A stretch of 59,007 nucleotides of DNA, counting the filler, from Rhizaria sp. SCN 62-66 (taxonomy: Eukaryota), in the NCBI GenBank assembly GCA_001724265.1. It is 5 parts of 5 records of this genome, joined end to end, with 100 filler letters (N's around TTAATTAATTAA, not from the genome) between each part and the next. Parts side by side here need not be neighbours in the genome. Positions count along the whole stretch, not along the records: positions 1 to 12,325 come from MEDY01000552.1; 4 more parts are not named here. One strand, written 5' to 3'. A program made the position numbers and the translations under genes. This document shows, piece by piece, positions 1-59,007 of the stretch; within the stretch, counting starts at the first letter, position 1, and each line of letters begins with the position of its first letter. The notes under the pieces are model-generated. The model did no database searches. It was not told the origin of the DNA and saw only the letters and a list, made by a program, of their open reading frames with translations.

Positions 1-2
1 TC

Positions 3-980
3 AAGGCATCCCGTCTCAACAACCTCTCGCTCGAGTCCCCCATCCGCGAGGCGGCTGTGCTTCAGGTTGTCAACGTGGACCGCCACCCCAGCATTGTGAG
101 GTTTGTGCGTGCGGAACGCGTGTCGCAGACGTTCTACTGCGCGACCGAGTTTGTTGAGACGGGCGACTTGCTTGCCTTTATTACGTGCTCGGCCAAGAAG
201 ATGAGCATCGACATGATGCGCATGTTCCTCCCCATTTGCTACGCCTTAGACTACGCGCACAACAGGTTCTTCATCGCGCACCGGGACCTGAAGCCGGACA
301 ACATTCTCTACACGCCTAAGGGCGGCGTCAAGCTCGCCGACTTTGGCGTTGCGCGCGTCGTCGAGCCCGTCCTGGCCGCCGAGTCCCCCAAGAACGCCGC
401 GCTGCCGGGCTTCACCGAGCTCATGCGTCGCGTCGAAGATGGCAAGCGCGCCACCGAGGGCGCGGCGCTCCAGGACGGCAACGTGCTGACCGCTGCGCTC
501 CGCAAGTATCCGGCGTTGCCCGTGCCGGCCGAGGCGCTCGAACAGCTGCCGGTAGAGTAGCGCGGTGCCGCGCGGGTTGGCGACATGCTGAGCGCCAAAG
601 ACATCTCCGCGATGCTGCCCGACCTGAGCGCTGTGCATGTGCGGCCGATGAAGGGTGTCGTGGGCACGCTCAAATACATGGCACCCGAGGTGCTTAGGAA
701 CGAGCCATACAACCCGTTTGCAGCGGACATCTACTCGCTCGGCGTCACCTTCTTCATCATGGCCACCGGCTATGAGCCCTACAGTAGGGCCGAAATGCTC
801 GACCCTGCTTACAAACATTTGAGCAATCACGGTGCGCGTGGCCTAATTGCGGCCTACGATTTGGAGGGCACGGTACCCGAGGCCCTTGTTGAGCTGATCG
901 GGGACATGATGTCCTTTACCGAGAGCGCCCGTCCCTCGATCAAGCAGGTCATCGCGCGTCTGCATGGCATCGACGCGTAA
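3..980 (+). CDS. Ser/Thr protein kinase, 5'-truncated, with in-frame TAG at 558-560 inside a long activation-segment insert
   Basis: ORFs 57..560 and 585..980 share a frame and are separated only by TAG. HRDLKPDN and ADFG lie before the TAG; GTLKYMAPE, ADIYSLG and RPS lie after it. The frame is open from base 3 and ends at TAA. Confidence 0.9.
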
Positions 981-2010
981 TCGAAACTTTGCGGAATATG
1001 ATCAAATAGGACCAGTAAAGCCCAAATATCGGCGAATGTATTGTATGCTCACAAACATGCGTGTACGACGCCGTTGGTTGGGCATTTACTTCCTTGGCGT
1101 AATCCTATTATGGCGCTGCACCCAAATACCTTGTTTTACAAGGTGCTGGGCACGCGCGGTGCACACAACGACTTCAATGTTACTACTTGAAGTCACGGCT
1201 CCCCGCCTTTTCGGGGAGTTTATTCATGAATGTCGCCTTCACTGTGAGGAGACTGTTCATTGAATAAGCAGGCAAAAAAGGCAAAAAATGGGCGGAACAG
1301 ACCATTAGGACAACTGAAAAAGCCGCTCAGTTGTCATTGAGTGCAGACAGGCTTCATTATAGTTATGAGTCGTGTCACGCTCTCAGCGTAAATACTTGAC
1401 AAGAACAAAGCTACTCCTCGTATTATCCCGCATGGAAATGTGGGAGAAACACGCGTTTCATATCCTTCCGATAACCGCAAGAGCGGTTATGGCTCGATAA
1501 GAAACATGTTCTATGTCCTTTTTGAACCGTACATCAGTACAACTTACGATGAGACAACAGCCAACAAGCTGTTTCTCACGTGTTTCGTCAAAACCAACCA
1601 AAAATCAATGTCAATCAAAGATGAAGTTTAAGAATCATATTTGAATATTACGAAGTCACAACAAGACTCGTCAGTACAATTACCCAAAATTAAATATAAC
1701 CGAATACAACAGACCAAGATATTAGCCCAACTGACCCAAACACAATCGATACAATATCGCAGGAGTCAGTTCCAGTCGCCCATGGTTTAGTGAGATTACC
1801 CTTTGAATCCAGGAAACGTTAGTTTAGTCGCAGTTCGCTGCCACCCAAGTGTCCAGACAAAGCTGTCAGTAGACGCTCGTTCATAATGTCATATTTGTGC
1901 CGTAACTTCAATTAGATTAGAGACAAATTTAATGCTACAGAGTAATTATGTGCATAAGATACACTGATACAATTTGGTACCTGCTGGCCTTCACTTCTGA
2001 GCTCACAAAT

Positions 2011-5000
2011 ATGTCTTCATTCCTCCCTCGCATGTTTCGCGTCCCCAGCTTTCGAAGGGAGTCAGACCAGCTTCTGGACATCATGTCAACTCTGCCCACG
2101 CAAGGCACGCCTTGCAATCAGGCAGACGAAACTGATTCCACGGGTAATGCCGCGTTCTTGAACGTTGGACCACCATTGTCCTCCGCTCCTTCGCCTGCCC
2201 CGGTTTCGCACACCACTGTTCCACTGCCCGCAGTTGATTTTGTTCTCCCCAACGCCACTCTCTTTGCAAATGCGTTGCACCAGACTCTTGCCGAGCATAG
2301 CAAGGCCGAGAACAGGACCAACCCTGTCACCACTGCACCTCAGCTGCCGCCGCTGGCGCTGCCGTCCTTTGACGAACGCGCGGGGCTGTACTTGGCGCAC
2401 ATGCAAACTGCGGACCATCTCGAGATGCAAACGTCGTTACGTACAACACGCATTGCAGCAGAAGCCGCGTCCGGCGCTGCACTACCAAGTGAGCTTCTTC
2501 TGGCGCTGCAGCAATGCATTAGTCGCAGCGCTGCCGAAGCAAAGGCAGAGGAGACTGTCGCACCCGTTGGCGCTGGCGCAGTCAAAATGATCAGCGAAGA
2601 TGACTACTTTGCAGAGTCTAGTCTCGAGAACGGAGCTCAAGGCAAGAAGAAGTTTTCTGCCGCTTTGGCACCGTCACGCAGTGACGCGGATGTTCAAGCC
2701 ACCATTAACGCAGACAGTTTCAAGCACATGATTATGGCCTCTCGCGCCCACACAGATAGTCTGCATGCTCAATAGAACACGACGCAAGACACCAAGACTA
2801 AAGTTAACAAACCTGCTCTTGCAGCAGTTCCGGCCCACGTTAGCAAGAAGGCGAAGAAGGCTAGTCGTGCTAAGGCGCGGCTTGATGCTATCAAATCAAC
2901 CCCGAAAGATCATGGAGCTGCCCCGCTATGCCCAGTTACGCGCGTCCCGTTGCTGTCATGCCCGTCCCCTACCTGCGCCTGTGCATGGTTACCCTGCAAT
3001 GCGACTATCACCCTAACAGTCGCGGGTGATCATTCAACCATCTACGGCGCGCGCACGCGCGACACAGCGGCCACCACAGATCTCACTCCCAATGTGCAGA
3101 GCTTTCGTCGCGCAGAGAATGACGCTGACGGCAGTGACGTCGATGATGATGACTGCCTCGACACCAGGAGCAACTACAGCGGTGGCTGGGCTTGCACCCC
3201 AGGTTTGGGGATTGACGTCAACGCGGCTGCGCGCCGTGGCGCGTTCCCCGGTGCCGGTGAGTCGGGTCCGCCGTCCCGCAGTGCCACGCCCGTCGCCGGC
3301 GGAGTGTCGCGGTCCGCAGCCGCTTCGCCCGCGCCCGCGTTGCGTCGCGCCATGATGAACCTTCCAGAGCCTGCGGCAGCGCCCGCACCGGCGCCGCAGG
3401 GGCCGTCAATGGCAAAACAGTTTTCTTTACTGTCGGCTGCTGCTGCTGTTAACGCGCGGAAGACACCGCCTGCCTCCGCAACGCCCAAAATAACGCCTTT
3501 GCAGACGCCAACGCCTGTTTTGCCGCGGTCGCCGTCGATGGCCGAGAAGCTCGCCCTAATGTCCAAGAACAGCAAGCCTTCCACTCCCGTTGTGGCAACG
3601 CCGCCGCTGTCGCAGAAGCCTAAAGAGACGTTCCCCGAGTTGTCGTCCATTGTATCGTCGAAGAGCGGCGCTGCAAGCCCGGCGGGCCGCTCGGTTCCCT
3701 CATCGCCTACACTGCCGCCTCGCTCGTATACAACCACTCCAACCGGACAGGTTACGCGTGTCTCTGCGACTACGACCAAGACGGCGGTTGCACAGCCGGC
3801 GTTTCCCACGCTCGCAAGTGCAGCGCCTGCGATTCCGCGGGCAACGACGCCGGTTGCTCGGCCTGGTTTGGCTGCTGTGTCGATGCCCGCGCCGACTGCA
3901 ATCTCGCTGCCGTTACCTGTCGCCGTTTCTACGCCTGCTCCTGTCGCTGTGTCGATGCCTGCGCCTGTCGCCGTCTCTAAGGGAGCGCCCGTTGCCGTAT
4001 CTAAGACCTCAGCTGCTGCACTGCTTACCAGTACGTCTTGCCCGCCGTCGCCTCGCACCATGTCCCCCGCTCCTGCTGCTGCTCTGAAGCCAATGACACC
4101 AGTGAAGGATGTGACACTGACGCCAACTACGCTCCGCCTTTCTCGCGACAGTTTCAGGCGGAGCGATCTCCCGATCGACCTGATTGGCGCGTCGTCAGAG
4201 CCTCTGGCCGGCCGCGTTGTCTGGCTCTCGCTGCCGCTTGCCACTGCTGGAGGCGGCTGGGAAGAGACAATCTCGCGGGTCTACGCTGGCAATAAGGATC
4301 CCAGCGCGGTTGACTCTTGCGAACGCGCTCTTGACGCAGTCACTTCACTGGCGCTGCCCGCAATGCCGCCGCCGTACCCTGCGGTCACTGGTTCGCGCCC
4401 CACTGTCAACGCATTCTGGAGTCGCCTTTAGCGGAGTGCGCACTGCAACAACATGAGCGCCAGTGGCGACTCGGCCTCTATCGTTTCTGTAAACGCGGAC
4501 GCTGACGCCGTGGCTTGGACCTCCACCGACGCCTACGCTGCCATCGCTGCCAGTCCTGCAACGGAGACTTCTCCCAATCTACCTCCTGCGCAGAGCGCGA
4601 ACGGTGCACCACGTTTGTCGGCGCAGTGCGGCTGCAGCACGGCGAGCTGCTCGTGGAACCCCTTTGCACAGCCGCAGACTCAGAACAGCGGCTGCAGCAC
4701 TGTGTTGCACTCTGCAGGCATTTGTGCGCCGCTTAAGTTACCGCCGCAGTATGCGTGTCCGCCGCCGCTTCCGTGGGCGCCGCTTGAAGGCACTATTACC
4801 AATTCCAAGGTTGACAACGGCACTGGCAAGCTTACGCTTACGATTGCCGTTACTGCCCCGAATGCATACCTCCGCGCGCTCAGCGTTGCGGCATCAAAGA
4901 AGCCGACATCTACGACCAAGAATGAACTTACGCAGCTCAGTCTTGCCCGCGCATCTTTTGTTGGACATAATATCAACAGTACTGTCACTATGCCAGACGG

Positions 5001-8000
5001 TGCTACGCCGGTTACAACGTGTTCTGCGTTGTGCGCTCACTGCGCGCACCTGTCTGTAATGTGGACTGCGGCGATGGGCACTACAATGGCCGCGCCTTTG
5101 GTTCCTGGTGACAAGGCTGCAATTGAAGCGATTAAGTCTGCTAATGCAGACGTCCCCTTTGCTCCGTGGACGCTAGGCTCTGGGCTTTTGGTTGAGTTTG
5201 GTGCGTCTACCAGTGTTTCCAATCGTGTTCGCGCCGCGCTGAGCGCGCTTCAGCCCACTGGTGATAACACCGTTGAGACTCTTGGTCGCGGCAATGCCGC
5301 GGCAGGAGATAGCAAGAAGCACCAGAGCGGCGACGTTGCGAGTGCAGTGGCGGCAACTCTGGCAAGCATTAGTGCAACTACCGAGGTTGGCGGTCCAGCA
5401 ACAGACTTGGCTCTCGACGTTGCGCTTGCCACTTCTAGCCACAGTCTTGCTGCGCCAGTGTCGCCACATGATAAAACGCCGTTCCACGCTGCAATTGAGT
5501 CTTGGAGTGAGAAATCTAACTCCCAGTCCGACAAGAAAAGCAAGAACAACAACATGTTTTTCAATGCGTTTACCGCAATTCTTTCCGCTCTCGCTGGTTT
5601 TACGCCTTTGGCGCAGATATCGGAGCAGGATAACAACGAGACCGTGCTGAGCGTAATTGAGCTGGTCCAACAGCCGTGGCTATGCATCTGGCCTGTGGCG
5701 CGCCGTGCTGCGTTTAAGCTGCTGCTTGAGCCTGCGCTGCGCACGGTCTTGCCGCCGCTGTTGCGTGCAGTTGCAGAGCGTCTGCGTGGGATTGAAACTA
5801 CAGCTGGAAATGCGGCATCGATCAGCACAGACATGCTGTCGCTTTTGCCCGCCGACGTGGCGACTGTAGGCAAGGCTGCTGCGCTGGCTGTAATGCATGC
5901 TCTTACAGAAGCTACGCTTAAGTGCCTTAAGGGCGGTGTCATCGGCCGCACTGTGGTGACAGTCCCACTTAGTCTCAGCACATTGCCCTCAGTGCGCAGC
6001 GGTGCCAAGAGCATCAACAAGACTTATAACGACGTGTTCTCTTTCTCTTTTACGTTGTCGGGGCTTGGGACGCTAATGCGCGCGACCGCAGCCGTTTGTA
6101 CGCCCAACAGCACTGCAAACTGTGCTGATGACATGGGCGTGTTTTTTGCGCTGCTGCGGTGCGTATTCCCCCCGCAAATGCAGCTTACTCTCGACGGATC
6201 AAGCACTAACTGGACTAGTATCTTTTTGGGCATTAACTCGCCGATGGGTCTGAGCAAATCTGGCATGCAAGCGCCCGACTTTGCGCTGTCTAAGGCGCTT
6301 TACAGCTCACTTGTTGAGCTTCAGCGCGAGTCGGGCACTTCAGTGCCGCCTCCGCCCGCGCTTGCTCCCTCAGCCACCGCAATTGCTTTAGAAGACAACA
6401 GTAATGAGAACACGATTGCGAAGGTGACCGCTAAGGCAATGACTGACATGTGGATTCCTTATTTTAACGCTCTCGGTCTCAACCCTTCGCAGCGCACCGC
6501 AGTGAGCAACGTTCTCGCTGAGCCGCAGCTTACAGCCGCCTCGCTTTCCGCTGCCGTGGAAGGCGTAACTGACGATGAAACTGCGGATCTCATGCGCGCG
6601 CCCTCGCTTAACGTAATTCAAGGCCCGCCCGGCACTGGCAAAACGCAGACTATCTCGGCCGCAGTGTGGCTTTGGATCCGCGCCGCACGTCTGCGCGCAC
6701 CTGTCTGCGGTCCCGATGGGCGTGCACGTGTTGCGCCCACGCGCGTGCTTATCTCGGCGTATTCGAACGCTGCGGTTGATCTGCTTACGGACCGCGTGCG
6801 CATTGTTGCCGCCAAGGCCGACGCTGCAGTGCGTGAGGAGATGGCGGCACACGCGACCAAGGCGCTTGCGGCAGTCGCAGAGGTGGGGGCTACGGATGCT
6901 ACTGGTGGGGCTCATGGCGCTGGCACGCCACTGTCGCTGGTGTTTCCTTCTCCAGAGTTGGAGCTGGCGCCACTGCGTGTAGTGCGCGTTGGCAAGCGGT
7001 TGAACAAGTACAATGCCGTGTACCCGTGGCCCTTCTGGCTCCGCACTTCATCTGTAATCACCGACGCACACACGCTCACTGGCGGGCTTCCGGGCAAGAA
7101 CGCGCTCGGATTTGTGACTTTGCGGCGTGTGGCAGATCTCTGCGAGAAGTACTTGCTAAACGAGGCTCGAGCGAGCAAGAATGCGCACAAATTTTTGAAC
7201 TCAGCGCTGCATGTGTATACCAAGAACGGTGTGTACAAATCTGCGCAACACGTGCTTTCGCCGGCCATAATTGAGGCGCATCTTTGGGAGACATCTCGTG
7301 CGGCAACAACACAAGGTGAGCTTGCACTGTTGTCGACCTCTATCGAGCTGCAGGTTATCAATTGTCACGACATTGGCGCGGAGTACCGTGCAGTGCTGCT
7401 GACAATCCACTGCGCGCGCAAGGCTGCACAAGAGGCTGTCAAGGCTGCCGTGGCCGGCAAAGAGAACTATGCTTTACTGCGTAACACTCTGAAAAGCATG
7501 AACATGAAGGGTGGAGAGAGGATGCTTGCGAATCACTTGTTAGACATTTATGGCTATACTGAGAACAATGGGCCGTGGAGCACAGGTGACCCAGCAATGT
7601 TTCACCATTGGGACGCCGTAAGCCAAGCCGTGTTCACCCCTTCCGACTGGTTGCCGCTACCTGTCATTGCTGCGGTGCTAGGTCAGCTCAGCGTCAGCTT
7701 TGGCCGCAACTCCGCCTAGTCCGCAGCGCCTGTCGGCTCAACATTTGTGCGCCTGCCTCAAATCCCCTGCGATGATTGGCAGGGTCTTCCCAAAAACGTT
7801 TCGAGTCGTTTCGTGTGGGCCTTGGTACTGTTCCAGCTTGTTGACAATATTCAACACAACTTAGTCCTCTGCGGCAAAGTTTTCGACTACACCAAGTTAC
7901 AAAAAGCACTTCTGCAGTCAGCCGATATCATTTCCGCAACATGTGTTGGCAGTACACAGCCAAACATCCGTCGAGGCCGCCCTGCGGCACGTCAGGCTGC

Positions 8001-10557
8001 TCTTAACGCCGCTTGCAATACGCAACAACTTGCGATTCTTGCAGCGCAAGAGCCTGTTCCGCGCAGTGTTGCCGCCCAAGCGCAGCTCGCGCGGCGCAAG
8101 GCTGCGCTGTCACTCGCGCAGGACCTTTGTGGAAGCGAGAGCGGTGATGCTGACAACTTTGACGATGGAAACGCGAGTTTCGATGAGCGTAGCGACGATG
8201 ACAACAGTGACTCGGACAGCGATAGGAGCGAGACAAAAATTCCACATCAGCACGACTTTTCGCTTGTGATTGTTGACGAAGCGTCTCAGGCGCCGGAGCG
8301 CGCGGCGCTGCTGCCGCTTGCCACAATGGCCAAAGTAAAGCGCATGAATAAGCACGCACTGCCGCGCGCAGTGTTAAAGCTCGAAGTCAAGGCGGCGCGG
8401 GACGCGCTTCAAACCGCGCAGAAGAAGTTGGATGATGCCGAAAAGCCTGCAGACTCTACAAGTGCTGTTCCTCAAAGCGCCGAGGTTGACTTGGCTGAAC
8501 AGCGTTTAAACAATGCTGTTGACAAGCTTGCTGCTTACATTAACAGTGTTGTTGCTGAAGCTAAAGCCGAGCGTAACGCTATGGAAAATGAGAGCGATGA
8601 AACCGTTGTTGAGAGCGCTGACTTCAAGCCTGAACGTGCCGAAAAGTGCGCTGATACGGTGCCTGACACGGGTGATATTACTGCAGATGTTCTGATTGTT
8701 ACAGGTTCCGAGTGTGATAATTTATCTGAAGGCAGCCAATGCGATGATGCCGCTGGCACCGGCAGAGTGGATGGCTCTGACTACGACGATGAAGACGATT
8801 ACGATGACGACGAAGAGAACAAAGACAGTGAGTACTCAGACGCGTCTGACGAGTCCGAGTTCGAGTTTTTTCCGATGGGCATGGAGGATTACACGGATGC
8901 CGGTCACCACCGCGACGGCAGCGAATATGACAGCGACAGCGACTATAACGACGACTACTACGACGATCTCGATGACAACGAAGATTATGACGCAGCCATG
9001 CTTAACGAAGAGGAAGTCGCAGAGCTGGCAACATTTGTCTCTGTTACTGAAGATGCCGACAAACTTCTTGACGCAGAGCCCAAAGACATCGTGCGTTACG
9101 ACCGAATTGTCGCAACTGAGGAGGGCGGACTTGCCAGCGACGAGTCGCTGTTTACGGATCCCCAGACGATTGCAAAGCTCTGCATGTGGGGCGCGCCGGG
9201 TGTTGGCGCCACAACGCGCGCTGCGTTTGTCGGTGATCACTGCCAGCTGCCGCCCATGGCGGGCGCGGGCTCCGGGGAAGTTGGTATGTTGCTGGGTACG
9301 GACTCGCCGATGTTTGCCCGTCTTGCATGTGCGCCTGCTATGCTTGCCAAGGGCAAAGCTCGGTTGGAGAGCAAGAACGCACGCACTGGCACCGCTACCG
9401 CAACGTCGGGGAGCAGCCTGCGTCTGTTTGTGCCGACTGGTTGCATGCTGCTGCAGCAGCACCGCATGCACTCGACTCTTGCACAGTGGCCGTCGAAGAC
9501 GTTCTACAGCGGCGCACTGACCACGCCGCACTTCATTGACCCGCAGCGCCCGCCTGTGCGTGGCTTTGTCTGGCCCTCTGCTATCCCCGCACCGGCTGCA
9601 TTGCTGCCGATTGTGCCGCCGCACGGGCACGTTCCTGCTCTGCTGATCGACACAAGCGGCGATTTCAGGCTGCCGAAGACGGCGGCGACTGTGGCATTGC
9701 GTGACTGGCTGAGTAAAGATGCTAATGTCATCACAATTAGTGGCGGCACTTACCGGAGCGCTGCGGTTCAGCATCGCGGCAGCTGGGTCAACACACCCGA
9801 GGCGGCACTGGCTGTATTGCTTTCGACACACGCTGTTCTGACGCAAAAGCGCGCGCTGCCGCGCAGTACAGACGCTTCTGTTGCTGTGGACCGGCTCAAG
9901 TCACTCTTGAGCCGCGGCTCAAAGCGCGCTGTGAATAAGTGCAACGCCAATGCGACTGTTGAGGTTGATGATCTGCCCCTAAGTGTCGGCATTGTCACCC
10001 CGTACGGACAGCAGCGTAATGTCGTGCAGCAAATGCTGCGTATGCTCAACATGAACGATGAGATGCGCACTGCGATGGAACAAGCGCTCGCCGGTACCGC
10101 GGAGACTGACTGTGCGCTTGACAAGGCGATTGAGGTCAACTCAGTCGATGGTTACCAAGGCCATGAGAAGGACTTGATGATCATGTCGCTTGTGCGCTCC
10201 AGGCAGCCCACCATCGGCTTCGTTAAGGACCGCCGTCGCATGAACGTACGTCAACATATCTTGACTGATTGGAATATTTCAACATCTATAATTAATTGTG
10301 CATTTTATCAACTTGGTTTATTGCACGACTCACATGCATTCTTTTTCTTCTTTCTGTCGAACTGATTTTAGGTGGGGCTCACACGTGCGCGCCGCGGGCT
10401 CATCATCCTGTGCGACTGCTCTACGTTTGCGCCAAGGCGCAACTCAGAGGAAGAGTGCGTTATCGACCGCACTGGTGAGTGGTCATCATATGTTCGGTAT
10501 ATGCGGGCGCAGGGCTTAGTGTTCCCCGCCGAAGCCCTCTACACTCTTTTACAGTGA
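2011..10557 (+). CDS. UPF1/DNA2/NAM7-like superfamily 1 helicase, about 2800 aa; exons 2011-10245 and 10372-10557; in-frame TAG at 2773, 4429 and 7717
   Basis: Four same-frame ORFs are separated only by single TAGs. Motifs in order: LNPSQ, IQGPPGTGKT, AYSNAAVD, VVRVG, [TAG 7717], ADIISATCVG, VIVDEASQ, VGDHCQLPP, HRMH, VTPYGQQ, SVDGYQGHEKD, and RRMN|VGLTRAR rebuilt by splicing. Ends at TGA. Inclusion of the N-terminal low-complexity part (2011-4452) depends on TAG being sense. Confidence 0.85.
10246..10371 (+). other. Spliceosomal intron (126 nt, GTACGT...TTTTAG) within helicase motif VI
   Basis: AT-rich with a pyrimidine tract; removal restores RRMNVGLTRAR. Confidence 0.93.
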
Positions 10558-12326
10558 ACACACTGTGTTACAGCGCAAGCTTCGCGCTGACGTTTATTTT
10601 TACTCTTTAAGAACAGAAAAAGAGTTTCAGAAGTATTTAATACCAATCTAACCTCATGATCTAATGTCATAACGGTATCGCATCGAACACGTATATTACC
10701 TTTCAAGCACACATGATTGTGTTGCGTTACATTTATAATGTGTTACCACAAAGCACATACGCTTGCTTTGTTTTGATTGAAATAAAAAACACTCACAACA
10801 TGTCCCTGTAATGGTTCAATGGTTCCGCGCAAACAACTCTGCCGCGGCTGCTTAACATTTGCACATGCGTAGGCTGACCATGTTGCAATTGTTACACATC
10901 ATGATGCGACTTGCACTTGCTGTAGTGACTGATGGTAAGATCAGATACGCAATCACAATACATTGCGGCGATATTTTTGCATATATTTAACCATTGCAAA
11001 GTCTCGCGTTTTTCCGTGATGTTTAGTGCGCATAACCACTCGATAATCATTTTTAGCCACACATGTTTTTTTGTGACACGTCGTTTGCTCGAAACAAGAT
11101 GAAGCAAATCCTCTGAGTTCTCTGTAGTTCAAACCGACATACGTGATTGTATTATAGTTTTAACAAAGTCATACGTTCGAGATGTGATTGATATATTCGT
11201 TGAATGCTAGTGGACGCTCTAAAATCTCAAGGACGTTTCTACGCTTCATACTAAGCTCGCGCGCACACTTTTCAACTTGTTGACGTCTCATCCGCTGTCC
11301 AATTCAGATACAAAGACAGTGTTGTAGACATTCCGCTTCACGTGAGCACACACCGAATGTCTTACGCTTTACTTGCAGACTTTCACACCGCTCTTGCGGA
11401 TGCGATATCGACGTCACCCAGACTTGATGCGTTGAACGCACTTAAAACCACGCTGCAGGACACGGAGCGTTCGTTGAGGCTCTGATCGCGACCGCGACGT
11501 CGGTTTAATCTGCACTGTCACGCGCTCTTATGATGAGTGACATGACAATGACGACGTTGTTTAAGACCTGGATTCACCAGCGACTCATCCGTGTCACTTA
11601 CACGATTTACAAAACAAGATTGCATGTAGATGTCGTTACGTCTGTGAATGCTGTGGCAATTGCGTTCAGCTCTATGTTTGTTACATGCGTATCATAAGGG
11701 TCTTTTTGTTACGCAGAGCGACTGTAAACGAGATATGCACGTTATGAAACGCGTTTTATCAAAAATAACCACAATTTGGCCGAATAAAGCTGTCTTATAT
11801 ACTATATCGAGCTCTTAAATGAGTCGACGCTTATACAACATACGATCCACATAGTATTTGAACTCCAACAACAAACCCTTGACATTGGTTTGTGGTCGAG
11901 TGGCCACACTAGCGAGCCCGCAGCTCAGTGCTTGGTCCTGGGAGGCAACCTCGCAACCTGGCCCAGACCATTGATTCAACGCCGTAGAGAATATAATTGC
12001 ACCATAGCCTAGGAACGCGTCTTTAGTATTTGTAATTTTAATCTTGGTGGTATATCTTGTCGCTTAACGCGAACTGTAGCTCGTCCATCTTAGTCGAGCT
12101 CGCGAATGAGCTTGACGCCAGCCCTTCCACACCAGCATCTATATCTCACATCAGTAGCGTGAAACACGAAATTAGAGCATATTTTCATATTTTTCAAGCA
12201 TCAATAACATCAAACCTTCTTTATTTTTTCTATTTCCTGTAGCTTTCTTACCTCTTCTCAAACAAGTAATCAGGCCCCACTCGCAACAGAGCACCCTTCC
12301 TTCAGCCCCCGTGATCCCCCCCCCCN

Positions 12327-12425
12327 NNNNNNNNNNNNNNNNNNNNNNNNNNNNNNNNNNNNNNNNNNNTTAATTAATTAANNNNNNNNNNNNNNNNNNN
12401 NNNNNNNNNNNNNNNNNNNNNNNNN
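12327..12425. other. Artificial contig spacer (Ns with TTAATTAATTAA at 12370-12381)
   Basis: The same stop-in-all-six-frames linker occurs in four gaps of about 100 nt. Confidence 0.95.
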
Positions 12426-13041
12426 GGTGAGGCGCTTGCGGAGGTGCTCGTTGATCGAGTTGCGCTTGAAGCAGCGGCGGGCACGGGAGTGGACCATGCC
12501 GATGAACTCCTTCTCGGTGAGGTCGATCATCTTCTCGGCCTCGACACCGCGGAAGAAGTACTGACGGAAAGGCTTCTTGGACTCAGACTGTAGTGGCAGC
12601 AACGGAAAGCAAAGCAAGAGAGAACAAATCAAGCACGAGGGCGTTTAATGACGTGGCATTGGAGGCGGGGGGCATCAAAGCGCAAGCGGACGGACGGGAG
12701 AATCGAGAGTGAGAGCGAGCACAGTCGAGTAGTGGCGGGAAGGGAAACAGAAAAGAGAAACGAAATGGGTAAGAGAGGGGTCGGGGGAAGGCCAGGAGAA
12801 CAGTGGGCGGAAGGATAATGTCTCATAATACACGGTGGCGGGTGCTATGCGCTGAAATGCGCCAAGCGGGGCGTGTGCGGTCGGTGCAAAAGGTCGGCAG
12901 AGGGGCGCTCCGGTTAGAGCGGTCTCGAGCGACTTTGCCAACGTCCTGTCCTCGGCCAGATAAGCACAGTAGAAAATGTAGACATGATAGAAAGCGAGAA
13001 TAGTGGGCGGCCAAGCACCAAAACAAGCGGCGACGTACCAT
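12426..13041 (-). CDS. RPS15: 40S ribosomal protein S15 (uS19), 3'-truncated by gap; ATG-only first coding exon 13041-13039, intron 13038-12588
   Basis: Splicing ATG|GTACGT...CTACAG|TCT gives MSESKKPFRQYFFRGVEAEKMIDL...HSRARRCFKR, matching the eukaryotic S15 N-terminal pattern (FRxFxYRGV...RARR). Confidence 0.85.
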
Positions 13042-13593
13042 ATTGAATCAGCTCGTCTACAAACAGAGGAATCAACAAGGTCAGCTGCGGCAACATGACT
13101 CCCCCGAGGACCCAGTGCCCAGAGCCCAGCTCCGCCCGAAGGAACTAAGGGCCAGCGCACCCCTTACAGCTCACGGTCACTTTCACCTGCCAACCCTGTT
13201 TTATCTCCCCCCTACTTTCTATATTTTGCATTTAGGAATTATTTTTTGGTTATGAAATCATTGATGTATCAAAATAATCTCTCACTGATGTTAAAACCTA
13301 TTGAGTGTGATTAATGCTTTGGTATCCTTAATAATAAGTCGTGCTCACGGTCACTTCGACTGGGTAGACTGGTCTATTGTCTGAGGAGTAACAAAAAAAC
13401 AGCATTTGCGAGTTGAAATAGAAGCAGGTGATGACTAAACTAGAGTAGAAGAGTATCCAACAAAACATGTATTCAAAATTCTAGAAAATCGCGTCTCAAA
13501 ATAGTTCACACCAACCAGAAGTTCCTTCCTTAAGACAAAAGCGCCCGATTGTTCATTCTGACAAAACAACAATAGCAACATCAACATCAACAT

Positions 13594-16500
13594 TTACCAC
13601 TGGTCCTGCTCGGCCCTGCGCGCGCGACGCACCTCCGCAACCTTAGCTTTCTTGACGGCGGCGTAGTCAACCGCGCCGGGCGGCAGATCCGCGCGCGCAG
13701 GTAGCACCGCAAGCGCGGGCGCGGCGCGGGCGAGCCTCATCTCGGGGCCCTGAACCCACCGCCATTGCACCATGGGGGCGGTCGCGCCGCCGGGGAGAGC
13801 GGGAAACTGGAGGAACTCGCAGGTCTTGAGTCCCGTGAGTCCGTCGGTGCCGCCAACAACGATGACGCGGTCACCGTGGCCGGCTAAGCCGGAAGCAGGC
13901 ACGAAAGCAGCGGACGCCTAAGAAAGAGGGAACCAAGAGTTGTTTAAGTTTACACGGAAGACAATAGGTGAGCTATCTGCATTAAAACCGTTCGAATATA
14001 TACATTAGTGTCAAGTTAACAAAAGATCGTTGTTTTAGTTCGTTGTTTCGATCTCAACATACCTGGTAGCGGGGACGGCCGAGCTCGGGACCGCGGACCC
14101 ACGTGTCCCTGAGCACATCGTACACTTCGACAGAGCGGTGATACTTCTGCCCGTCATAACCGCCGATGACGACGATGTACCCGTTGCACATAGCGGCAGC
14201 GTGACCCTCGCGCGCGTCGAGCAATGGCGCGATCTGGCTCCACGTGTCGGTCGCCGGGGTATAGACTTCGCAGTTGCGGAGGCGCTGGAACCCATCATAG
14301 CCGCCCATCACAAACACGCGGCCGTCTCCGGCAACAACGGCGGCGTGCCCGTCGCGCGCCTGCGTCATATTCGCCACACTAAACCATGCATTGACGCGCG
14401 GGCAGTAGGTCTCAGCAGCGGCGAGACGCGCGACACCGTCAAAACCACCACACACAAGCAGCTTTTCGTCGCCGGTGACGACTGCGGTGTGCCAGCGGCG
14501 CGGAGTGTGCATGCTGGGCAGCGGCACCCACGAGTGCGAGTGCAGATCAAGCGCCTCGACGGTCGAAAGCACCGTCGCGCCCTCACTGGGTCCGTCCTCG
14601 GCAGAATTCGCAGGTGCATTGGCGGTGGCGCCGTTCAGAGTGCTCGAAAGCGACATGGACAGGGACTGCGCAAACAGCCCAGAGGACGCCGCAAATGAGC
14701 CGGACTGACTGAACGAGCCCGGCGCGTCGGCGTTGTTGTAGTTCGCAGCGGCGCGGGGGCCAGACGCGCTGGTCAGCGCGCGGCGGCCTGCGACCGCAGC
14801 AGGAGACGCGGCCGTCAAAGCAATCGTGTTGCCGAACGCGGTGACGTTGCCGTTGGTGTTGTTGCTATAGCCACCAGGGTTCGCAGAGGCAATGCGGAGC
14901 TGGTCGTTGAACCCGCCCGTGATGATCACGCGGTCCTTGAGCAGAGCCGCCGCCGCGAACGCGCGCTTCTGCAGCAGCGGCGGCGACGCAGCCCAGGCTC
15001 CAAGCCCAGCAGCCGCTGTGAAATCAAGCGCCTCGGCAGAGGACAGATACCCGGCGCCGCTGCCGCGGTCGCAGCCGCCCACGACGACGACCTTGGCGGG
15101 GCGCGCGGGGGCAGTAGCGACTGTGAGCGGCAGGGAAAGCTGGCCCGCACCCCAGCCACCGACGGCCCTTAGAAAGACCAAGTACTGCTGCGCGGGCTGG
15201 AGGGCCGTAAGGGTGAACTGCGTGCCACGGAGGCAGCGCGCAACGCCTTCGTCGGCCGCTGGCGGGACGGTTCCGATGAAAGGCGCGACGCGAGAGGGCG
15301 GGGTCGGGCGGAGGCGGACCACGACGGCCGCGCCCGCGCTGCCACCGGCACCGGCGCCGGGGCCGCCGCTGCCGCCGTTGCCGCCGCCGTTGCTTTTGCT
15401 GTTGGTGATGTGGTGGCTGGGGTCGAGCTGCGACAGCGGCGGCGCGGCGCCGGTGCCCGCGAGCGCGGGCGCGCGGTGCGCAGTGGCCGTGGCCGCGACA
15501 GGGGCGTCTGCGGGGAGCGAGGTGGCGATGGGCAGCAGAGGCGCGATGTACCCGGGACCCTTAGCTGCAATAGACTTGTGGAACGCGGAGCCTTCACGGC
15601 ACCAGATGAGCTCGTACATTACTGGCAGTGCCGGCAGCGGCCACGAGTCGCAGTCTGTGACGCCCTCATAGCGCGACGGCGCCAGTGACTGAGCGCGCGA
15701 GACCAATACTGAGGACTGCGCCGCGGCTTCAGAGCGCACCGCCTCGGCGAGAGCGCTGGCGGCGAGGCCCACGGTTGACCCGCAGTTGCCGCCGCCGTGG
15801 CCGCCCGCGCCGCTACTGTTACCGCTCGTTGTGGTGGTGGAGTAGAGCTCGGCGGCCGGAGACGGGATGTCGCTGCGACCACACTGCACGGCGGTAACCC
15901 ATGACACGGACGTGACGGTACCCGTGGCCTCGGCCGCTGTGAACGCGCGGCCCGCGGGGGCGGAGGCGGCAGCGCAGGCGGCACTGGCCGGAGACAGCGA
16001 GTGCGGGGGCGGCAGCAGGCGGGAGGCGGACAGCACGCTCACACCGCTGACGCCGCTATTATTATCAGCAGCCGCAGCAGCAGCGTTGCCGTTGCCGCTG
16101 GCGGGACTCGAAGGCGCGTTGCCGCTGCCGCTGACGTGGGTAGTGCCGGAGCTACCCAACTTGTTGTTGCTGCGGCGGGACGCCGTGGTGGTCCGGGGCC
16201 GCGCCGCAAAGCCTGTGCCGACGGGCGGGTGAGAGTGCGGCACCGCGGCGACGTCGCCGGGATACTGCTGCGCCGCCGCGGCGACAGCGAACGAGGGGGC
16301 GGCGCCGGGGGTCACGGAAAATACGAAGGGAGCGGCAGAGCTCACCATGAGCGTCGCGGCGCCCGCCGAGGCGGCGGCGACGGCGCCTGTCGCAGCGTCG
16401 CCGGTGACGGCCGAGAGAAGACCCGTCGATGAGAACAAAGAGGTAGTATCGATGGCTGCAATCCCATTGGCCGACGCAGTAGCGGAGGCCGCGTCGCCAA

Positions 16501-17789
16501 CAAGACTCTCCTCAGCGCTGGCGTTGACTTCGCCGTTGGCGCTTGCACTGGCGAGGTGCGCAGTGGCGGCCGCGTCGGTCAGCGCGTTCGCAAGCGCCAG
16601 GGCGGAGAGATTGCTGTTTGCGAACACGGGGTCCACGGGCAACGCGAGCGCAGACACGGCACCCGCCGCCACAGTATGGAAAAGACTGGCCCTCTCCGCA
16701 CCGGCGACGTGGGGGAAAAGCGCGCCGGGGGCCGCGGCGGGGCGCAGCGCGTCCAGCGACAACGCGGCGGCCGACAGGGAGGCCAGCGCAGCAAGCGTAC
16801 CGGGCGGCTGGGTTACGCCGGGCACAGTCAACGGCTCCCACGCGACGCGGGCGGTGTCGCTGGTGACGGCCGACAGATGGGGCAAGAAGGCCGGGGCGGC
16901 GGGGTGCGCGATCAACCCGAACGCGTCGATCTGGGCAATCAAGTCGGTCGCGTCGAGGCTGGCGTAGACCGTGGCGGGCACGCACGGAGTGGACAAAGTG
17001 TTGACGGCCAGCTCGGCTCTCGCGCGGGCGGCAGCGAGCGCAGACTGGAGAGCGTCTGCCGTGGAAAGAAGCAATGCATCACTCTCGTTGGGGATCAGGG
17101 GCTTTCCAAGCGCGGCGGCAGCGACGGCGGCTTCGGAGCGTGCGGCGAGGCCGGCATGAGACGTGGGGGAGTTGGAGCCGCCGTTACTGCTGTCCCCCGT
17201 GGTGTCGCTAGTGGAGTTGCTGCTGTTGCTGCTGTCGTGCAATGGAAGGGCAGTGCGGGCGCGCGCGTCGTCGGCGACCTTGACGGCGTCCTGCCAGATG
17301 CGCGTAAGCTCGTCGGACTGCACCTGCAGCGCACGGAGCTTGGCGATCTCTTCCTCGTCAATCTGCTTAATAAGACTCGACTTGCGGAGTGTGAGAGCGG
17401 CGATGGCGCGGTCGATTGTGGCCGTCGTTTCACTCCGCGCAGACTGTGCAGAGGACTGGACGGACTGCATGGAGGAGATGACGGACTCGGCGCACTCGGA
17501 GAGCGAGGCTTCGAGGCGGGAGAGCTCGGTGAGCTGGAGAGAGACGCGGTGACGGACTTCGCGTGCCAGCGAACGCACCTCCATCTCGTGCAGGAACTCG
17601 GACTCTGCGCCATCTACGCAAAGAGTGAAACACAATTGAAACAGAATGAGTAATGAGATCGGCATGTCGCGTTTGATACAATTCAGGTTTCACTGCGATT
17701 GGGGTTCGCGTGTCGCGTTGTCGTTATCAGGACGTACACTTGAAGTTGATGTTCTTCAGGGACGAGGTGATGGTGCTGATCGAGGTCAT
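13594..17789 (-). CDS. Coiled-coil + interrupted FN3 + Kelch-repeat protein, about 1300 aa; exons 17789-17738, 17613-14063, 13917-13594
   Basis: Kelch repeats (VxGGxDG...ExYxP...W...PM...R). FN3 strands RVAWEP / MYELIW / FTLTALQPAQQYLVFLRA. Two GT-AG introns (GTACGT..GTAG and GTATGT..TTAG) keep the frame. Ends at TAA. Confidence 0.85.
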
Positions 17790-18482
17790 CTTGGCGATGA
17801 GAACTCAGCCACAGGCAGGCTGGCAACTAGGGGTAGCGGGAGAGCGCAAGCAAAACCAAACAGTCAGTGCTAGGAAGAAACTGCGACTGTCTGGGTGTCT
17901 AAGATGCGAGGAGCAGAGTGAGACAAGTGGTGGTGGCCAGGGTGAGCGGGAAGGCTGCGTAGAACGTCCAGGTCGGCATGGCGATTCAAGAGTCCAATTA
18001 ACACTAAGCAGGGTTTCAATAGAATAAAAGTATAGATCTTTCTTTGAATCCTACACAAACTAAACAAGATAGGCTGGAAACGGTTCCATGAAGCTGTGGA
18101 TGCGTTTGAAGACACTAGACCTTGTTCGCAGGGAAACGGACGGTCATGCAACCCACCAGTCAACTTGCTCACAGTCACTTGAATAATGACATCAATTGCC
18201 AGCATATCTCACCAGGACAGACATCAACATCGCTCAAAGTGCAACCTGGCACTATTGAAACGATGGTATATACTATTTATTAGATTGTCAGCGCATACAT
18301 GCGTCGTTAGAGATATGAATATGAATACCAAAATGTATTACGAATAGTCGGGGATCAGAGGGTATCAAGAGTCAATGTGATAGGGTCAATGAAAAAAGCT
18401 GTTAAGCTTCCAGATGTTATTATTTTCTGTGCAGACATTCCAACAAACAACACGCCATCACGCATTATGTTGTAGATGTCAT

Positions 18483-20537
18483 TTAGACGGAGATATGCAC
18501 ACTCTGCTGCACACGAGCCGCAGTTTTGCGGCTCTTGCCAACAGGACCCATGTCGCTCTCGCTCTCGTTGGCGTCGCCGCCCACGATGCCGCCCATCATG
18601 TTCTCATCGTCGTTGTCACCCAGCACGTGGAGATACGCCGAGCGCGCCTGAGGCCGGCCGATATAGCTCGCCACCGCAAAGATCGTGAGCGAAACAGCGC
18701 CGTCGGCACCGAGACGCGCTGCGACGGCGGCGCCGCGGTTGGCCATCACTTGCTCCACGAACGCCAGTGTCACCGTGCCAAGCACGATGGGCGTGAAGAG
18801 CTTCGCGTATGATTTGAGACGCGCCATGTTCATGTCGCCGTTGTTCTTGGTTGTGGCGGCAGCGTCGGATGAACCCACAGTGTCGTCGCTGTTAATGGTA
18901 CCGCCGGCATTGGCTCCGTTGAGCGCGTTGTCGCGGTCCATACCGCTGGCGGTAAGCTTGAACGACAGGAGCAGCGCGGCCGCAGACAGAAGCGCGACCA
19001 GGATGTATCCTGTCTTCCACACAATTGGGGAGACGACGGCGTCGCTGATAGACAGCAAGATGCGGCCGCCAACAGCCATGAAGACAGAGATGAACAGCAG
19101 TGTGTTGGTCTCGAACGACGTGTCGGAAAAGAGCGGGCTGATGGCATTAAAGCCGAGGAAGCCCGCCACGACCATGATGGCGACGGAGACGTAGTGCAGA
19201 GTGCCGGCGACGGCGATGAACACGATGTCGTCACTGAAGCGGCGCTGCAGCACGTATCCGAGAGTGAGGAAGAGCAGGGAAGCGGCCTTGATGCCGATAG
19301 CGGCGGCAAGCACCGTGTGGAAACGCGTCGCATGCTGGACGTTGGTGCAGATAAGCGCGAGGAAAACAATCAGGATCACGGTGCAGAGGCCGAAGAGCGC
19401 GGAGGAGAGGCCGATGAGGGCGTTGATATCCTCGCTGATGGCGTCACTAGCGGGGATCGGGAGCTCGGTCTCCGGGGGAGTAGTGCCGTCGGTACCAGTG
19501 CCGTGCTGACCCTCGCCATTAAGGTCACCGTCCTTGACGGAGGTCGCGTCATCGTCGTCATCGTCGTCGTCGTCGTCGTCGCCCTTGGAGTCCTTGTCAC
19601 CGGCGGCGGCGGGGTCAGTCGTCGTCGGGGTCTCACTGTCAGTCTTGGTCGCGTCCTTATCATCCTTAGGAGTGTCCGTGATGGGGGTGGTTGTAGTGGT
19701 GGCAGCGTCGTCGTCGCCGTCGTCGTCATCGTCGTCGTCAGTGCCGGCCTTAGCGTCCTTGGCTTTCTGGGCCTCAGCCTCCTCCTTTGCCTTCTTCTCG
19801 GCAGCCTCCTTGGCCTTCTTGTCAGCCTCCTCCTTCGCCTTCTTCTCAGCGTCAGCGGCAGCGGCGTCGGTCTTCGAGGCGTCGCCCACAGGCGCCGCGG
19901 GCTCGGCCGGCGTGACCGGCGGTGTGACGGGCGGAGTGACCGGCGCGGGGCCGGTCTGTGGGTTGGGAGGGTTGGAGACGTAGTAGCCCTTCTCCATGCG
20001 GCTCGACAGAGTGAGCGATACGCCAGAGTCGGGTTCACAGTTGGACAGATAGACGTAGAACGTGCCGCGGCCGAATGTGCGGGCAAAGGACGAGACGCCC
20101 CACCGCGTCTGCGATGCGAGTGTAATGCGCTGCACGAGGGTGTTGTCGCGGGTGAGCTCGTGGTTGCAGTCCTCGGTCTAGGTAATGAGCGCAGACTTGA
20201 TCAGGATAGCGAGGCGGAAACGGTACTGCTCCTCGATATCGGGGGTGTACATGTCCATGGCGACGTTGGAGACGTTGAACTCCATGCTGCCGCCGCCGGG
20301 GGGAAAGCGGAATGTCTTGAGTAGCACTGCCGAGCCTTCAATGTCAGTGAAGGGGAAGGACCGCAACGGGGATTTGGAGACCGCGGCCACGATGTCGGGG
20401 TCCACGGGCCCCGCAGCGGCGAGGGACAGCGAGGAGCTGGCTGCCAGCGCAAGGAGCACGCAGAGGGAGTACGTGAGGGCGAGGACGACCGACGACAAGA
20501 CCTGCCACAGGGAGCGGGAGCGGGTTGGTAAGGCCAT
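18483..20537 (-). CDS. GPR107/GPR108/TMEM87-like (GOLD-domain seven-transmembrane) protein; in-frame TAG at 20180-20178
   Basis: Signal peptide, luminal region (FRFPPGGGSMEFNV...FYVYLSNC), charged insert, then about 7 hydrophobic helices including HTVLAAAIGIKAASLLF. The two ORFs share a frame and are split only by TAG. Ends at TAA. Confidence 0.7.
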
Positions 20538-21483
20538 TCTGCGGACCTAGAAACGCAGTGTAGTCGGATGAAATAATGTCAAAGTGAAAAAAAGATATAT
20601 ACAAGTGAGTTTCTGTGGCTGAGCATGACATATGTTTCGCTGTAATGAGGATCGCGAGCGCAGATGAAAAAGGAGATAAGTCTGACAAAAGGTATTGTTG
20701 TTTGAAGCTGCGTAGTTTGTTTAGAGCAACCGTTCGCAAGGAAAGACTCATTCTCGGCAAACAAATTAAAAGGGTGTAAAGTATCATGCCGTGACTGTAG
20801 AGATACGAAATCTACGCAACAAGAAGATCATAACTCGGCGCATACAGTCGCACAAAAAAGACGGAGCGGCGTTGGGGGGGTGCATGCTGAGCCACGACTT
20901 GCCACCCTAAATGAAACTTCATATCCGCACTTCTGCGAATAATGCCTCAAAAAATTACGTTGAATACACAGTTTGCAACCAAGAAACGTTGCTCTTGATT
21001 TCAATGATCGTAAAATCCACCCACAATAGCATTTCTTTCTAGGACACTCATTGCTTCAAACAAGCTTGCACACTAACGTTTGCATTTGCCACCATTTTTA
21101 CGAACCCTCACCTCGGATCAGCTCCGCGACCAAGGACGGAGAGGCCGGCGGTTAGACAAGACAACGGTGAAGGGTCTGCTGCCGATGTGCATTGCAAAAT
21201 GTAGGCGCGTGCAATAGTTGTGCAGTTTAAGTATGAGATGAATTAGCTCACATTCTCTTTTGTTGCGTATTACTTAGCCCTTTCTTTGCTTGTTTTCACC
21301 CAGTTATTGCAGGCCGCGCGACTCTCCCAAACCGATCGCTGTTCACCTGCTCGCTGCACGAGTTGCAGTCCGTTCGCCACCTCTCCCACCAATCCTTGGT
21401 GTGATTCGGTCTTTTTCTTCATCAGTTTGATTTCCGCCGCGCGTTTTACTCCATCCGGCCTGCGCCCGCGCTTTCCCTCGGCC

Positions 21484-24079
21484 ATGTTCAGCACGCGCGA
21501 GGACGGCTCAATGATGCCGTCTCGCTCCGGCGCCGTTTTGTTCTTCCTGTGCACGTTCTTGCTCGTCACCGTCGCCACAATTTTCATCCACTCGGGCCGC
21601 GTCGACGACGCCGTGTTCCGCGTTCTCCTCACCGCAGACAATATCGACGCTAATCTTCGCGAGTCACTGACCGCGGCGGAGTTTGCCCGGTTAAAACGTG
21701 CTGAGGCTGCGAGTTCCTCTTTCGCTGAGGTCAGCGACGACGACGTCGACGCGGAGTCCTCTGGCTCGGGCACCGAGGCCAACGCTGACGCTAGCTCCAC
21801 GGGCGCCGGGGCCGGCAATGGCACTGGCAAGGTCAAAGGTAAAGGCAAGGGCAAGGGCAAGGGCAAGGGCAAGGACAAGGACAAGGACAAGGACAAGGAC
21901 AAGGACAAGGACAAGGGCAAGGGCAATGGCAAGGGTAAGGGCAAGGGTAAAGGGAATGGTAAGAGCAAGGATGACAAAACCTCCGGCTCTGGCTCTAACC
22001 CTTCCTCTGGCTCTAGCTCCAGCTCTGGCTCCAACCCTTCCTCTGGCTCTAGCACCAGCTCTAGCTCTAGCCCTGGTTCTGGCTCTAGTAGTGGTGGCGT
22101 TCAGCAGCAGCCGCCGTCTCGGCCCGCGCCGATCGTCCTGCGTGGCCGCCACGTCTTCCTCACTTCAAACGCCACCAACGTCGAGTACACCTCTTTACCG
22201 CACGCGCTATGCCCGTCCTGCTTTACCCCCAGCGCCTTCGCGGCCGCCAACGAGCCCCAGTGCACGCTGCCGCCGCCTCGCTTTCCTACTGAGCTGGGCG
22301 TCGGCGCCGGTGTCCACCCTCTGCTATGGCACTCGCACACCGGCGTGTACCGCGCCCCCACGGCCTGGGCCGGTTCCGCCTTGGTCCGTCATGAGAGCGC
22401 GCGCGTCGGCCGCGCCATCTGTCGCCACTGCCTTGGCTCCGTGCCCTGCCGTGGCCCCGCGGGCGCGCCCCCGCACCCGTCGCTTGACGCTGGCACCGCG
22501 CGCTTTGAGGCCGATTTCATTCCGCGTCTCGACGACGCAGGTCGGCAGGTCAACGGCTGGGCGTCGGTGTCCGGCACGCACTACCTCGTCAACCGCTGTG
22601 TCGAGCCCATCGACGCCGTGTACACGTGGATCAACGGCTCCGACCCCGGGGTTATCGCCGCGCGTACCGATGCCCGCGAGTCCCTGGCGGCTTATGTTTC
22701 GCCCGTGCCCGGCTTTCCGCCTGCGGCGCCCGACCAGAACTCGCTGGGCAACAACCGTTTCCGCGATTCCGGCGAGCTGCGGTACTCGATGCGCTCTCTG
22801 CTCAAGAACGCGCCGTGGATTCGCCGTATTTACCTCGTCACTTCTGGTGAGGCCCCGGTCTGGCTCAATACCAGCCACCCAAGCGTCGCCGTCGTGCCCC
22901 ATAAGGACGTCTTCGCAGAGCCCAATCGGAACGCGCCGTCGTTCTCGTCGAACGCGATCGAGTCAGCGCTGCACCGCATTCCAGGCCTCTCTGACACGTT
23001 TGTGTACGTCAACGATGACGTGTTCTTTGCTAAGCAGATTAGCCAGGGCGCGTTTTGGTCGCCTGCGACGGGGCTTTTTCTCGAGCGCGCTGCTTGGAAG
23101 CTGCAGAGCTGCAATTCGGGTTGTGACACACAGTTTCTCGGCGACGGCGTCTGCCATCCGGCCTGCATGACCGAGGCGTGCCAGTGGGATCTGGGCGACT
23201 GCGAGCGCAACTACCTCCGCGCGCCCGCTCCTTGGGAAGTTTACGACATGCTTTTGGCCGGACTTCACCTATTTAACGCTGACGACCGCCGAAGCGCCAG
23301 CTCGCCGCATGCCGATCGCCCCCGTGACTGAGGCCGAGGTTCTGTGGTCAACGATCCCCGCTTCAACCACCGACGCCGCGCCTCAACAGACCGCGCCCGG
23401 TGTCAACATCGGCCGATCCTCCTCTTCCGCCAATGGGGCCACGGCTGCGGTGCCCGCCGGCTCCGTCCACGGAAGTTACGCGCCGTTTTACTCCGCGGCC
23501 GCGTTTAAAGCCGGCTGTTACGACCCCCTCGTTGCCGCGGCCAAGGCGGCCGAGGCCGAGATCGCCAAGACGAAGGCGCTTGTCGCCGCGCTAGAGCAGG
23601 ACGTTCCACCTACTGCCGACTCCATCAACACCGACACGAATCCTACTAACGCTGATTCTGCCGACGGCACGACCGGGACCGCGACTGCTACTGACGTCCC
23701 TGTCGGCGACTCTACAGCTACTCTCGATGGTGCTGCTGCCGCTAGTGCAATTGGCATTGATATCGGTGGTGGTGACGCAGCGCCGACGACGAGCGACACT
23801 GCCAGCCTAACCAGTGAACAGATTGCTGAGTTGTACCCTCCTCTGTCCCCGGACGCGCCTCCCGAGCGCACGCGCTCGCGCGCACACCCGCTGCTGCGCC
23901 GCCTCGCCCACTCCGGCACATTCGCCTTCGCCCGCGGGAATCTTTGGAGCAACAACACTTACGAAGCAGGCATCCCCGCTCCCGAGACTGATTTGCTATC
24001 AGAGCCCGATTACTGCGCTCCGGGCTGCCCCGCCGCGTGGACCGGCGACGGCGTCTGTGACAGCGCCTGCGACGTCGAG
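21484..24079 (+). CDS. Stealth-family GlcNAc-1-phosphotransferase (GNPTAB-like) with LNR/Notch repeats; apparent +1 frameshift near 23251-23255; 3'-truncated by gap
   Basis: N-terminal TM anchor. Stealth CR1 IDAVYTWINGSDP. CR2 RFRDSGELRYSMRS...APWIRRIYLVT...FSSNAIE...IPGLS...YVNDDVFF. LNR repeats CNSGC...GDGVCHPAC...WDLGDC and, in the next frame, CAPGC...WTGDGVCDSAC. Confidence 0.88.
21826..22092 (+). repeat. Coding tandem repeats: (GGCAAG/GACAAG)n encoding GK/DK, followed by TCTGGC/TCTAGC Ser-Gly repeats
   Basis: Directly visible hexamer arrays in the stem region of the Stealth protein. Confidence 0.9.
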
Positions 24080-24179
24080 NNNNNNNNNNNNNNNNNNNNN
24101 NNNNNNNNNNNNNNNNNNNNNNNTTAATTAATTAANNNNNNNNNNNNNNNNNNNNNNNNNNNNNNNNNNNNNNNNNNNN
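24080..24179. other. Artificial contig spacer (TTAATTAATTAA at 24124-24135)
   Basis: Same linker as the other gaps. Confidence 0.95.
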
Positions 24180-24181
24180 TC

Positions 24182-24277
24182 AAGCGCCAGCCCGCCCAGC
24201 CCCAGGTCGCCCGCTTCATCGCCCCCTCCGTGCCCGTCACCACCCTCACCCCCAAGCCCTTCGTCTGGCTCGCCTAA
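24182..24277 (+). CDS. RPL21: 60S ribosomal protein L21 (eL21), C-terminal fragment only
   Basis: Manual translation KRQPAQPQVARFIAPSVPVTTLTPKPFVWLA-TAA matches the eL21 C-terminal pattern LKRQPAxPR...P..L.P.P(Y/F). Strong C-ending codon bias. Absent from the ORF track. Confidence 0.8.
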   Translation, partial: KRQPAQPQVARFIAPSVPVTTLTPKPFVWLA

Positions 24278-24638
24278 GTGATCGATAGTCGCACCATGAC
24301 GTGAACAACGCCAACAATGACGACAGCAGCGAGATATTCTCTCTGTATTGGCGTCGCTGTCGATGCGTTCGTTGTCTGCTCGCAGTACTGAAAGCAGACT
24401 GGCTAGAGCAGCTCCATTCCTCCCTGTCTCTTTGCTTCACTTTTCACCCCAAATGAGCAAATACTAATACATACCCCTTCGAAACAACCCTAATTTCACA
24501 CGATGTTGGCTATATTCCATTGAAAATCTATCTCTTTGTATTCTATAGCCGCTTTTAATCACGCATATCCCCGGCCATCTTGGATCTTGAGCTCAAATTG
24601 TACATACAGTACATGACATGTAACTTCTTTCTCACCAT

Positions 24639-25679
24639 TCACCACGAGGCCTCCTGCCCGTTGACGGTGAACATCCCCTGCAGCCGCTCGGCGACCTCAG
24701 CGAGCGCCTTGCGCGGGACGACCATGACGAGGTGCGACGAGGGCAGCTTGCCGACGCCGGGCCAAGGCACCGCGCGCATGGCGGGGAAGCGACGCGAATA
24801 CACGGCCTTCTGCGCCAGATACTCCTCCTCGAACTTAACAAACCACAGCCGCGCCGTGTCCACGGGCCCCTCGACCGCGGCTGCGGCGGCGCGCGCAGCC
24901 TTCTTCTCCGCCTTCTTGCTCTTTCCGGCGCCGCCGTTGGCGCTGGCGGACGAGGAGGCGAGGCTGCCGTTGTCAGCGACTTCGCAGCAGCGCGCGAGGA
25001 TGACAACCTGGTCGACGTCCCAGTCCGTGCCCGCCTTGGCGCCGCCGGTCTTGGCCTCGCGGCGCGCGTGGTCGAGGTCCTTAGCGAGCTCGGCGTGCAG
25101 CACGGGCACGACCTCGAGCGGCAGATTCAGCATGCGGTCCTGCAGCAGCAGCGCCGTGCGCGGGGAATCCCACACGGCCGTCATGCGCGCGCGCGCGGCG
25201 TCAGAGCCCATGTTCTCGAGGATGAACTCCTTCAGCTGCGCCAGGCAGCGCGCCTTGCGGTGCGCGCCCAGCTGCAGCAGCGTGATGAAGCCAAGGGGGC
25301 CCGACTCGACATCGTCCTCGGCCTTGACCGTGGTGCCCACCGCGGCCTGCCCCGCGATCAGGTCGGCCAGCCCGTTGACGTCGAGCGCGTCGCCCGCGCC
25401 GCCGTCCACGCCGTCGCCGTCAATGTAGCTGCGCAGGAACGCCTTGACGGCGTGGTAGTCGCCCTCGCAGGGGTCGAAGAAGCCGAAGCTGGCCTCGACG
25501 GCGGCGTCGTCGTCCTCCTTGTCCTCGTCGTCCACGGCCTCGGCCGGCACAGGCTTGCCCTGCTTCTTCGCCAGCGCGCGCGCGGCCTGCTTGCGCTTGC
25601 GCTCGGCGGCGCGGTGGCGCGGGGCCGCCTCGGCCGAGAGGTCGATAAGCTCCTCCAGGTCGAGGTTCTCGTCGTCAAT

Positions 25680-25712
<33 letters not shown>

Positions 25713-26207
25713 AGCGCCAATCATGTCGCCGTCCTCGTCCTCATCGGCATCCTCGTCGTCGCCCTCGAGGTCGCCCTCCATGTCGCCCTCGCCCATAGAG
25801 GCAAGGAAGGCGCGGAGCTCGGCCTCGCTCATGCCGTCGACGTCAATGCCCTCATCATCGTCGTCCTCCTCTTCCTCCTCGTCGTCATCAGAGGAGACAG
25901 GGGCGGGAGCCTTCTTGCCGCTGCTGGGCTTGCCAGCAGCGGGCTTCGCAGCGGCCGCCGCGGGCTTGGAGCCAGCGGGCTTGTTGGGCGCGGCAGCGGC
26001 GGGCTTGGCGGCGGGCTTAGCGGCGTGGGGCTTGGGGAGCGAGACGGGGGCGCTCGGCTTGGCGGGCACGGCGCTGCTGGTGCCCTTCTTGGAGACCGGG
26101 GCGACGCGGTTGGGGGCGTCACTGGAGGCAGCAGGACGCTTGCGGGAGGCTGCGTCAGCAGCAGAGGAGCCCGACGAGTGCTTCTTGCTATGAGGAACCT
26201 TGCTCAT
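24639..26207 (-). CDS. BCP1: BCP1/BCCIP family protein (60S biogenesis) with a basic/acidic N-terminal extension
   Basis: Motifs VEASFGFFDP..DYHAVKAFL, LADLIAGQ..VGTTVK, GFITLL and LLLQDRMLNLPLEVVPVL are typical of BCCIP/Bcp1. Ends at TGA. Confidence 0.88.
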
Positions 26208-27097
26208 ATTGTCTAAGCCAAGAGAGGGAAAGAAAGGACAGTCACGGGGGCTAAGATGAGCGATGGAGAACGTGGCGTAAAATATTTTGAAAGTAGACCA
26301 TTATTAAGTTTTCGTTTTGATATAGACATTTGCATCACACGATGAAAGGTGCCGATTTGAAGCTGTTGGCGCGACGCTACAGCGACTGGTCCGCGATCCG
26401 TCGGGCGGAGGCTAGTCTGTGGTCAGCTTGTGGTGGCAATTGATTTGGAAGGATATCTGTGTGTCTCTAATGACCACAGCGGAATAGACCAGCTCGTTGT
26501 TATTTTATGACAGTACTTGTGTGGAAAACACATGCGTCTATTCTAAAAATCGTGTATTTGTTGAGTTGCTGCCGGTTTCGCAGTGCTGATTGCAAATGAC
26601 AAGCTTGTTCAGCCCGCCAGGAACGTCTTATTTCAAGGCTAGCACGATGAAATCAAGGGGTATTGCTGGCAAACCTAAGATATAATACATTAATTAAAAG
26701 CGAAAATGAGATGACCTTGAAATGAAACCAATAAGCTACAGTTATATTGATATGCGCCTTGCTTTTCGTAATTCTGAACTTCGTGCTGTTCGAGTGCACT
26801 GTAACGGCTTGGAGCTGAGGTCACTTTTACTTTGAGTGTTTCGACATGGATATTCGTTAGATGGAAATGTTTCCGGACTTGAGTAAACTAAAAGCAAACT
26901 GTCTATATGAATTTAATTGTATATGTCTTACATAGGCTGTATTCCCCCTGTAGACCCCAGGTTTTGTTCGCAGCGTTTCGCTCACCCTCCGCTCCCGGTT
27001 TCCTCTGCACACTCGCTTCTCCAGCCCTAGCCTTGACCCACTAATTAAGAGAGACTTCATTTAAGGTACATCCTAGACATTTCCGCGTTTTAGCGCC

Positions 27098-30000
27098 ATG
27101 CCTGAGCCCGGGTCCACGACTAAGGCGAAGCCGGCCGCGTCGGCCGCCGCCGACAGCAACAAGAAGGTCGTGCTTCCCCCCATCACGCCAGCGCGCAGCA
27201 AGCCGGCCTCCGCGAAGGCTTCCTCTGCCTCCACCGCGTCCACTGCCTCCGCTACGCTTGCGTCCGCGACCAAGCCCATCGCTGCTGCATCGGGTAGCAC
27301 GCATAACAGCGCGTCTCCGCGCCGTGCGTCCGGGGTCAGTCCCACTAAGAAGCCTGCTGCCGCCGCCGCTGCTGCGAACGGTAGCAGCAGCAAGAGAAAC
27401 AGCAACAAAAGCCACAGCAGCGGCACTGCAAGCGCTAGAGGCGGCAACAGCCGCAGCAACAGCAGCAACGCAACTCGCGGCGACAGAGACAACGAGGGCG
27501 ACGACGACGACCACCACGGCGACAGCCACGACGGCAACCACACTGAGTCTGCGATTGCTGCTGCTGCTGCTCCCGCCGCTCCCGTGCCTGCGCCGCCGGC
27601 CCCTGTTGGCAGCGTTGGCGCCATGTTCCAGAAAAAGCAGCAGCAGCAGCAGCAGCAGCAACAGCAGGCTAGTTCTGCTGGCGTGGCTGGCTCTGCTGGA
27701 AGTGCGACAGCGGCGACGGCTCACAGCCGCAGCGCCTCTGCCGCCCAGGGCCACGGCCACGCGGCCGCGTTTGCCTCGGTGCCGGTGCCGGGCCCGTCCC
27801 GCACCAGCACCGCGACCGCGACGACGAGCTCCGCGAGTGCGGTTGTGGCCGCAAGCAGTGCGAGCGCGAATGCCCCCGCCAGCGCGGACGCCCACGGTCA
27901 CCGTGTGGAGACTGCGGCGGCGAGAAACGAGGCTGCGAGCCATAGCGCCAGCAATAGTCACGGCGACGCGAGCCCTGTTGCTGCGAATAACGGTGTTACG
28001 GGTCAGACTGGCGCTGTCAACGTGGCAGCGACAGACTATGCCAGTGCGAGAGCCACCTCGGCGGCCTCTGCCTCCACGTCCGGCTGTGCTTCTCATGGTG
28101 ACCGTGAGCATGACCGCGAGCACGAGCGCGCACACACCGCGTCGCCCACCGGCAGCACTGCGTCCAACGCCACCTCCAACAACAACAACGGCTCTAGAGC
28201 AGTGAATCCGAGCAAGCGAGTCAGCGGCACCGGCGCCCTCGCCATCGACCTCCACGCCCCACCTGCTGTGACCGCAGGCAGTAACAACGGTAGAGTGCAG
28301 CAGCAGCCCGGCAGCGCCGGCTCTGGCTCCGGGTCGAGCCAGCCGCTCCTTCTGAGTCCCTCCTCCGCCTCTGCCCACGGTCACTCCAGCGCTGGCGCTG
28401 CAGGCGGCTCTCCTCTGTCGGTGCGCGTGGGCTCGGCCGGGCCCAACTACCCCAGCAACTCGTCATCGAAGCCGCCGCACTTGGCGCAGGCCGCGACGCT
28501 GGGCCCCCAGACCGCTGGCAGCGGCGGCGCGCAGGGCCCTGCGTCGCCCACTTCAGGGGGCGGCCGTCGCTCGTCGCTGGCCCACATTCTCTCCCCGTCC
28601 TCGTCCTCCGCCGCCGCCGCCGCCGCTGCGGCCGGCCACGCAGGCCACGCGACAGGCTTTGCGCCGCACCACTCGCGGCAGGGCTCGGTGGCGCTGTTGT
28701 CGGGGACGCCGACCGCGAACGGGGTCGCCGGGGGGGATCTGGCGACCAAGAACCACAGCGAGGCGGCCTACTATGAGCGCCTTACTGAGGAGCGCGAGCG
28801 CCGCGTCGCGCTGCAGAGCGAGGTGCTGACGCTGCGCGGGGCCGTCGCGGACGCGAACCGCGCGCGCGAGGAGGCCCTCAAGGCAGCGGCGGCCGCGGAG
28901 GAGCGCGCTGCTGCGCATGAGGCACAGCTCGAGGAGGAGCGCAGAGAGGTACACCACTCACGGATATCACTGTCACTGAAGTTTAACAAATAACGTACAT
29001 TGTATTCACTTAATTTCAAATAGTTTTACGAATCTTACTTTACCTTCATTCTTTTTTGGTTTTTGTTTTGATATCAACTTGAAGCTCGCACGCTCGCTGG
29101 AGGCCGAGCGCGCCTCGATGGCGCAGGAGCTCGCCGCCAAGGCCCGCGAGGATGAGGAGCGCCGTCTCCGCATTGCCGATGCGTCCCTGGCGGACCAGCG
29201 CCGCGAGTGGGAGTCGTCGGCCGTTGCGCGGGTCACTGCGCGGTTCAAGGAGGACGCCGAGGCGCAGAAGCGGCAGCACACGGAGGCCGTCAATACCCTG
29301 CGCGAGCGGCAGGTCGAGCTGGAGCAGCTGTCAACGGCGCAGAAGCTCGAGATCCGTCGCCTCACAGCCGAGCTGGACGCCATGATTGGCTCCCGCGACC
29401 GCTACGCGCGCAAGGCACAGATTTTCTTCACTGACTTCCTCAACCGGACGCGCTGGCGCAAACTTCTGCTCTTTATGTCGGCGAAAGTCTTCCTAGTCCG
29501 CGCCCGCGCTGCGGCCCGCTTCCGCAAGCTGCACAGGCAAGTATACGAGGTGCTGGCCGCCGCGCTGGACGGCGAGACGCTGTCGCAGTCTCCCCCGCAG
29601 AAGGTCATCCCCATCAGTACAAGCAGCAACACCGCGACGGCCGCGAGCTCTACAACTGGTTCTAGCGCGACTGGTGCAACTGGTGCGAGTGCTGCCCCGG
29701 GGTCTACGTCTCCGGGCAAGAGCAACCGGCGCGCGACGTCCGTGGTGCCGTTCCACGAGGACTTCGGCTACGGGCTGGCCAAGCACGGTGACCCCGCGCT
29801 GCGCGCCGCCGTTGCCGCCGCCGGGGCCAATCGGCCCGGCGCAGGCAACGGCAGCGGCAACGGCGTCAATAACAATAGCGCGTCTGCTGAGGGTGGCAGT
29901 AACAGCGCGAGGAACAACAGGAACAGCTTGAACAGTAGCGTGTCTCCGTCTTCTGGTCCGGTTTTCTCCGGCGCGGGTTCTGGTGTGAGTGTGTCGTCAC

Positions 30001-31274
30001 TGGGGTACTTAGTGCCGCAGTCCGAGTGCGGCGCGTGGCTGGAGCGCGCGCGCGAGATCCTGAGCCAGGAGGAGAGTTTCGCGGCCAACATCCGCGAGTG
30101 CCGCAAACTGGGCATCAGCCTGAGCACGCTGCGCGACGAGCAGCAGGCGATCATGAAGCTGGCCGACGACGACGCGCTGTGGCGCCATGTTGCCGACGCC
30201 GCCGCTGTGCTCGCGTCCGAGATCTCCGCCTGCCGCATCCGCGAGTCGGTCTGGCGCGCCACGGCCGCCACGGAGCTGGCGTCTGCCGCCTCGCAACAGG
30301 AGACGCGCGCGCTGCGCGACCGGCTGGCGGCGGCAGAGGCCGAGCTGGCCAAGGAGCGTTCGCGCCGACGGCAGCAGGAGGCCAGCGCGCCAAGCTACGC
30401 GCAGCCGCTGCACCACGGCAGGCTCGCGCACGCCAGCAGCAACAGCGACCTCACCGCGAAGCAGCCCCAGTACCACCACAACGCGTCCACTTCCAGCGCT
30501 ACGTCCAGCTCCAGCCCTGCTGCTGGCGCTGGCTCTGGCCCTAGCTCTGCGGCAAAGAAGCGCTCTCACCGCCACCACGGGTCCTCGCTGCCCGCACTCG
30601 CGGCGGCGCTCGCGGGCGCGGCGGCGTCGAGCGGCCGTCAGCCGCCGGGGCGCTCTCCGGGCCACTCGCGGTCGCCGTCGTGGGCGCACCAGCAGTCGCT
30701 GCGGCCGCTGTCCGCCGTGCCGGACGCGGAGAACGAGAACAGCGGCGGCGGTGCGGGCCGCGGCAGGGGCGCTGGCGAGGACGAGGACAAGAGACACGGT
30801 GACCGCGAGCGCGAGCGCAGCCGCGAAAGCAGTAGGGAGCGCGAGCGTGAGCGTGAGCGCAGTAGCGACAGGCGCAGACACGGCGACTCGTCAGTTGACG
30901 CATCCAACTCTACCTCTGGCTCTAGCTCAAGCTCTGGCTCAGAATCGAACAATACTGCGAGCGCTAGTGCGAGCGCTACTACGACTGCTGCGGTGCCGAC
31001 GAAACCGACGGCGGAGAAGGTTCTGCCGCCGCAGTACATGGCTCTGTTCCGAGCGCAGCTGCGGCCTGCTGCGCCCGCGTCTGGGGGGACCACAACTGTA
31101 GCCTCCGGTAACGCCAGCAACGCGAGCTTGAACGCGAGCAGCGCGGGCACGACTAACAACAACAACACCAAGGCTGCGAGCAATGACAGTGCGGTAAAGC
31201 CTGCCACTTCGACTGCTAAGGCTGCGCCTGCGCCGACAGTGTCCACTGCTGCTGCTGACGGCAAGAAGAAGTGA
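27098..31274 (+). CDS. Hypothetical low-complexity coiled-coil protein, about 1350 aa; exons 27098-28948 and 29085-31274
   Basis: Two long GC-rich ORFs joined in frame by an AT-rich GTACAC...TGAAG intron (28949-29084), giving a continuous EEERRE|LARSLEAER coiled coil. Ends at TGA. Confidence 0.75.
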
Positions 31275-31756
31275 TTGTTAGCAGTGTTGTCGCTGTGAGT
31301 ACTCTAGTGTTTGCTCGTCTTAACGTTGAAAACATCAGTGTAACCTATATGTATTTTGTTAAAAGTTAAATATTATGTTTGTTTGTTATTGTTCCTCTCG
31401 CCATACGTAATAACCGTTTGCACGACGCATGCCTAAGACATGTGCCAAGCTCGTGACGTTAATATTAGTGTTGCACTTTTGTTCTTTACTCTAGTTTCGC
31501 TTACCTATTATAATAAGAATGATGATGCAGGGCTGTCGTTGAATTGAATCATTTGATGACCAATTTTTTAAAGCCCTAGCGCGTTGTTTTAATCTTTGTT
31601 GCAATGAAATCAACGAACCCATGTGTTATGCATATCTTTGGTTCTTCCGACTGTATCTTACACTTTTCGACTGAAAAGTTTGCCACAAACGAACAAAATA
31701 ATACAAATTATCACGAAACATTCATTCATCTTCTTCTTGAACTCAAAATAGTGCTT

Positions 31757-33838
31757 TCACTTCTTTTCGACTCTTAACTCAGTCACCGGCACGACAGGGA
31801 CTACTGCCGGGCGGGGCATCGGTGATCCTGGTGCGATTGCCGATGGGGGTGATCCCACCGGTACTGCAGCTCTTGCTGCTTCCGCTGCCGCCGCTGCCGC
31901 TGCGTCTGCCCGCGCCGCCGCCCAGTCAGACTCACTTTCCCGCTCCGCTTTCGTCATTGCGATTGTCAATGAGGCGTCTTTCACTGCACGCTCTGCAATG
32001 CCCGACAGCAACAGCGCTGCGGCGCGGTCAGTGTCTTGCAGCGTCCACATACTTAGAGCCCATATTGCGGTTAGCACGAGTACAGTTGCAGTAGCAAGTA
32101 TGGCGTATGGCAGCGATCGGGGCGGCGTTCCAGTAATAGTGTTCGTTCCGTCAGTTCCTATGATTTGCTGTGGATAAAAGCCAAATTTAGCAAGTATGCG
32201 CCGCAAAAGCGACGGAAACTGGTGCTGCGCGGAAAAGCCCCGCTGTTGATAAGGCCACATCCACTCCCAACCCCCTTGACTCGCATTGCCGACCCGCGCA
32301 ATTGTGTTGCCGGCAGTGTTACAAACACCTTGATGCTGTAGATGTAGTAGTTGCTCCTCTTGCTTCCTCTCGGCGACTACAGCGCGTGCCTCTGCCGCGT
32401 CTGCGAATTCTTTTGCCTTTGCCTTGTCAAGTTCTGCATTCTTTGCTGCAGCCTCAGCCGCCGCCGCGCGCGCCTCAGCCTCCTGCGCCGCCTTCTGCGC
32501 CGCCGCCAGCGCTCTCTCTGCCCGCGCTTCAGCCTCACCCGCCCGGTAGGCCTCGCTCCGCAGCGCTGCTTCCCGCGCGGCGCTATTCCGCGCAGCCTCA
32601 GCGCGCGCCGCTGCCGCTGCAGCTTCCGCACCATGCCTTTCTTTGGCGCTGTTGACGGCGCTAGCTGAGCATGTTGTAAGCTTTGATGCTAACTCGTCGC
32701 GCTCGTTCCGCAACGACGTGACTATATCGTTGAGCTTAATACGTTCGTCATCAAACCGCTTCTGCTCAAGTTCAAGCTCTTGTTTTGCCTTCTGTTGTTC
32801 ATGCTTGAGCCTTAGCTCAAGCTCAGCCAAGCCTTGCTGCGCCTGCTTTTCGGCATCAGCAATAGTATCAGCCCTATATTTAGCCACCGCGTCTGCTGCT
32901 GCAGCGGTAGCAGCAATCTCAGCTTCCACCTTGGCTTTAGCGGCTGCGCGTTCAGCCGCTGCGGATGCCTCAGCTGCAAGCTTCAACGCCTTATCCTCGG
33001 CGTCTGCAAGCGCTCGCTTTGCAGAAGTAAGCTTAACCTTAAGCGCAGCGATCTTAGCCTTGGCCTCAGTCTACGCTGCAGCATCAGCCTTTGCCTTGGC
33101 AGTTGCAGCGGCAACAGCCGCAGCTATGGCGGCCTCCGTTGCTGCACTGGTATCTGAGCTGGTTGGTGGAAGGCGAAGCGTGAAATAGTGAATGCTGCCG
33201 TCGCTATCAATTTTGCCTACATTCGTGAAGTGAGCTGCATTGCTCTTGCCCATAATAGGAGTGACGCATTCAGTTGCATTGTTACCCACCAGCTGTTGTT
33301 TTTCTTCTAAGTTGCCGCTTTCCGAAATCGTTGCGGCCGCTTTGGCGTGAGCAAGCGTGATGTTGTAGCCAAGTGACGGCGTTACGATGAGTGAGCCACA
33401 ACGCACCTGCACTCGCACCCACAGTGGAGTCCATGCTTCGCGCTCTGTAGCGGTTGGCGTTGCTGTTACATTTGATGTTGCAGTCGTCGTTGCAGAGCGC
33501 AGCAGAGTGATGTGGCGGGCAAGCCAACGCGGTGTGACTGTGAAAGACCGGTGTGGCAGCCGTGTCGTCACTGTGTCGACGACAGATGTTGCACCTGGGT
33601 GAGGGTAGGACAGCGCAACAGTGCATGGCGTGCTTGTAAGTAATGCGTTTGCAGCATCGGTTTGCTAAGCAGTGCTCGGTGCAGCTGGAGATGGGATAGA
33701 GGGGACAGCGAAAGGCTCTTGGAAAAGTTGAAACGCAATCGCAAAAGGCCGCATTGCTGTGGAGCTTATATCAGCATTGGAGAGGGGTGCCAAACAAGCG
33801 AGTGCTAGCGCAAACGCGAGCAACGCCCCTAGGGCCAT
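31757..33838 (-). CDS. Hypothetical signal-peptide, coiled-coil, single-TM protein; in-frame TAG at 33667-33665 and 33073-33071
   Basis: Three same-frame ORFs separated only by TAG. Signal peptide MALGALLAFALALACLAPLSNA; Ala/Glu/Lys coiled coil continuous across the second TAG; TM segment YAILATATVLVLTAIWALSMW. Ends at TGA. Confidence 0.75.
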
Positions 33839-34498
33839 GGGGCGCGCAAGGGGGAGTCGGGCGCGACTTGAAGCGTTGCAGAGCCAACTTGAAGAAGTAA
33901 GATTGCTTTGTAGGTATAGGTTTTGTGGGGTTGAAAAAGGAAGTCTATTAATAAGATTCGATGTTGAAACGTTAGATGCGTTGAAATAAGTGTGTTTACG
34001 GTGAACGGCGTGCGTATATCGCCGTATAAATTCAGGCGCCAGTTCACGCAAAGCGATTCCACCTCAATCAAATAGAAAGCAAGCTAAAAGTTGTTTGTGG
34101 TCACGCAGCTTGAAAGAAAACAAAAGAACACAATTTTGCAAAGATACAAAAATACAACTAGATAACGACGAGTGACTCTTGCAAGAGATATATATAATTC
34201 ATTGTAGCCATGACACGTTCTGTTGTGTGCAGAGGCTAAATAGGATGATACAAACAAATAACAAAAACTCTAAGACATATTTTTAACGTGAAAGGAAAAA
34301 ATAGAAAACTAACAGAAATCAAACTACGCAGTTCATAACATCTTATGAATTCAGATTGTCGATTATTACGCATCAGCGAGAGTACTTTCAGCTTAAAAGA
34401 TAACCCCTATGTAGCGTCAACTAAAAAACGCGAATTCGCGCTTTTTTTGCGACTTTGGCGCACTTTCGTAGAAGTTATCAAACTACGTGGTTTATTTA

Positions 34499-34598
34499 NN
34501 NNNNNNNNNNNNNNNNNNNNNNNNNNNNNNNNNNNNNNNNNNTTAATTAATTAANNNNNNNNNNNNNNNNNNNNNNNNNNNNNNNNNNNNNNNNNNNN
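34499..34598. other. Artificial contig spacer (TTAATTAATTAA at 34543-34554)
   Basis: Same linker as the other gaps. Confidence 0.95.
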
Positions 34599-37500
34599 TC
34601 TGTGTTCACAGGAAAACGAAGTGTGTATACACAAGAAACGCCACCTTTAAATCGCGACCGGCAAAAGCTGTCGACTGGAATTTTATGCAGAATGTCGGCG
34701 GTAACATGTGTTTGAACTCGATGACAGCAGTGCGTTAGACCTTGTTTACTACCTTTCATAGTTTCTTCTGACGAGCGTTTGTGGTGGCTGGAAGGGGGTC
34801 GAGACTGGCTTTTCGTCCAACAAGTTAAAAGTCGTAAATTAATCGTCAAACGCGCTGTCTTTTCATATGTAATATTTTCTCGGCTATAGTTCCTTATATA
34901 TGAATTTTTTTTTCTTGGGAGACTGATTTACCGCAAGATCTCACCTCACCGTTTCTGACATCTTTGACTCGACAGGCTGTTGCCCAACCTCGACCACTCC
35001 CGTCCCTGTTGATGTTGTTAACACGCCATGAAAACGCGACTTCAACATCTAACGGCTTATTTGCGCAATTAAACCCAACAATGGTGTCCACGTCTGACCG
35101 AGACTGCGCTGTGGCGCGCCTTGATCACCAGTCATCTCTTACCCCTCCCCACTGTTCATGGCCTCGCGTACGCGCCGGGCAACGAAGATCGGCTACGTCA
35201 AGTGCTCCAGCTTGGGCGTCTTTAACGTGACGATTCCTACCGTGGGTCTCATCAAGCAGCTCCCTGCGACACGCACTATGAGAATGTTGTATGTGGTGTC
35301 AGTATTTATTCGTCCGCCAAGCGTGCCAAGGCACGTCGTGGTGGGGCAGCTCTGATCGTTGTTCTATCCGTCCGTGGAGCTCCGGCAGAACGCAAACGAA
35401 GTCGGACTGTTCAACTCGATCGCCAGCGTTATCGACCCATCAGCCAGCCACTATGATCGAGATGCACTCCCGGTTAACTCATGGCTACCGCTTGAGGTAC
35501 GCTCCGTACCCAGAATGATTGACTTAGCAATGTACATTGTACAACTCGAACTGCAACGCCTCTCATTGAGACACGTTCAATTATAAAGCCAATGGCTTAT
35601 TTGCGATGTTCTACACCAAGCTTTGATGTTGTTCTTGGACCTAAGAGCCCTGGACACGAAATCTACGCTCGTTCCATGATTCTCCGCTCGTTATCGTTGG
35701 CAAACACGGGCACAGGTGCAAAGTCATATAAAACAGCGATGTTGACAATGAGGGCAGTGCTATAGTGGTGGACTCAGCTATTAAGAGGCGTTTGATGCGT
35801 TCATTACGCGTGATCTTTTGGAGCACGGCTTTTCACGGCGCTTGGTGACGCAGGCCTCGATGGTTGTGTTTCCGTCGAAAGAACTGTCATCAACTCTAAG
35901 CTTACCCAGTGATGACATGTTTATGCACCACCTTTGACAGTTCAAAATGTGCGGATGCGATTTTACTCGATTGTGAATGACGAGTGATGTCTCGATTTCC
36001 GATCCTAGTAATACCAAGATAATGGTTAATTTTTGTGATTTTTTTAAAAGTCGTCTGATTACTACGTTGATACATTTTATATAAATATCCCATCTTAAAA
36101 TACCCATAGATTTATTTTTGTGCTATCTGACTTTATCCTGTCGAAAGATCTCGAAGATATTTTCTCCCCCTCGACCACTTGAACGCGACGCCTTCGAAGT
36201 CTCGTATGCCTCCAACAGAGCAAATCGCGCTCAAATTAACACGAGAAGTAATCCCCCGCCGCATATTAGGCCCGAGCACATTTTCCGCACGGGCAATGCA
36301 AGATGACCTTGCTTGTGAGGATGAGAAGGATTCAGAAGAACCTATGCAGACCTCTGTAACAGTCATAACTCAAGGGTTACGATCTCAAACACGGCTATAC
36401 TGATGATTCTTCTCTTAAGAACAAGTAGCCTCTTGTTTCTTTGTATATCATGCCTGGATTATATGTTCCCAACGCATCTCATGACTATTTTCTGTGTATT
36501 GTGCGCCAGAAGCTCCCAATGCACCCTGGCGAAGTGACGACATTTGCGCTTGACAACACACGCGTTCATCACGTCGACATCAGTCAGCCTCGAATAAAGA
36601 TATGTTGCGTCAATATTGTGTGCCTTCACCTTATTCACGCTCTCTTACCCCGGTTGAGATTTTGTTTATGAAGGATGATGAGCATAGACAGCAGCACTCG
36701 CTAACAAACCCGCCCACACGCCACCAGACAAGGTCCAAGTCCTTAAACTCCTGAAGACGTGGTTGGGAACATATCAGTAGAGATAATGGTGTCAACACTT
36801 TGTTTATCACACTTGCACATAGGTGCATGCGTTCTGTTCATCAGGCAGAGGGATGAGACGCGCTTCTCTCTGAGGCTGTTTGTGACGTAGTCGATCAAAT
36901 GAATATAGATAATAACGCAAATAGGGGGAATAATAACAATAATTAATGTAGTGTTGTATATAAAAATAGTTTCATTATTAATTACAATCGTTTTATTGAG
37001 ATCGACAAATTTAAATCCGAAAATACAAACTCAACCATTATCTTGGTATTTTCGACCATTATCTGTACCTTCCACTGTATATTTGTTTCGCTTTGATTGA
37101 TAAATGGAGTTATTTTGTCCGTGGGAATAAGTACTATAGTTAATCAGAATATTGGCTCGTAACGTGAATACGAAAATAGAAGCGTCAATGTGTTTACATG
37201 TCGTAAATTAGCCAGAACATGTAAGGCCTATGGCGGGGCGCATGGGAGGCACATTCTGACAAATTCGGTTGCCAAATCATGCTTTTCCAATCACACTTGC
37301 AGACCAAAAAACGTAAAAAATATGAAAGCGTGTTGTGATAAACAAAAAAGCACATGCTTGTCGCGTTGTAGCTGGAAAAACAAATAGTTTTGAAATCGAA
37401 GTGAAACACACATCAGACGTACATCAATCATTAGAATGAACCGGCAGACTAACGAGATGGAATTAATATAGAACATCGACCAGTTAGGAAGGAAAAGCTT

Positions 37501-38301
37501 CAATTGTAGCAGACAGAAGAATTGGATCATATAAAGTTATGGATTTGGATGATAACGCAAATTTGCTCGAGTGGCGCATCCTGTCTCTCGTCACAGTCAC
37601 CAGCGGCAGTAGCGGTACATCAAACCCAGTGCCAGTAGCAAAACGAGGCGCGAAAAAAAGTAGTCAAAACTGACGCTACAAACACCATGTACAGTAAAAA
37701 TGAGTATACACGATGTGCACCGTCACGGGTCGACACTCATCGCTTGATATGGGACAGCTTAAAGAGGGAATACATACAGATGACAAGATAAAGGAACAGG
37801 CAAACACAAGCAAACTTACAAAAAACAAAAAAAAATAAAGGACAAAAATAACATCAGGGACAAAACACGGGAATCCTGCATTGTGCATTATAATAGCTGG
37901 CGCACATGAACAGGGAGAGAGGGAACATATGGTATGGACTGTGAAAAATGAGTCGCCGTAAAATTAATTTTCATCAAATATTGTGAGAAAACGCGCAAGT
38001 GCACACAAAGAGGAAGTCTGCAACCCACAGAGTCGTTTAATCAAAGCCTGTTTGTTTCTTACAGTATTCGAGTCAATAGATTGGTGTAAAACAATATCGG
38101 GGAACACAAAAATTTAGAATTTAGAGTGAAAAGCACGCACCTGCGTAGCTCAGGTAGCATGAGTTATTCAAAATGAGTGAAGTTTGTGCATACACACACG
38201 CACAGTCACAAAAGGATGCTGCAAAGCAATACTGTCATGACCGGTCGGAGTTGCACACTTAATCAGGCGCGATTTGAGTGAGTGAATGAGTGATGCGCCA
38301 C

Positions 38302-41300
38302 TCAGTTGTCGAGCGTCACCACGAGTGTCGGGTCGTCAGTTGTCTCACGCCTGCGCCGCCTCGCCTCAGCGCCCGCAATCGCGTCCGCCGCCGCCGTGTC
38401 CGCGTCGCAGGCACCGAGCTCGCGGCCCTCACCGTCGACGCGGTTTGCCGCCGCCGCCGTGGCAGCCAGCGACGCCGCCACGGCGCTCTGCCGGTCGTGA
38501 ACGCCGTCGTCAGTGCTGGCGGCCTGGTCGCGAACGAGGTCAAACGTGCGGGACCAGCCCGGTGTGGTGCCGGAGGATAGCACCAAAACCTCGTCGTGGT
38601 TGTTGCGGCCGCGCTTGACATGGCCGCCGTCGGCCACTGCAGCCTCGAGTGCGGCCTCAGCCTCCGCGGCCGCGGCGAGGTAACGGCGGCGCGTGGCAGC
38701 GGCGCTGTTGACGTCGTCCTCGCCGGCGAGCTTGCGCTCATTTGCCGCGGCGAGTGCTAAAGACCTCTTGTCGTCGCGCGCGCGCTTCTCGTGCAACTTG
38801 TCCTGGCGCCACTTGCGCATGACTTGCTGGATGTCGTGGCCGAGGATGTAGGCCTCGCGCAGCTGGCGACGGAGCGGCGCAAGTTGCATCTCCTCGCGTT
38901 GCAACACAATAAACGCGATGACAACGACAACGAAAAAGAATATGACAAGAATGCATATGAACACAGTGGCGACGACTTTGGCAGTGTGCGAGACAGTTTC
39001 GACAAAGAGGAAGTTGGCCAGGAAAAAGATCATGAACGACGTGCCCAGCGACAGGAACTCCACTGCGCCTGGAATACGGTTCTCAAACGGCTTAGCAAAT
39101 ATCTGTGCAAGAATACACACAAAGATTAACAGAGATGCCATCATGAGCTGAGTGTGCAGCGCGCCGGGGAAGAAGACGGCAATGGCGACGAGAGCAACCT
39201 TGCGGAACATTTCAACCAGAAACCAGTAATAGCGCGTGGGTTTGTAGCCGCGGTACAGGAAAGCCATCTGCGCCTCAAAGACCTTCTTTTGCGCACGCAG
39301 GATAGCTGAGGTGCCGGTAACGGGCGCCTGGATCAACGCGCGATTGCGGTACAGAATGGCCCACGCAAAGAGCGGAATGCCAAGTACCCAGAAGATGAGC
39401 ATTGGCACGCCGAGGACGAGGATGAACAGCACGTGCTGCGCCGAGTAGCAGGGCTCGCTGAGGTCGCCGAGCATGAAACTAGCGCCGGGGTCCGCAATGC
39501 CGCCAATGCTCTTACAGGATAACACCATGAAGAACTGGCGTGTGATATTGGGGTGGATCATGAACATGACAACTGTGATGGCAGTAATGATGTAGCCCAC
39601 AAACTCGGCGAACACGTTGTTGAGCGCGTGCTCAGCGGCGTAGAGCTTCTTGCGCATTTCCGCGCGCGTAAGACGCGGCTTCACAGCGCGCGCGTGCTGC
39701 TCGCGAGCGGCCTCGTACATCTCCTTGCCCTTCTCTTCGCCGTATGCTGCCAGGTACCACGTGAGCTGCTTGTGAGCCCGCGCGCGCTCGATTGCGCGCT
39801 CGTGGCGGATGGTGTGGTCGCGCAACACTTCAGCTTCATACTCTACCTCAGCGGACTCACAGGAGACAGCATAGGCGTTCTCCATATCAGTCGCGTCCTG
39901 CAACACATTGGCAATCTCGAAGCTCGAAGTGGCCTCGGCGACGCGCTTTTCGGCGTCGGCTCTGATGCGCGCGTCGTCGAAGTCGCCCTTGCGCCTGCGG
40001 TACTGATCAAAAAGCGAGGTCCACCCGGCACGCGCAGATAGCTCCTGCGCCTTGGTACGGGCCGCGGACACGAGCTCGGCTGCGTAAACGCCCTCGGCGG
40101 CGTCGGCGTCATCCAGCCGCTGGCGCATGTCCGCTGCAAAGTCGTCCAGGATGAGGTCGAAGTCTCTGCGGGCTGCGTGCTGCGAGTACTCACGCAGATC
40201 AGCAGTCGTGCCGTCATTGTCCACAAACAACGCGCTCCCGGCGTTGTCATCGCCGTGGCTGCCGCCGGTGGCCAAGTGACGGGCGCGTGTGTTGCGTTTG
40301 GGCGAGGCCGCGTTGCTGCCAGAGTCGCTGTCAGAGTGGGAAAGCACTGCGCCGTCAATCGACGCAATAAGCGCACTGCTCTTGGCAAGAGAGCTGCATC
40401 TGCCGAGCATACGGCGCTTGGAGCTGGTCGGCGAGTGCGCTTTACTTCCGTCGTTATCGTCGTGCGCATCAGTGTCGCCGTCGGCAAACGTAGAGCACGA
40501 CTGAAGATGACGACTGTGGAACTTGATGTTGTCGGTCCCACTGGTGGCGCTAACGTCGTCTCCGCCGCCCGTTGCGATGTCAAGGTTTTCGTCGCTCTCG
40601 TTGAGATCCATTGCGTCGGTGAAATCGTTGTGCTTGAATTCGATGTCATAATTCGTGCTGCCGTCCATCGACGCCGCCGCTAAATACGGCGAAGTCGGCT
40701 GCCCTACGCGCTCGTTGCGCCAGGACACCTCATCGTTTGCGGCAAACGCGTTGCCAAGCTTGAAGGCGTCAGCGGTGTTGCGACTGCCGCGGCCCACGGA
40801 ATTGCGGCTGCCGCTAACACTGACGTGCCGCGCTGCGCCTCGCGTTACCGAACGCTCCTGCTGCTGGAGCCGGAACTGTTGCGGGTGCAACCGCGGGTTG
40901 CTGCCGCCGAGAGTGGGCGATTTGAGCTGCGAGAGCGACTGGCCGCGCAGAAGTGGACCGGCAAGGCTCGCGACGGGGCCGAGCACAGTGGTCTGTGCAC
41001 CGAGGCGCGGACTGTGGGCAAGCGAAGCAACGGCGGTGGATGCGGGTCTGTCGGGGGCATTAGCGGCTGCCCTAGGGGGCAAAGACGTAAATGCGGGCGA
41101 GACGTTGCCGACCACGGAGGGGGAACGGTGGCTGCGACGAGTGTAGGGAGAATTAGCGGTGGCCAACAGCGTCGCTTGCTGCGCGTGGTGCGCTGGAGAG
41201 GTGTCACTGAGAATGGGCACAGCGCCAAAGTCGGAGAACGAGTTAGAGTAGGGGGCAGAAAGGGGACTGCGGGCCAATGACGCCGCAGCAACAAGCGGGC

Positions 41301-44300
41301 TGCTGTTGTTGTTGTTGTTTGCTACACCGGTGTTATGTGCTTGGGCAACCACAAACTCGCCAAGATCCTCATCATCTGCGCCATGGTCTTCGTCAGTCGC
41401 ACTATAGTCATAGTGACTATGACTCTGAATGTGGCTGTCGGGGCGCGAGTGCGCTGGCGGGCGCACCGGCGGCGGCAGCGGCGCCTCGGCCACGTCGCCT
41501 GCCGAGTTAACCCCGATGCGCCGCCGCTGGCGGACAGCAACGCGGCGCTTTTGCCCGGCGCCAGCAGCGCGGCCGCTGCCGCCGTCGGCACTCAAGTTAC
41601 TGGCACCAAGAGCGGGGCTCTGGCGCAGCGACCGCACGGCTGACGGTGCTGAGGCTGCGTCAGCACTGGCGCCATCTGCAGCGCTGCTATTAGCGTATTT
41701 GTCATGACGCTGTGGAGAACAGTCGAAGGTGTTGTAGCTGTCCACAGCAAGGCCCTTGTCCTCATCAATGAGCTCCCATACGAGCTTATTCTCGCGCTCG
41801 ATCTTCTCGCGGCGCTCGCGCACCTGCTCACCGCGGGCGCGCTTTTCGCTCTCTTTGAGTTCAACGATGACCTCGGCCGACAGCGCGCGCTCCTCGGCGG
41901 CCTGCTTGAGCAGCTCCCTGCGGTAGCGGAGACGCGCGGCGTAGTACATCGGCGTAAAGACCGTTGCGGGCAACAGGACCCCAACCAGCGGCAGCACCAT
42001 TATGCAAATGGTGGTTACCCAGAACGGCTGCACTGCGGGGTGTTCGGCCAGGAAGCAGTCAAGAGATAGGAATGCTGTGCCGACACCGCCGGCAGTGTCC
42101 GCAGTGCTGAAAACGTCCGCGAGTAAGCCGGGCCACTGCAGGTCATAGCGCGCGGCAATAGACATCACCTGCAGACCGGACGTGGCGACCTTTAGCAGCA
42201 GCGGTACGGCGGGCGCGGGCAGCTCGTTCATCGACTGCTTGCCGTCGGTGATCTGCTTCCAGACCAGGATGGTACAAATCGCGATTGCGCCAAGGATGGA
42301 AAGAATGAGGAGGAACGTGCGCAGCGCGGGCTCGTTGCAGCGCGCGCACTCAAACGCTGAGCTTTTGCCGTAGCCGGGGAGACAGACCGCACAGAGGTTG
42401 CCGGTGTGGCCTTCGAGACAGGCGTCGCTGCCGCGGCACGCGCTGTTGATGCACAACTCAAACGACGGCGTGGCGAAGCGCTCGTACTCCGTGTCGCGCG
42501 CAAACCCGCCAGCGGTGAGCACAGCAACGCTGTTGTGGGACAGCAGCATGGCGGTGTTGTGATTAATTTGCTCCACAACACGCAGGTAAAGTTCTTCGCT
42601 TGAGCTCTCATGAGAGTAAGCACCGGTGACACTGGGGTATACATCGACGTTAACCACGGCAACTAGAGCCGCATCATCGCGCGTTAAAGTGTCGTTCGTA
42701 AGGCGAAAGACTTCAGTTTGAGCAACAGCATTGCGTTTTTTGGTTTTAGGCGTGTTGCTGCTACTGACAACACTCTCCTCAGCAGCAAACTTGGCAGCCC
42801 TAAGCTCGCCCTCCGTGGTAAAGTTTAGCCCCACAAGCACAATGCGCTCCAGCGGCAGATCAGAGTCGTCGTAGAGCATCTTCGTGACTGCGGCACGTGC
42901 CACTTTGCGCGCCTCCTCGTTTGCAGTGTGCGTGGGCACGTACAACCGCACGCGCACAACGCTGTCGCGCTCGTAGCGGATTACAGCGGGCGCAAATCCA
43001 GGCAGAGACTTAATGTTGTAGATCGTCGTCCCGGGAACAGTACAGTCACCGCCGAGCATGCACTTGACGCACGTGCCGTCAGCGTCCATGTATGCGCCCA
43101 CTGCGCAGCGGCAGAATGTGTAGTCTTCGTTACTCTCCGCGCCGAGCGCGCACGCCTCGCAGACGGAAGATCCCTCTAGCCGCGCGAACGTGCCGGGCGG
43201 GCACTGCATGCAGGCACCGGAGCGCTCGCCAGAGAAGCTGCCGCGCGCGCAGACGCCGCAGGAGTGGGCGCCCAGGTCGGAGTACTGGCCGGCGGGGCAG
43301 ACTGTGCAGCTGATAGCGCCGGTGCTGTTGGAGTAGAGGCCGGGCGAGCACTGACGACAGGCCGTTTGCGACCATATGTCGTTGAAGTAGCCCGCTTCGC
43401 AGGGCAGACACAAGGTGTCAAGGCCATACTGGCCGGGCGGACACTGCACGTATGACAGCAGGATGTTATCGAGCGACATCGTTCCGTAGCGCTGCATCAG
43501 CGTGACTGTGCGCTCGCTTGCGGAGCCGGGGGGCGTGGTGCACGTGACGCGCTCATGCGGGTACGTTGGGTCATGCGTGACGTTGAGACAGTTCTGCCCA
43601 CCAACCATAACTGTCGAGGCCATGACACCAAAGTTGCGTCCAATCAGCTCGATCTTGTTGCCGCCCAGGCGGTTACACTCGTGGATCAGCGAATCCGATA
43701 CGCTTTCGCAGCCGCGGATGCCCGTGATGGAAGGGGGTGCGTACGACACGCGACTGCGCGACTCAAAGCGCTGCGAGCCGGCCTTAACGGTGACGGTCAG
43801 TGCCTCGCCCGTATTGACTGGCAGCGCGCACGTGAAGAAGGTGTTGTTGGCACGCTCCATCTGCAAACACTGACGACCGCTGATAATGAGTGATAATGGC
43901 TCGAGAAAGGCTGTGCCCATAATCGTGAGGCGTACGTCGCCGCCATCGGTAGGGCAGCCGCTGGTGCGGCCGTTAATCACGTCGTCATGCGGGCAGCCAT
44001 ACACAGCTGTGATCTCGGGGACCTGCGGGTACGAGTAGCGGTCTGTGGAAATGACGCAGCGGCCTGCAATGCAAAGACGGAAGCGGAGATCAATCCTGTT
44101 AACACGATCCTGCGTGTGGCACGCAGCCGTAAGCATGTAACCGCTATACATCAACGACATTGCATGGTTGAAGTCGCACACGTACTGGAAGTCGTCTGCC
44201 GAGAGCGCTTCACCGTACCGCATCGTAATCAGCTGCGGCCGCTCTAGGTAAAAGTTGTTGACCGCCATGAGGACGTCCTCACCGAGCGAGGTTTGACTGA

Positions 44301-47300
44301 CGTATTCGTTGGTCATCTGTGTCAGCCCGTTTGCAGTCACGCTCTGCAGTGTGCGCGGCACGAACATGGGCATGGGGTACGTCACACGCAAGCGCTCGTT
44401 AACCGGCACTTGCTCCATGTCTGCAGAGCTGTATGTACCTTGCCAGTCCCAGTTCCAGCGCGTGCAGTCGGGGACGTCACTGTCGTAAACGCCAACGCAA
44501 TACTGCAAAGATACAAACAAGGCTTCACCCTGACCCGGAGACAGCTCGCATGAAACGTCAAAGTAGTCAAACCCAACCACTGCACTTGCAGGCGCAGTTG
44601 CTGTAGTAACTTCGACGTTAGCGCACTCATACAGCAGCCACGAAGGGTTATCGTACAGCTCTTTGTTGGGGTTTAGGTAGCGCACACGACTAAAGTAAGG
44701 CTTTACGAGGCCAGCGCCGGCGCGCACAGCGAACTTGATGCGCTGACCGCCAGCGGTGTTGCTGGGCGTAAAAACGTTCTCAACGGCATCAAATGTAACA
44801 CCACCAAAAGGAGCATTAGGCTTGTACGGCACAGTGGTAACTAGCGGGACGCAGATGTAGCCGCCATACGTGTTAATGCACTGCGAGCGTGCGCCATGCA
44901 GCTTTGTGCAGTTGTTTGGCGTTGCACTCGTCAATGTCATTGCACGCGGGCTCGTTGGGGCTCCAGTGCCGGGTTGCGTCACAAGTACGCGTGAACGTGG
45001 TGTTACCGTTGCTGAACGCAAAGCCAGTCTTGCACGTGTAGTCAACTGTAGCGCCGAGGCGCGTGGGGCCCTTGATTGCGACTTCATCCCACGTGTACTC
45101 AATAGGCAGCGTGTTGTCAATCTCAGTCCGATTGATCGGACCGCAGTCAATCGGTGCGCAGCGCGGCTGCTCGAGTGGCAGCCAGCCCTGGTCGCGAGTG
45201 CCGCAGAGACGCGTGTTAGGAACAACATCATCGTAGATGTCACGCGTTTCGTAGCCAGGCGAGCATGAGTACGTTGCGATGGTACCGTATTGAGGCGTTG
45301 TTGCGGCGTTGCCGTTTATGTACGTGATAGATTCGACGTTGACCGTGCTTGGCAGCATGCTGCATTCGTTGATTTCGCAGTGCGGCAGCGGGGTGGGCAG
45401 CCAGCCGGTGGGCGAGCACTCGCGGCGGCCAACCTCAATGGCAGCACCGGCGCCCGTGGTAATGGACAGATAGTACTTGGTGTCAAGCGCAACGCCCGGG
45501 TACACAAGGTTGAAGCCAGTGTTGCAGCGGTACTCGATGACGGAGTTGTTGGAGTACATACCATTAACACCTGTCGCGATTTCCTGCACCAGGCCGCCCG
45601 AAAACGCGCCCGGGTTTGTGCACTGAACCGGCTGGCACGTGCGCGGAGTGCCGGACCACTTGCCGTTTGCCATGCACGAGATGCTGCCGCCTTGCGGCGT
45701 CACTGTTGCGCCGTATTCGCACGTGTAGGTTGCGGTGACACCGTAAAGGTTTGCCAGCTCCGCGGGCTCTTGCTTGATTGTGCCGTAGAAGACCGACTCA
45801 AGCGGCGGGCACGACATCGGTAGGCAGCGCGGCGCAAGCACCGGCTGCCAGCCTTCGTCGTCCACACAAGTACGCGTGTGTAGTGCGTCCGGGTCCACCC
45901 ACGCGTACCCGTCGTTACAAGCGTACTCAGCAACTGTATCAACGAAGTAGAATCCGGTGACCTTGTCCGTCGTCGTCACTTTGTCCTTGTACCAGAACGT
46001 AATCGGCTTTTGCGTCGACGGGTCGTGAAATATTTGCAAGCACATGTTGGTGCGGCACACGGGCGGTACGCCGCTCCACGTGCGGTCGGCGCCGCACGTT
46101 ACGGTGAGGCTGCCAGAGCTCAGCGTGTGTCCCGGTAGACACTCCCAGGTTGCGGTCGAGCCGAAGCGGCGCATGCCGTTGGGCGTCGCACTGTACGTCG
46201 GCTGCAGCGTGTTGGCGCCCGTGGTCAGCGCTGGGCACGTCACGGCCATGCAGGCAGGCGCAGCGGGCTGCGACCAGCCCACGGATGTGCAGCGCAGCGA
46301 CGCCGTAGTGCTCGCTGGTTCAAAGCCGCTCGCGCAGCCGTACGTCAACACGGCGCCGTAGGTTGTCATGGCGCCGTTGCCGCCAGCAACCGAGTACACG
46401 GGCCCCGTCACCGTCTTGTTGTCCGCCACGGGCGCCGGGCCGCAGTTGTGGATGGCGCAGTGCGGTGTTGCTTCGCCCCAGCCCGCGGCCTGGCACGTGG
46501 TGCTCCAGCTGCACGGCAGCGTCGCGCACGTGACCACTTGGCCTGCGCTTGTCACGAGATCATAGCCAGTCTCGCACACCGCAGTGACACGGGCAAGGAA
46601 GGCCGTCGGTCCAAAGCCGTTGTCATCATAGATGAAGTTGCCGTTAGTAAGCTTGACCATTGCACCGCAATCGATGTACACAACGTCAAGCTCGTACGTG
46701 GCCGTAGGAAGGAACGCAATGCCGCTGACGTAGTCGAACTTGAATACCGGCTTTACAGCACCTTCCACAGACACACCGGCGCCGTTGACAGTGTGCTGCC
46801 AGCAGCGCAACCAGAGATAGACCGCATCGACCGAGGAGATTGTGAGCTGTAATGACGCAGTCGTGTTCACAGACGTCCACGCCGACTCAATCGGCACTTT
46901 GGAGCTTGCGCCAGCAGATGCACGTGACACGGAGCAGTTTGCGAAGGCTGTGTTGGTCGACACACGCGCCACGGTTGCTTGGCCGGCGCCCATAATTGCG
47001 TACGAAGGCAAGACGCCCAGTTCAATTAGCACGGGCTCGCGCGCGTGCAGCTTGTCGGGCAGCCTGCGCACCTCGTAGCGGTTGCGCGCGGAGAATGTGC
47101 CTGTGACATGCACGCCCGCAAAAAGCGTGGTCGCGTCGCGGGGTCCGAGTGTGGCCGAGATGAAGTGCGCGACCGTGCTGCAGAGCAGGAAGACGTGCAC
47201 CGTGTCATGGTTAGCCGGGATCAACACGTTTACGCTAGACGTTACCGCTACGCCGTCGGTTAGCGGCAGGCCAAGTTCGTCAAAGTGCAGCAGTGCGACG

Positions 47301-48670
47301 CCGCACACAGAGGTGTTGACGGACAGAGTCAGCGTAGCGTCCTCGGGCCAGGTCGGCATCACGCGCACGCGCACAGAATGCGGCACTGCAACGGCAACGT
47401 TAACGTAGGTCGACGCGGTGCCGGGGAACTGAGTGTAGGCGGGCAGCGCGGCGTCTTCGGTCCACACGGCGCCACGCACGCGGAACGGCGCAGAGAAGAA
47501 GTCGTCGTAGAGATTCTCGTTGTTGATCACCTGAATGAACGCGCTGTTCTCGAGCGAAACGTCACAGACCATTGCAACGCCGACCGTCACCATAGTGGAC
47601 GTAAAAATCACAGTGTTTGGGCGCGTCGCATCCATGACATCAGCATCCGTCTCTCCGTAAAACTGGCAGCTGGACACCAAATCTTTGCTCGGACCTGTGA
47701 CAACGGAAAGCGTCAGCGTGGCAGGCTCCGGCGGCAGCGGGCTCAGCACGAAACGCATAACCCAACGGCGCAGCGAGGAGACCTCGCCCGTGAACGCAGT
47801 GCCGGCGGCAATGCCTGCGGTTGTCATGCGCACTGTGCCGCGCGGCTGCATTGGCAGCGACACCAGCGGCACGTAGGGACTGCCGGACGTGATCTCGGCG
47901 ATAACGTAGAAACTTTCGCTCTTCGGCAGATCGCATGAAATGAGCAGGTCGCGCTCGGTCTCACCCAGCACGGACTGAATTTGCGCCTGTGCACCAAGAA
48001 GCTCGAAGCCGCCGCCGGGCTTGGTGATGGAGAACTGGCAGCCGGAGACCGCGGAGGACATCTTTAAGTTGATAACTGTCAGAGCCACCACGGCAGGCTG
48101 CATACGCAGACGGAAGGTCGTCATGTTGGTCACGGGGGCGCGCAGGTAATACGGCTTAGGTAGCACAGAATGCGGCGCGACAGGTGTGTTGGACAGTGCT
48201 AGGCGCGCGCTCATGTCGGTGACGTCACGAGCGGTACCAACGATTTCAGTGGGCATCCTGAACTCGAGTGACATGCGGCCGTAGGTGATCGTCGGCCCAA
48301 GGTTGTAGGGCATGTATGCGGTCGTTTCGATGGCAATGATCGAACCTACTGAGTGCGGGCGACTGCAGATAAGTCCAAACACAAGGTTGTCAGCAAGGTT
48401 GACGTGTTGCCACTGAATCGTGCGTTGCATGCGCTTCTCATTGTCCGCCAAGGTGAACATACAGCTCGCCGCCGACGTTGTCTGCACCACCCGCACCACC
48501 ACGGGTTCCTCCGGCTGCGGGTCAAAGCCAACGCGCACACGGTAGAAGGCACCAGCCAGGTAGTAGGGCCGGTCGGAGTCGGCAAGGTCCAGCTGCTCCA
48601 CAACCAGGTTGCCCTTGGTCTGCAGTGGCGTGGAGACGGTTTGCGCAAACGCAAAGAAACCTCGACTGTG
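38302..48670 (-). CDS. Giant cell-surface multi-pass membrane protein (>3400 aa, 5'-truncated): 8 Sushi/CCP, Ca-binding EGF, IPT/TIG, Cys-rich CxxC repeats and a C-terminal multi-TM domain; apparent +1 frameshift near 44915
   Basis: Eight C..Y.C..G(Y/F)..C..W..P.C units. DIDEC...CINTYGGYIC is split across two frames. P.IT...GG...I.G..F TIG motifs. CPPG/C..C..G repeats. TM block with FLYRGYKPTRYYW..VEMFRK. Ends at TGA. Confidence 0.85.
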
Positions 48671-48671
48671 A

Positions 48672-48771
48672 NNNNNNNNNNNNNNNNNNNNNNNNNNNNN
48701 NNNNNNNNNNNNNNNTTAATTAATTAANNNNNNNNNNNNNNNNNNNNNNNNNNNNNNNNNNNNNNNNNNNN
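48672..48771. other. Artificial contig spacer (TTAATTAATTAA at 48716-48727)
   Basis: Same linker as the other gaps. Confidence 0.95.
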
Positions 48772-50853
48772 GGCGGCGGCGGCGACGGCCGAGGGCGAGA
48801 GCAGGGGGTGAAGCTGCGGCGCGGGGCGCGCGTCCCAAGACCAGCGGCCGACGACGCCGCAGTGCGCGAGCAGCACGCACAGCGCGGACCGCGCCGCGGC
48901 CGCTGCGACGGGCTCGCCGGTCAGCGCCAGCACCGCGCCACCGCCGGGGCCCGTCGCGGTCGCGGCCGTGCTCGCGGCGGCCGCGACGTTGGCGTGCGCG
49001 TTGTGCGCGCCGCCTGACGACGCCGAGCCCGTCGCGGAGCCAGCGGCGGCGGGCCCCGTGGTCGCAGCAGCGGTTGGTGTAGCGGCGGTCACATTGAGCA
49101 CGTCGAATAGCCCCGCGCGCAGGCGCTGGAGCAGCACCGTGGCGGCGGGATCGAAGCCCAGCGCCGCGCAGCCCGGCCCGTCAAGAGCGCCCTGCATCAC
49201 CGCCAGCGCGGGCTTCGGCACCGCCGCCAGCGCCGCGTCCATCACGGACTCGATTCCGCTGCTGCTCACCGTCGCTGCGGAAGCCGCTGTGGCAGTTTGC
49301 ACCGCGCTCGCAGCGGCGGCGGCGGCGCCACGGCCGGTCGCAGCGCTCGCTGTGGCGCCAGCGGGCAGCGCGCCGGGGAGCCCCGCACCAGCCACGCTGC
49401 TGCTGCTGCTGCTCGCGTTGCGGTTGCCGCCGCCGCCGCCGCGGGTGGGCGCGGGCGCGGCGACGCCACCGGCGGCAATGACCGCGACAAGCGGCGAGGC
49501 CTCGTGGGGCGCGTGCGCGGCCGAGAAGAGCAGCGGGTCGCCCGTGGCCAACGCGGCCGCGGCCGTCGCGCACAGCGCATCAGCGGGCGCCGACGCCAGC
49601 GCCAGCAGGAGCGGGTCCGTCGGCAGCCCCGGCGTCCCCGGCGCAGTGGCAGACGCCGCAGTGGCGGACGACGCGGCGTGGTCTGCGAGGTCGTGGAGCA
49701 GGGACTCGAGTCCGCGCGCGGCGTCGCGCTCCACGTGGGCCAGCACGCGCACTGCAGGCTCCAGCGGCGCTGCGGCGGCCACAGCAGCGGACTGTGCGCG
49801 CAGAGCTGATGCCACGCGCCGCAGCAGCGCTGAGGCCGTCGCGGACGCGGCCGCCGCGGCGGGCGACGGGGCCGCAGCGGACGATGATGACAGCGAAGCT
49901 GACACTGACGCTGAGGCGGACGCAGAGGACGCGAGCTGCCGTGACGACGACGCCAAAGACGAGGCTGACGCAGCCGGGGCGGATGAGGCAGACGCCTGGT
50001 CCTGCTGCTGCTGCAGCTGCAGCTGCTGCTGTTGGCCGAGCGCGGGCGCCGCGACGGGCGCGCGCGCGGCGTCGGCGTCGTGCGCAAGCGCGCAGGCAAG
50101 CGAGAGCGCGCACGCGGCCGCCCAGACCGGATCCGTGTGCGCGGGCGGGAGGCGTTCGAGCGCGGCGCACACGCGCTGCAGCGACGGCAGCGCGAGCGCG
50201 AAGAGACCCGGGCGCAGCAGCGGCCGCACTGCGCGCGCGTGCACCAGCGAGGCGTTGTACACGAGCTCGGGGAACCGCGCGGCCGCCGCGGCCGGAGCGT
50301 CGCCGGCAGCGTCGCCACCCAGCGAGGCGGGAAACTTCGCGGTCGCGGCCGCGGCCACGGGCACGGGCTGCGGCCCCAACGGCGAGGGCAGGCTGAGCAC
50401 CGACACGGGCGCAGCGGCGGCGGCGGCGACGGCGGCAGGCTGCGCGGGCGCGAGCAGCGCGGCGTAGGCGGGCGCGTCCGCAATGTCAAGCGCGGACATG
50501 ACGAGGCTAACGGCCTCGAGCAGCTGCGCGGGCGCCCGCACCAGCGGCTGCGGGTCTTCGTCCGCGGCCGCCAGCGCAGTCACCGCGCCAGCTACGGCAG
50601 CGGCAGACGCGATGGCCACGTCCGCCTCGCACAAGAACGCACGCGCGCGCAGCGCGGACTAGGTGGGGAACGGCGGCAGCGTTGATAGGGTGGAAATCGC
50701 CTTCTTGGCGAGGACAGTGTGGGAGACGCGGCAGGCAGCCTCAGCCAAGGTCAAAACGGCCTCGTGGGCGTTGAGGCTGCCGGCGTCGAGAGAGCTTTGA
50801 AGCACTGACCACTGGGCATCCAGCGCGGGCCACTCCGCCTGTGGGGATTGCAT
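48772..50853 (-). CDS. Hypothetical Ala-rich helical protein, 3'-truncated by gap; in-frame TAG at 50661-50659
   Basis: ORFs 50659..50913 and 48724..50634 share a frame and read LPPFPT*SALRARAFLCEADV. First in-frame ATG is at 50853. No family recognised. Confidence 0.65.
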
Positions 50854-52851
50854 TGTGTGTGGTTGTATCTTGATCGTCAAGTCCTGTACCTGTGTAGCTC
50901 CGAAAAGTGGCAAACCTAAGAGTCGAAAGAAACTGTTTGAAAGAGGGAACTTAAACTAGGCATAGTGAGGTCATTTAAAGGCCTGTAGAAATAGAATACA
51001 TGTGTAATTGAAATTTCAATCTATGAAACTCGGCTATTTGCGAAAAAGTTACAAAGACGGATTCTGCGTCCTTCTATTTTCAAATGCAGAACGCGTAGTA
51101 ACGACTACGCAACAACAGTGAGCTACCACGGTCGAAGAGTGAAGTGACATCTAAAAAAAGTTTACCATGATGCCTAGGGTTCGTTGTAGTGCCTGATACT
51201 GTTGAGAGCACTTTTATTAAGGCTGATAATGCATATTTCAGTAACCGTGTATCTGGTGTGACTATTGGTGCGCCGCTGCCAGGCTCCGCATTTGCTCTTT
51301 GGTTTTTCGTGACGAAACTTGCCACTTGTCTTTAGTCGGACGTATACGCGTGAGCCATTGACAAATTGGCGTTGTAATAGTGAGAAGGTGGAATATATGA
51401 CTGTATATATCCTTATTGTGAGCTGATTTGGTGTTGGTACACGCCTTTCGTTACGTAGAGGTCGATCTGCTGTTGTCGAGTCACGAAGACAGTCTGACAT
51501 GTCGGACTCGTCCGAAACCGTCGCTTGACCAGCACCCATCAATACTTCGGATGCCCGACAACAGCCGCCGCTGTCTAATGGGCGTGTGTGGTCTTTTGAC
51601 GTCTTGTCTAAGTCATCTAGCTCTGCTGCTGCGCCGGCCACGTCGCCAGATGGTGGGTGATGCTGCAGTCGAGTGTTGAACAATGCGACTGAATCTGCGG
51701 TTATGTGTCGATGGTGGTGGAGATTAACGGGCCCCAACATTTGTTTATGCACTAGCTCGATATCTTGTTGCTGTTGGCAAAGAATGTGGTTATCTCCGAG
51801 AAGACGCGGCCGCGGTGACACGCCACGACAGTTACATGGTTGGTCAGCTCCTGCCCGTCACTTCGCACTTGCTCTCGCTCTTGCTGTCGTTAACTCAAAC
51901 GGCGGTATCACAACAACGCGGAGCATCGCGATTGTTCCGTTGACCCCAGTGCAAAACGCAATCATCGTGGGCCACAAAATGTGGGAATTACATGTCGCCA
52001 TGGCAGGTCTTCGGCATGGCAGGTGTCCGGACTGTTTTTATTCCTACCAACTCAAGTTTATGTACCTTTTTCATACTATCGTGCAACAACATATTCATGT
52101 ATGGTATCGCGTGTTTGTGTCTGTGAACACTGCTCTGCTTTGGCGGTTGTGGTGGACTTCACGACTGTAACTAAGTGTTAGTTGATTATGGTCGGATACT
52201 ATTTGAGCCAATAAACCACTCAATGTGAACATTTAGAGGCAATGTCCAGTCGAATGTAAAATATAGCATTTTTTGGATAGATTTACGTTGCTGGAAACGT
52301 CATCTCGCGCATTTCTGTCTTGAAAATCGGTCGTTTTGTGTGGATGAGTCGGTCGAGGACAACGATCTCGACAATCCACAAAAAAGCCTGGCCCCAGTCA
52401 ACCAAACAGCCATATCCAAGCAATCGTATTTTGGGTCGCAATGTCCGTGTCTAGACGACTCGTGTTTATTTTTGTAATTAAACTGGTGTTTTTGAGACAT
52501 TTAGTACTTGATGGACTCTATGTCGGTTTATACTATGCCTTATTCGCATTGGCGTGCTGCAGTGGTGCCCACACTCACGTCAGTGTCTATGCTTGTACTT
52601 AAAAACAGGATTGCACTGAATGACATCATATCGCTACCATTGCGCGTCCTCGGGTCTGTTCTATTGCATCAATTACATTTGACATGCTCACTTGTTTTGC
52701 ACTCATGTGTTCTTCCTTCATGGTGCCCCTACAGGTCGACCGCAGTCCAACCTGACGCATCCACCAAAAGCTAGCAGCGAACTAACCGTCGGATAGCCAC
52801 ATTATCTCACGCTTTTCTGCGGCATTGTGCACACCAAGCTTCGGAGCAACC

Positions 52852-55176
52852 ATGGAAGTTTGCGCCACAACCCATCAGACACATCAAACGCGGTCCACGC
52901 CGCGTGAATCGTCGTCGGCCGGTGCGCTCGGAGTCACGCCACGCTCGCTGCCGCTGATTGCACCGCTGCCGGGCGCGTCCGTATCGCTGATGCCCGTGCC
53001 CGTGTCCGCGACCCCCTCACTGCAGCTTGTTATTGGGTCCGCGCGCGGTTCCACCACCATTGGTCGCATGGAGCCCCGCCTGCCAGTGGCAGCGGCGTCA
53101 GTGGAGACCCTGGTCGCCTCCCCCGACCTCGCGCCTTTCGCGCCCGCCGCCGCCGCCGTCACCGCCAGCACCAGCGCTGTCAGCACCGTGAGCTCGGTGG
53201 GCACCCGCTCCTCGACCTCTGTGCGCTTTGCGCCGAGCGCCCAGCTGACGCCCGTCGCTGCGGGGCCCGCGTCGTCGCTGGCCCTGGGTCTGACCGCCTT
53301 CCACCGCGTCCCCGTGTCGGCCGCGCCCAGCGCCGTGGACAGCGCGGCGGCCGAGCTCGGCGGCGCGTGGCGGCCGTCGCTGTCACTTGCGCCCCCGTCG
53401 GCGGCAAGCTCACTCACGGGTCAGATGCAGCTCGCCACGGGAATCCCCCTCTCGCTATGCCCTCCGACGGCCGCCACCAGCGCCAGCAGCGTCAGCAGCA
53501 TCGGCTGCGCCGCGGGCCCCCCCGCCAGCAACAACACCGCTGGCGGCGGACGCCGTGAGTCGCTGGGCTTGCTGGGAATGTCGCTGGGCCGCGCGGGCCA
53601 CGCCAGTATTCTCTCTCCGTCGCTGATGGCGCCGCCGCAGGCGGCGCAGCTGTCCACCGCGGACGCCGGGTTCGGGCTCGGGGCCGGGGTCGGGGCCAGC
53701 GCCGCCGCCGCGGTTGCCAACGCCGCCGCTGCCGCCGCAGCCGCGTTCGCCAGCTCAACCGCGCTGGGCGTCTCGAGCCGTCTGCGGCCAGAGGTCCCCG
53801 ACTCTGCGGCAGCGGGTGGCGCCGATCCCACCGGCCGCACGGCCGCGCTGCGCCGGGGTGGCTCTCTGGGCAGCGCCTTCGGTGGCCCTCTTGGCGGGTC
53901 TCTCGGTGGCGCTTTGGGCAGCCCGCTTGGTAGCGCGCTGACCGGCTCTCCGCTGGGGCAAACTGTCGCCGGCGTTGCCCTAACGGCCATCACAGAGGCC
54001 GCCGCAACCGCAGCCGCCGCGGTTAATGCGGCGGCCGCGGCCGGGGTCGGGGCCGGGCACGACGGCGACGCGCACGACGGCGAAAGCGACCATCTTTACG
54101 TCTACGGCCACGGCTACGGTTACGGCCACGGCCAAGGCCGCCATCACGGTCACACTCACAATCCCGGTTTGGGCGCCCTGCTGCCGTCCCCGTAGCAGCC
54201 CGGCGCGGGGGCACACCAGCAGGCGCGCGGGAAGCGCGGCGTGTCGGGCAAGAAGATTGCGCCCAGCACGGCCCAGATTAAGGGCCACAGCGCCAACGGC
54301 GCCAAGTTGGGGCGGCCGCCTACTGACGACTCGCGGTATCTGGCATCGCTGCTGCTCACGCGTCTCAAGGTTGGCACGGGCAGCACGCAGTGGGGGCCAG
54401 CCAACGTCGATGCGATGTCGCGCAACTGCCCGTCGTACGGCCGGTCCTCGGTGATGGAGCGTGCGACCATGATCAAGCATGGCGTCGACGGTCCGCCCAC
54501 GGGCGGCGCCAAAGCGGGACGCAAAACGGACCCGCTGACGGCTAAGATCGCGAGTGAGGCTGAGAGGATGCTCGAGGCCGAGTACCCCCACGGACTTCAC
54601 GGCGACTCGTGCACTCTCGTCGACGCCACCGCCAAGAAGAACGCTAGCAAGGGCGAGGCTGGCGGCGCGGGCTCGGCGGCCGCGGCCGCGGGCGCGAGCG
54701 CGGATCCGGCCGCTGCAGGCGACAAAGAGGTGCTCAACACAGCAGAGTACGTCACGGAGGCGGACAAAGTGTCCGCCTCAGGTGACGCGATTAACTACTT
54801 GCAGGGCACGTACTCTGGTATTTACGAGCGCATTGACGACGCTCGCATCTGCGGCCAGGTGCCATTGCTTGCAACGCTTTTCCGGAGCTACCGGCGACGC
54901 TTTTTTTCCGGCGACGTCAATGGCGATGGCAACGGCTCTGCGAGCGGCGAGGACAGCGACGAGCTGGCGGCTGCGGGCGCCGGCGCGGCGTCGGGCCGTA
55001 TGACGCCGGCGCAGTTCAGCGCGCGCAAGAAGGCGCTGGCCAAGGAAGGGTCGGTCACAAAGCGCGCCAAGAAGGCCGCCAACGCGGCCGCCGTCGCCGC
55101 CGGGAGGGACGCGTACCGCGGCCTCGGCACCGATAGCGACGAAGATGACGGCGACAAAAGTGATGACGATGAGTGA
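52852..55176 (+). CDS. Hypothetical low-complexity protein; in-frame TAG at 54193-54195
   Basis: Same-frame ORFs 52825..54195 and 54241..55176 are joined through GC-rich coding-like sequence LLPSP*QPGAGAHQQ. Ends at TGA followed by AT-rich sequence. Confidence 0.7.
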
Positions 55177-56158
55177 ATCATACATGTGACGTGAGACGAG
55201 GACACACACCACTCGTGAACGCTGTGATGATGATTGGAAGAGGAATTTATATCGTAAAATTGCGCCTTTCAACGAGGTGGCGTGCACAATTTGAATCTTC
55301 GCCGTGTTGCGTATCATTAACCCTTTTTTTAAGACATGCCTTTATTGGTGGTTCTGTTTCAGATAGAACCTTAATGGGATGCCACGTGCGAATGGCCAGC
55401 GACACTTGTTTCGACACCATTAGATTACTAGTTACGCGGTGATACGAATTGTGCGGTGAGCGTTGTTGTCAAGTTGCTGTCGACTGCGTTGCAGCTTTAT
55501 ATCTACATATATATATCCCGGGTGCTTTTGACTCCTTAGCACCTATCATACTGACACTTGGAGTACATTGGACAAAGTATCTAAAGAACCACTGCGTTAT
55601 GTGAAGAGCAACTGAACTATGTTTGCCCACATGATGCCAATACGTACGGATAGAATATTATCAACATTAACAGTGACTCTTTCACGCTATTTTATAAATA
55701 CATCATCGAAAAACGTGATAAAAAGTGTGTTTGTGCAGTAGCTCAAGTAGCACACCCGCCTCCGACCTGTAGCGACACACAACACTTCACCATTATATTG
55801 GTCACGTCACTGGTCAATCCAGAGAATGGCCCCGTGGTGGAGCTCAGTCCTCATAAAATCAGTAGCTCTAATTGAGTGGGGACCGCGCCAAAGTGAATGT
55901 GTACAATGCCAACAATACTTTTTGTTTATTTTAATTTGATTTTATTCTCTAAGTACGCTCAATTACTCGTGTATCCCCGAGATCCATTGATTAAACTTTC
56001 ATGCTTTGAATCGCCAGAAAGGAGACAGACGTGTGATCAGTTATCCGTATTAACACGATGTTTTACAATGTATGTGTTCGGCATCAACACTTATTAATGT
56101 TCGTTTTGTATGTATATCCCTGATTATTCTTTCTTCAGAGCTTCTCCGATCAAGATCT

Positions 56159-56556
56159 ATGTCTTGGGCATGGAGCAACGGCTCCGCGCCTCCAGAAGCT
56201 CATCAAAACTCTTGCGATACGTGTGGGATTCCAATCTCAATCAACAGTCGCTGCATGGTATGCCTGCTTCAAAGCCTTGATGTTAGTGGTCAAGAATTTT
56301 ATGAAAACTGGTCTTATGTCGCGAACGGTCCTCCTCCGCCAGCTGATGAAGAGCAGCATACAGCATCAGCAGAGCACGATGACAACGCCTCCCAAGCAGT
56401 CCCGCAAATGAATTTCGTTGTCGATCATACCGCAGTCGACGAGCCTCGGGACAAAAACACATTCCGGGATGACAACCAGCACAGTGGGGACAACGAACGC
56501 GGATACGAGCGCGAATACGAGCGGGGGCACGAGCGCGGGCACGAGCGCGGGCACGA

Positions 56557-56601
<45 letters not shown>

Positions 56602-58765
56602 TGGGCGCGGGCGCGGACACAGGCGTGGCGGCGGTGGCCACAATCCAGCCGCGCGCGTTGCTAACAATGCCAACAACGTAGTCGAGGATTCTGAGGCTGT
56701 AGCACAGCTGCTTTCGCAGTATTTTCCTCAAACAGAAGTGACCCTGTCCGTCGCAGAACCGGTTCCTGACCCGATCGCAGTGGCAGTCGCGGCGGCAGCA
56801 GATCTGCAGACTGCGTCGGACGATAGCGCAGCACTGTTAGCGCTAAACCCTACACCAGACTCGCTTCCGTTTGCAGTGGCAGGCCTGTCTAAGGGGTTCC
56901 GGCGCCGCGATAGTTACCTGCGGCCGCTCGCTGCACAAGCCGTCGAAGAGCTCACGTACGCCAGCGCTGGCGTGCTGCCGCTCGCAACCCTGCCCAGAGT
57001 CGGTCTGTGCGCTCTCGTTGCGCTGGAAGTGCGCGAGGACGCGGACATGTACGATCGCTGGCGCAAAAAGAAGACCGGGGACGTGCTGATCGCGATGCTG
57101 GCGGGCGGCTGCCGAGAGCCCAGTGATCCCACGTCGCTGTACACGGCGCTGCGCAAGTTCAACGCGGAGACGGTAGACCTGCTGTCGCCGCACGTGCGCC
57201 GCGAAACTGGGCTTATGTCGGGTGGCGCGGCGTTTGCTGCGTCTGACGCGGTGCGCATGGCCGTGATGCGCGAGTACGTCCGCGCGAAGGGCGCTCCTAG
57301 ACCTGCTGCAGGGGGTAGCGCAGACGGTGCTGACGCTACTATCCCAACTACGGCGACCACAGACTGTGGCGACCGCGACGGCGCAGGCGATCAGAGTGAC
57401 CAGGAGAGCGGCAGCGAACGTGAAGGTGAGGGGGAGAGCGAGAGCGAGAGCGAGAGTGAAGAAGGCTGTGAAGGCTATTCCCGAGACGTAGAGGTTGAGT
57501 GTGCGGATGGAGGCAAGTCTAACTCTAAAAAAGGTCTGACGGCCGCTGCCGCGCAATCGCAAGATACGCCCCTTGTGTTGCGCGTAAGGACGCAGACGCA
57601 GTGGTTGACCCACATTGACAAGACACTGCCTCCTGAGCACGCAATGCTCACTATGGTCGACGCTGCTGACGCCCCTGTACGGCCCTTCTCTCCATATGCG
57701 TGGAGCTCGCGCGAGTTAAGCGCGGCAAACGCGCGCGCCGCGGCTGCCGCAGCGGGTCACGCTGTGGTGTGGCTCAAAGACATGAAGATGCTTGCGCACG
57801 TGATCGACATTGACCGCGGCTTTTCACCAGCTCCTTTTGCACCTGCGCTTGCTGGGGACGGCGCCGTTGAGGGCATTTACGGCGCCGCAAATGCAGCGGG
57901 AATTGACCCGGCCCTTGTGCCCGCGCTTGTCCCAGCCTTTGCGCAAATGGCGGCGGAGGCAACAGTGAGCGATTTGGGTCGGGCACTGGCGCGCGCGCGT
58001 GCAGAGGGTACAACGCTATCTCAAGATGCTGTTCCTGCAACTGTGTGGCCAGTGTGCGTGTCTGCGCAGGCACGTACACCAACTACCTGGCATCCTGTGA
58101 CGCCGCTTCCTCCGGGGCCGCAGCTGCGAACAGTGCTCACAAAAGCTCTGGCAGTGCAGCAGCGTGAAGCACCGCCACTGTCTGCGGTTCTCCGCGGGCT
58201 TCCTGTGCTTCACCGCGTTCTCCGCACACACGCAATGGCATCGCAGCAGCTGTTTCAAGACGTGGCAGATAACCCTTTTTGGGCTGTCAAGGGCCGGCCT
58301 GTGGCCGTGCGCTGGGTGCCTGTTGCCGCGTTGCTGGGTACCAGTGAGTGCATTTGCACCGCGGATAATATTGCGGGGCTCCCGCGTGTAAGTGCGCCGC
58401 CCGAAAGCAAACTGGTCATGTCCGATGCCGATGCAGTATTGCATCTTTGTCGCGATGGCAGGTATGAGGCAATGATCAATGATGCTGAGAATCACACCCT
58501 CTCGCAGACCAATGATGACCGCGCGCCTGCGGGCGAGGCGGATAACGCTGCCGTTAATAACGCACCTTTGGTCATTGAAAATGAGACCCAACAATTGATG
58601 GTGAAGGATGTGGACGGAAACGTACTGCGGCTGTCAACGTTGTTGCTGCGACAGTTGGCGCAGCGCGAGATGCGGGCTTACTTAATCGATCGCCTGCGCG
58701 CCGTGTCGCCAGATCTAGTGGTAGACGATAGCCCGGACACGCCCAGCCGGCCACAATAGTTCTAA
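56159..58765 (+). CDS. Hypothetical protein with NMD3-like N-terminal C4 zinc finger, RG repeats and a degenerate Nudix box; ends CAA TAG TTC TAA
   Basis: CDTCGIPISINSRCMVCLLQSLDVS; (ERGH)n(RG)n; SAGVLP...GGCREPSDPTSLYTALRKFNAET. If TAG is sense, the stop is TAA at 58763-58765. Confidence 0.7.
56495..56620 (+). repeat. Coding repeats (GAGCGCGGGCAC)n grading into (CGCGGG)n, encoding ERGH/RG
   Basis: Directly visible 12-mer and 6-mer arrays. Confidence 0.85.
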
Positions 58766-59007
58766 GAGCCGCGCGCACAGCGTGAAGGCAACGGGCAGCG
58801 TGCAGGACAAGACGCGGAGGAATCTGAAACAGTTTCGTAAAACATTTGCATCAAATATTTGCAGTAAAAGCCGAAATAACATGTATTGAATATATTACAA
58901 GCGACAAAATATCCGAACCGCGGGACAAAATATCCGTACTCTGGTCTGATTGTCTTCAGTGCGCAAAAATGTTTAAGTATGTTTCTGAAAGTGAACTTCG
59001 TTCGATT

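Follow-up and report, generated by a model that had tools for sequence, protein, structure and literature searches.

The stretch of DNA analyzed here, referred to as the window, is 59,007 nt long and consists of five contigs (1-12325, 12426-24079, 24180-34498, 34599-48671 and 48772-59007) joined by spacers made of N, TTAATTAATTAA and N. The GC content of the individual contigs is 0.55-0.61. About 13 genes lie within these 59 kb (Table 1) and this is the sample on which the reading of UAG given below is based. Three introns were found, all with GT..AG ends and GC contents of 0.30-0.35. After splicing, the coding sequences of G4 and G8 are 1308 and 1346 codons long, respectively, and contain no stops. 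Splicing the G2 intron restores helicase motif VI (RRMN joined to VGLTRARRGLIIL); the RNA library described below had no cover at this intron. Gene frames that enter the G2 and G4 introns close there at in-frame TAA or TGA. The multi-pass membrane protein encoded by G5 matched no Pfam family and had no homologue among 8000 scored candidates, and the sole relative found for the BCCIP homologue is P0002, which is 53% identical. In G11, the minus-strand frame has a coding score of 181.9 compared to 79.0 for the antisense open reading frame (ORF). G10 is about 3,400 codons long and holds a 1-nt frame change near 44900, inside an EGF-like motif. A frame change also occurs in G6, showing that the assembly is imperfect.

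Table 1. Genes, introns and in-frame TAG codons in the window. Flank scores are given as a pair for the two sides of each TAG.
Feature	Position	Strand	Remarks
G1, protein kinase	3..980	+	Pkinase E 2.3e-38; 5' part on L001; ends TAA 978
TAG in G1, insert of activation segment	558..560	+	flank scores 49.3 / 36.9
G2, Upf1-like SF1 helicase, ~2,800 aa	1948..10557	+	AAA_11 and AAA_12 matches; ends TGA 10555
TAG in G2 N-terminal linker	2773..2775	+	flank scores 29.6 / 5.1 (downstream weak)
TAG in G2	4429..4431	+	relative P0123 gapless across site
TAG inside G2 AAA_11 domain	7717..7719	+	downstream score weak, 8.7
Intron of G2	10246..10371	+	GTACGT..TTTTAG, 126 nt, GC 0.32
G4, coiled-coil/fn3/Kelch protein	13594..17665	-	Kelch_1 E 1.5e-44; ends TAA 13594; without TAG
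Intron of G4	13918..14062	-	
G5, multi-pass membrane protein	18483..20537	-	coding score 316.6; ends TAA 18483
TAG in G5 N-terminal domain	20178..20180	-	flank scores 50.7 / 39.0
G7, BCCIP homologue	24639..26207	-	BCCIP E 9.2e-36; ends TGA 24639; without TAG
G8	27098..31274	+	one gene; ends TGA 31272; without TAG
Intron of G8	28949..29084	+	GTACAC..TTGAAG, 136 nt, GC 0.30
G9, coiled-coil membrane protein	31757..33838	-	ORF and coding scores; ends TGA 31757
TAG in G9	33071..33073	-	flank scores 29.4 / 29.2; 437 open codons to TGA 31757
TAG near G9 start, weakest case	33665..33667	-	300-nt flank scores -4.4 / -11.3
G10, Sushi/EGF/TIG/ephrin-receptor-like membrane protein	38302..48601	-	Pfam matches; ends TGA 38302; without TAG
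TAG in Ala-rich G11, cut by contig end	50659..50661	-	flank scores 17.5 (64 codons) and 35.9
G12, without known family	52825..55176	+	scores 108.6 and 126.0 around TAG; ends TGA 55174
TAG in G12	54193..54195	+	flank scores 28.8 / 25.4; 326 open codons to TGA 55174
G13	56072..58765	+	ORF 895/897 aa; end is TAG 58757 or TAA 58763
TAG two codons before TAA, G13	58757..58759	+	TAG TTC TAA; downstream score -29.8

The best explanation for the five contigs, and one in which we have considerable confidence, is that they are nuclear DNA of a single eukaryote, uncultured, rich in GC and poor in introns. That the code in question is nuclear had been claimed from the sequence alone, and the presence of GT-AG spliceosomal introns together with cytosolic uS19, BCCIP and GNPTAB-like genes agrees with this. 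The same organism is found repeatedly in metagenomes from bioreactors, wastewater and activated sludge. A search of metagenome contigs returned L001, a JGI contig of 1687 nt that is identical to window DNA; L002, from the same search, is an unrelated kinase and was set aside. A search of genome contigs for more host or related DNA yielded just a Myxococcota contig (L003), and a search of viral contigs gave no match. We also made a quick tree of the GNPTAB-like protein (74 rows), leaving out matches ranked beyond P0070 unless named and spans of <150 or >500 residues. The query grouped only with environmental proteins, and on this one marker the host lineage is outside Metazoa, Chlorophyta, Oomycota and Heterolobosea. 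Atlas searches returned no taxon, and the uS19 fragment is of insufficient length for placement.

Our own gene models comprise 14,002 codons, in which there are 10 in-frame TAG codons (about 0.7 per 1000 codons) and no in-frame TAA or TGA. A further 105 codons in the last exon of the Kelch gene and 2 codons in G8 are also free of stops. Off frame in the same DNA, the rates per 1000 codons are 6.1 for TAG, 5.75 for TAA and 14.9 for TGA. These counts bear out the sequence-only reading, according to which every in-frame interruption is a TAG. All ten triplets, seen as CTA on the plus strand for the minus-strand genes, are present at the coordinates it had listed and, as it had claimed, are spread over seven genes, four of the five contigs and both strands. 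The ten unambiguous gene ends were also where it had placed them, with TAA used at four and TGA at six of these ends and TAG at none. Most of these ends are backed by a drop in coding score (TAA at 978, 13594 and 18483; TGA at 24639, 31272, 31757, 38302 and 55174). The TGA at 10555 is backed by removing the G2 intron, and the TAA at 24275 terminates a stretch of just 32 codons, which lies at a contig edge and has a GC3 of 0.97 and a score of 8.8.

We relied on frame-aware coding scores because raw ORF length proved non-discriminating as a control. The number of residues in ORFs of at least 500 aa is 13,164 with the standard code, 18,257 with TAG read as sense, 13,479 with TAA as sense and 20,315 with TGA as sense; off frame, TGA is 2.5 times more frequent, which lengthens spurious frames. 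All 15 of the TAA- or TGA-closed ORFs tabulated have a negative same-frame score afterwards (-27.5 to -95.9). The same-frame coding score is positive past eight of the ten TAGs, where the following 300 nt score as coding (558, 2773, 4429, 7717, 20178, 33071, 50659 and 54193). The frames behind the TAGs are open for 139 to 1095 codons, and the chance of such open frames ranges from 0.023 down to 1e-13, given that an off-frame codon is a stop with a probability of 0.0268. At TAG 20178, the other five frames score negative and 564 more codons are open behind the site. At TAG 33665, the frame of the gene is the best of the six on both sides, with a weak signal (scores of 1.0 upstream and 15.7 downstream).

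One explanation for this pattern is that the TAGs are true premature stops arising from pseudogenes, nonsense alleles or assembly errors, and that TAG is merely the commonest one-step nonsense change. Because GC3-rich codon usage here makes TAG about 0.60 of one-step nonsense products, the TAG-only pattern by itself reaches just p about 0.01; the probability that all 9-10 sites are TAG under random nonsense is about 0.006-0.016. A value of (1/3)^9 would overstate how improbable a TAG-only pattern is. There was no correlation between GC3 and TAG density across 12 genes (Spearman 0.07, p 0.82). The frame changes in G6 and G10 are also in line with premature stops. However, premature stops would disable 7 of about 13 genes, yet a frame as long as 1095 codons is open behind a TAG, coding scores downstream are undiminished and neither TAA nor TGA is ever found in frame.

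Conserved domains and related proteins also bear on this. Around TAG 558 the two halves of the Pkinase match are complementary and in frame, with profile positions 43-150 before the TAG and 154-258 after it. The same is true for AAA_11 around TAG 7717, where positions 3-73 lie before the site and positions 210-237, followed by AAA_12, lie after it. An exhaustive search for relatives with the helicase gave 11 matches in all, and those that span the TAGs at 2773, 4429 and 7717 are uninterrupted proteins. Residues 1-182 of P0123 align on either side of TAG 2773 as one ORF. The contig L001 carries the N-terminus of the kinase gene, with TAG 558 unchanged. In the 5' non-coding region of this gene on L001, 229 codons in the same frame include 4 TAA, 3 TGA and 3 TAG. 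By this comparison, the TAG-only pattern is restricted to coding sequence.

The TAGs are not base-call errors, because contigs from two other studies (runs X2 and X4, dated 2017 and 2025) carry those at 2773, 4429 and 7717 unaltered. There were 0 differences for TAG 2773 in X2 record 2, for TAG 4429 in X2 record 4 and X4 record 14, and for TAG 7717 in X2 record 6 and X4 record 16. X4 record 10 holds an allele of the kinase gene with 27 differences in 442 nt (about 6% divergent), and none of the 25 differences that are listed falls at 558-560. With this replication weighing against them as well, we consider premature stops to be very unlikely.

It could also be that the TAGs are absent from the translated message, having been spliced out within short unrecognized introns or altered by RNA editing. 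Spliceosomal introns do exist in this genome, and RNA covers just two of the ten TAG sites. However, the introns are AT-rich whereas the local GC content around the TAGs is 0.49-0.79; the TAGs are outside introns, within GC-rich coding sequence. Moreover, P0123 aligns without a gap over TAG 4429. Across TAG 558 (X5 record 17, 354-600) and TAG 2773 (X5 record 19), the DNA sequence is reproduced exactly in contigs from a polyA RNA-Seq library. TAG is retained in RNA at these two of the ten sites, although the library may contain carried-over DNA. All eight of the listed RNA-library pieces are coding sequence, and the coding share of that contig is 78%. Given these observations, removal or editing of the TAGs seems highly improbable.

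A third explanation is that UAG is ambiguous, being read through efficiently inside genes while still acting as a terminator at some gene ends according to position or context. Ambiguous codes of this kind are found in Condylostoma and karyorelicts, and for UAA in Blastocrithidia. As described in parts of the published accounts of these organisms, their coding regions contain a stop codon that is decoded as an amino acid, as is probably so here; two or three stops are affected in them, whereas no TAA or TGA is in frame in the 14,002 codons of the window. The end of G13, where TAG TTC TAA is followed by non-coding sequence, is compatible with ambiguity, and TAG 58757 could be a sense codon or a true terminator. 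So is the rarity of the codon. The base after the ten TAGs is C at four sites, A at three, T at three and G at none, and a C after a stop codon is the leakiest context. By contrast, TAG closes none of the ten unambiguous ends, the distance between a TAG and the end of its gene can reach about 2,500 codons (2773 in G2), and ten sites are too few to establish a context rule. We therefore regard ambiguity as unlikely.

Together, these data indicate that UAG is very probably a sense codon in this organism and that UAA and UGA are stops. This central claim of the sequence-only reading is supported by domains that cross two of the TAGs, relatives that span three, replication of three in other assemblies, coverage of two by RNA-library contigs and the lack of in-frame TAA or TGA.

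The meaning of UAG is less certain. Relatives are aligned at three of the ten sites. At 4429, the residue opposite the TAG is Q in P0123, with no gap and with the flank TVNAFWSR conserved, and G in P0124. At 7717, it is A in P0127, and at 2773 the linker is unalignable at the site itself. Thus, Gln is found at one of these three sites and Leu at none. No TAG is on a conserved alignment column (0 of 10), and the likelihoods of the neighboring residues are uninformative, with S, P, L, V, A, T, Q and G within about 4 bits. Changes between CAG and TAG are the commonest route in known cases of reassignment. Because of this and the one aligned Q site, glutamine is the most likely meaning, and we favor it tentatively. 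ARAGORN detected no tRNA genes of any kind within the 59 kb, and the eRF1 gene is absent from the window. By analogy with known UAG-only codes, the host may read UAG by means of a tRNA whose anticodon is CUA, or of a near-cognate tRNA that is highly efficient, and its eRF1 would no longer cause release at this codon.

Nuclear codes that split UAG from UAA were long held to be barred and are now known in just a handful of lineages. A UAG-only reassignment is thus a rare yet already known kind of change, published in several lineages. The list of cases in the sequence-only reading was incomplete and the rarity somewhat overstated there, because Scotinosphaera, Protocruzia and several phyllopharyngean ciliates are also UAG-only. 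Full-text searches of the literature turned up no UAG-sense eukaryote from wastewater or activated sludge.

As set out in sections of one report, UAG encodes Gln in Iotanema spirale (Fornicata), an anaerobic metamonad studied by transcriptome, with UAA and UGA as stops (PMC5304391). As in our case, UAG alone is reassigned and is a minor codon, there accounting for about 8% of Gln codons (PMC5304391); in the window, if UAG means Gln, it would make up about 2.3% of the Gln codons (10 of 426). The two differ in that the terminator favored in the window is UGA (6 of 10) and not UAA. The same sections describe Rhizarian sp. exLh (Sainouroidea), in which UAG encodes Leu and falls on conserved Leu columns (PMC5304391). 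Like our organism, exLh has UAG as the sole in-frame stop codon, and its terminators are UAA (56) and UGA (15) (PMC5304391). Unlike our organism, it has 384 UAG codons in 71 genes, with UAG the commonest Leu codon in proteasome genes (PMC5304391). These exLh-type features are absent here, where there are 10 TAGs in 14,002 codons, no Leu-aligned site and one informative site that is Gln.

A second report, in the portions that deal with these codes, lists phyllopharyngean ciliates and Protocruzia, in which UAG is Leu or Gln, and the green alga Scotinosphaera, in which it is Ser (PMC11687900). These resemble our case in that UAG is decoupled from UAA, that the change arose repeatedly and that it was found in metagenome-assembled genomes (PMC11687900). 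In the same portions, the ciliate contigs are capped by CCCCAAA telomeres and the stop used least often is UGA (PMC11687900). By contrast, the telomere repeat (CCCCAAA type) is absent at all 10 contig ends in the window, and UGA is the commonest stop, at 6 of 10 ends.

A rare UAG at poorly conserved positions fits, as expected, a young or weakly used reassigned codon. It is possible that UAG was captured here independently and, in evolutionary terms, lately, and that it is perhaps still ambiguous at gene ends, in a lineage for which metagenomes of wastewater and bioreactors are so far the only known source. Every additional independent case is a test of the ways in which the specificity of release factors and suppressor tRNAs can set UAG apart from UAA. 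The host of this one would be an uncultured lineage encountered repeatedly in wastewater systems, and its low UAG load suits the study of early codon capture. Until the code is set, eukaryotic bins of this lineage will be mis-annotated, because public protein collections already contain these genes broken up by callers that assume the standard code; the helicase, for example, is present there in pieces of 40 aa and 850 aa (P0125 and P0126, respectively). If the capture is indeed young, it would be a natural snapshot of early stop-codon reassignment separating UAG from UAA.

Rather than a single molecule, the window comprises five contigs (1–12325, 12426–24079, 24180–34498, 34599–48671 and 48772–59007) separated by spacers (12326–12425, 24080–24179, 34499–34598 and 48672–48771) that are runs of N around TTAATTAATTAA, and the contig ends cut several genes. 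GC content per contig is 0.55–0.61 and the intergenic gaps are AT-rich. A 3.7-kb stretch downstream of the giant membrane-protein gene (34599–38301) has a GC content of 0.40–0.43 and no long ORF. The gene content of the window was established as eukaryotic. Searches of the 59 kb for tRNA genes and for Rfam matches returned none. Three GT-AG spliceosomal introns (126–145 nt, GC 0.30–0.35) were found, all three in the 3' half of their gene. Excision of the helicase intron restores helicase motif VI, after which the frame reaches TGA 10555. Splicing gives the Kelch gene a coding sequence of 1308 codons closed by TAA 13594, and removal of the third intron fuses two ORFs into one coding sequence of 1346 codons. 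Because of these eukaryotic genes and introns, we conclude that the window is nuclear DNA of an intron-poor eukaryote.

Genes and spliceosomal introns in the window
Feature	Position	Strand	Details
Protein kinase gene (G1)			eukaryotic gene
Upf1-like helicase (G2)			~2,800 aa; AAA_11 + AAA_12
Kelch/fn3 protein (G4)			eukaryotic gene
Stealth + LNR protein, GNPTAB-like (G6)			eukaryotic gene
BCCIP (G7)			eukaryotic gene
Giant membrane protein, Sushi/TIG/ephrin-receptor-like (G10)			eukaryotic gene
Cytosolic ribosomal protein uS19 (RPS15)	12426–12599	-	N-terminal 58 residues; cut by contig end; best PDB match E 1.4e-06
Intron, helicase gene (G2)	10246–10371	+	126 nt, GC 0.32; 5' GTACGT, 3' TTTTAG
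Intron, Kelch gene (G4)	13918–14062	-	145 nt, GC 0.35; 5' GTATGT, 3' TTCTTAG
Intron, G8	28949–29084	+	136 nt, GC 0.30; 5' GTACAC, 3' TTGAAG

Over 14,002 gene-model codons there are ten in-frame TAG codons, no TAA and no TGA. Off-frame in the same DNA, TAG, TAA and TGA occur at 6.1, 5.75 and 14.9 per 1000 codons. The ten unambiguous gene ends are TAA (four) or TGA (six), and these ends and the lack of either codon in frame bear out the proposal that UAA and UGA are stops. All coordinates of TAGs and terminators in the sequence-only reading were correct on re-check. Its observation that only TAG interrupts the genes was also confirmed but carries less weight than had been assigned to it. Under this GC3-rich codon usage TAG accounts for ~60% of one-step nonsense products, and therefore the pattern alone has a probability of ~0.006–0.016 and not (1/3)^9. 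This share (0.60) is what one could cite for a competing explanation, that the TAGs are pseudogene stops or errors, along with two frame changes in the assembly, near 44900 in the giant membrane-protein gene and near 23300 in the Stealth/LNR gene. Weighing against this explanation are the share of genes affected (7 of ~13) and the intact frames and coding scores downstream of the TAGs.

The coding score used here is a codon log-odds trained on nine uninterrupted ORFs. It persists in the same frame past the TAGs at 558, 4429, 20178, 33071, 50659 and 54193, and persists weakly past those at 2773 and 7717. For ORFs closed by TAA or TGA in the scored table, the scores that follow are negative in 15 of 15 cases (-27.5 to -95.9). 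The open runs behind the TAGs span 139 to 1095 codons, with chance probabilities from 0.023 down to ~1e-13 when each codon has a 0.0268 chance of being an off-frame stop. Two sites are weaker. At TAG 33665 its own frame is the best of six, yet the score is barely positive. TAG 58757 is followed directly by TTC TAA and then by non-coding sequence; a gene end reading TAG TTC TAA fits an ambiguous UAG, sense within genes and stop at some ends, a much less probable alternative.

Of the two frame changes, the one in the giant membrane-protein gene (minus strand) is a 1-nt shift near 44900 (~44873–44945) that interrupts an EGF-like motif of the calcium-binding type (DIDECN.. then ..NNCTKLHGARSQCINTYGGYIC). 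Candidate causes are an indel introduced during assembly, a genuine frameshift and programmed frameshifting. In the Stealth/LNR gene (plus strand) the frame changes at ~23270–23331 after ..EVYDMLLA, and no AT-rich intron is visible. Its closest relative is P0003, which is 73% identical by BLASTP and is encoded on a 151-kb contig. P0003 likewise ends at this point; P0004 and P0005 continue. The gene and P0003 may have a GC-rich intron in common.

ORF pieces on either side of a TAG were scanned separately against Pfam. In the kinase gene, Pkinase profile positions 43–150 are covered by the piece that precedes TAG 558 and positions 154–258 by the piece that follows. In the helicase gene the piece before TAG 7717 matches AAA_11 positions 3–73 and the piece after it AAA_11 positions 210–237 and AAA_12. 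In each case a single domain is split by a single TAG and the frame is kept. An exhaustive, profile-free homologue search with helicase residues 801–2000 gave 11 matches, two of which (P0125 and P0126) are the window's own pieces and three of which (P0123, P0124 and P0127) are relatives. The first of these, P0123, is 1478 aa long with 49% identity, and its alignment covers both flanks of TAG 2773. At TAG 4429, directly after the conserved TVNAFWSR, its alignment is ungapped with Q at the site, where P0124 has G. The P0127 alignment spans TAG 7717 and places A opposite it. Because these three relatives align there, the stretches holding the helicase TAGs are ordinary coding sequence in relatives. 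P0123 ends and P0127 starts a few tens of residues apart, just upstream of the equivalent of TAG 7717. If the two derive from a single gene of a single relative, an in-frame stop may occur at that place in that relative too.

The stretch 401–10400 is present in 12 public runs from seven studies, labelled bioreactor, wastewater, activated sludge or microbial fuel cell, and four of these runs were compared with the first contig. The DNA runs X1–X4 contain 0.82–0.98 of the words sampled from it. Contigs from two runs of other studies, X2 and X4, show zero differences across TAGs 2773, 4429 and 7717. This identity supports the TAGs as genuine in the DNA and argues against pseudogene stops or errors. 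Both runs also hold a second allele or strain at 429–1279 (the kinase 3' half and downstream spacer) that is ~6% different and has small indels beyond the TAA stop; in the divergent allele of X4 there are 27 differences in 442 nt, and none of the 25 listed falls at 558–560. Over 749 nt that include TAG 558, a JGI metagenome contig, L001, shows full identity, and it also provides the N-terminus of the kinase. In the 5' non-coding part of L001, 229 codons read in the kinase frame contain four TAA, three TGA and three TAG.

Removal of the TAGs via introns or RNA editing is disfavoured. Local GC around the TAGs is 0.49–0.79, unlike the introns, and the alignment at 4429 has no gap. In X5, a polyA RNA-Seq library, two contigs keep the TAG and equal the DNA exactly over TAG 558 (354–600) and TAG 2773 (2581–3071), matches that carried-over DNA could also give; X5 has zero cover of the helicase intron region.

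Regarding the organism, the Stealth/LNR region has 356 homologues, the named ones being from animals, green algae, oomycetes and Percolomonas at 36–54% identity. A quick maximum-likelihood tree with 74 rows puts the query in a cluster with four environmental proteins (P0003–P0006; SH-aLRT 100) outside every named group. Two Atlas searches returned no taxon. As a comparison, published cases of UAG-only nuclear reassignment are to Leu in the rhizarian exLh and to Gln in Iotanema spirale (PMC5304391), and to Ser in Scotinosphaera, to Gln in Protocruzia, and to Leu and, twice, Gln in several phyllopharyngean ciliates (PMC11687900). Unlike in exLh, UAG in our case is a rare codon that lies off Leu columns. 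Unlike those of the UAG-only ciliates, the contigs lack telomere caps (no telomere repeat was found at any contig end), and UGA is the commonest stop. Full-text searches of the literature returned no account of such a wastewater organism. UAG-only reassignment is thus a kind already known, to which, judging from 59 kb, the wastewater organism would be an additional case.

Together, domain continuity, relatives, cross-study identity and codon counts support the earlier interpretation of UAG as sense, and from these 59 kb we consider it highly probable that UAG is a sense codon and that UAA and UGA are the terminators. The residue facing UAG is Gln at one well-anchored site and variable at the other two, and a neighbour-context likelihood leaves S, P, L, V, A, T, Q and G inseparable. 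If UAG is Gln, 10 of the 426 codons for this residue (~2.3%) would be UAG. By analogy with published UAG-only cases, a tRNA with a CUA anticodon would decode UAG, and eRF1, in which GTS, NIKS and YxCxxxF are the motifs that recognize stops, would have lost UAG recognition. In a public protein collection the helicase is split into standard-code pieces, P0125 (40 aa, ending at TAG 7717) and P0126 (850 aa, starting beyond it), which illustrates the damage that a code change does to automatic annotation. The case would be of real interest for researchers of genetic-code evolution.

Follow-up and report, generated by a model that had tools for sequence, protein, structure and literature searches.

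The reassignment of UAG from a stop codon to an amino acid is an alteration of the genetic code that has been described before, although it is rare. In the usual picture of codon reassignment, AT pressure first removes the codon. There are also codes without any dedicated stop codons, i.e., those of Condylostoma, Parduczia, Blastocrithidia and Amoebophrya sp. ex Karlodinium. Nuclear codes in which UAG alone has become a sense codon include, as listed in PMC11687900, those of an uncultured rhizarian (Leu), Iotanema spirale (Gln), Protocruzia tuzeti (Gln), Scotinosphaera (Ser) and phyllopharyngean ciliates (Leu or Gln). In NCBI table 15, TAG is assigned to Gln.

The window analysed here, i.e., the whole stretch of DNA of 59,007 nucleotides (filler included), would come from the nucleus of an uncultured eukaryote, rich in GC and poor in introns, that belongs to wastewater or bioreactor communities. 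Its + strand contains a gene of 2,806 codons for an Upf1-like SF1 helicase, which comprises two exons and one intron and ends with TGA. The first-pass annotation had placed the Walker A and Walker B motifs of this helicase in one frame with a single stop between them, TAG at 7717-7719 (+), and the coordinates agree exactly: GPPGTGKT (motif I, 6622-6645, GGC CCG CCC GGC ACT GGC AAA ACG) and DEASQ (motif II, 8275-8289, GAC GAA GCG TCT CAG) both lie in the frame of 1933. Beyond that earlier description, the same frame is open upstream to about 2011 when TAG is read through, and it contains two further TAGs, at 2773-2775 and 4429-4431. In-frame TAA, TGA and frameshifts are absent from the gene. 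Exon 1 (2011-10245, +, 2,745 codons) encodes most of the SF1 helicase core and, ahead of it, an N-terminal region that is also conserved among relatives; the putative start is ATG 2011, and a contig from a polyA RNA library begins at 1983, just upstream of this ATG. In the N-terminal region, the blocks CACAWLPC, VVWLSLPLA, RPTVNAFWS, CPPPLPWAP and LLQQPWL are common to the helicase and to the proteins P0011 and P0012.

The helicase core can be followed on the + strand from motif to motif. Walker A aligns with the P-loop of Nam7 and DEASQ with LIDESTQ of Nam7, in a phmmer alignment (8rd3_A) that is colinear. ADIISATCVGS (7921-7953) is the motif that stands ahead of motif II in Upf1-like helicases, with counterparts ADVVCCTCVG in Nam7, ADVIAGTCVG in P0041 and ADVVVTTCAAS in P0012. 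The motif II region, FSLVIVDEASQAPER, has the same letters in P0041, and AFVGDHCQLPP, which includes motif III (GDHCQLPP, 9232-9255), is common to P0012 and P0013. The motifs after II follow in canonical order: GDHCQLPP, QQHRMH, VDGYQGHEKD and, beyond the intron, GLTRARRG. The intron (10246-10371, +) is of spliceosomal type, 126 nt long, AT-rich (32% GC), with GT-AG ends (GTACGT..TTTTAG), and contains an in-frame TGA and an in-frame TAG; its excision fuses RRMN with VGLTRARRG (motif VI) in exon 2 (10372-10557, +; 61 codons, 10372-10554, and the terminator TGA, 10555-10557). The earlier view that the later motifs and the intron are intact, and that a stop at 7717 would halve the first RecA domain, is borne out: all of them are found in order, Walker A lies upstream of 7717, and motifs Ic, II and III come after it. 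The Pfam scores are 96.9 bits for AAA_12 and 69.2 bits for AAA_11 (cut-off 27 each), and the best matches among solved structures are Nam7 (E 1e-12), human UPF1, Sen1 and IGHMBP2. As motifs I, II, III, IV, V and VI all occur and follow the same order as in the solved members, the protein is by sequence an Upf1-like SF1B helicase. The SEN1 N-terminal domain (PF12726) of the Sen1/senataxin subfamily was not found ahead of the helicase, as the region 1933-6000 matched no Pfam family at E<=0.01. The protein is therefore classed only as Upf1-like and not as a Sen1 orthologue.

The other two + frames of the helicase gene contain 66 and 153 stops per approximately 2,770 codons, which predicts 13-31 stops in the 559 codons between Walker A and Walker B; because only one is observed, the open frame is far beyond chance. 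In-frame codon-usage log-odds are +19 for the 60 codons upstream of 7717 and +18 for the 60 codons downstream, and in every 150-nt window of 7558-7857 the helicase frame scores positive, whereas both alternative frames score negative. The next in-frame ATG after TAG 7717 is 202 codons downstream, past DEASQ. An error of sequencing or assembly at 7717 has next to no probability: the window does contain an apparent 1-nt frame change elsewhere (inside an EGF-like module, near 44910-44920), but the assemblies of two other studies bridge TAG 7717 with 0 differences (DNA contigs X2 record 6, 6805-7943, and X4 record 16, 7597-12000), and an independent metagenome contig of 4,717 nt (L001) shows no difference in residues 333-559 of a query that starts downstream of TAG 7717. 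TAG 7717 is real DNA and no assembly slip.

A search of 1.84 billion representative proteins found only two relative lineages, and both have protein sequence opposite TAG 7717. P0013/P0041 is an uninterrupted ORF of 431 aa, which aligns with the helicase from 32 residues before TAG 7717 to motif II (E 2e-29); the alignment is gapless for its first 59 columns, that of TAG 7717 included. The spacing from the conserved VL to the conserved LP is 24 residues in the helicase and in P0013/P0041, if TAG is counted as one residue. Just upstream of TAG 7717, the conserved block AVFTPSDWLPLPVIAAVL (7627-7680, +) is aligned with AVFRPADWLPLPVLTTVL of P0013/P0041; downstream, LPQIP ... SSRFVWALVLFQL (7753-7850, +) corresponds to LPRVP ... 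SSCLVWAATLLEL in P0041 and to SPLIWAVLLSLL in P0012. P0012 (about 40% identity to the helicase) is one uninterrupted ORF of 2,238 residues, which comprises the N-terminal region, Walker A, the insertion and motifs II-IV and has 0 TAG in 2,238 codons. Because P0012 spans the helicase as one ORF, the lack of TAA and TGA in the helicase frame is independent of how the ORF was defined. The residue opposite TAG 7717 is Ala (P0041) or Gln (P0012), opposite TAG 4429 there is a gap or Gly, and opposite TAG 2773 there is Gly or a gap; the columns are all variable, and the differing residues point to no single amino acid. TAG 7717 lies within continuous, conserved coding sequence.

The same alignment bears on whether an in-frame intron could take 7717-7719 out of the mRNA. 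A GT..AG pair whose length is a multiple of three does exist at 7618-7719 (GTAAGC..CCTAG, 102 nt), as do 79 other such pairs, and the site 7717 is without any RNA contig. However, such GT..AG pairs arise by chance wherever a Val codon precedes a TAG in frame, and the intron 7618-7719, the only in-frame candidate of GTAAG type, would remove AVFTPSDWLPLPVIAAVL, a block that P0041 conserves. Between the conserved F (7699), six codons upstream of the TAG, and the conserved P (7729), four codons downstream, there is room for an intron of at most 27 nt, and the alignment is gapless there. Furthermore, TAG 7717 is spanned by 232 GT..AG pairs of 40-400 nt, every one with a GC content of 51-64%; the three introns recognised in the organism, by contrast, are 126-145 nt long, have 30-35% GC and start with GTAC or GTAT. 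An intron covering 7717 is very unlikely in view of the gapless relative ORF, the wrong GC content and the in-frame coding signal on both sides.

The RNA evidence comes from contigs of the polyA library (X5). Record 19 (2581-3071) bridges TAG 2773 and record 17 (354-600) bridges TAG 558 in the neighbouring protein-kinase gene, each with 0 differences, and further contigs on the helicase gene (6212-6600, 6833-7014, 7282-7535 and 9375-9589) lie on both sides of 7717. No X5 contig covers 7717 (depth is 0 in 7601-8400), and depth is also 0 over 9601-12000, i.e., the last ~950 bases of the helicase gene and intergenic DNA. No X5 contig crosses the intron, so there is no splice junction to mark X5 as spliced RNA free of DNA. 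TAGs 558 and 2773 are kept, unspliced and unedited, in polyA-RNA contigs, and the RNA support for TAG 7717 is indirect. Alteration of UAG by RNA editing, e.g. from A to I to give UGG, would suit genes that are interrupted by TAG only and not by TAA or TGA, and premature stops are reportedly corrected by editing in some filamentous fungi. The two contigs over TAGs 558 and 2773, which match the DNA with 0 differences (although contigs can hide minority variants), speak against editing and make it highly improbable.

The helicase gene is not alone in having in-frame TAGs. Within it, TAG 4429 (+) lies two codons past RPTVNAFWSR, has coding scores of +19 upstream and +29 downstream, and is bridged by two DNA contigs, record 4 of X2 and record 14 of X4. 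Elsewhere in the window, in-frame TAGs with upstream and downstream scores, respectively, are found in the protein-kinase gene between DFG and APE (558-560, +; +46 and +36), in a membrane-protein gene for which the search found no relatives (20178-20180, minus strand; +61 and +35), in a coiled-coil protein gene (33071-33073, minus strand; +19 and +27), in an Ala-rich protein gene (50659-50661, minus strand; +27 and +32) and in the gene 52786-55176 (54193-54195, +; +29 and +26). A second TAG in the coiled-coil protein gene (33665-33667, minus strand) has a weaker coding signal (-5 and -11). Over the whole window, positive coding scores flank eight in-frame TAGs, which belong to six genes. Eight gene segments, 9,353 codons together, contain 8 TAG, 0 TAA and 0 TGA, a TAG frequency of about 0.08% of codons (about 8 per 10,000). 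The Sushi-part ORF, outside this count, has 0 TAG (TAA and TGA are absent from it by construction), and three large ORFs of approximately 4,800 codons together also have 0 TAG. TAG is the only stop codon that interrupts genes here, and it does so in several; TAA and TGA are absent from coding frames.

If TAG were a stop, the helicase gene would have to be a recently inactivated pseudogene or a nonsense allele. For this gene alone, three TAGs and no other stop would be only weakly improbable under random single-step nonsense mutation: 55% of the single-step paths to a stop lead to TAG, so the probability is about 0.16. For the window, however, six TAG-only pseudogenes would be required in 59 kb, with a probability of approximately 0.55^8, i.e., 0.008, from mutational paths, or 0.13^8, i.e., 1e-7, from off-frame stop shares. 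The 2,806 codons without frameshift, TAA or TGA, the sequence that is identical in contigs from 2017 and 2025 runs, and the polyA-RNA contigs on the gene also argue against a pseudogene, which is scarcely credible. Neither of the findings named in the first-pass annotation as able to refute translation of the TAG, i.e., an intron over 7717 or an unexpressed pseudogene, holds, and its reading that TAG is translated is supported.

The scored gene ends are TGA or TAA, TGA being the commonest, save for one gene that ends CAA TAG TTC TAA (58757-58765). Of 12 terminal TAA or TGA codons, 10 are followed by a negative in-frame score; three of the 12 are interruptions and not gene ends (two in introns and one at the frame change in the EGF-like module), and the true end is ambiguous for two more (the TGA of the Stealth ORF and a TAA next to a run of N). 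If a quarter of genes ended with TAG, an assumed share, a sample as small as this one (about 10 ends) would lack TAG with a chance of about 0.06. UAG could conceivably be ambiguous, i.e., a terminator at real gene ends that is suppressed inside genes, either depending on context or with low efficiency. The end at 58757-58765 is readable as a TAG stop with TAA as a backup, and TAG is rare in frame; however, this tandem is the single exception among the scored ends, no common nucleotide context is seen around the nine TAGs, and a full-length helicase would demand efficient readthrough at each of three TAGs in 2,806 codons. Ambiguity is therefore unlikely.

In the nuclear code of this window, UAG is most probably an amino acid codon and UGA and UAA are the stops, so that TAG 7717 would be an ordinary, rare sense codon. 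The ribosome would then read through TAGs 2773, 4429 and 7717 to give a single polypeptide with all helicase motifs, and TAG 7717 would be located in a lineage-specific yet conserved insertion of ~300 residues in the first RecA domain. As in other such lineages, translation of the codon would presumably involve a tRNA whose anticodon is CUA and a release factor blind to UAG; no tRNA gene of any kind is present within the window, and none of the scanned ORFs was recognised as an eRF1 gene. The runs containing the organism come from several studies from 2015 to 2025, one a polyA RNA library. A tentative extension, to which somewhat less than even weight is given, is that an undescribed GC-rich eukaryotic lineage, found in wastewater reactors for a decade, has reassigned UAG alone and uses UGA as its main terminator, that the change may be recent, and that the amino acid could differ from the known Gln, Leu, Ser and Glu. 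A recent change is suspected because TAG is rare, stands at variable positions only and is absent from the P0012 orthologue.

Standard gene callers truncate the proteins of this organism at each TAG, and its proteome is therefore mis-annotated wherever present: in the public protein set, the helicase exists as a fragment of 850 residues and another of 40 residues. If true, reassignment of UAG alone in a GC-rich genome with TGA as main stop would be an independent addition to a short list, and would not fit the picture in which AT pressure acts first. As the organism recurs in runs from 2015 to 2025, decisive tests by RNA, tRNA, eRF1 and peptides are practical.

In comparison with known proteins, the helicase resembles Upf1/Nam7, Sen1/senataxin and IGHMBP2 in having motifs I, Ic-like, II, III, IV, V and VI in canonical order. 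It differs from them in the gap between Walker A and Walker B, which is 543 residues (560 from the G of GPPGTGKT to the Q of DEASQ) versus ~140 in the Nam7 chain; in an acidic, low-complexity insertion of ~300 residues between motifs II and III, which is mostly absent from relatives; and in N-terminal ~1,500 residues without a Pfam family. With respect to the code, a standard stop codon occurs inside genes as in Condylostoma and the other codes without dedicated stops, but here only TAG is in frame, TGA and TAA being seen in no coding frame. The window is GC-rich (52-68% in most 2-kb windows) with TGA as the commonest stop, whereas the ciliates of PMC11687900 prefer UAA and use UGA least; the contig, with numerous large genes, long spacers rich in AT and introns 126-145 nt in length, is likewise unlike the ciliate data given there. 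The rarity of TAG is a further difference from the codes that have made a sense codon of UAG alone. What the window shares with those codes is in-frame TAG in many genes, with TAA and TGA kept outside coding frames, at gene ends.

On the plus strand of the helicase gene, the Walker A motif GPPGTGKT (6622-6645) and DEASQ (8275-8289) lie in one frame, and the sole stop codon between them is the TAG at 7717-7719, as the first-pass annotation had described. This 559-codon stretch with one stop cannot be put down to chance, because the other two plus-strand frames of the gene carry 66 and 153 stops per approximately 2,770 codons. With TAG read as sense, the open frame of the helicase spans 1933-10365. 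The likely coding sequence begins at ATG 2011 and comprises exon 1 (2011-10245), an intron of 126 nt (10246-10371; GTACGT..TTTTAG, 32% GC) and exon 2 (10372-10554), which is followed by TGA 10555-10557; its 2,806 codons include three TAGs (2773, 4429 and 7717), no TAA and no TGA. Pfam recognized AAA_11 (69.2 bits) and AAA_12 (96.9 bits), the cut-off being 27 for each; the translation of 1933-6000 (1,356 residues) matched no family. Among proteins of solved structure, those closest to the helicase are Nam7/UPF1, Sen1 and IGHMBP2, whose motifs come in an identical order. A very acidic low-complexity insertion of about 300 residues, rich in D, E, S and Y, lies between motifs II and III (8290-9230, plus strand). 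An AlphaFold2 model of 6541-8400, built from an alignment of four sequences, had a mean pLDDT of 35 and was unusable.

Walker A lies upstream of TAG 7717, the ADIISATCVGS block, motif II and motif III lie downstream, and the first in-frame ATG after the TAG is 202 codons on, beyond DEASQ. Thus, a stop at this position would give two useless halves, which bears out the earlier argument that termination here would divide the first RecA domain.

An intron covering 7717 would take the TAG out of the mRNA, but three lines of evidence, i.e., the relatives of the protein, the composition of introns and the coding signal, make such an intron very unlikely. An exhaustive HMMER search with the helicase against 1.84 billion representatives returned 30 proteins at E<=0.001, two of which (P0001 and P0014) are fragments of the window's own protein; beyond these fragments there are three clear relatives, P0011 (1,478 aa), P0012 (2,238 aa) and P0013 (431 aa). 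Apart from the fragment that belongs to the window itself, a word-based search yielded only SF1 helicases of a generic kind. The alignment with P0013 and P0041, a member of the P0013 cluster, extends from 32 residues upstream of TAG 7717 through motif II (E 2e-29), and the TAG column falls within the first 59 columns, all of which are gap-free: AVFTPSDWLPLPV matches AVFRPADWLPLPV upstream of the TAG, LPQIP matches LPRVP downstream, and the VL-to-LP spacing is 24 residues in helicase and relative alike, if the TAG is counted as one residue. Because a conserved F (7699) and a conserved P (7729) flank the TAG, any intron over 7717 could be at most 27 nt long. P0012 is a single uninterrupted ORF that takes in the N-terminal region, Walker A, an insertion of similar length and motifs II to IV; unlike the helicase, P0012 and P0013 are without most of the acidic insertion between motifs II and III.

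The three recognized introns, i.e., that of the helicase, an AT-rich one at 28949-29084 and one in a Kelch gene (13918-14062, minus strand; 145 nt, GTATGT..TCTTAG, 35% GC), are 126-145 nt long with 30-35% GC and begin with GTAC or GTAT; of the 232 GT..AG pairs (40-400 nt) across 7717, every one has 51-64% GC. The best-looking of these pairs (7618-7719, GTAAGC..CCTAG, 102 nt) was rejected, as it would remove the conserved block. With a codon log-odds table trained on five TAG-free genes, the helicase frame was positive and the other two frames were negative in every 150-nt window across 7558-7857, and the 60 codons on either side of TAG 7717 scored +19 and +18. As a separate observation, P0040 and P0013, for each of which the longest contig is 85,343 nt, jointly span the helicase; the end of P0040 is a tail rich in K, D and Q that does not resemble the window's helicase, P0013 begins about 30 residues ahead of the TAG position, and the relative that carries them probably has an intron or other interruption near that position.

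As regards sequencing or assembly error, TAG 7717 is bridged with no differences by DNA contigs from two studies apart from the probable source study (X2 record 6, 6805-7943; X4 record 16, 7597-12000), and TAGs 4429 and 2773 are bridged in like manner. A contig from a further data set (X7 record 30), probably DNA, ends at 7708, short of the TAG. The assembly is not perfect, since there is one apparent 1-nt frame change elsewhere in the window: a Sushi-repeat ORF (44873-48715) and a TIG/TRP-like ORF (38302-45315) meet in one EGF-like module at approximately 44910-44920 on the minus strand (CNDIDECN.. / ..NNCTKLHGARSQCINTYGGYIC), with the one-base shift at GCCAAACAAC, which reflects an indel in the assembly or else a true frameshift in a gene some 3,600 codons long. 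By word matching, the stretch was found in bioreactor, wastewater and activated-sludge runs from seven studies, and at least half of its words were present in four runs; a metagenome scan for related loci returned solely an identical contig of 4,717 nt.

The contigs of a polyA metatranscriptome (X5) include record 19 (2581-3071), which bridges TAG 2773, and record 17 (354-600), which bridges TAG 558 of a kinase gene, each with no differences; further pieces cover 1983-2306, 3985-4215, 6212-6600, 6833-7014, 7282-7535 and 9375-9589. Depth is zero across 7601-8400 and 9601-12000, and therefore TAG 7717 and the intron at 10246-10371 are uncovered. These pieces weakly favour expression of both halves of the helicase and retention of TAG in the mRNA, DNA carry-over being possible. 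A joint from 6646 to 8785 (2,138 nt) was ruled out as splicing: it was seen in a DNA run, one of its sides amounts to no more than 25 letters, it is bounded by AG..AC, its 2,138 nt are not divisible by three, and the P-loop forms its left edge. Loose ends of X5 at 6645 and 6654 begin at the same P-loop words and were read as probably deriving from helicases of other organisms.

Across the window, in-frame TAGs with positive coding scores on both sides occur at 558, 2773, 4429, 7717, 20180, 33073, 50661 and 54193, in six genes; a ninth, TAG 33667, has a weaker coding signal. In the partial kinase gene (3-980, plus strand), about 100 residues are inserted between DFG and APE, and this insertion contains TAG 558-560; a version about 6% divergent (X4 record 10, 429-870) has 27 differences, none of the 25 listed being at 558-560. 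Eight gene segments (9,353 codons, leaving out the Sushi segment) contain eight TAGs, no TAA and no TGA, and the off-frame TAG:TAA:TGA counts in the training genes are 40:68:194. The Sushi ORF has no TAG in 1,281 codons. Random nonsense mutation would produce the all-TAG pattern of the helicase gene, taken alone, with a probability of about 0.16. The gene ends scored are TGA or TAA. The in-frame score is negative past 10 of the 12 terminal TAA or TGA codons, and three of the 12 are interruptions rather than gene ends. One end reads CAA TAG TTC TAA (58757-58765, in the plus-strand gene 56054-58765), which may be a sense TAG one codon ahead of the stop; alternatively, the TAG may itself terminate the gene, with the TAA in reserve. 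Three large ORFs of about 4,800 codons together have no TAG, which is not unusual at the observed rate and shows that the codon is rare. The residues aligned at TAG positions in relatives are inconsistent with one another, scanning the window for tRNAs and Rfam families gave no match, and neither did a homologue search with the TAG-bearing membrane protein.

The window is assigned to a eukaryote because of its short AT-rich GT-AG introns, its Kelch, Sushi, TIG, BCCIP, Stealth, LNR and kinase domains, and its Ala/Ser-rich low-complexity proteins. A search with the BCCIP protein gave one hit, at 53% identity, and the ESM Atlas yielded generic BCCIP clusters only. The Kelch gene runs on past an apparent TGA and through its intron to a last exon with one further Kelch-like repeat, ending at TAA 13594-13596; intron and last exon together occupy 13594-14062 on the minus strand. 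A Stealth CR1/CR2 and LNR gene (GNPTAB-like, 20911-24127, plus strand) shifts at about 23170-23330 into another frame, the next one, where a second LNR-like motif occurs; the region shows no AT-rich intron. The runs of N at 12326-12425, 24080-24179, 34499-34598 and 48672-48771 each consist of two 44-base runs with 12 bases between them, and two of the four interrupt ORFs, in the Stealth/LNR gene and in the Sushi and Ala-rich genes. Between the GC-rich genes, long AT-rich stretches (10600-13500 and 34100-38300; 40-49% GC) lacked a convincing ORF and gave no convincing match to a tRNA or an Rfam family.

Taken together, the relatives' alignments, the coding signal on both sides and the window-wide TAG pattern support, at the level of sequence, the earlier reading that TAG 7717 is translated, and UAG is most likely a sense codon in the source organism; the remaining probability falls to ambiguous readthrough, a pseudogene, an intron, RNA editing or an error. 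No report of a wastewater eukaryote with a UAG-sense code was found in the literature searched. The window is probably a further case of an already described type, the UAG-only sense code, known, according to PMC11687900, from an uncultured rhizarian (Leu), Iotanema (Gln), Protocruzia (Gln) and Scotinosphaera (Ser), and also from phyllopharyngean ciliates (Leu, Gln). In the last of these, the same paper gives UAA as the preferred stop and UGA as the least used, whereas in the GC-rich genome of the window TGA is the commonest terminator.

Follow-up and report, generated by a model that had tools for sequence, protein, structure and literature searches.

Rare in-frame UAG codons are probably translated in a GC-rich, intron-poor eukaryote from wastewater and bioreactors

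A gene for a coiled-coil membrane protein, encoded on the minus strand of DNA from an uncultured eukaryote, contains two in-frame TAG codons and nevertheless stays open on both sides of each. This raises the question of whether UAG is read as an amino acid in the source organism and, if so, as which one. The initial annotation of this locus had proposed leucine. We addressed both parts of the question across the window, i.e. the whole 59,007-nucleotide stretch of DNA under analysis, which joins five contigs assembled from bioreactor and wastewater metagenomes; the eukaryote they come from is GC-rich and poor in introns. The contigs are 10–14 kb long, carry several genes each and have a GC content of 0.47–0.68. 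DNA matching them comes from aerated sludge and bioreactors, and the organism is also present in poly(A) RNA libraries. Scans of the window returned neither tRNA genes nor Rfam matches, the eRF1 gene is not among the window genes, and a search for dispersed repeats found low-complexity repeats of the GCC type only.

The features of the focal gene are the following:

31757..33838, minus strand: gene with the focal TAG, 694 codons, ATG at 33838, stop codon TGA at 31757-31759
33071..33073, minus strand: focal in-frame TAG of the coiled-coil membrane protein gene, codon 256, heptad position 'a'
33665..33667, minus strand: second in-frame TAG of the focal gene, codon 58, followed by CAA (Gln)

The encoded protein, for which a Pfam search matched no family, starts with a signal-peptide-like N-terminus and a beta-rich region; these are followed by a long Ala-rich helix or coiled coil, and a transmembrane segment precedes the tail. 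The frame that holds the focal TAG is open for 330 codons upstream and 437 codons downstream. Our translation of 32980-33085 on the minus strand agrees with the one given previously and reads ...AKADAAA-TAG-TEAKAKIAALKVKLTSAKRALADAEDKALKL. The proposed heptad phase, in which the TAG occupies position 'a' and is succeeded there by I, L, L and A, also proved to be the best-scoring register. It ranks first in all eight successive 28-residue windows (starts at residues 237 to 286) and is clearly ahead in six of them (starts 237-272), with scores of 3.1–5.2 vs. 1.8–2.4 for the runner-up; positions 'd' are filled by A, L, A, A and L. Upstream of residue 237 a different register scores best, so that the heptad run has the focal TAG as its first 'a'. 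A single-sequence AlphaFold model predicts one helix for residues 232-365, with block pLDDT values of 64 to 95 from residue 241 onward.

The focal TAG is very unlikely to be an assembly error, because contigs of two other sequencing runs, X4 (32576-34402) and X5 (32831-33147), contain it with 0 differences. The second TAG, at 33667, is likewise unchanged in an X5 contig (33633-33913) and in the X4 contig 32576-34402. A poly(A) RNA contig (run X7) spans 33174-33411 of the same gene.

These two codons are part of a wider pattern. Our own tally of gene models confirmed the earlier count of ten in-frame TAGs in the window (558, 2773, 4429, 7717, 20180, 33073, 33667, 50661, 54193 and 58757), which corresponds to about 0.07% of the roughly 14,200 codons in 14 gene models. 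UAG is missing from several of the longest genes, five long genes having none. The remaining sites and the genes that carry them are listed below:

558..560, plus strand: TAG in a protein kinase gene (3-980, truncated by the contig start)
1948..10557, plus strand: Upf1-like SF1 helicase gene, three TAGs (2773, 4429, 7717) in about 2,800 codons, TGA stop at 10555-10557
7717..7719, plus strand: TAG downstream of helicase motifs I/Ia and upstream of motif II and the later motifs
20178..20180, minus strand: TAG of the gene 18483-20537 for a multi-pass membrane protein, within the lumenal beta-sandwich domain
50659..50661, minus strand: TAG in an Ala-rich protein (48774-50913, truncated by the contig end)
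54193..54195, plus strand: TAG in gene 52825-55176, followed by CAG
58757..58759, plus strand: TAG two codons ahead of TAA in gene 56072-58765

After nine of the ten TAGs, the frame continues for 139–2529 further codons without TAA or TGA. The periodicity of GC1, GC2 and GC3 runs through the TAGs at 558, 20180, 50661 and 54193, and in the last case it is kept over the 326 codons that follow, with no start codon nearby. Domain architecture is most telling in the helicase. The TAG at 7717 is flanked on both sides by alignments to solved Upf1/NAM7 chains, with Pfam domain AAA_11 before it and AAA_12 after it. It thus splits essential helicase motifs, which means that a complete helicase can arise only by translation through this TAG. 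A 40-residue JGI ORF (P0007) terminates precisely at this codon.

The gene ends show a different picture. Among the 12 that we examined, admittedly a small sample, TAA and TGA terminate six genes each and TAG none. Two spliceosomal introns were recognized in the window:

10246..10371, plus strand: spliceosomal intron of the helicase gene, 126 nt, GTACGT...TTTTAG, GC 0.32
13918..14062, minus strand: spliceosomal intron of the Kelch-repeat gene, 145 nt, GTATGT...CTTAG, GC 0.35

The first one, which contains an in-frame TGA and TAG, served as our yardstick for intron features in this organism; the second precedes the last exon of the Kelch-repeat gene (13597-13917, stop codon TAA). The DNA around all ten in-frame TAGs has a GC content of 0.50–0.72, compared with 0.32 and 0.35 for the real introns, and AT-rich, frame-preserving GTRNGT..YAG candidates were found around none of them.

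Over 24180-34498, the contig with the focal gene, the listed poly(A) RNA contigs bridge neither TAG. No credible splice joint was seen in this interval, all candidates lying in low-complexity repeats or being short-sided, and none of the TAGs is hit by a strain difference. The runs with a small share of this interval apparently represent one strain, the same as here, sampled at low coverage. Strain variants with a TAG read through were sought in protein clusters: three of the ten fragments had a match, in clusters of one or two members, and no read-through form was among them. The lack of a G after TAG (0/10, vs. 40% of codons starting with G) was dropped as a signal, given that G follows only 22–36% of the NNG codons tallied.

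Taken together, frame continuity, domain architecture, exon-like composition, gene ends made of TAA and TGA only and the recurrence of the TAGs in independent assemblies make it very probable that UAG is translated as an amino acid, while UAA and UGA are kept as stops. In mechanistic terms, UAG would be outside the stop set, and UAA and UGA would still end genes. A tRNA carrying a CUA anticodon would read UAG and not UAA, and the release factor would no longer act efficiently on UAG.

This part of the original proposal is well supported. The choice of leucine, by comparison, rests on one heptad position, and the hints that we gathered on the identity of the residue lean, weakly, towards glutamine. 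In agreement with the initial annotation, no TAG sits at an invariant residue: none of the ten falls on a conserved column of the Pfam, kinase, helicase or homologue alignments, so the residue cannot be read off directly. We also confirmed that four of the ten adjoin a Gln codon. In the proteins of the window, such adjacency is seen for 11.8% of Gln and 7.2% of Leu residues. The probability of finding exactly four of ten sites beside an isolated Gln codon is 0.019 if UAG stands for Gln, 0.0036 for Leu and 0.0007 for both Glu and Ser, i.e. the count favours Gln about 5:1 over Leu. As the value is as low as 0.019 even under Gln, the adjacency may stem from something besides residue identity. Ten sites are also a small sample. 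Naive Bayes models built on the ±1 neighbours ranked Gln first. Local hydropathy over ±8 residues also put Gln first, 1.2 nats above Leu, with no real separation of residues overall; over ±3 and ±5 residues, Gln and Leu were not separated. On these grounds, that UAG is a sense codon and specifies glutamine is the reading we favour, though we would place it slightly short of an even chance. Its insertion would use a CUA tRNA derived from tRNA-Gln(CUG) or a near-cognate tRNA-Gln. In that case the coiled coil would have a polar residue at the focal TAG, the first 'a' of a short run, where coiled coils often fray.

Leucine, inserted through a CUA tRNA derived from tRNA-Leu(CAA), we regard as unlikely, although several observations speak for it. 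The focal TAG is placed by the best register at the first 'a' within a long predicted helix, and its successors I, L, L and A favour a hydrophobic residue; we estimate that the position favours Leu over Gln by roughly 2–4:1. Leucyl-tRNA synthetase does not read the anticodon, which makes a change to Leu mechanistically easy. Naive Bayes models using ±2 or ±3 neighbours ranked Leu level with or above Gln. There is also nuclear precedent, in the rhizarian exLh and in an uncultivated phyllopharyngean clade (PMC5304391, PMC11687900).

Against this, the structural argument comes from one site, located where a short heptad run begins on its N-terminal side, and the Gln adjacency is about five times less likely under Leu than under Gln. 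By our own reading, five or six of the ten sites lie in stretches that are polar, rich in Pro, Ser, Thr or Gln, or terminal. The further contexts that had been quoted in favour of Leu gave it no measurable support. The supposed 'LPxEL' helix start of the kinase fails, as the TAG at 558 sits in an insertion of about 97 residues in the activation segment, between DFG and APE, that has no counterpart in the aligned solved kinases. The other quoted contexts are found in non-conserved regions, the TAG at 7717 being outside all Upf1-like blocks and the rest being without a Pfam domain.

The TAG at 20180 is the sole one in the window with alignable homologues. An exhaustive HMMER search with the lumenal domain gave four matches, two of which were usable, and in these homologues (38% and 30% identical) the TAG is opposite Pro and Gly. 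The structural model places it in a predicted loop between strands 77-82 and 102-107 and not in the beta-sandwich core. Both observations count against Leu and in favour of Gln. Two word-based searches with the multi-pass membrane protein were empty and missed even the protein's own fragment, the candidates probably having been swamped by low-complexity or hydrophobic words. A Mog1-like assignment of the lumenal domain was disregarded, since its PDB matches reached only E = 0.4–0.5, and PDB searches with two proteins that have no Pfam domain gave no matches.

We also looked for TAGs at invariant positions elsewhere. A scan of metagenome_contigs for HRD-TAG-KPxN...DFG yielded 0 loci, which counts against Leu and weighs little, because by our own estimate less than one match per genome is expected. 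Each of the points against Leu is weak when taken singly. A second scan, for the GTPase motif WDTAG-TAG-E with TAG at the invariant Gln, gave 110 loci, none assignable to the source organism. Two of them (L057 and L075) carry C4A4/G4T4 telomere repeats at the end; L023, whose codon usage matches best, differs from the window in its intergenic spacer of 95 nt. Neither scan reached the source organism, and both were treated as uninformative.

Somewhat less likely again is that UAG encodes Glu, Lys, Ser, Trp or Tyr, each of which is one anticodon base change away. UAG has been assigned to Ser in Scotinosphaera and to Glu in an oligohymenophorean ciliate (PMC11687900, PMC10553269), although known precedents are fewer than for Gln or Leu. 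The loop position of the TAG at 20180 fits a small or polar residue, and the context models still allow Ser, Pro, Lys and Trp. At the same time, Asp, Asn, Tyr and Lys had the worst scores in the neighbour models. The adjacency count puts Trp 2.4 times and Lys 4.4 times below Gln, while Glu and Ser are 26–29 times less likely than Gln.

Finally, UAG could still be a stop, the in-frame TAGs being leaky stops, split genes, young pseudogenes or unrecognised introns. TAG is indeed rare and absent from five long genes, and the one at 58757, which could be either a sense codon or a true stop, is closely followed by TAA. C at +4 and a following CAR are readthrough-prone stop contexts; C is found at +4 in four of the ten sites and CAR comes next in two. 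Moreover, the introns of this organism do contain in-frame TAG, and the failure of poly(A) RNA contigs to bridge the TAGs in 24180-34498 leaves splicing there possible. We nevertheless consider this reading improbable, as nine sites in six genes would all need leakiness or breakage, one of them lying between essential helicase motifs and another between a signal peptide and a membrane anchor, none of the ten sites is in intron-like DNA and no credible splice joint was seen in that interval, none of 12 gene ends uses TAG, and the TAGs are conserved over three assemblies.

As to the affinities of the source organism, the nearest Atlas cluster of the BCCIP protein is labelled Euglenozoa (score 0.93), and a homologue search with the same protein found a single relative, at 49% identity, plus one weak match. 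A fragment of RPS15 gave matches at family level only. Kinetoplastids have almost no cis-spliced introns, so a kinetoplastid source is made less likely by the window, where about 15 genes hold at least two introns and probably three. A kinase scan of genome_contigs returned two unrelated bacterial kinases and no relatives, and no relatives were found in viral_contigs scanned with BCCIP, the giant TIG protein and the Kelch protein.

Nuclear codes that separate UAG from UAA are known from just a handful of lineages, as far as the accounts in PMC5304391 and PMC11687900 extend. One close parallel is the rhizarian exLh (Sainouroidea), in which nuclear UAG is Leu and UAA and UGA are stops (Panek et al. 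2017, PMC5304391). Like the window, it combines a UAG-only reassignment, UAA and UGA as sole terminators and an uncultured protist known only from sequence data. However, UAG is reported to be common in exLh (384 in 71 genes, vs. 10 in 14 genes here), and UAA is its main stop (56 UAA to 15 UGA, vs. six TAA and six TGA here). The Leu identity was proven there on hyperconserved columns, whereas the TAGs of the window lie off conserved columns.

In Iotanema spirale (Fornicata), nuclear UAG is Gln and UAA and UGA are stops (PMC5304391; PMC9161772). This code is also UAG-only, and UAG is relatively scarce, with 204 reported in 126 genes. The window ends genes with TGA and TAA equally often, whereas in I. 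spirale UAA prevails among the stops (104 of 119 in the published figures). Published data for I. spirale also give a share of Gln columns of about 40% for its CAA/CAG codons and report a change in the GTS motif of its eRF1. Furthermore, I. spirale is a gut anaerobe, while the window DNA is GC-rich, comes from aerated sludge and bioreactors and shows nothing that ties it to fornicates.

In phyllopharyngean ciliates both outcomes are on record (McGowan et al. 2024, PMC11687900), UAG being described as Leu in three TARA MAGs and as Gln in Hartmannula and Trochilia. As in the window, these UAG-only reassignments came out of metagenome assemblies; the same source reports CUA suppressor tRNAs. The window differs from the ciliate loci that we examined, which have telomere-capped, gene-sized contigs and in-frame TAA, in having multi-gene contigs of 10–14 kb and TAA as a stop.

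The position of the TAGs beside Gln codons also has a parallel in yeast, where Gln codons flanking a stop are described as promoting insertion of Gln at that stop by near-cognate tRNA-Gln (PMC13192750). The described yeast case is low-level readthrough under the standard code, while the TAGs of the window are absent from gene ends and lie within essential domains, an indication of full reassignment.

One possible, tentative explanation is that the window samples an independent and evolutionarily young UAG-only reassignment, at an early stage of codon capture, in a free-living, GC-rich, intron-poor lineage without a described code change. Our literature search found no report of a UAG-recoded eukaryote from sludge or bioreactors. 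If this explanation holds, UAG would be gone from gene ends, still be rare inside genes and cluster beside Gln codons, in an organism widespread in engineered wastewater systems. Codon capture, perhaps set off by near-cognate tRNA-Gln decoding, would then be seen in nature while under way. Each new code that splits UAG from UAA is a test of the mechanistic coupling between both codons, and in an organism as poor in UAG as this one, and abundant enough for assembly from several wastewater data sets, early reassignment could be studied in existing metagenomes, metatranscriptomes and metaproteomes. Standard gene callers split genes at TAG, so the proteins of this organism will be mis-annotated wherever it is present; in a public protein collection, the helicase is stored as separate pieces.

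In the 14 gene models of the window (~14,200 codons; TAA and TGA as the only stops), we observed ten in-frame TAGs. Nine of them are followed by 139–2529 further open codons, and the tenth, at 58757, stands two codons ahead of a TAA. Chance figures for these open frames overstate the case because GC-rich DNA holds long open frames in any frame, and the sense reading therefore rests on other lines of evidence. TAG 7717 lies within an Upf1-like helicase (~2,800 codons), preceded by motifs I/Ia and followed by motif II and subsequent motifs. Both TAGs of the focal coiled-coil gene are located downstream of its signal peptide and upstream of its membrane anchor, and codon-position GC periodicity continues unbroken across TAGs. 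Additionally, the 12 gene ends examined comprise six TAA, six TGA and no TAG. UAG is very probably a sense codon here, a well-supported reading of an uncommon phenomenon.

Nuclear codes that reassign UAG alone are on record for the rhizarian exLh, where it is Leu, and for Iotanema, where it is Gln (PMC5304391). Further cases are Scotinosphaera (Ser) and phyllopharyngean ciliates, with either Leu or Gln (PMC11687900). The window fits this kind of reassignment and matches none of these cases in detail. UAG is far commoner in exLh than in the window, and UAA is the dominant stop in both exLh and Iotanema, whereas TGA is as frequent as TAA in our genes. The DNA is not ciliate-like. The literature searched yielded no report of a UAG-recoded eukaryote from sludge or bioreactors.

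As to the amino acid, the hints lean towards Gln, each of them weak, and a sense UAG inserting Gln is our tentative assignment, held at somewhat under even chances. The initial annotation stated that no TAG falls on an invariant residue, and indeed none of the ten hits a conserved column: TAG 558 of the kinase lies within a ~97-residue insertion of the activation segment, the three helicase TAGs occupy lineage-specific stretches, and the others are found in linkers, tails or proteins of no known family. Its count of four TAGs adjoining a Gln codon also holds, and each of these Gln codons is an isolated one. Among the proteins encoded by the window, a Gln neighbour stands beside 11.8% of Gln residues and 7.2% of Leu residues, so that adjacency gives, as weak evidence, odds of ~5:1 for Gln over Leu and >25:1 for Gln over Glu or Ser; four in ten is a high count even if UAG is Gln. 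Gln was also ranked first, weakly, by the ±1 neighbour model and by a ±8 hydropathy window.

Leu, which the initial annotation favoured from the heptad register, is less probable, and adjacency speaks against it. The minus-strand translation behind that proposal is exact, with the focal TAG (33071–33073) as codon 256 in a gene of 694 codons (ATG 33838, TGA 31757). The encoded protein opens with a signal-peptide-like sequence and also has a beta-rich region, a long helix rich in Ala, a transmembrane segment and a tail. Using a simple a/d hydrophobicity score over successive windows, we found that placing the TAG at 'a' gives the top-scoring register in all eight windows starting at residues 237–286, and clearly so in the six starting at residues 237–272. 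Before residue 237 another register scores highest, and the TAG thus opens the heptad run. AlphaFold, run on the single sequence, predicts one helix spanning residues 232–365; the N-terminal domain is modelled without confidence (mean pLDDT 55). The heptad position is real, but the step to Leu is unsupported beyond that one position. Neighbour models at ±2 and ±3 do place Leu level with or above Gln. TAGs 33073 and 33667 are unchanged in matching contigs of sequencing runs X4 and X5.

A residue other than Gln or Leu is slightly less probable still. With the lumenal domain that contains TAG 20180 as query, an exhaustive HMMER search returned four proteins, among them the window's own fragment and two true homologues (38% and 30% identity), which carry Pro and Gly opposite the TAG, next to a one-residue indel. 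In a model from the 3-sequence alignment (pTM 0.57, mean pLDDT 57), this TAG lies in a loop between strands 77–82 and 102–107. We count both the alignment and the loop position, weakly, in favour of Gln. The closest homologue of the 18483–20537 protein, P0012, shares 38% identity with it over the lumenal domain and is Ala-rich too. Its records come from Logan and ENA contigs, which reach 141,805 bases; public data therefore include far longer assemblies of a related eukaryote.

Motif scans of a metagenome collection were uninformative for the window organism, since by our own estimate less than one match per genome is expected in either. For Leu, we sought the kinase motif HRDLKPxN...DFG with TAG in place of its Leu codon and found no locus; with an ordinary Leu codon, the pattern recovers the window's own kinase. 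For Gln, the WDTAGQE motif of GTPases with TAG in place of its Gln codon gave 110 loci. Judged by flanking sequence all are Rab-like, many have in-frame TAA too, and none was assignable to the window organism. Two loci among the GC3-richest of the 110, L057 and L075, are ciliates, because their contigs end in C4A4/G4T4 telomere repeats. The best codon-usage match was L023 (positions 1–1073; 0.20 per codon versus −0.12 to 0.36 in window genes), a GC-rich metagenome contig with a Rab-like gene that has TAG at the invariant switch-II Gln. A ubiquitin-like gene follows 95 bases downstream, a spacer unlike those of the window. This gene contains an in-frame TAG at a position that is Gly in canonical ubiquitin, and another TAG shortly past the C-terminal GG. 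L023 appears to be another UAG-recoded organism and not a telomere-capped ciliate contig.

That UAG is not a true sense codon is improbable. Two further observations speak for translation: a 40-residue JGI ORF terminates precisely at TAG 7717, and a search around the TAGs for an AT-rich, frame-preserving intron candidate found one at none of the ten sites, where GC is 0.50–0.72. None of the listed poly(A) RNA contigs for 24180–34498 bridges a TAG.

Genuine introns are short and AT-rich (GTACGT or GTATGT ... YAG) within otherwise GC-rich genes:

10246–10371, plus strand: spliceosomal intron of the helicase gene, 126 nt, GTACGT...TTTTAG, GC 0.32
13918–14062, minus strand: spliceosomal intron of the Kelch gene, 145 nt, GTATGT...CTTAG, GC 0.35

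TGA 10363–10365 and TGA 14054–14056 were rejected as ends of the helicase and Kelch ORFs, as each lies inside the respective intron. At 12426–12587 (minus strand), an exon encodes the N-terminal half of ribosomal protein S15/uS19; the contig end truncates this gene, and its first exon is absent. A third intron probably precedes the S15 exon (3′ splice site ~12588, minus strand); GC3 is 0.84 across the whole ORF 12426–12644 that holds this piece.

The 59,007 bases comprise five contigs (1–12325, 12426–24079, 24180–34498, 34599–48671 and 48772–59007). Each of the four spacers (12326–12425, 24080–24179, 34499–34598 and 48672–48771) is a six-frame stop linker made up of 44 N, TTAATTAATTAA and 44 N. 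The contigs are thus separate pieces glued together; ORFs touching the borders are therefore truncated, and gene order across borders is meaningless. GC ranges from 0.47 to 0.68, with GC-rich exons and AT-rich spacers. Besides the helicase, eukaryotic genes encode a protein kinase, a Kelch-repeat protein, a Stealth/LNR protein, BCCIP, a giant TIG and Cys-rich membrane protein and a Sushi-repeat protein. The nearest Atlas cluster of BCCIP is one labelled Euglenozoa. To our knowledge, kinetoplastids have almost no cis-spliced introns, and several introns in ~15 genes argue against a kinetoplastid origin.

Metagenomes of bioreactors, wastewater, activated sludge and fuel cells contain this DNA (nine studies, one poly(A) RNA library included), and protein fragments are recorded in Logan and ENA assemblies, with one short piece from JGI. 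On the minus strand, the TIG/Cys-rich ORF (38302–45243) and the Sushi-repeat ORF (44873–48601) overlap by ~370 bases in different frames; possibly both belong to a single giant gene that contains an intron or a frame error. The adjacent ~3.7 kb (34599–38300, GC near 0.47) are without a long ORF, Rfam match or tRNA, and are unusually long for a spacer in otherwise gene-dense DNA. At 25278–25320, a low-depth X4 contig differs from the window at seven of 43 bases; these differences look synonymous because six of the seven are spaced in multiples of three, which points to another, related haplotype or strain in the X4 sample.
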